From NCBI GenBank assembly GCA_044892505.1, contig CM097882.1, forward strand, positions 44,268,001-44,332,000: DNA of 64,000 bases, read 5' to 3'. The first letter of the stretch is position 1, and every line of letters begins with the position of its first letter. The translations under genes were made by a program, and so were the position numbers. Of the stretch, positions 1-64,000 are shown piece by piece. The notes under the pieces were generated by a model. It was given only the letters and a program-made list of their open reading frames with translations. It did not search any database and was not told the DNA's origin. Source of the stretch: Schmidtea nova. Lineage: Eukaryota.

Positions 1-12138: not shown

Positions 12139-15100
12139 AGAAGGTAGATATGAGCTTACTGTGGCAATACCCACTGTGTGTATATTACATAATCGCTCGG
12201 ACTTTACATAGCATATACGATTACGCAATACTCTGATTATATATATCACACTCACTATTACGTAAAATTTCTCGGCCTTTCACGTAGCAGACGAGCTATG
12301 ATGTCAAGATTACGCAATCGAGGTCAAAGATCTAGGTCGTTTTTTTGTTTTAATTTTACCGCCATTTTGTTTAAATAAAGTAAATATATTAATTTTTAGA
12401 GCAATTTACAAAAGTTTTATTAAATTTTTTTATTATTAATATTTTATAAGTATTATTTTTTTTATTACAATTAGTATTTTATAAGTATTATTATTATTAT
12501 TACATTATTATTACAATTATTATTAATAATAATATTATTAATCTCTATCAAGAAAAGCAAAGACAAGATAAAGAACATGTGCTGTAATATTGCCAGTCCT
12601 AAAGAGTGGTGATTAAATGCCTGTGCCCAAAGGACACACTGGGCAAGTAATCGCATCCACAAGGGTCGTCTGTGCCTCCCCAAAGTGGGGTCAATAGGAC
12701 CCAGGCATCAATAGTTCGCTATCTATAGCGATCATGTCTCGGATAATCAAGGGTAGCCAGCTACCAAGACATCACCCACAACGTAGTGTTTCATACGCCA
12801 TGAATGTTCCGGCAAGATATCGCCATAAACACTATGACCGAAATTAATTAATGTTAAGTCAAAAATTCATTCAGTAGTATAATCAATTTGTTATGTGTCA
12901 TTCCTTAGCATAATCCATTTTTCTTCAAAACTTAATTTATTTATCCAGTTCTAATATTTTTACCCATTAACACATTGACAATTCTTGCGATTATTTTTAA
13001 AATACCAGTACCTGTTGGTTTACTTCATATTATTATTCTTTGATGTTTGAAAGATTCATTTTCACTCATTATTGTTACTTTTTCATCATTTTTATCCAGT
13101 AGCAGAATCTTTAGTAGCAGAGCTTCTTTTGTGATGGTTTTTATCTGCCAAAGCTTATTACTCACACATATAGTTATTATTGTTACAATCATCATTATTC
13201 ATTAACATAATCAATTTTGATCTTTGATCAATTACATTATCACAATGTTCTAATTTTATACAGTAACAGACACAAATTGTGATAGGTTTGAAAGCTTCTT
13301 ACTTGAACATACATTTCACAATATTTCCGTACACTATCATAATTTTTCAATGATAATTTCTGATGCGTGTGATGATTTTCTATGTATTTTTGATATTTTA
13401 TCTGTATTTCTGATGATTTTCTTTGTATTTTCTATGTGTTTTCTGTCATTTTGTGATGATATTTCATGAATGTAATGATATTTTGTATGTGTATGTAATT
13501 TATATGTATGTGATGATATTCATTTTGTGTATTTCATGTGATGATATTTTGTGTGTGATGAATTTCTATGTATTCTTTATATATTTTATGTATATTTGTT
13601 GATTTTCTATATGTTTTTGATATGTTGTATATTTTTGATGTATTTTGTGTGTATGTGGTAAATTTCTATGTATTCTTGATATTTTGTAATTCTTGATAAT
13701 TTTAAAATATTTCTGATATTTTCTGTGTACTTTTGATGATTTTTGGTGTATTTTCAATGTTAGTACACTAAAATATGATGAGATTTTGTGATGATATTTC
13801 GTATATGTGATGATATTTTGTGTGTGTGATGAATTTCTGTGTATTTCTGATATTTTTGTTCATCTTTGTTGATTGTCTATGTGTTTTTGATATTTTGTAT
13901 GTATTTTAGATGCTATTACACTACAGTATGATGACATTTTGTGATTATATTTTGTATGTGTATGTAATTTTTATGTATGTGATGATATTCTTTGTGTGTA
14001 TTTCATGTGATGTTATTTTGTATGTGTGATGAATTTCTATATTTTGTATGTGTGCTTGTACTATAGTGTAAGAATATTTTTTATGTGTATGTATGTACTC
14101 TAATGTAAAAACATTTTGTGTGTAATGATTTCCATATTATGGTTATTTATTGTGTATTTACCACCCAGTATCGTGTGATGCTTTTTGTCATTTATTTATC
14201 ATAGTGACAGAAAAAAAAACTTATTCAAGTAAAAACTTATTAAAAAAATAATCAAGTAAGTCTTTTTGTTTTAATTTTTCAAATTAATTATTTTATTTTA
14301 GATCATATTCAAATAGAAAGTAAGAAATCTTTTTAATTTTTGATAATTAATTACTTTTTATTTAGATTGTTATTTTAAATGAAATTGGATTATTGTAAGT
14401 TTATATTTTATTTATAAATATACTTTCAATTTAGATAATTTAGGAATGATGAAATGTTTAACATATGGAGAAAAAATAATTCAAAATCGGTTATGTAAGT
14501 ATTTTTATTTTAAAGTAGTTAAATTAAGATTAACATAAATTTTAATTAATTATGTATAATATTTTAAATTTTTTACATTTTTAAGAAAATTAATAATCCA
14601 AATATTTTAATTAGTCAATTTAATAATAATTAATCTTAGTAGTATTTTATATTGACTTTTTATTTTATTAAATTTTTGCACGAATAGGAATTAAACAAAT
14701 TTTGTTATTATTTTTAAATAAGCGCATCTCAATGCGAACAATAAATTAAAACAATTTTAATTAGTAAATTTTAAATAATTACACTTATTAATAATTTTAA
14801 ATTAACTTTTTATATATATTTTAAATTTTAAGGATCATAAATAATTTAAACAATATAATTTAAACTTTACGTAATTATTTTAGGAAACTTTTTGTATTTC
14901 AGTTAAAACTATTAATTTAAATAAATTTTAGTTAAATTAGTCATAGCTTTTTTAAATAAATTTTGTTATTATTTATAAATAAATGTATTTCAATAAAAAT
15001 AATTAATTAAAACAAATTTGATATTAATTAATAGTTTTATTTTAGATAATTATTTCAGAACTTTGGGAGAAACTTCTAGAAATGGTAATTAATTTGAAAA

Positions 15101-15660
15101 TTAAATTATTCATTAATTTTATATAATATCAGGGACTTTGGCAAAAAGAAGATAAAAATTTTATTTGTTTTTTATTTTAAAATATATTAGGGTGGGTGGG
15201 TTCTGTTTTCACCCTTTAATTATTGATGCATGCCAGTCGTTGTGGTGGACGACCGTAATCCAACCAAATTGGAGGCCTCTGCAATGTTTGCTTATTTTTG
15301 ACTTAACATTAATTAATTTCGGTCATAGTGTTTATGACGTTATCTTGCCAAAACATTCATGGCGTATGAAACACTACGTTGTGGGTGATGTCTTGGTAGC
15401 TGGCTACCCTTGATTATCCGAGACATGATCGCTATAGATAGCGAACTATTGATGCCCGGCTCCTATTGACCCCACTTTGGGGAGGCACAGACGACCCTTG
15501 TGGATGCGATTACTTGCCCAGCGTGTCCTTTAGGCACAGGCATTTAATAACCACTCTTTAGGACTGGCAATATTACAGCACATGTTCTTTATCTTGTCTT
15601 TGCTTTTCTTGATAGAGATTAATAATATTATTATTAATAATAATAATAATTGTAATAATT

Positions 15661-15693
<33 letters not shown>

Positions 15694-16250
15694 TAATAAT
15701 AATACTTATAAAATACTAATTGTAATAAAAAAATAATGATAAAAAAATAATATAAAATAAAATAATACTTATAAAATATTTATAAAAAATAATACTTATC
15801 AAATATTAATAATAAAAAATTTAATAAAACTTTTGTGAATTGCTCTGGAAATTAATATATTTACTTTATTTAAACAAAATGGCGCTAAAATTCAAAAATT
15901 GCGAGAAAAAAATTAAAATTTAAACAAAAATTCAAAAAAGCGGTAAAATTCAAAAATTTCGTCAAAAATATTTTTTTATTAATTTAATTTATTTAAACAA
16001 AGCGGCGGTAAAATTAAAAATTGCGCCAAAAAACAAAATTTAAACAAAAAACGACCCTGACCTTTGACCCCGATTGTGTAATTATGACATCATAGCTCGT
16101 GTGCAATGCGGAAAGCCGAGAAATATTACATAATAACGAGTGTGCTGTGTAAAACCCGAGTATTTTGTAATCATGTGTGCAATGTAAAGTCCGAGTGATC
16201 ATGTAATATACACACAGGGGTATTGCCGCATAAGCTCATATGTACCTACT
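12139..16250. mobile_element. Non-autonomous Polinton/Maverick derivative (4112 bp) with long TIRs and 6-bp TSD
   Basis: TIRs 12139-12866 and 15294-16250; termini AGAAGGTAG / AGTAGGTAC; ATTAAC duplicated at 12133-12138 and 16251-16256; no core viral genes inside. Confidence 0.85.
13370..14110. repeat. Degenerate GT-rich minisatellite inside the mini-Maverick
   Basis: Repeated TGATGATATTTTGTGTGTG / GATGAATTTCTATGTATT motifs; 13460-13640 resembles 13770-14050. Confidence 0.7.
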
Positions 16251-16423
16251 ATTAACATAAACACAATCAAAATATTTTGTTTAATCTAAAATTGCATACA
16301 GATAATAAACATATAAAACAGAACTAAGCATCAAAATCAATCATAACAAAGACCTATTTCTGTTTGTTTCTCCTCTGTGCTTTAATATTTTATGTAACTT
16401 TTAAACGTTTTTGCTACTTACCG

Positions 16424-17030
16424 CTACTTTGTGTTTTCATGAGTTTTTGCATATAAAGTCAAAATCTTTTCACAACTTATATCCCATTTATCGATTTTAT
16501 TTAAACCATATTTGAGGATGTTATGTAAATCATATCCGTGTAGATTATGAAATATGACTGGCATGATGAATCTTATTTGTCTAGAAAAATTGCATTTAGA
16601 GCAAGCCGCTCCCAAGTATTTACCTGTGTAATGGTCATGATCTTTAACTATATTTTTCAATGGTTTAATATACAAATAACAAATTGTAGAACTACGAAAT
16701 GATCTTATTTGTTCAGGGGAAATATATTCCATTTCTTTTGGAATTGTTTATAAAGTAAGGCAAAACTCTTTTTTCTCCTATATCATTGATTTCGGTTAAA
16801 ATCTCTTCTACGCCGTTAATACTATAAAAGCTTTTATATGATTTTTCTCTGGTAAAGTTATTAATAAGCAACATGCTAACAGAAATAGGCAAGTTGCGTT
16901 AAAAATACTTATCGTATTTGGGTAAAATAGCCTCAAAATCGGCATATACGACGATGTTTCTCAAAAGCTTCAGTCAATCTAAAACCATTCAAACAACGTT
17001 CTCACCAAATGCACCTTATTTGAACATCAT
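16424..17030 (-). pseudogene. Second, diverged Polinton pPolB N-terminal/exonuclease fragment
   Basis: KDHDHYTGKYLGAACSKCN and IFHNLHGYDLH parallel the 28051-29010 ORF; VVYADFEAIL (ExoI) at ~16930. Confidence 0.85.
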
Positions 17031-17714
17031 TTGCTAAATTTTGAACTAAAATAATTTTCTTTCATATTTCTATGAATTTTTAGGATAAAAATCAAAATTT
17101 TCTTTCAAAAAATATGTTAATTTTTTCTAATTGGTAATTTTATTACATAATTGATGTTTTTATGCTATATGTGTTTTTCACGTGTATATCTTATTCGATT
17201 TTGTTCATTTTAATTTTTAAACGTGTTTTTTTAATTATTTCAATGTTTTGTGATTACTGTATTTTACTTAGTGTTTTGACTCATATAATTTTAAATTTAA
17301 TTCTTGCGCGCTCTCTGTGCTATGTTCCTACTTCATTCAAACAACTCTTAGTTTTTGCCCAACAGTTAGTGACTACCGACTTGGCAAAAATTTAAAATTT
17401 TCAAAGAATCTTCAATTTAAAGTATTATAATATTGAAATAAAAATTAAGTACTTTGCCTTGTAGAGATTTATATTCACTTAATATATTGAAGAAATATTT
17501 TTATTTTTTTGTGATGAATTTCATTCAAAATCAATGAAAACTTCAACCGCATAACTATTTAGAATTGAGTTGGGAAAAAATGTGATAAAATTGTATGACT
17601 GTGGAAAATGTTTTAATTTCGAATGAATGAGAAATGAAGGGGACACTGAGATTGAATTTTCCTCTTAATAACACCACGGGTTAACAGTATAACAAATATA
17701 ATTAAGGGATTTAA

Positions 17715-17941
17715 AACGGGCACTGAACCTTCTATCGGTAGCCCTTGAACCCATTGTGATGTTCGGTCAATCATAGTTTCAATTTTTCGACGCTCACTGT
17801 TTGAGAACATACACACATTTGTTACATTACCAGCGTACCATTGTGATGGACAACAAGATGGTTTTAACTTATGTTTATGTGATGAGTTGTTGATGAGTCA
17901 TATTAGCGTCAAGGTCATATTGACGAACAACAACCTACCAC
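17715..17941. repeat. Family C dispersed repeat copy
   Basis: Homologous to 25-228 and 40512-40740. Confidence 0.85.
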
Positions 17942-18442
17942 ATGTCTAGTAGCAACTTAGAATTATTTGACCCAAACCGAATTTAAAACATAGACGCCGC
18001 AACAAATCCAAAGCCAAACGGTATGAGCGCGATATCAGATCAAATTAGAGAAATGAATGCTAAAATTAATCAATTGTGTTGAAAAAGTATCCGTAATTTC
18101 AGTCCGGTTATATAGTCAGAGTAACTTATTCAAATTCTCTTTAATCTTACAGTTTAATTATAATAAAGTAGTAAGATTACAGTTCAAAATAACAAATTTT
18201 ATCATCAATATTCATAGATTTAATTTCAAAGCTTTTAAGATTGTTTTAACGATGCATGAAGATCATTTTTTCAAATTATATTTTATAATTAAAGATATAA
18301 TTTATTATTATATGAAACTTACTAATTATTCCATTTATCGGTTAAATTTATCAATATTAATATAAATGATTATCGACAATTAACGTTCTAACGTATATTA
18401 TTTGTATAATTTTCTAAAACGCATTAATTCTTTTATGAAAAA

Positions 18443-18744
18443 ATGGAAAGTGATACTGATTCGGATTCTGAATTGCCTCCCGGATGGGAAAAATCTATAA
18501 ACCAAGGAACAATATTTTACATCAAGTTATTATAATATATATATATATTTTTTTATTAACTAAAATTAGTCACATAAATAATACTTCTCAATTGTATTCT
18601 CCACTGAAAGATATGAAAATTGATCAGAATGATGAGCATTACAGAAAAACGAGATACAACAAATCGTGTGGATTTACTCAGAAATCAACAGTTCGACATA
18701 AACGTTTCATTCAAAAATTTGATTCTTTTTCTACATCTGAACAA
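18443..18744 (+). CDS. WWOX: WW domain-containing oxidoreductase, exons 1-2 (18443-18525, 18570-18744)
   Basis: MESDTDSDSELPPGWEKSINQGTIFYIN|HINNTSQLYSP matches human [49 protein letters not shown] matches QRYDGSTTAME; GT-AG junctions in frame. Confidence 0.9.
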
Positions 18745-20284
18745 GTAAGAAATGGAAAATTATATATATTGATTTTATGATTTTTAGTTTTTATAAGTTT
18801 AATAATATTTTTATACATTTTACTGAGTCAAATAAACCGTCACTACCAAGCCAAATTAATATTTAATTAATTTAAAATTTAGTAAGATTAAATAAATCAA
18901 GATTATGAAAAAGAAATAGAATTTACTGCTAATTAAGTGCAGTGTAATTTACACATTTCTCATTAAATAATTCAGAGCTTTATCTCTTTAAAAATAGCAT
19001 AGCCATTCATTGGACATGGTACTCATTGAATCATCCTCATATCTGATGCCAGATCCTTGAACCATATCACATTAAATTAAAAAAAAGTTATTTAGATTCA
19101 CCAAAAGTGGTTTAATTTAGTGGTTCAGTAAAATTACTATAAGTTGAAAACTACATTGAATTTTTTATGAAACTAAGATACTAAGGTACTTTAAGAATAA
19201 ATAGAAAAGCAAAACGAAACACTTAGCGTCGTTCGCAACAAATGTGTTAAAATAGTTTATTATTGTTGATTTCTCAAATAGTTTAAAGACTCGACGTTGA
19301 TTAGTTCTTATATAAATAAAATTATTTGAGCGCTTTAAAAACTTTATTAAATAACAAGACAATTTACATTCTCCTTACAATTTAATATATCCGTTACACA
19401 GGTGAATTTTAAGCTTTATCATTTTTTGCATTCCCTCGAATAATACATGTCAATAAAGATAATGAATTTTTTACGATATGATAACTAGAAAGCTCTAATG
19501 AAATGGTCATTATCATCTATATCAGTAGTTCCCAAAATTTTACGAATCGAAACCCACTATGTTGACCGGCAATTTTACACAGAAAATATGTCATGTTACC
19601 GGCTACTATTTTGTAATTTGGAAATAAAGTAAAACGTTCCATCATGGTTAAAAATTTCTGAATTACTAAAACTTTGATAAAATTCTAAATACCAAGAACA
19701 GTATTTTCTTTATTATAAAGCGGACACGACTAAACAAAATGCGCATTAATAGACCGGCCAACAAAGTTATAAAACCGTAAAGTTTTAGCGACCTACTTGT
19801 AAAAAAACAAGGNNNNNNNNNNNNNNNNNNNNNNNNNNNNNNNNNNNNNNNNNNNNNNNNNNNNNNNNNNNNNNNNNNNNNNNNNNNNNNNNNNNNNNNN
19901 NNNNNNNNNNNNNNNNNNNNNNNNNNNNNNNNNNNNNNNNNNNNNNNNNNNNNNNNNNNNNNNNNNNNNNNNNNNNNNNNNNNNNNNNNNNNNNNNNNNN
20001 NNNNNNNNNNNNNNNNNNNNNNNNNNNNNNNNNNNNNNNNNNNNNNNNNNNNNNNNNNNNNNNNNNNNNNNNNNNNNNNNNNNNNNNNNNNNNNNNNNNN
20101 NNNNNNNNNNNNNNNNNNNNNNNNNNNNNNNNNNNNNNNNNNNNNNNNNNNNNNNNNNNNNNNNNNNNNNNNNNNNNNNNNNNNNNNNNNNNNNNNNNNN
20201 NNNNNNNNNNNNNNNNNNNNNNNNNNNNNNNNNNNNNNNNNNNNNNNNNNNNNNNNCTTATTTTCCTTTGTATCTTGTATATAT

Positions 20285-21198
20285 TGTAGTGTATGAAAAG
20301 TTTGCTGGTAGTTGTTATTTTTATGATTATGATTATTGTTATTCTTTTATGATGGTGGAAGCGCCGTCATTGTTATGGACGGTGCCTTTGCGGCCACCGG
20401 GGACCCTCCCCTTTTTTGTGTGTGTTAATTTTTTTTATTATTATTATAATTACTATTATTATTATTTATAACTGCAAAGATTCAAATATTTAATTTAAAT
20501 ATTTGATAGCTTACTATAGTAATAAACTATAGTAAGCTAATCACAAATAAATATTATGGATAATTGAAAAGGATAAAATTTTATCAAAATCTGAAGCTGT
20601 CCAGAAAGCAATAAAAGAATAAGAAAAAGAATAAGAAAATTGTCGCAAATATTCAATAAAAGAATAAGAAAAGGAATAAGAAAATCGTCGCAAATATTCA
20701 ATAAAAGAATAAGAAAAAGAATAAGAAAATTGTCGCAAATATTCAATAAAAGAATAAGAAAAGGAATAAGAAAATTGTCGCAAATATTCAATAAAAGAAT
20801 AAGAAAAAGAATAAGAAAATTGTCGCAAATATTCAATAAAAGAATAAGAAAAGGAATAAGAAAATTGTCGCAAATATTCAACAAAAGAATAAGAAAAGAA
20901 TAAGAAAAGAATAAGAAAATCATTGCAAATCTTCGATAAAAGAATAAGCAAATCGTGGCAAGATATTGAATAATAAAGTAACATTTTCGTGGTTTTACTA
21001 TTACATTGTTTTTAATAAATTTTTGTAATCTAATAATCGTTCTATTTATTTAATTGCAACTATTTATTTTTATTATCCTTGTAATCGCACTACATAGCAC
21101 ACACCCCGAGTGTCGGCACATAGTTAACGTCGGACTCTCTCGGGATCTACAATTCTCCCCTACATCACACATTCAACAAACTAAAATCACAAACTACA
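20285..21198 (+). mobile_element. Solo LTR (family A) in WWOX intron 2, bounded by assembly gaps
   Basis: Starts TGTAGTGTATG; 20285-20540 is the reverse complement of 32076-32313; shares the CATACACCCCGAGTGTC-type motif near its end. Confidence 0.75.
20612..20950. repeat. 45-bp tandem repeat, ~7 copies, inside the LTR
   Basis: GTCGCAAATATTCAA recurs every 45 bp from 20641 to 20866, with alternating AAAG/AAGG variants. Confidence 0.95.
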
Positions 21199-21571
21199 NN
21201 NNNNNNNNNNNNNNNNNNNNNNNNNNNNNNNNNNNNNNNNNNNNNNNNNNNNNNNNNNNNNNNNNNNNNNNNNNNNNNNNNNNNNNNNNNNNNNNNNNNN
21301 NNNNNNNNNNNNNNNNNNNNNNNNNNNNNNNNNNNNNNNNNNNNNNNNNNNNNNNNNNNNNNNNNNNNNNNNNNNNNNATATTAAAAATACTTAACAAAT
21401 TTTTAACTTGTAAATTGTCATGAGAAAATAAGCTTAGTACCTTTCTCTAGCACCCTGGATAGTTTTAAAAAACTTCCAAAACCTTAAGCATGTAAAGTTT
21501 TTGAAATTCTCTCTCTTTTAACCAGATTATTATAGTTTTCTATTTTCTATTTATAAGATAAAAATTTTCAG

Positions 21572-22377
21572 GTAATCAATAATGCAAATTTATCGTTAAG
21601 TCGAGCTCTAGTCATTGGCGGTTGTTCAGGAATTGGGCTTGAAATAGTCAGTCAATTAATCACCAAAAGTTGCATGGTTATTTTGGGTTGCCCAAATTTG
21701 ATAAAATGTATTTCGGAATTAAAATCTAAACTCGGCAATGAAATCGTCACAGATTTTATTACGGTTTTTCAATTGGATTTACGAAGTTTTAAATCAGTTC
21801 TTGGATTTTGTAATGTTAGAAATTGTCTCGTTCTTTCATCTCAACAAATTCGATTTCATTTAGTTGATTCTACAGAGATTTCCGGAAATTGATTTGATAA
21901 TATTCAGTGCTGGTATAATGAATCCACCATTTTCAATTACTGAAGACGGTTTCGAAACGAGCTTTCAAGTTAATGTGCTGTCCCTGTTTTATATCCAAGA
22001 AACGTTGCTATCGCGATTAGTTAGTGCTAAATGTCGAGTGATATGGCTAGCTTGCGAAAGTCACAGGTGTTTAAACGCAATTGGGGATTTTTTCAAATGT
22101 AAATTTTACGTTTAGAGCTATCAAGGAATTGAATTTATGTGAATTGAATCCATCCTCTCAGGAATACAAGGGATTTTATTCCTATGCTCTATGCAATTTA
22201 TGCAAAATTCTCATCGTTAAATATTCCAAATTTAAATGGGATTCAATTGATTGTGCTAGAAAACCATTATTTTTCGTTTGTCATCCGGGTAATGTTGTCT
22301 ACAATACAAGCATCACAAGATATCATCCGGTTTTGAAGTTTCTGTTCTGGTTTTTTAGTCCATTCACCAAAAGTCTA
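21572..22377 (+). CDS. WWOX: WWOX SDR domain, exons 3-5 (21572-21814, 21864-22066, 22116-22377)
   Basis: ALVIGGCSGIGLE Rossmann motif; QLDLRSFKSV; ITEDGFETSFQVN; CESHR; HPGNVVY; FSPFTKSL followed by a GTGAGT donor. All match WWOX. Confidence 0.92.
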
Positions 22378-22769
22378 GTGAGTAAATTTTGTTGTCATTG
22401 TTTTTAAAAGCTATAATATACCTCATGCTTTCTTTGCGGCGTCCTTAGATGCTACCTTTCGCGTTCTATTTCATCTACTTCGCCAATTTAGTTGTTTACA
22501 TCAGTCATTAATACAGGACTATCAAACTCGATTTGCACCACTTAAGGCGGAGGGCAGCTTATTTTTAATAATATTTAAAAATAGGAAATTTAAAAAATCT
22601 CAGATTTATTCAAAAAATATACATAAAGCCAGTACATATTGTTGGGGTTAGTATTGAAACCATAAAAACAAAATCCAAACACAATAAATAATGTTAAAAT
22701 GAAAAAAATCTCAAAATAATTAAAAGTGTAAATTTTAATCATAAATCAATATTGATTGGAGGAAATGGA

Positions 22770-23750
22770 TATGGTTGAACGTCAAATCATAAGTCGAACT
22801 CAAAAAATAGTAATAAAAACTTAGTAAAAGGTTCCTAGAAAAATTATTGAAATATAACAAATTAATTAATCGCATAATGAAAATCCCGAAACAATGGGAA
22901 ACCCGAGCGGCGAGGAATGTCCGAAGCACAGGAAGATCTGAGAGATCAAAGACATGTTGGGCAAAAACTGAAGTTTGTTTAAATGGTGCGGTAATACAAC
23001 ATGTAAAGAGCGCGCAAGTAGATTTAAAATTCTGTGGGCCAAAACACCAAGTACACACCTGTGACAGTAGAACACATGAAATAATTGATCAAAACACATT
23101 TAAAAATTGAAATTAACAAAAGCGCACTGAGTGTATACGTGAAAAACACATGTATAACGTGAGAACATCAATTGTGTAATAGAATAGCACACTAGGAAAA
23201 ATTAACATCTTTTCGGTAGGAAATTTTCGAATTTCAAAAAAATACGAAAGAATTGTTTTAATTAGAAATTATGATAAACTAATTAAATTAGGAAAAACTT
23301 TGATTTAAAAATGAAATTTTAGATCAAAAATAAATTATTTAGAGTTAATTTAAATTTTATGCAAAAATAATAATTCAATTTTGCGTAAAATTTTTAAAAT
23401 TAATTTTCAAGACTCGGAAAATTTCTTCTAGAACAATTTGTTTTAATGCATCAACGAAAATAACAATTTAAGCAACAATTTATACCGCCATCAAAATAGA
23501 TTTCATCAGAATTTGCCAAAATTTTGCAGAATTTTCCGGAATTTTGTTGCTAAAAATTTTGAAACGTTTTTAGCAGTAAAATGTTTAAGAGAGAACTTTG
23601 CTTAAAATCGTTTGAAAGAATTCTCGGAAGGCGAACCACTCGAAAGATTTCTAGAAATCGTATCCGAACCAAGCGGAGAAGCTATTCGATTATGTAAGAA
23701 TCATGAATTTTATGTTATGCAGGCTAGCAAATCATGCCCTGTTACCCTGC
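22770..23750 (+). mobile_element. Family B LTR/leader-like repeat
   Basis: Shares CTAGAACAATTTGTTTTA and ATACCGCCATCAAAAT with 37140-37210, and a motif with 8310-8350. Confidence 0.5.
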
Positions 23751-23899
23751 CGTAGGTATTCCGATTTGATTTATTCGAAGATTGATAACTGTTATCTTAT
23801 GGTTAAATATGTAATGATTATTATAATTTCTTCTATTCAAGTTTTATTTTTGCTTTGATCATATTTTCTCACAACCTAACATACTTATATTGATATTCA

Positions 23900-24753
23900 T
23901 TTATTTATTTATCTGCCCAAAAACCAAATCTTGTAGGGACACTCGGGGTATATGCTTTTATGAGCGTACGTGCGTATGCTTGAATGCGAAATAATTATTA
24001 TAAACGGTTAATATCAAACTAATAATAATAACAAATTTATTTAAGATAGAAAATTGCAATAAGTCTACTTACTGGGAGAATTGGAAAAGTGGAAAAATTT
24101 GTCCGTGACGATATTTGATATTTAACAACTTTCAGTGAAATAATCGGAATAGAAGTTTGAAATGTATTTAAACCGAATCGTCTCCAACAACCACAGGTTA
24201 ATAACAAAAGTGACTATATTTTGTTTCAATGTCTCTCCGACAATATTTAATATGGAAGAACTGAAAGGGTGGAAGAATTTGTCCTTGATGATATTTGATA
24301 TTTAACAACCTTCAATGAAATAATTGGAATAGAAGCTTGGATCGAACTTGAATAGAATTATCTCCAACAACCTCAGGTTAATAACCAATACAACTTTATT
24401 TAATCTTTTAGCATAAAATTTTAATTATAAAAAAATCTATTTGTTTAATTTTGTAATTTATCCTAGCAATTTCTATAGTAAATTCATTTACTATAGAAAT
24501 TGTCTCATCGATTTTTTATTTAAATTTTTCCAACTATTTATTATTAATATTTTTTTGTAATAATAAATATAATAAACAAGGGGGAACCACACAAGGCGGA
24601 ACCCAAAATAAAAGCGGTTTCAAAAATGATGGCAATAATAAATAATAATAAAGATAATAACAATAATAAGATACGACATTCACAATATTTATATTGATGG
24701 CAATAATAAATAATAATAAAGATAATAACAATAATAAGATACGACATTCACAA

Positions 24754-24760
<7 letters not shown>
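23900..24760 (-). mobile_element. Solo LTR (family A), diverged copy with an internal ~180-bp tandem duplication
   Basis: GGACACTCGGGGTATATG motif; 16-bp-arm CTATAG hairpin at 24467-24502; AAGGGGG tract at ~24578. Confidence 0.6.
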
Positions 24761-24789
<29 letters not shown>

Positions 24790-24790
<1 letters not shown>

Positions 24791-37440: not shown

Positions 37441-40124
37441 TTAAATATTATATTTATTTTTATTGGGGATTGGGATGGTCGTCCATCATGCCTGACGATC
37501 ATCCCACTCCTCGTTCTTTGATAATTTGTTATTTATTATTTTATGGATTTATATATTGTTATTATGAAATTATTAAAATATTAATTCTTGTTAAAATTTT
37601 TCTTGTTATTATTATCGTAATAAGACATAAATTCCCTACCTAATGATTAGTTTACAAGCAGTTATTTGAATAAAATTATCGAAAATAAGTAAAGAAATTT
37701 TTTTTTCCCATATCTTCTGACGATCCGTCCAGCCTTAGTTGTGCGGATCTGTTAGTAGCCTGGGTGGATCGTTGTCTGATTGGTAATCGGCCAGCCCATA
37801 TTTCCACTTTAAGGTGAGGCTCATACATCCATAATCACGTCATCCCAACTGGGGAATCGTGGTATGGCCAAGAGCAAGGATTTGTTATACTAATGATTTT
37901 TATTATAATAAAGTAGCATATTTTTATTATCTACATAAGCACTTTCGTAATACAACATAAAATCTTCTAATTCATGTCTTGAAATCTAAAATAGGAAATA
38001 TTACTGATCAAAAATCGACTCGTACTCGCCTTCACCTTCACACTCTCAACGACGGTCATCTTATGAGAAAACGCAAGAAAAAATGGATGCTAATGATGAA
38101 AAGAAAATTGTTCGAAAAAATGCCCAAGACTAGAATAATGCTCACGAAATGAAACGAATTGTGAAACAAGTATTGATTTGATCTGAATTAAACTCATTAT
38201 TGTCTAAATAAGTTTTTCCTGTGAACCTCGTTTTCGAGAGCCTGAAATTCCTAAGTGAAGCGTCCCGAAAAATTCGCGCGCACTTTAATTGGGAAATTCA
38301 TGCTCAACAAAACCGAAATTCATTTCGCTCGATATCGAAAAATATTCTTTGAAGAATTTATAATTTATGATTTTTATTTTTATTCAGTGTATAAAACTTT
38401 TTAGGTTGAATGCTTATTTGGATTTCGAAATTTATGGATAAAAATTTATTATCATTTCATTTTGATCAGGAATAAAAATTTGCTTTTTATTATGCTGAAA
38501 AGATTTATAATGAAAAAATTGTAAACCAAAAATTTTCCTAATATTGTTATTATATAAAAGATTTTATCCTTTCATAAAATTCCAGAGAATCGCAAATCAA
38601 AAGATATATTAAACCCCATAAAAATTCTTTAGATCGGAATTTTATTTTTATATTGAAAACTCTTATCATTTTATAAAAATCTGAATTTGAAATTTTATAG
38701 AAAATTTTTTGGTTAATATATATATTCTAAAAATATAAAAAGTTAAATTCAAAAACCTATCTTATAAAAATTAAAAATTTTATCATTAGTAAATTTTTCA
38801 TAAAACTATAAATTAAAAATTCATAAAAAGCATTATAAAAATTATTATTATTATTTTAATTTAAAATTATTATTATTATTTTAAAATTATTTTATATAAT
38901 TTATAATATAACTACCCCCACGATATCTTAAAAATAATGATACATCACTCATTGCAAAAAATCACACCCTTTTCACTCAATAGCATCATCCATACTAATA
39001 TACAAGCAACATACATATAAAACACAATATACACACATGCACGGTGTCATTCAATAACATTCAACAATCACATACACACCAACCAACCATACCAAAAATT
39101 CCACACAGACATGCTAGTTAGAATCATACATCTAACCACACTCACAAGCACTCAATTGTTTTCAGTCACCCATCATAGAATCGCACGCAAACACGATAAC
39201 AATGAAATCAGTCAACCTATAATAATATTATATACAATCATTCCATCATCACAACATACTACCTGCTATATAAAAATTTCATCATAAAACAAAATGACAT
39301 ACCAACTTGGAAATTCCCCTGAATATTACCATCATTGATCCACATTCATGAAGAAACTCCCATCTAAATTCCCAACCCCTTTTATTCACCAGCCTCACCT
39401 TATTACTATGATCAGAAATCTACCACCCCATAATATATTTCCTAGCACTCATCACTACCTTACTTACGGCATCTTACATCTAAATTATTTGTTTTGCGTT
39501 TTAAAAATTTCTCAGCCACATCCACGCATAACTGCATACATCCACGATCTTCATAAATTATAAAATTATAACCTCAATCAACCACATTCGGAAAATCTTT
39601 GAATATCAATAAAGTAAGAGAAACAAAAACATATATTTTATTAAAATACAAATTGATCACCCATATAACATTTAAATCTAGGAAATATTACGTTTAACCT
39701 AAGGGGTAAATGGCATAATAACTCAGGAGCTCTCTTGCACAAGCCTCAACGATAAAATAAATAAAATTGGGCAAGTAAAGCCAGATTTCCACACCACAAA
39801 ACATGATAATAGAATTACAAATTGTTGGAATAAATTTCGACACATTGGGTCATGATCTCCAATCTTCGATGCCCAGAGTTTGTAGAGGGTGATCTTGCGG
39901 TGAAAAATGACAAAATTTACCTGAAAAGATAAATCAAAAAATAGAACATCTCCTTCAAAATGAATATTACCGATTTTTTTTTGTTTGTTCGGGAAATTTC
40001 CTATTGAACTCTGTTATAATTACTATTATACTCCGGATCTCTAAAATGGCTAATTGAGAAAAATTTTATAAAAAACCCGAACTTACCGTTAAGACCACAT
40101 CCGGATTTTTGTTTTTGTAAATGG

Positions 40125-40160
<36 letters not shown>

Positions 40161-40511
40161 GAGTATATATACATTAATTGTATTATATATATGTATATTT
40201 GAATTATATTCGTTTTAAATATATTTATTAACAGACTTAAACAAGGAGTTTAAGATTTGTTAATTTAGTAATAAACTGGCCAAATGAAGAATTAAATTCA
40301 AACTTTTCGATGCATAATTAAGATTCATTCTTAAAAAATTGTGTTATTTATTATTTATCCTAAAATTACAATATTAGAAAATTTAAGGTTTATTAGTGTT
40401 TTCGAATGTTCGGAATAATTTATTTGTATTTATAATTATGTAAAATATTTATGTAAATTTCTGATAAAATTTGTATTGAAAGCTTATAAGTAAATCATGT
40501 AAGGAGGGACA

Positions 40512-40740
40512 AAACGGGCAATAAACCTTCCATCGGTAGCCCTTGGACCCAGGAGATATTCGGTCAATCATAGTTTCGTATTGACGACGCTCACTGATTG
40601 CGAATACCCACCCACTTGTTACAGTACCAACGTTACATAGTGACGGTTAACAAGGTGGTAATTTCAATGTTTTATGTGTTGAGTTGTTGATGAGAGCCAT
40701 AGAAACGTCAAGGTCATATTGACGATCAACAACCCACCAC
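40512..40740. repeat. Family C dispersed repeat copy
   Basis: Homologous to 25-228 and 17715-17941. Confidence 0.85.
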
Positions 40741-40899
40741 ATTGCATTTTGATATGACTTCAAAATTATTTTCTGCAATTCCTTGAATTTATCCAGACGA
40801 TCGTCATCCTTGTTAAAGTTACAATCTACTTGTTTTGAATGTCTTTAGAGTCTGTTATTATTTAGTTTGTTATGTTGGACGTTTTATTATAATTAGATA

Positions 40900-41650
40900 T
40901 ACCTATATGTGGTTAATATATGTGTTTTTTACTGTTTATATGGTATGCGTAAGTGTGTACAAAGAGAAATGTAAGCGCCCGAGAGAGTCTTACGGTAATT
41001 GTGTGTAGACACTCGGGGTGTATGCTATGTGATGCAAAAACAGTAAAAACAAAATAATAAAACAAAGAAATTATTATCACAATAAAAGTTTTAACAATTA
41101 TTTTAATTACAAGCAACAAAAATTATAATATGATACTCACTAACTAGGATATTGTCCGATTTTTCGGATATAGATATCTTCGTTCTATTGCTATTTTTAT
41201 TTCTTATAATTAGTTAATTTTCTTAGTCCTTTTTGATTGTCTCTAATTTCTTTTGTCGCTATAAACTTTCACTTTTTTATTGTTGCTTCTTTGGTTTTGT
41301 CGTTCAAAGATCCTTGTATAGTAATTTTATATTTGATTGAAATTTTTCCTTGGTAATTTTCTTTTGATTCTGTTTAAGATCTATTATAATTTGAGTTTTT
41401 TACTAGATCATTTCCTTGGATTTTATTTCTATATTTGTCATCGATATTTTTATATTTATAAAAAAAAATCTTTAATCTTTATTTGTCATTAGCTTATTAT
41501 AGTTTATTACTATAGTAAGCTACTGGATTCAAATTTACAATTTGAATCTTGATAATTAAATTTTAATTAAGAGGTTATTTACAATTACCACCATAATAGT
41601 AATAAAAATTAGCAAAATAAAAAGGGGGGTCTCTATACCCTCAATAACAT
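40900..41650 (-). mobile_element. Solo LTR (family A) nested in the piggyBac
   Basis: CCCGAGAGAGTC...GACACTCGGGGTGTATG motif; TACTCAC; hairpin at 41490-41522; AAAAAGGGGGG tract. Confidence 0.7.
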
Positions 41651-42724
41651 TAAAAAATAATAAATTTCAATAAAACATAACTATTACAATCCTCTTCGGT
41701 ATTATCGTCACTCATATGAAAGCTGAAGCATCTCAAAATTTGCTCGAAACGTCGTCCAGACATCGTCGCACCAAAAATTGGATGGTAATATAATGGATCC
41801 TTTGAGAATAGGCTCCTCGATGATGGAAACGACAATTGCCCCTGTAGAAGGCAAAGACCCAAAAAATTTTTCATTTCCATCATACTGACTTCTTTGAAAA
41901 TACGCGATCTACTGTGTCGTGTTTGAGGAGGAGACTTATTCGACATGCTTGTTCCATAGCTATTCGTTGAAGAAAGAATCAAATTCATTATGTCCTCGTT
42001 ACACAATTTTTCAAAAACTGTAAATGGTGAAGGATTTTCTCCAAAATCAATTTTAACTCCACTTTGTGTTTCATCAAATGAATAATTAGGGATATATCTG
42101 TGTAATTGTGGTACCAATCAGTATCATCATTCTCATACACATTTACTGGAATGTTCTCAGGAACTAATTCGTCCTCACTTTCACTCCTACTACTATTAAC
42201 TTCAAAACTACACTCGTATTCAGTGTCTGATTCACTGAAATCCAACTCTTCGTCCAACATTTCACGTATATTGGGCTATCAATTTCAGATAATAAATAAA
42301 AGAAAGTTGATTAGCAAAACACACGAAACGCAAAAATTTTAAAATACCGAACACAAACTAATACTGAGGTATCATGTAGGTAGGTCACTGAAGTGAGTCA
42401 TCTTCAAGCCATGTTATTACCGTGTGTTTTGACGCCAAATGAATTCAAACCGTGTTCGTTGTATTTCTGTAGGGACACACGAATGCTACATGTATGCAAG
42501 TTCTAACAAAAATAGCCGTTTCGTCCCTAGTGATAACGTTTTATCATGACGACTATTACTGTTTCATCCCGTCTTAGACAAGCTCCTAGAGCGGCTATAA
42601 CCGTTTCGTCCGCGAACGTGTTAAGTAACGATATAATAAATTGAGATTGATTCATGTTAATAATTATGGACAGTATTTATAAATATATCTTAGTTTATAT
42701 CAATGACAAACAAACATTTAATTC

Positions 42725-42727
<3 letters not shown>

Positions 42728-42772
<45 letters not shown>
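42728..42772. repeat. (TAA)n microsatellite
   Basis: Direct inspection; similar (TA)n tracts at ~9459-9527, ~24758-24787 and ~40124-40150. Confidence 0.9.
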
Positions 42773-42773
<1 letters not shown>

Positions 42774-43462
42774 TTATTTGGCATGCAATTCAAGTGTATT
42801 GTAAATGCAATCCAAATGTAAATAAAGTTCTGTGTTAAACGGGCATAGAAAAATTTTCGAAAAAATCTACGACTCATTAAGGAAATTTTTTATTCGATTT
42901 CTGGAAAAATTAAAAAAATTCATTAGGGGGGGGTACCGAAAAGATGATATTTTGGACATGAACAATTTGGCACTTTATAGAACAAAGACCATGAGTCATA
43001 CAAACTCGGATGACGCATCATTTTGAAGCATGACTCACCCTCTACAAAATGCATAACTCACATTGATGACTCATCGCTTCACGGAGCCAATGAGCACCCT
43101 TCTCACTACTGTATTATATTGATTTTTCGTTAAAATTACATCATATGAGGTTGAGCGCTGAAGATTGCTTTGCAAATTTAATGTTTCTTGGAACGAAATA
43201 AAACCACAGTGGCATTGTGCAAGCAAAGTTTATCATCTTCTTCCTCTCTGGCATCAATAAGTTCTACTCAATATTAACTTAAAATTCCAACAATCAATCA
43301 ATCAACATCATCTGGAACAATCATTGAATTGTATAAAAATTTTATTCTTTGTACTGACTGTTGTGTGAAACATTATTTTGTACTTGAAATGTGAAATATT
43401 TGTAATGTATGGAAAATATTATTTTGTTTTTGTGTTGTTGTTGTGAAATTGTAATTAAATAT

Positions 43463-43919
43463 GTGTTGTAGAAGATGATGTAGAGCACAATAGAGTCTCG
43501 TTTAAAAATCACCGTGTAGGGACAGTTGGGGTGCTTGTTGTTTAAGAGTGTAAGTGAATGCGTTTAGTGTTCGGGGTAACAAAGAAATAAACGAAAACAA
43601 CTTTTAAAAATAACAAATTTTATTTAATTAAAGATAACCAAGCAAATATCACTCACAGTAAATAGATAAGTTTATAATCTTCTATACTTCCAGTTTCATT
43701 GTTTTGCAGTCATCTTTGCTTTCCTTTGTTGTCAATCAATTTTTTTAAATTCAAATTTTCAATTTTTTGTTTAATTATTTTTTGCAATTCCTGTAGTTAT
43801 TGCTTAACTACAGGAATTGATTTTTTTTCCTACCATTTAAATTTAATTATTATTTCTTCATTATCACATTATAATTATTAAAAACAATAAAATTGCAAAA
43901 TATCACTTGCACCACCAAC
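43463..43919 (-). mobile_element. Family A LTR copy interrupted by the hAT element (remainder at ~47324-47460)
   Basis: AGAGTC...GGGACAGTTGGGGTG motif; CACTCAC; AGGGGG tract resumes after the hAT TSD. Confidence 0.55.
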
Positions 43920-46900
43920 TAGGGCCGGCCCAAGCTCTTATGGCGCCCTAGGCCAAGGGTCTAAATCTCGCCCCATAAGTTTTAACAAACAAAAAAAAGA
44001 ATCAACTAAAAATTTTTTATTTTGTTTAACCTAAATTATGAATTATTAAAAAAATATTTTTATATCTTAAAAAATATTTTATTTTTATATTAAATTTAAT
44101 ACAAAACTTTCTTGATACCAATATGTATAAAACTTTTCTTTCTGGATAATGTTGCAGGATTTTTTTATCTACGAAAAAAGATAGATTTTATTTTTACTTA
44201 CATAAAAACGTTTTTCCGAGCTTTTATGGCTGCAAAATTGTTTATAAGATCATCCAGTTCCAATTTTCTTACTATATCGCGTTCGATGGAAAGAGTAGCT
44301 AAACCATCAAGGCAATCTTTGAGCATTGTAGAGCGCAAATAAGTTTTTATTAATTTAAGCTTAGAAAAGCTTCCATCTGCACTCGCTACAGTTATTGGCA
44401 ATGTTATTATGATTCGCAATGCAATATATATATATATATATATTTTTGGCAAGGCGGTTGTTAAATTATTCTCTAGCAAATAGTTTTGAATTGAAGTAGG
44501 AGAATCACAACAATCTTCAGACAAATGATTTTTGATGTATTTATTCGTCAAACAAATCCAAGCCGGAAATATCCTTTTGATCACTGTCAGTTAGGAGAAC
44601 TTCTAAATCCATACAATATTTCCGTATGTCATCATCCGTTATATTAGTGATATTGCCAAAGTTATATAGTAATTCGAATTTATTGTTATGTTCCTGAATT
44701 AGTTGAAAGCGATCACGTAATGATTGTATCGCGTTGTCCAATATATTGTTAGAGAAATTAACTTTAAAGTTTTGTATAGGGTCATCAAATACTTCATCAC
44801 GTTGTTCGTAATCAAATTGTCTTCTTTGACGGCAGACTCGTGCGCGTTCAAATTGTACATCAATATCTAAGTCAATTGCAATTATTTTAGCCTCCTCCAA
44901 AATACAATCAAATTTTGCATATGTTTTATAGTCTTCCAGGAACACCATGCTATTTGATAACAACGTTACTGCTTGGCTCAGGTTTAAACCAACTGCTTGA
45001 AATGCTTTGCTAGTTACATTTATATCAAAGAAAATATCATACCATACAATTAAAGAGCAGATAAATTTATATTTTTCAATTTTTTGCAATAGAGCTGTGG
45101 CTTCTGACTTGTTCCTCGCTTCTGTGACTGTGGTAATATTAGGTTGCCCATCCTCATTCATACAATCTAACAGAGCCGCAATAACTTCTTTGAGGTGATA
45201 TCGTAGAGGCTTTAAAGCATCAATTCGACTGGCCCATCTAGTTTCACTTAAACTTTTCAACGTAAAACCAGTAATATGTTTTTTAATAAAGCCCAGTGTT
45301 GAGTTGAAGATGAGAAAAAACATACAAATGCTGAATGATATCAAAAAAGTTATACTTTCAACACAACAGCTGGCAGAATCATTCACCACTAAATTTAGGG
45401 TATGTGCACTGCAAGGAACAAAAAAGCACTTGGGTTTAAATTAAGAATTCTAATTTGGACACCGCTATGTCGTCTGCGCATATTAAAGCCGTTATCATAA
45501 CTTTGACCTCTCATATTAGCCACTGACAAGTTATTTGACTCTAATACTTCTATAATCTTATCTGTAATTCCAGCTCCAGAACTATTATCAATTTCAATGA
45601 AACTTAAGAAATGCTCATGCACCTCAATGTGTTTTTCATCACCACTTGGACATACCACTCGGACAATTAATGACATGCTCAATATTGGAAACATCTGGAG
45701 TACAATCAATGATTATTGAATAATATTTATTCAGTTTCATTAAGTTCGTAATATTTTCTTTGACTGCAGAATTTAACAACGTAATAATTTCATTTTGAAT
45801 TCTTTTGCCAAAGTAATGTACGTGTAATTCTTTATTTTTTATTTGACGTACGTGTTCTTTCAAGATTGAGTCGAATTTGGCTATAAGCTCCACAATTTCC
45901 ATTGTTATCTTCATATAACTTATCAGATGTTCCTCTCAAAGCAAGGTTCTGTGACCCGTGTAACTTAATGATTTTAAATAATCTCTCCAAAACATTTCGC
46001 CAACGTATTGTATTTTCACTCACGAGTTTTTTATTAAATGAGTCAATAGTTTTTCCTTCATTCAATCTTCTGACCTAGTCATTTTATGTTGATATACATT
46101 TTAAGTGTTCAATTGTTTTTTCATGCTCTTTTAAGCTGGCTGACACGTTTTTTCAATTATTCAATACATTAACAGTTGGGAGATTTCTTTCTTAGAAAAA
46201 TGCTTGCATGTAAAACAGAAAACAGCATCATTAGATTTTGAATAAACCAACCACTTTCGTTGAATCTCTTCACCGTTAGGAGATGTTCGATAATAGTTTG
46301 TTGAACAAAACTTCCGTCTTCTTCCTTCCTTTTCTTGAACAGTTAATGGAAAATCAAAATTAATTATTTGCTCTGGTCCACGTATTACAAGTAAATCGAT
46401 ATTTGGGCCAATATTTTGCTGCCATTTCCCAATATCGGACAAATAGTCTTGGATACTTGGAACAACATCTAAAGAATTATGTTCGGAATTTATCGTTTCC
46501 GAATGAAAATTTATGTCAAATGTGTCATCAATTCTATGATCTGATTCAAGATCAGGTTCTGGATTGGAACAATATTCTTCAACGTCCAATGATTTCGATG
46601 AACTTATCAGATCTGTATCTGTGCAGGTAGACTCTGTCTCAATATTTTGGAGCTCATTTTCCGATTCTGAATCGTCACTTTGACGATCAACATTTTCAGA
46701 TTTAAAAAAAGAAATCTTTTGACATTTTTGTATTTGCTTTTCCTGCTCTGCTTTTCTTTTTCTACCTTGGTAGACACTTAGTTTTTTTGGAGGCATTATT
46801 ATGGGTTAAATATAAAGCCTAACAATGTAGAAAAACGAAAGATTAGAACGCTTATATTAAAACAAGGATTTATATCCTATTATAGATATTCATTGATATT

Positions 46901-47323
46901 CATTCATCAATACATACAACATACATATTCTTTTTACCGCTGCAACTTTGATTGAATTTTCAAAACACTGAACTTTAATTTTAAAATCACTGACCACTAC
47001 TTACTTTGAAAACTGTAACACTAAATATTATTTTAAAAGTTTAATACTTGTATAGGTAGTGTTACAATAATATTTATTGTTGCTATGACTACCAACTATA
47101 TCTGTGATTAATACGCAGAATATTTTTAAAAATGTAATAATTTACTTCTTATTTTAAATAAACGCAATTTTTTCATTGCGTACTATAATTTTAATTTACT
47201 ATTAAGTCTTATAAGCCATAATATCTTGCGAAGGATTGATTTAATTGTTTTCATATATGGCGCCCCTACCAGCCAAGCGCCACAAGCCATGGCCTTACTG
47301 GCTCGACTCTAGGGCCGGCCCTG
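43920..47323 (-). mobile_element. hAT transposon (ZMYM1-like transposase with TTF zinc finger), frameshifted, ends intact
   Basis: TIR (T/C)AGGGCCGGCCC; 8-bp TSD CCACCAAC at 43912-43919 and 47324-47331. ORFs: WLVYSKSNDAVFCFTCKHF, YYSIIIDCTPDVS, GQSYDNG, LSETRWASR, LPITVASADGSFSKLKLIKTYLRSTM. Confidence 0.95.
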
Positions 47324-48237
47324 CCACCAACAGGGGGAAACTCCATATAGGGAACTTAGAAAATATAATCGAAGCACATAAAATTATCTTATATGTATAT
47401 ATATATATAATGAAATACTGAGTAAAGCTGCATTACATAGTTAATAATAATTTATTATACTACTTATTTTTAAAAGTATTATATTATTCAATTATATTAG
47501 TCAATTATTTTGCAACTAGCCGTAATAATAATTATAACAATTATTATTATGATTATTATTATTATTATTATACTATATAATAATGAAATACTGAGTAATG
47601 CTGCATTACATAGATACAATAAAAGTAATGCAAAATGATTATATGCTAAAAAAGAAAACTATACGTTTGTTTTGTTTTGTTTTGTTTTGTATTATTATTA
47701 TTATTATTGTTGTTGTATTTTATTTGTTCTTTAATATTTTTTATTATCAATGAATTTGACATCTTTTTACTTTTATTGTATCTATGTTTACTCAACTAAT
47801 AATTGGACGTCCATATTTTATCCATAATCATTGCTGTTAGAATATGCGAGTAATTTTTAATTGATTGCTAATTTATTTTTCATTCATCGTTTTGTATTTT
47901 GTTTGTTTGATTGTGCTTTTTTGATCGACGGATTTAGTTCGCCTTTTTGAGATTCACTAAATCTTCGCTCATTTAGTAAACTTAGTTTCTTCTGTTTTAT
48001 GGTGATAATGGAAAAGGATCGTTTAGAGAAAAAACCTCGACAAAACAGAGAGCGTATGGTCGCGCCCGCTCTTAAAATATTTTTAAAATTAATTAAATAA
48101 TAATTAAAATAATTAATTGGGTGCTTGATCGCTGTGAGAGATTGTAGGGCGAGCCTGGAAGCCGTTAAACGGTCTTATCGAAATATATAAATTTTCAAAT
48201 TAATTTAATTAATTTCTCTTCAATAAAATCAACAATC

Positions 48238-48732
48238 ATGAACGAAATTCCTAATTCTTATCCTGACATTGGTAAAAATGAAGCATTAAAATTATCCCTT
48301 GAATTATGCCAGATTTTATTAACCTGTGAAGTGAGAAATGATTTAATTACTCTCCACAAAGCTGGGAAACAATTGACTAGTCTATACTTCGATTGCAAAA
48401 ATCACCGATTAAGCCTATCAGAACAGCTGATAAAAATCGAATTTCTCGAATATGCAGTTAAAACGTTGAAGCAATTGAACAATCTTGGTGTACTCCAAAA
48501 TTATGATATTTGGTTCGCATCGTTTTATTTGTACAATTTATGCTGGAATTATTCTACAATCAATCCGGAATTTGGATCTGTGTTAATGCAAAGTGGAATC
48601 GAATCACTATTAATTTCCAACATTACTCATGATCCTTACATCAATTATTTATCAAAACGGAACGTTAATTACCTGATATCGGCAACATTGAGCATTTCGA
48701 ACTCCTGGCTATCGCTTGTGTTTCTGTATTGA
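48238..48732 (+). CDS. 164-aa helical (ARM/HEAT-like) ORF nested in the WWOX intron, probably a gene fragment
   Basis: Long intronless ORF; LCWNYSTINPEF and HDPY resemble the N-terminal ARM region of invertebrate ARM-TIR-type proteins (from memory, weak); downstream sequence is degraded. Confidence 0.35.
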   Translation: MNEIPNSYPDIGKNEALKLSLELCQILLTCEVRNDLITLHKAGKQLTSLYFDCKNHRLSLSEQLIKIEFLEYAVKTLKQLNNLGVLQNYDIWFASFYLYNLCWNYSTINPEFGSVLMQSGIESLLISNITHDPYINYLSKRNVNYLISATLSISNSWLSLVFLY

Positions 48733-49387
48733 AAATGTCATAAAAGGATCAATAAAAATCTCCAAAAAATCGATGAGAAAATCACAGTTCTATGTACTAT
48801 GTGTTTATAATATATTGCAACAAATGACAACATTAAAACCACATCGGAATTTGATATATATTATAATGTGAAAGTTTTATTTTATTGCATAGATCTTTGG
48901 AAGCCGATGGGAAATATAATAATTATACTATTTATGAATTATTAAAAAACTTAATAATCATTTTTGGAATTATTTTTATTTTAAAGGAATTTTGGAGATT
49001 TTTGATGAAATTGTGATTTTTTTAATTGAAAAAAGATTTTATCGTGATTGTTTATCTGTATTAATTGATTTATGTAGGGAGATTGAATTTTGAATTATTG
49101 GCTTAGTATGAATTTGGGCGGATATGTTTTTTAAAATTTAATGATGGCAGATTTGATTTAATTTCGGCTTTAATGGAATTTTTGGAGTTTATGGCGAATT
49201 GATCAATTTGTATTTGGGACTTTTTGATGAATTTAAATTTGGATTAATTGAAGAAAATATTGGAACTTGAATTAACTTTTAAATTTTGGAATTTGGTCTG
49301 TCGTTGGAATATTATTATTATTATTTTGGAATTGCAATTGAATAAATGTTTTGTGAAGGAGAGTTTTGTTGGTCTTTGCATTTAAAT

Positions 49388-49885
49388 ATGAATAGAGAAA
49401 TGTCTTTGGGTGCATTATTTCAGGTCGAATATGCATTTAAAGCGATTGCGTAAGATGGATTACTTTCTGTTGATGTTCGTGATAATGATTGTGGCGTAGT
49501 TGCTTCACAAAGAGAAGTTCCAGGTAAAATGAACAAACAGAATTCAGCTACAAGATTCTTTAACAATAATGAAAGTACCAGTTGCGTTAGGACCGGAATG
49601 ATTCCTGATTGCGGATCGCAAGTATGCCGTGCACAAATGGAAGCTGTACGATTTAAATGTGAACTGTCCTGTGACAGGATTTGTCAACGTATTGCCGAAA
49701 TTAATCAATTGTACACTCAATCAGCTGCAATGATGCCATTAGGCTGTTCAATCATCGCATTCTCTTACGATAAGGAGATGGATAAGCCACTGTTATTCAA
49801 AACTGACCCCAGCGGATTTGTAGCTGGTCTTTGAGCTGTTGCGGGCGGTGGAAAACAGTTGGAAGCTAAAAGCAATGGAGAAAGG
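49388..49885 (+). pseudogene. PSMA6: Intronless proteasome subunit alpha type-6 pseudogene fragment
   Basis: LFQVEYAFKAI*DGLLSV...TGMIPDCGSQV...RIAEINQLYTQSAAMMPLGC...KTDPSGF. In-frame stops at 49451 and 49832; the KYGY loop is missing. Confidence 0.9.
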
Positions 49886-50149
49886 AAGCACCGAAAGGAA
49901 ATCGGTGGCCAAACCAGCGTATAAGACGTTACCGAGCACGCTTAAGTCAGAATTCTAGAGCAGCTTTTGACATAGATCAGGTTCAACAATCGACAGTAGA
50001 GCCAGAAGATCACCAACTACAATCGCCTATTCGAGAAAGTTTATCAGAAATTCGTACTCTGGATGGTGGAGAAAATAGTGAAAGTCTTTTAGAAAAGAAA
50101 CATCAATTAAATAGAATGCGTTTATAACTTATAACTACAGAGATTGTTT

Positions 50150-50540
50150 CTGAATGCAATAGAGCTGATGTTGTTTTCATTCCACGAACAGACTTGGCAC
50201 CGAATGATATAAAGCTTCCATTCATTATCAAAAGACGTCAATTCCCCATAATTCCTGCGTACGCAATGACGATCAACAAATCCCATGGTCAAACCTTTGA
50301 TTACGTAGGGATTCACCTAAAAGAGCCAGGCTTTTCACATGGCCAGTTGCATGTCGCTCTAACAAGATGTAGGAATCCTCAACATCTCATAGTTCATATC
50401 AAGGCCAACAAACTCCAAGAAAGGCTTCAAAACAATACAAACCATTACACTCAGAACATTGTTTACAAAGAATTTTTTTCAAATTAGTACAATTTAAAAA
50501 AAAATAAAACTGCACCGTCTTAGGACGGGTCGATAATAAA
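50150..50540 (+). mobile_element. Helitron RepHel C-terminal PIF1 helicase fragment and 3' hairpin
   Basis: VFIPRTDLAP...LPFIIKRRQFPIIPAYAMTINKSHGQT...FSHGQLHVALTR...TQNIVYKE; hairpin CCGTC-TTAG-GACGG at ~50516-50529. Confidence 0.88.
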
Positions 50541-53500
50541 AACAAAACCAAATTAGAGTTTGTACACTACGCTGACATTTAATTTGTGATTATTTCATTC
50601 TTCATATTAACAATGTAATTAATTGATGATCAATTTTAATAATATTTTTTATTTGAAAATTCATTTTTTATTGTAAACTTCATGTTTCAATTAACTTTTA
50701 TTTCATTTTTAATTATGATGTCATAATTAATTCTAAAAGCAGTTTCAATATATTAGAATATATAAATATTGAAATGACGGTTTGACTAAAATTATAAATA
50801 TTTATATTAAATAGTAATCAGGATTAATAATTATTTATTTAAATAGTAAACCATTCAGTATATAAAGCCGGTGAAAAAATACAGAACTGGCTATATCATT
50901 TCTCGTTAAAATTTTTCGCATAAAATTCGAAGAAAAAATGAAATATATCAGCACAAAAAAGACTGAACAAAGTTATTATTAATTCACAATACATATTGTA
51001 AACATACAAATTACATACACAATACACGCACCTCGCAATCATCAGATTTCAATGGATTTTTATTTTGGAAGTATATATAAAACTGTATTGGATATTGTAA
51101 AAAGTAAATTTTTGTTTAAAAATTTCTATTAAAACGACTTTTCTTAGTTAATTATATGGACACCAGTGCAAATTGAGATTTCAGATAACTGATACCTCAA
51201 CAAATAGCGAAACGAAATTATTACTTAGGTTGTGTCAATTTGTTGTAAGGTGGCCTACGTCCACCACATATGTTGGGCGATCTGTGCATTTATTTAACTT
51301 AAATTTTATTTTAAAAGTTTTAACCGACCAATTTCATTTAGATCAATTTTTGTATGTCGCAGTTAAGAATTACCCTTTTATGCATATGTTATTATTTATT
51401 AATCTCTGTACTGTTACATGTTTTGCAAAGCATTTCTCGCTTTAATGGATAGTCCTAATTTTCTTAAATTCGTGTAACTCTCGTGCAATTCGATAGTAGT
51501 TTATTTCTTAGTTCGACTGCAAAATTACTGTAATCCCGTTACAATTTTTACTGAATGACTTGTGGTTATTTATTAACTTTACGCTACACAAATGAGGAGT
51601 GAGCTCTATATTATATTCAAACATGGTCCGGCTCTGGGTGAACATCGCTTTGGAATGCGTAACAATTATAATAGAATATACGAGTAACGTTTACTAGTCG
51701 AACTTCGACTGGTTACTCTAATAGATTATGACGATAAACACAGTTATAACTGTCCCTTCCCTTATTCTGGTTTCTGTGTTACCTCCTGATTAGGGTTACA
51801 TATTTGAATTTGCTTATGAGACGATCTAAAAAGATGCCCCAGTTAGCTTCTTTTAAAGTGTAATTGTGAAAAATGTATAAATTATTTAAAATACCTTCTC
51901 GGTTACTACATACGATTGTTTTCGCATTCCGCTCATTAGGGCCTGTTAAATGTGGGTCTACAAAATTGTTCAAGGAGCTCGTTCGCCAGCGTCAGCTGCT
52001 CATTACACTTTACCATGGGACTCAAAGAATCTCATGTCGATAAACTGGCGTTCGAATAATCTCTAATTGGGTCATGTGTCGGTGATTTTAATTCTTGTCC
52101 TGTAATTGTGCGTGCAATCGATTGGGTCAATATCGGAGTACAAAAATGAAAGGCTGAAAGTTCTAAAACATTTAATAAATAACAAAATTGTATACCGTAC
52201 AAAATAGAATCTTTCGGGACAAATCGGCTTAATCAAATAAACAAAATGAACACCAGTCGTTATATTACCGATTGGGGTCCGCATAAAATGGCCACTAACC
52301 TAAAGTAAAATAGCGCTTCACAATTTAAAGTTCAAAAAATAATAGTATTCAGAGTGTTTTAGCGTCAGTATATATAGAATATTTTTGATGACCTTGAATT
52401 AAAGTATTTAAACAAATCTACTGACATCATATATTCTATTAATAGTTTTTATTATTTTTATTCTCAAATTAAATTCTTACAAATTCTAAATTATTCCTAA
52501 TAATTTTATAATTTAATTAATTTGACATTTATTTCTTAAATTTATCATGAGTGTTTAAGTCTCTATCGAAATGGGAAATCCTTTTTCGCATGACTTGGAA
52601 ACCCAACTCCCAACAAATTTCTCGTACAGAAGGTGTCGGAATGATTGTACTCATTATCCGCATTAAAGCCTCTTCCAATGAATAATTTGATTGCATTTTG
52701 GTCATAAACATTGTTAAAAAATTCTGATCAAGTAATTCAGTCTCTACCGCTTAAACATGATGTTTCGCTTCATTAGTAGTGGCAGATACTAACCCTGGTG
52801 CTCGATAATTCTACACATTGTTATATCCTTGACTTTGGCTTATTGACATTTCTTTATTCATTAATTCGCATTAAATTTTCTTTAAATTGTTTTTTGATTA
52901 TCTTTTTGTGGAAAATAAATATTATACTTAAATAGTATCATAGATGTTTACATTATATGCATGGTGGCCTACATCTACCATATCTCGTGTGCATTTGAGT
53001 AGTTTATCGATTTAAATTGTACTCAAATTTCATTCAGTTAAGTTTTATTGTTGTTAGTGAAAATCCACTCGGCTATGTATACGATTTTATTCATCATTTC
53101 TTTCACGGCTAAATTTCTAAAGAATTCGCTCAATGAGGGAATTCTAATTTACTAAATTTTATGTAATTATATTGTCTTTCGACTGTAGTTTATTCGTTAG
53201 GTTATTTATCATTCTCTCATTAGCTTTGAACCTCATTACCATGACTAACAAAAAGGAGGATCGATTCAATATAATAATCTTGCATGGTTCGGCTCTGGGT
53301 GAACTTCACTTCGAAACAAGTACCACTGTTATGTTCAACGGGAAATGGGTTAAAGATAGCACAAGAAACTTTGTGAGAGAGTTTAATTAATTTATTAATA
53401 GAATTATTTATTTATTTACCTGACTCCAAACTATCGAATTATCTTTATAAATATATGATTATTTGGTTGCGTTGAATATCAAGTGATATTAATAAATCAA

Positions 53501-55399
53501 AATACTCTCTTAACACTTTTATTTATAACTAATGTACAAGTTTACTAAAGAAAATAAGACCCATATCAATTGATCAATTCCGTCACTTATCAGCAAGCAA
53601 TACGATTCCTTCTAATGGCAGGACACCGTTGATATAAAATAAATTCAGAGGGTACACTAAAGAAGCCAATTACTTTATGTACGGAAATTTAAAACTATTT
53701 ACCTCATTTAATTAAACAAATATATTTTTAAGCTAGTTACGTTGAATTAAAACTGTCTAAACGAAATCTGCTTTAATACTAATTTTATTGTTCAGTTGTC
53801 TTCACAACACCCTGTCCGATATAAATGTTAATATTTTCTTTTCACACAAATTCGCTTTTAAATGCCACAGATCATATAAAATATTTCTGTCGTGCAAACT
53901 AGACTTTGAATATCAAGATTGATGATTCCTCACTATTTTAAATGTCAAATTCCTGTTTACTGTGATTTTGATTGTCGGTTTATTTTCCAGGGTACTTGAT
54001 TTAACCATACAAATTGTTGACATTCGCAACAGGTTTTATCTCAGTCTTTGTTCCTCGTTTTTAACCATGCTATTCTTTAATTGTTCTGAGATATTTTTTT
54101 GTTCTGATTTACTTACAAACTTTTTCTCCTTTTATACTTAAATTATAATATTAATTACTATAAATATCTTTTTGATAATTATAAATTACTATAAATAATT
54201 CTAAATTAATTTAGAATTATATATCTAATTTTAGTATTTATCTATCTATTTTTAGCAATTACAAATTACCAACAATAGATTTTTGAAATTATTTAAATTA
54301 TTTTCTAGAAATTAAGGTTGAGGTCTAAGGGCCTATTATTAACACCGCGTATTATAGAAATACACTTATTTCTTAAATTTATCAATTTTATCTAAATATT
54401 ATTTATCTAAACGTTATAATATATCTTTCGCTATTTTTACAATAAGTATTTTGTTTTTCCTGCTCTCTGCTTGATTTTAGTCTAGAGTTTTCGAGTTATT
54501 TTTACTTGTGAATTTATTTAATTTTAAATCGAGTTGAGGTCTCTAATGNNNNNNNNNNNNNNNNNNNNNNNNNNNNNNNNNNNNNNNNNNNNNNNNNNNN
54601 NNNNNNNNNNNNNNNNNNNNNNNNNNNNNNNNNNNNNNNNNNNNNNNNNNNNNNNNNNNNNNNNNNNNNNNNNNNNNNNNNNNNNNNNNNNNNNNNNNNN
54701 NNNNNNNNNNNNNNNNNNNNNATTATATTTTTATTAAAAATAAAAATAAACAATATATCCACTAAACAATTACACCAAATATCACAAATAGATTTTTGAT
54801 CTTTTATGAATTTATTTTTATAAATGTGTCATATTGTGTGTATGTTCTTCAGTGCGTGCTATATGTAAATTTTTCTTTATAAAGGTGTTGGACATTTTTG
54901 TTCTGTCCGTATGATTTAATTTTCTCGCAGGATTTCCCATTGAGATATTTATTGTCGCAAAAGATTTTTGATGAAACTAAGTTTCAAAAATTTGTGGCCA
55001 ATTTTTGTTATTTTGTTTGCCTTTATATACTATTCTGTGCAATGTTTATTCAGCTATTATTTCTTGTTTAATTACTATATAAATAATTTTTTAAAAATTA
55101 TATTGGAAATGAATTCATTTAAATATTTAAAATAAATTGTACAAATATAAATCCATTATTTCTCGATTAAATCAATATCACTTGAAATCCATTAACAATT
55201 ATTTTTCACTTAAAAATAGAAAAATAAATAACTATTTATAAAAATAAATCCATATTCATATCAGTAAATTTATAAAAATATATAATAAAATAAAATAAGT
55301 CCATATATGCATTAAATGTTACATATCCATATCAATAAATTTATACAAATATATAATAAAATAAAATAAGTCTATATATACATAAAATGTTAAATGAAT

Positions 55400-58073
55400 G
55401 TCATAAAGATAAGATATGTAGTATGCAGAGATGTCTAAAAGGATAAACACAATTTAAAGGGATATCAAATGTTAAATAATGTCAATTGTCATAAGGGTGA
55501 TATTGTTGTTTGAATCGTATAGATTTTTTGATTGAAGGGTTAACTTGATTGACTACGTGGCATGAGAATTGAAATGAACTGATTCGCTAATTGATGTTCA
55601 TGGTTGTTTGTTGGGGTTTGATTGTTCTTGATTGTTGATTGTGCATGCGGGTTCTGCATAAAAAAAGACACACTATAATTTTCTGACAGGAGAATTGTGT
55701 CGATGGGATTACCCTCGTCATCCAAAACTTCCTCCCAGAGCCATCAAAGTAATGTCCTCATTACCTTTGTCGCACAGGATCAGGTCGATTTATTTCTCTT
55801 TTATTTGTATTGTTGTCTTTCGAAACCCATTTCTATTGCAAGATTTCCGTGCTCAATTTGTCGTCAAAATGAGTGCAGAGATTTTATTCTGAGACATATT
55901 TTCTTTCTTTATCTATTATAATATACGGTTCCTCCGGTTCTATCCAATCGACTTACATCTCAACGCTCGGTTCTGGTCCGATATCTTCCTTAGTTATGTT
56001 GTTCTTTCCACTTGTTGATGGTTCTTCACTATTTTCTTCCATTTCGTTGCTGTTTCTGCTTGTTGAATGTTCTTCCATACTTTCATCTAAGGAGAAATAT
56101 TCCTTATCTGGATCTAGGTCACATTCGTCCATTCTTTCGTATAGTATTTTCGTATCTTGGGGTATGCTTTAATTTCCTGAACTTGAATCTTAGGGGTTTT
56201 TCTTTTATGAATATGAGGTCATCAACGTCGCTCATCCATGAATATTTTTCTTGGTCCATCACGATTGACGTTTAACTCCCATTGAAGTGGTTCCATGCAT
56301 TCTCCTTCTTCGTATTCACTTTCTACCTCCCTTTCAAATATTGTTTCTAGTTGCTCTTCCTACTCATTTACTTGTCTTCTTTTAAGGAATGTTGCGGAAT
56401 CCCATCTGATAACTTCTTCCCATTTGTTTTCTGTAATGTCGTAGGTGACTTTTAGGATTAGCGTGGTGATCTTTGTTGAGAATGGCTCGAGTTGTCTCAG
56501 TATGTCGTTTAACTTTTTATCTTTGTACCAACCTTTGTGGTAATTGATCACCTGGTAAGCCAAATTTGATATTTTTATTTTTCGTGGGGCTTCATTTTTT
56601 ACAAATAAGCACATGAATCGGTCTTGTGCCATTTCTCTTATGCCCATAAGGTTATCCTGATCCATTGCCAATAGTTTTAATTTGTCTAAGATATTGAACC
56701 TTTTATAATTTTTCTGTGGAAAAGTTTTCGAATCTCATTTAGAGCTTTTTATTCGTTCTCATTTCCAATTATATTTTCTTTGGTGCCCTTTGTTTTTTCT
56801 GTGTAGAATACTTATACTATTGTTCTTGGGGTGATAAACTTGTTGTATAGAGTTGCTTATATTTTACTTGTGATACAGACCTCCACTGGTCAAAAATTTT
56901 CTTTATGTCTTGGATTAATTTGATGTCTACGAACACAGTTAACGAATGTTTTGCTTCTGTTGATAAATAATGATGCGTAAAGGATATTTTATGGTTTATC
57001 ATCTCTTCACTTATTTGTAGGATTGATTGTATTGGATCCAATTTTATAAATGGATTTGGAATTGTCGGGATGTATAGAAAACAAACTTTGAAAATAGAAA
57101 TAATCGCTTGAGGAAAGTTTTATTGACTATAATAGAAATAATAATAAAAACAATTTTAGAGACAGTCATTCTGACGAAATAATAGAGAAAGTCGTTCAGA
57201 TTATAATAGAAATAGAGGATAATAGAGGATAATAACATAATTAAAATATAAATGTTTCATCTTTACCCAGGGGATACGGTTGTCCTTAATCTTCAGCTCA
57301 GGTTTTACCTCTATTGGTTTTTCATTTTCAACAGCATCCATCTCTGGTCTAAATCTATCTCTCTGTATTGCTTCAATGTGTTTTACCTTTTGAACTAACT
57401 TATTTAAATTTCAATTCTAATAGTAATTATTGCCTTGTATAAATATTTTTGGATTCTGTTCCAAAATTGATCCTCAATTAATCTAGTAGGTTGTTCTGCT
57501 CCAAATGCTTTTTTCGCTGACTCGGTTATCGTATAAATATATTCACCTACTGATTCTCTTTCTCCTTGATATCTATTTTTAATTTTTTTTACATTTATTT
57601 TCTGTAAATCTATCTATTACTATCTCCTCTCTTAAATTTGCAACTAATTGATTATAATTATTTCTCTTACATTCTAAATTATTATATGCCTGTAGTGCAT
57701 ACCCTTTTAAATACAATGGGATTCTTTGTTTTAATTCGTCAGGTGTCCACCCGCAAGCTTCTGCACACTGGACCATCTCAGCAAAAGTCATTGACATTTT
57801 CGGGCTCTCCCTATATGATTCTACGGGTAATGTTTTTATGAAATTCTGATGGTGATTATTATTATTATTCATCCTATATATTATTCTATTCCTTAGGTTG
57901 TATACTATTTCAGGTGGGTTATCTATTTTAATTTATTGAAATTTTTATTTGGTCAATAATAATATTTGATATAAATATATTTTCCCGATATATGCTACAC
58001 TAACCCTCTGATCGCAATAGCTATCCTCCAAATAACAATAATTAATTTTTATGTCCCGGTTTGCGGCACCAAA
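55400..58073 (-). mobile_element. Internally deleted Gypsy element: PBS, gag and integrase-like remnants adjoining a family A 5' LTR
   Basis: PBS TGGTGCCGCAAACCGGGA (58071-58054, most like the tRNA-Phe 3' end) lies 2 nt from the LTR's CA; gag ORF 57872-57579 (ACGW...IPLYLKGYALQAY); no RT recognised. Confidence 0.7.
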
Positions 58074-59132
58074 TGTTTAGGTCTCGAATGTTTAGACTTA
58101 AACGTGCTATGGGGTCTAACTATATTGTTGAATGTATTTTTTATTATAATATATATTGTAAATGATTTTATGTTTTTATCAACAGAAATCTGCAAGGGCC
58201 CAAAAGAGTCTCCCAAAGCTTATTGTGGGGACAATTGGAGTGTATGCTTGTAAACTTTTGTGTAAGTGAAATATAATCTTAACAAATAAATTAAAATCTT
58301 AACAAGTAACGAACTTTAAACTAATTATTTTTTTGCAAAGATAACAATGTAGCTAAAACAGGTACTCACTAATAGAATGTCTATTTAGAATAAAGGAATC
58401 GGCTTAGTTCTTTTTTTCCCTTTCAGTATCAAAAAATAGGTTTTTGAATAATTCTGACTTTAACTTTTTAATTTTTCCAATCGTTTCCAATCTATTTCTG
58501 ATTTGCCTTAAATTAGGATTTTGATGGAATTTTATATTCTCTTGTATTTACTAATTTTCTTTATTTCTTAATTGATTTTTATTTTTGTCTTCAAATTTGT
58601 TTCGTAAGTTTTCTTTTACAATTAGTTAGTTCTTTTTTTCCTTTCAGTATCAAAAAATAGGTCTTTGAATAATTCTGACTTTAACTTTTTAATTTTTCCA
58701 ATCGTTGTAATCTATTTCTGATTTGGCTTAAATTAGGATTTTGATGGAATTTTATATTCTCTTGTATTTACTAATTTTCTTTATTTCTTAATTGGTTTTC
58801 TATTTTTGTCTTCAAAAATGTTTGGTAAGATTTTCTTTTTAAAATTGTCGTAAGTTAGTTGAAAGCTGGTTATAATAAATAGTTTTGGAATTTTCTTTTA
58901 ATTTTCAAATTCAATTTCATTATTATTCCATCAAAAATCGATATCTCTAATTTATTATTTGGCCTGATATAGCAATTTGCTATAGCAAGCCAAATTCAAA
59001 TTCACAGCTAAAATAACATAATAAAAATTAGGACTACGATCATAACTAAAAATCAAAATCATAATAAAATCACTCTCATAATAAAAACACCATAATAATC
59101 TAATTCATACTTAAAAATCACAAAATGGGAGT
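58074..59132 (-). mobile_element. Family A LTR (5' LTR of the adjacent Gypsy) with a 222-bp internal tandem duplication
   Basis: AGAGTC...GGGACAATTGGAGTGTATG motif; GGTACTCAC; duplication 58404/58626; hairpin at 58959-58993. Confidence 0.75.
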
Positions 59133-59299
59133 NNNNNNNNNNNNNNNNNNNNNNNNNNNNNNNNNNNNNNNNNNNNNNNNNNNNNNNNNNNNNNNNNNNN
59201 NNNNNNNNNNNNNNNNNNNNNNNNNNNNNNNNNNNNNNNNNNNNNNNNNNNNNNNNNNNNTTGTGATTAGATTTTTATTAAAAATGAAACTTACAAATA

Positions 59300-61343
59300 C
59301 AGTCGATTCCGCTTAATTGGGACACATCGGGACTTATGCATTTTGTCCCAATTAAGCGGCTGCCCCAATTAAGCGGCTGTCCCAATTGAGCGAATTTTTT
59401 TTCTTTATTTAATTTGGTTTTGGCAACAAAGTCGATAAACCAGTACTACAAATATAATGGAACACCATATATATTTTTTGGTTTTATTTTATAACCCCTT
59501 TGCTCAAATTACATTTGGGTAATATAAATTAGGGGTATTTATTCATATAAATTATCTTATAAATAAAAAAAATTACTGCAAATAAACCTTTGAGGAAAAA
59601 AAATAAATAAGTGGCTCACTAAATTTAATTCAATCACAAATATGAGTCAAGAGAGACCTGTCTTTTGTTTTTGTAACATTTCACTTCTACAAAATCAGCA
59701 CAGATTGTTAGTGCGCCCGTAGGGCTCCCTTCATTTCCTTCCTGCATAAAATAACGCTGTAACGCGACCATACATTTTTTAGCCTCCTGGTTAGTCACAG
59801 GAATAGGTGATTCCTCGTCATCCTCGCCATCGGTGTCTAGTTTTTTATTTTTTGATTTAATACTTTCTACAATTGAATCCACACAGTCTTCATTGTCGTC
59901 GTAACATTGTAAATTGTTTTCTATTGTTGAAAACTTTTCGTTGTTAATAAAAGGGACTTGCTGCATGTTCTCATTTTCTTCAATGCTTGAAATTTCGGCA
60001 GCATCTAAGAATCGAAAGCCAAAATTTTCAAAACAGTTTCGTATTGTGGTGGGTTTTATAGCTCGCCAACTGTCGGTCACAAACTGTAAAGCTTGCAAAA
60101 GTGAAATTTTTGAACTTATCTCTCTGGCTGTTGCTGAACTTGTCAATAAATTTTCATCAATGGATTCTAATATGTAGTTAACCAATTTTCCGCGATACAA
60201 AGTCTTAAAATTTTTTATTACCCCCATGTCCATCGGTTGCACTAAAGATGTGGTATTAGGCGGAAGAAATTCTAGCTGAATGTTTTTTAAATTGTCTTAA
60301 CGAGGGTGTGCCGCACAATTATCAACAAGTAGCAAGATTTTTCTTTGTTCTAATTGCAAATTTCGATCCCAACTAGCAAGCCAATTTCGAAAAATTGGGC
60401 TTTTTTATATTTGATGTTGTGTCTTGCTTTCCATCGCGATAACCAACCATCAGTTGCTTTGAAATCATTGTGGCCTAGTTTTTTAGCTAACTCTTCGGAC
60501 TTAGCCTTTAATATTGGACCATTTATATTTACGCCCTTGCCACTGACAATAAAAAACCATTGATCTAACGCTTCTTTAACGCCTGGATCCTTACCATCGC
60601 GTTTTCTTTTGAATGTGGCTGCTCGTCCTTCTTCTAACATCCATTCCTCGCGCAGTTGATTTTCTTGTAATAAGACACGCGATATGGTGGATTTAGGCAC
60701 ACCAGTTATCTCAGCAAGCCGGCGACTGCTTGTATTAAGAGGCTGGCTTTTTATTTTGTCCAGCAAAGCGATTTTACTGGAAAGTGTCAAATCATTTCTT
60801 GGGTCAAAATTTTTAAATAAATTTAAAAAAAAATTACGCACTGTTTACCCACAAGGTGTATTGGCGACTGAATAAGGTATACGCAAGGTGGTGACGCGCC
60901 GATCAGCAGTATTAAATCGCAAATATAAAATTTTTTGTACAAATTTTTTTCTTGAGAATATTTAAACAATGGAATAAATCTTTATAATTTTTTTATTTTA
61001 CTTTAAAATTATTAAAATTACTTTTAAAAAATTAAAATTACTTTATCATCATCTAAATTACTTTATTATCATAATTACTTTAACCGATAAGCCTCAATAC
61101 TTTCTATTATGTTGATTAGTCGTTAAAATAAATTAACATAAAATTTTTTGTTAATAAAGAACTAACCTTAAAAAATGTATGTGCACATATCTTAAATTTA
61201 CTGTCCCAATTAAGCGGAATGTTGTCCTAATTAAAGATATAATTTTACTATTGTTTATAGGGTTTGGTTTCGGGTCTTTGAGATTTGTCCCAAATAAGCG
61301 GCTGCCCCAATTAAGCGGTGTCCCAATTAAGCGGAATCGACTG
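59300..61343 (-). mobile_element. Tigger/pogo transposon, internal-deletion derivative
   Basis: Perfect 26-bp TIR CAGTCGATTCCGCTTAATTGGGACAC; TA TSD; subterminal CCCAATTAAGCGG repeats; CENP-B/Tc5 HTH (60841-60350, FKATDGWLSRWKARH) joined to LLVDNC...FLPPNTTSLVQPMDMG. Confidence 0.95.
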
Positions 61344-61505
61344 TATATCCATTGAACAATTACACAACAAATAGTTTTTTGATCTTGATAAACCACATCA
61401 CCAACAGTTATTAAATCGTTCTGGAAACAAGAAGCTTTTCTTTTTAGTTAGCTAGATATTAAAAATAACAAATTTTTTATTGTTTAATAATTTTATATTA
61501 TTCAG

Positions 61506-61739
61506 AGTCAAGCTGCATCTACTCCAATTCTATGTTGTATTTCAAATTCTCTAAAAAGTTTTTCTGGTTGTTATTTTAATAATGGATGTATATGTGAACC
61601 GTCAATATTAGGACAAAGTAATAAAAATGGAAAAGTTTTATGGAATTATTTAACTAATAAAATAAGTAAAGTATTTTTAAACAGAAAATTTTGTTTGTTT
61701 ATTACTAAATTTGTTTTAGACGAAATAGAGCTTTCTTGA
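61506..61739 (+). CDS. WWOX: WWOX terminal exon (possible small intron at 61666-61719)
   Basis: After a TTCAG acceptor, SQAASTPILCCISNSLKSFSGCYFNNGCICEPSILGQSNKNGKVLWNYL aligns with human [48 protein letters not shown]; phase 0 matches the donor at 22378. Confidence 0.85.
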   Translation, partial: SQAASTPILCCISNSLKSFSGCYFNNGCICEPSILGQSNKNGKVLWNYLTNKISKVFLNRKFCLFITKFVLDEIELS

Positions 61740-62488
61740 TTAATGTTAAGTAAGTTTTAATCTTTTGATTTTCCTTTTATGTTATGTGAAATGACGAAGC
61801 AGGTGCCATATGAATAATTTATGTTTTTGCATGAAATTATTTTGATTATTTTTTAACTTTTTCTGAATCAATATTAAATATATTTATTTACCAATTTTTA
61901 AATTTTTAATTAATTATTATCATTTTAGAAACACCAGATACATGAAATCAAAATGAAATTAGAAATTAAAAAAAAATAATGTGAAAAGTACATTTGTAAT
62001 TTATTGTTTTTGACGAAATAAATCTTTTTTGATTAGTACTTTTTGTGTCAATTTTGTAATTGAGTAAAATGACAAATTAGTTGTTACATGGTTATATTTT
62101 ACTTCTATCTCATTTTTGCTAAATATTAGTTTTATTTAATAAATTCTTTTCATGAGAAATATGAAAGATTTACTCATGACTTAAGAAATTAGAGTGAAAT
62201 GTAAGATTTATTTGAAAGATACTTGAACTTTTTTTATCTAAATAAATGAATTTCATAAATTTAAGTTCTACTCTTTTTATTTGACTTTGAAATTGTGTAA
62301 AATGTTTAAACAATTGTAATGTAAAAAAAAATTATGAATTAACACTGTTTTTTTTCTTTTTTTTATTTTAAAAATGATGCAAGGAAATAAGAGCCAAATT
62401 TTGGATTAAAAGATTAATTATTCATTGAAAAGTGTATTTTAGCTAATTTTGTGTTTTAATATATAGTATATTTTGCGGAATTATAATC

Positions 62489-63152
62489 ATGAATGAAAAA
62501 AGTTATATTAAACAAATTTTAACTATTAAAGAGTATAAAAATTCTTTACATTCATTTCTCGAAGAGGAAAAAATTGACAGACCTAAGAAAAAAGTGTTTT
62601 ATAAATATTATTTTATAATGAATATTTTATTTTAGTCCCGTTATTTTGTTGATATTTTACAAAATGCTATCCAAATGAATGACTTGGATTCATTGGTTAA
62701 AATCTGGAAAGAATATGAAATACTGTATTTTAAGTTTCTAGATTTTGATAAGCAAAGAACAGCAGATATAATGAAATCGGATATGTTTAAAGCATTTTTA
62801 GTGGAATGCTGTAAAAATAAAAAGATGGAAAAAGTCAATATATTCTTCCATACAATGGGCTCATATATGCTAACTAATCAAAACGATTGGAATGATTGGC
62901 TAGGTAAAACGGTTATTGATTTTCTATTTTTGTACAATCTCTTTAGAATTTCCACTTGTGAAAAATCCCTCAGAACACAAAGTTTTTGGGATTTATTTCA
63001 CTCGATTGTGGTTTGACAATTTCTTTTTGTCCATGTTCAATTTCTTTATGCAAGTCGTTCGATCTGTTATGTCGTATGATAGTGATTTGGAGAATTATTT
63101 TTCCCTTGATATGCAACTGGACAATTGTATCAATCAAATTGCAACGAAAGAG
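62489..63152 (+). CDS. WDR91: WD repeat-containing protein 91-like, exons 1-3 (62489-62593, 62636-62903, 62947-63152); gene continues beyond the window
   Basis: FLVECCKNKKMEKVNIFF...NQNDWNDWL|EFPLVKNPSEHKVFGIYFTRLWFDNFFLSMFNF matches WDR91 YLVYTIQTNRNDKAQEFF...[42 protein letters not shown]; GT-AG junctions in frame. Confidence 0.8.
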
Positions 63153-63279
63153 GTTAATTAATATCCATAAAATTTCATATCAAAATTCATTTTATTACCA
63201 AATCAGTTAATATTTGAAAGATCAACTATAAAAAACTATTTAAACGCATTCCGTGCGGAAAAATTGATTTTAATTCAGA

Positions 63280-63780
63280 CCTTCAGATCTTTGCGCTGTA
63301 TGCGGACGTGTTTTGTCTTGATAAGCACTTTACAGTTGACTAAAGCTGAACTTTATACTTACTTCTTCTGTTTGAAGCCTTTGCAGTTGCTGACAGTACA
63401 GTTCAACTGCAATTGTCTTGTCCATCAGAAGCTTTCAGTTATCCCCCTTTTAACCCATTTAACACTTAAGAGAATCTTTTGGTTGGAGTCTACATTTCTG
63501 CCGCAATTTGAACGTTGCAGATATTTTGACGACTCCAAAATAATACAGTACAGCTCACGTAAACTTAAGTTCGTGAGAGTCCCATTTGCATAATTTTCAA
63601 ATTTTCTAAAATGACATTTAACATCCATTTGGCTTACACCAAATTTGAATCCAAGCTCTCCCACGGATACTGCAGGATTCCTTGTGATTGCAGACTCCAA
63701 TAATGCGGTATCAAAATCTTTTCTTGTAGGTCATCATCGAGACTTCAATTGACAACCCGAAATTTTGTGAAATATAATAT
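63280..63780 (-). pseudogene. mariner (Mos1/SETMAR-type) transposase remnant in a WDR91 intron
   Basis: NPAVSVGELGFKFGVSQMDV HTH; KILLSVKW..RGI; TIAVELYCQQLQRL after a frameshift. Confidence 0.8.
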
Positions 63781-64000
63781 TTACGTCAATTGTAATTTGC
63801 GTGTGATAAGGTAAGATTCAGAAGCTCTCTTTATGGTTTTATCTTTCTTAACGGATAACATCATTAATATTACAGCATCTTTCATTGAAACTCACGAAGC
63901 TAACACTGATCCTGGTTGACTTAACTGAACCATACTTTATAGAACTTTTAAAATAAATAATAAATTCAGACATTGTCATAAGTAAAAAAAATTCACTGAA

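What the first reader, a model, noticed from the sequence alone, without database searches (positions are those of the whole stretch)
22378..61505. WWOX has a 39-kb intron at the same codon junction as the human FRA16D giant intron 8
Seen in the sequence: exon 5 ends FSPFTKSL|GTGAGT. The nearest acceptor (22410) gives an immediate stop, while an exon at 61506 restores the WWOX C-terminus in phase. The intron is 39,128 bp as assembled (includes two N gaps), whereas most other introns here are about 45-105 nt. Established, recalled from memory: human WWOX intron 8 (~780 kb, fragile site FRA16D) interrupts PFTKSM|QQGAATT. Inference: the outsized, TE-absorbing final intron may be a deeply conserved property of this position rather than a vertebrate peculiarity.
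Basis: partly seen in the sequence, partly recalled or inferred. Interest (0 to 1): 0.85.

Follow-up and report, generated by a model that had tools for sequence, protein, structure and literature searches.

The report
Giant last intron in a WWOX gene
An AT-rich invertebrate's WWOX gene has its last coding exon about 39 kb downstream, across an intron full of transposons; the intron sits at an ancient, widely shared position, and its large size looks lineage-specific rather than deeply conserved.

Summary
A six-exon WWOX orthologue lies on the + strand from 18443 to 61739. Exon 5 ends SPFTKSL|GTGAGT at 22377, phase 0. The only sequence in the window that matches the WWOX C-terminus starts right after an AG at 61506. 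A profile of 116 WWOX proteins tiles exon 5 to position 346 and exon 6 from position 347 (E 3.7e-12).

The intron is 39,128 nt as assembled, and 32,171 nt of it is gap-free. The two N gaps lie inside it, so reading frame is not an issue, but continuity across them cannot be shown. At least 43% of the intron lies within spans marked by transposon-type ORFs.

The evolutionary inference is only partly supported. I mapped introns in nine other animals. Eight have this phase-0 intron, so sharing the human position is expected. Seven of those eight are small (111-1172 nt) and never the largest. Only amphioxus has a giant one (65,301 nt). A 2021 review (PMC8305172) already proposes that large WWOX introns are conserved.

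No transcript evidence exists, and the species is not identified. The protein is highly derived and has lost catalytic residues.

The parts
18443..18525 (+). WWOX exon 1: ATG, MESDTDSDSELPPGWEKSINQGTIFYI, first half of WW1; ends in phase 2, donor GTTATT
   Evidence: WWOX profile positions 5-32, E 4.7e-5; the intron after it is at the same alignment column and phase as in 8 of the 9 other animals mapped
18570..18744 (+). WWOX exon 2: rest of WW1 (second Trp replaced by Leu), vestige of WW2, linker ...FDSFSTSEQ; donor GTAAGA
   Evidence: weak profile match to positions 76-116
21572..21814 (+). WWOX exon 3: start of the SDR domain, VIGGCSGIG nucleotide-binding motif
   Evidence: Pfam adh_short E 1.5e-6; WWOX profile positions 110-191, E 5e-11
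21864..22066 (+). WWOX exon 4: ...EDGFETSFQVNVLSLFY...ACESH; ends in phase 2, at the same junction (ESH|R) as all nine other animals
   Evidence: profile positions 195-263, E 2.6e-17
22116..22377 (+). WWOX exon 5: ends SPFTKSL in phase 0, followed by donor GTGAGT
   Evidence: profile positions 266-346, E 8.8e-13
22378..61505 (+). Intron 5: GT-AG, phase 0, 39,128 nt as assembled (38,827 read bases); about 800 times the median of the gene's other introns
61506..61739 (+). WWOX exon 6: C-terminal region (QxAAST..C..GxYFNNxCxCxPS..LW) to stop TGA at 61737-61739. A further 54-nt in-frame intron at 61666-61719 is possible but unresolved.
   Evidence: E down to 6e-7; profile positions 347-405, E 3.7e-12
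54549..54721 (.). Assembly gap inside intron 5 (173 N); ends the gap-free block that carries exons 3-5
59133..59260 (.). Assembly gap inside intron 5 (128 N); lies 38 nt left of the pogo-like element
25404..29492 (.). Maverick/Polinton-type remnant: adenovirus-type protease ORF (26365-26646, +) and broken family-B DNA polymerase ORFs (27101-29492, -)
   Evidence: Pfam Peptidase_C5 E 7.5e-6; DNA_pol_B_2 E 3.2e-12; polB relatives
35566..42275 (-). piggyBac-type transposase in two pieces (35566-36478 matches the middle and C-terminal part of the profile, 41653-42117 the N-terminal part), about 5 kb apart; consistent with one copy split by later insertion
   Evidence: Pfam DDE_Tnp_1_7 E 6.9e-20, 1.1e-17 and 4e-3
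44544..46805 (-). Run of broken ORFs, one with a weak DUF4371 match (hAT-like transposase relative)
   Evidence: E 1.8e-3, below Pfam's cut-off
49454..50484 (+). Intronless proteasome alpha-6 fragment followed by a Helitron/PIF1-type helicase C-terminus
   Evidence: Pfam Proteasome E 2.7e-18; PDB PSMA6 E 1.6e-28, residues 36-162; UvrD_C_2 and Herpes_Helicase matches
59299..61344 (-). Pogo/Tigger-type element with both ends intact: perfect inverted repeat of 29 nt including the flanking TA on each side; CENP-B/Tc5 HTH and DDE_1 ORFs; ends about 160 nt upstream of the exon-6 acceptor
   Evidence: (DDE_1 E 2.6e-18, HTH_Tnp_Tc5 E 3.4e-13)

Best explanation
This is the WWOX orthologue of an unidentified, AT-rich (28% GC), fast-evolving invertebrate. 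Its last coding exon is separated from exon 5 by a canonical GT-AG, phase-0 intron of at least 32 kb (39 kb as assembled). The intron occupies an ancestral bilaterian intron position, which vertebrates also keep as intron 8. It grew large in this lineage by repeated insertion of DNA transposons: a Maverick, a piggyBac that was itself later split, a hAT-like element, a Helitron carrying a proteasome gene fragment, and a pogo element with intact ends. The size is a lineage-specific expansion, not an inherited property of the position.

Shown: exon and intron coordinates, homology of exon 6, conservation of the position, and transposon content. Inferred: that exon 5 is actually spliced to exon 6, and that the growth happened independently of the chordate expansion.
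For: - Gene model and splice sites.
- Exon 6 is the only C-terminal match in the window, and it continues directly from exon 5 in orthologue and profile coordinates.
- Exon 6 keeps an open frame and the family's invariant motifs (AA[ST]T, YFNN, PS, LW) in a protein only 30-33% identical to other WWOX proteins. This argues that selection still acts on it.
- The giant intron has the gene's only consensus donor, GTGAGT. The four short introns have GTTATT, GTAAGA, GTTAGA and GTGTTT.
- The exon carrying exactly the missing part of the gene lies downstream on the correct strand. That itself supports the scaffold's order and orientation.
- Transposon domains inside the intron. The spans they mark cover at least 43% of the read bases.
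- Same alignment column and phase in 8 of 9 other animals, with small sizes in seven.
Against: - There is no transcript evidence, so the 22377-61506 junction is a prediction.
- Exon 5 and exon 6 lie on different contigs, joined through two N gaps whose continuity I could not test.
- The only close relative in the databases (P0001, 78% identical) is a gene model that reads through the donor and lacks the WWOX C-terminus. That fits a distant exon missed by a gene predictor, but it also fits a gene that ends after exon 5.
- The genome-wide intron length distribution of the species is unknown, because the species was not identified.
Confidence: 0.75

Rival explanations
1. The gene now ends after exon 5 (read-through gives SL-VSKFCCHCF-stop), and the 61506 exon is a stranded relic cut off by transposon insertions. 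It would be a dying exon rather than part of a 39-kb intron.
For: The relative's model P0001 ends in read-through sequence after SPFTKTL. The protein has already lost WW2 and the catalytic Ser and Lys, so constraint on it may be relaxed. An organism whose usual introns are 44-49 nt may splice poorly across 39 kb (inference).
Against: Exon 6 has an intact 77-codon frame beginning right at a good acceptor. It retains the most conserved WWOX C-terminal motifs, with profile E 3.7e-12. A relic in a 72% AT, fast-evolving genome would be expected to decay. P0001's tail looks like a gene-predictor read-through of the homologous intron start.
Confidence: 0.1
2. Assembly artefact: the scaffold is misjoined at one of the two gaps, so exon 6 is not 39 kb downstream, or not on this chromosome segment at all.
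For: Exons 3-5 and exon 6 are on different contigs (blocks 21379-54548 and 59261-64000), with a third contig between them. Nothing in the sequence bridges either gap.
Against: A random misjoin would almost never place the single missing WWOX exon downstream on the right strand. Even if the join is wrong, the intron is at least 32,171 nt, because the gap-free block after exon 5 holds no C-terminal exon.
Confidence: 0.07
3. One reading: an outsized terminal WWOX intron is an ancient property of this position, maintained by selection and inherited by this animal and by chordates from their common ancestor.
For: The giant intron sits at the same junction in this window, in amphioxus (65,301 nt, 40 times its next largest intron) and in vertebrates (780 kb in human; PMC8305172). 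That review argues that WWOX intron length is conserved even in Fugu and Drosophila.
Against: Seven of eight other animals with this intron, spanning the three major bilaterian groups (Lophotrochozoa, Ecdysozoa, Deuterostomia), have 111-1172 nt there. It is never their largest intron, and a tardigrade has lost it. Leaving out the window, the intron is the largest in 1 of 8 species, against 1.1 expected by chance. In the fly Hermetia the large introns (6.7, 18.7 and 14.3 kb) are at other positions and this one is 158 nt. The contents here are young, lineage-specific transposons, including a pogo element with perfect terminal repeats.
Confidence: 0.08

Closest known systems
Vertebrate WWOX intron 8 (human FRA16D, mouse fragile-site counterpart)
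   Same: Same phase-0 junction, PFTKS[LM]|[QS]Q.AA. It is the largest intron of the gene and precedes the single exon that encodes the conserved C-terminal region.
   Different: It is 780 kb in human (PMC8305172), against 39 kb here. Fragility, replication timing and alternative 3' exons are documented in human and untestable here. Human WWOX also has a second giant intron (intron 5, 222,570 nt), which has no counterpart here. I did not fetch or compare any human sequence.
Branchiostoma lanceolatum WWOX terminal intron (locus L005)
   Same: Same junction and phase. At 65,301 nt it is 137 times the median of the gene's other introns. The assembly is gap-free and no nearer C-terminal exon exists.
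   Different: It belongs to a slowly evolving chordate with a canonical WWOX protein (two WW domains, intact catalytic residues). I did not analyse the intron's contents.
WWOX of oyster, Lingula, Owenia, Ptychodera, Hermetia, Priapulus and Apis
   Same: Orthologous genes with an intron at the identical column and phase. They also share the intron positions after YY[AV]|NH (Priapulus excepted) and after ESH|R.
   Different: Their terminal intron is 111-1172 nt and ranks 4th to 6th in size. They keep both WW domains (Priapulus only the second) and the catalytic Ser/Tyr/Lys.
Transposon-inflated long introns in repeat-rich invertebrate genomes (general phenomenon, from established knowledge)
   Same: A short ancestral intron grows by nested insertions of DNA transposons. 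It has a strong consensus donor.
   Different: Nothing distinctive apart from the coincidence with the WWOX fragile-site intron position.

Membership tests
WWOX (WW domain-containing oxidoreductase) orthologue | Two N-terminal WW domains | tested here: not met
   WW1 is recognisable (LPPGWE...FYINH; profile positions 5-32, E 4.7e-5), but its second Trp is Leu. WW2 is only a vestige inside exon 2, and profile positions 33-75 are unmatched. The region is continuous within exon 2, so the N gaps cannot hide WW2.
WWOX (WW domain-containing oxidoreductase) orthologue | Short-chain dehydrogenase domain with a Gly-rich nucleotide-binding motif | tested here: met
   Pfam adh_short on exon 3 (E 1.5e-6, above the curated cut-off) and exon 4 (E 7.6e-5, just below the cut-off); GGCSGIG is present.
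WWOX (WW domain-containing oxidoreductase) orthologue | Catalytic Ser / Tyr-x-x-x-Lys of the SDR active site | tested here: not met
   SSESH is ACESH, and Y-N-x-S-K is Y-A-L-C-N. The Tyr is kept; the Ser and Lys are replaced. The relative P0001 shows similar changes: SCESH (first Ser kept, second replaced by Cys) and YALSS.
WWOX (WW domain-containing oxidoreductase) orthologue | WWOX-specific C-terminal extension (PFTKS[LM]-QQGAATT...YFNN..C.C.PS...LW) | tested here: met
   Exons 5 and 6 match profile positions 266-405 (E 8.8e-13 and 3.7e-12).
WWOX (WW domain-containing oxidoreductase) orthologue | Best database matches are WWOX, and intron positions are shared with WWOX genes | tested here: met
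   In the scan of 1.84 billion representatives, exon 5 hits its relative P0001, an unnamed 1063-aa protein (P0002, short partial match, not examined), the WWOX-like fragment P0003, and a protein named WWOX-like (P0004). Three of the five introns are at identical column and phase to other WWOX genes.
FRA16D-type giant fragile-site intron | Intron at the junction after codon 352 (PFTKSM|QQGAAT), phase 0 | tested here: met
FRA16D-type giant fragile-site intron | Outsized relative to the gene's other introns and to the genome's norm | tested here: inconclusive
   It is about 800 times the median of the gene's other introns. The genome-wide distribution is unknown because the species was not identified. 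The window also has a 14.8-kb transposon-rich stretch upstream of the gene.
FRA16D-type giant fragile-site intron | Chromosomal fragility or late replication under replication stress | not testable with these tools
   Needs cytogenetic or replication-timing experiments.
FRA16D-type giant fragile-site intron | Large size inherited across animals (conservation of size, not only of position) | tested here: not met
   Seven of eight other animals with the intron have 111-1172 nt there.

The most novel reading that the evidence does not exclude
The terminal WWOX intron is a recurrent hot spot for gigantism. It would have become the gene's dominant intron independently in chordates (amphioxus plus vertebrates) and in this distant invertebrate, because separating the exon that encodes the C-terminal region gives a selectable benefit, such as delayed or tunable production of the full-length versus the truncated protein.
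Probability: 0.1. Interest if true: 0.6.

Novelty: new member of a known kind. Interest (0 to 1): 0.3.

Why it matters
Why WWOX carries enormous introns, one of which hosts the fragile site FRA16D, is stated as an open question in the field (PMC8305172). This window adds a non-chordate case in which the same intron is the giant one. The side observation of a 65-kb intron at the same junction in amphioxus pushes the chordate expansion back before vertebrates. The nine-species comparison also shows that the position is ordinary ancestral heritage and the size is labile, which weakens the appeal to deep conservation. On a practical level, gene predictors are likely to truncate this gene, as the relative's model suggests. 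The protein itself looks like a pseudo-enzyme.

Tried and rejected
- **A nearer C-terminal exon or a second SDR gene in 22378-61505.** I searched with tblastn of the window's own exons, tblastn of 13 relatives, and a 116-sequence WWOX profile against all six-frame ORFs of 12 aa or more. Nothing turned up.
- **Bridging the N gaps through repeats within the window**. Nothing spans them.
- **Species identification.** All of these failed:
  - The close relative P0001 is an unnamed UniParc entry.
  - A homologue search with P0001 found only P0001 itself.
  - The Maverick polymerase ORF gave no match above 50% identity and no close named match.
  - Rfam and tRNA scans of the window were empty.
  - The Logan run id of P0003 appears in no paper.
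  - My guess is a triclad flatworm, based on 28% GC, 44-49-nt introns, a gene-poor and transposon-rich region, and a relative present only in UniParc. This is untested.
- **Genomic loci for P0001 and P0004.** None were on record, so the relative's intron could not be examined.
I searched exon pieces instead.
- **Pfam on flanking ORFs** gave nothing useful about the neighbouring genes.
- **Human sequence.** I did not fetch, save or compare any human contig. None of the loci L001-L010 is human. The facts about the human gene come from papers and from my own recollection.


Full report
**What is there**

The window is 28.4% GC and has seven N gaps. On the + strand I reconstructed a six-exon gene:
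- e1 18443-18525
- e2 18570-18744
- e3 21572-21814
- e4 21864-22066
- e5 22116-22377
- e6 61506-61739

The introns are 44, 2827, 49, 49 and 39,128 nt. The 400-aa product begins MESDTDSDSELPPGWE and carries an SDR domain (Pfam adh_short). It ends with the WWOX-type C-terminus.

Exon 5 ends ...SPFTKSL with CTA|GTGAGT, and exon 6 starts after ...TTATTCAG|AGT CAA GCT. Both junctions are phase 0.

**Is exon 6 really the missing end of this gene?**

- Exon 5 alone, scanned against 1.84 billion representative proteins, found four hits: a 346-aa close relative (P0001, 90% identical over this exon), an unnamed 1063-aa protein with only a short partial match (P0002, not examined), a 179-aa fragment (P0003), and a tardigrade protein named WWOX-like (P0004).
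- A homologue search seeded with the tardigrade protein returned 744 hits at E <= 1e-20. Of the 120 listed, nearly all that carry a source name are annotated WWOX.
- tblastn of 13 relatives against the whole window matches the C-terminal ~55 residues at one place only. All 11 full-length orthologues match 61506-61685, and eight of them pick up at the very next query residue after the exon-5 match.
- A profile built from 116 orthologues tiles the exons with no overlap and no gap at this junction: e5 covers positions 266-346 and e6 covers 347-405 (E 3.7e-12). Every other ORF in the window scores E > 0.05.
- Self-comparison shows no duplicated exons.

The homology, the phase and the position all agree. 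No second SDR gene is present that could own the exon.

**The N gaps**

Both flagged gaps (54549-54721 and 59133-59260) lie inside the intron in AT-rich non-coding sequence. Nothing coding runs into them, so reading frame does not matter. I found no repeat or element that bridges either gap, so continuity cannot be demonstrated. I did not fill them.

Three points follow:
- Exons 3-5 and exon 6 are on different contigs, joined by two scaffold links.
- The gap-free block after exon 5 is 32,171 nt and holds no C-terminal exon. The intron is at least that long whatever the gaps hide.
- The one missing exon lies downstream on the correct strand. That is itself good evidence that the scaffold's order and orientation are right.

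**Contents of the intron**

ORFs with transposon domains mark these elements:
- a Maverick/Polinton remnant, with an adenovirus-type protease and a broken family-B polymerase, at 25.4-29.5 kb
- a GIY-YIG ORF at 32.6-33.1 kb
- a piggyBac transposase split into two pieces about 5 kb apart (35.6-36.5 and 41.7-42.3 kb)
- a weak DUF4371/hAT-like run at 44.5-46.8 kb
- an intronless proteasome alpha-6 fragment next to a Helitron-type helicase end at 49.5-50.5 kb
- a 2.05-kb pogo-type element with a perfect inverted repeat of 29 nt (counting the flanking TA), ending about 160 nt from the exon-6 acceptor

The minimal spans they mark add up to 16.6 kb, or 43% of the read bases.

**Comparison with other animals**

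I fetched the annotated WWOX loci of nine species. I mapped every intron by exact spliced matching and then placed the introns on a protein alignment.

| Species | Size of the phase-0 intron after PFTKS[LMT] (nt) | Note |
|---|---|---|
| Oyster | 582 | ranks 6th in its gene |
| Lingula | 321 | ranks 6th |
| Owenia | 1172 | ranks 4th |
| Ptychodera | 1013 | ranks 4th |
| Hermetia (fly) | 158 | ranks 4th |
| Priapulus | 258 | ranks 5th |
| Apis | 111 | ranks 4th |
| Amphioxus | 65,301 | largest; 40 times its next largest intron |
| Tardigrade | absent | |

The amphioxus locus is a gap-free assembly with no nearer C-terminal exon.

Non-human vertebrate WWOX proteins of 414 aa read PFTKSM|QQGAAT at residues 352|353. 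A human variant named c.1056+5G>C shows that a human exon ends at codon 352. The review PMC8305172 gives 780 kb for human intron 8 and 222,570 nt for intron 5.

So the shared position is ordinary ancestral heritage. The window also shares the introns after YI|NH and ESH|R with nearly all of these species.

Size is not conserved. Leaving out the window, which was picked because of its size, the intron is the largest in 1 of 8 species, against 1.1 expected by chance. Including the window it is 2 of 9 against 1.3 expected (P = 0.39). In Hermetia the large introns are at other positions.

**Interpretation**

The best reading is a real, canonical intron at an old position that transposon insertions enlarged in this lineage. 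Two features fit a long intron that is still spliced, though this is inference:
- It has the gene's only consensus donor, GTGAGT.
- Exon 6 keeps an open frame and the invariant motifs AA[ST]T, YFNN, PS and LW, in a protein only 30-33% identical to other WWOX proteins.

The main uncertainty is the absence of transcript data. The relative's gene model (P0001) reads through the donor and lacks the C-terminus. Either a predictor missed a distant exon there too, or the lineage uses a truncated protein.

At most the expansion is chordate-wide (amphioxus plus vertebrates), with an independent case here. The general claim that WWOX intron length is conserved beyond mammals is already published for Fugu and Drosophila (PMC8305172).

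**Limits**

- The species is unidentified, so the genome-wide frequency of introns this long is unknown.
- The intron length depends on estimated gap sizes.
- Only ten WWOX genes were compared.
- No human contig was fetched, saved or compared.

Noticed in passing
window 18443-22377 and 61506-61739 (protein level): The WWOX protein is highly derived. WW1's second Trp is Leu, and WW2 is reduced to a vestige. The active-site Ser is Cys (ACESH), the YxxxK Lys is Asn (YALCN), and NAG is SAG. The relative P0001 shows similar losses (SCESH, YALSS; SAG and the WW changes shared), so this lineage probably has a non-catalytic or altered WWOX.
   Followed up: partly
L005 6671-71971 (Branchiostoma lanceolatum): Amphioxus WWOX has a 65,301-nt terminal intron at the same phase-0 junction. 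That is 137 times the median of its other nine introns, in a gap-free assembly with no nearer C-terminal exon. The giant intron 8 therefore seems to predate vertebrates.
   Followed up: partly
window 49454-50484 (+): An intronless ORF matches residues 36-162 of proteasome subunit alpha-6 (E 1.6e-28). It lies directly upstream of a Helitron/PIF1-type helicase C-terminus. It is a gene fragment captured by a Helitron, or a processed pseudogene.
   Followed up: partly
window 59299-61344: A pogo/Tigger-type element with both ends intact (perfect 29-nt inverted repeat including the flanking TA) sits about 160 nt upstream of the exon-6 acceptor and 38 nt right of an assembly gap. Its transposase frame is split into two ORFs.
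   Followed up: yes
window 35566-36478 and 41653-42117 (-): Two collinear pieces of one piggyBac-type transposase lie about 5 kb apart, which suggests a nested insertion into an older element.
   Followed up: partly
window 61666-61719: A possible additional 54-nt in-frame intron (GTAAAG...TTTTAG) in the last exon. Spliced or not, the frame ends at the same TGA (61737-61739). Splicing would give a tail (NKINEIELS) closer in length to orthologues.
   Followed up: no
window 18745-21571: Intron 2 is 2.8 kb. It contains two N gaps (19813-20256 and 21199-21378) and a 45-nt tandem repeat of 6.7 copies (20609-20908). So not all the other introns of this gene are tiny.
   Followed up: partly
L002 1079-1285 (Logan SRR12131175, unnamed organism, 36% GC): Another animal's WWOX fragment. 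It has intact catalytic YNNAK and a GTAAGA donor immediately after PFTKSL. The gene call reads through the donor, as in P0001.
   Followed up: partly
window 3838-18442: The 14.6 kb upstream of the WWOX start is also transposon-rich. It holds a reverse-transcriptase fragment (5236-5499), an Endonuclease_7 fragment (16427-16747) that also shares about 75% DNA identity over 150 nt with the intronic Maverick polymerase region (16496-16645 vs 28495-28644), and interspersed repeats shared with the intron. Repeat load is therefore not special to the intron.
   Followed up: no
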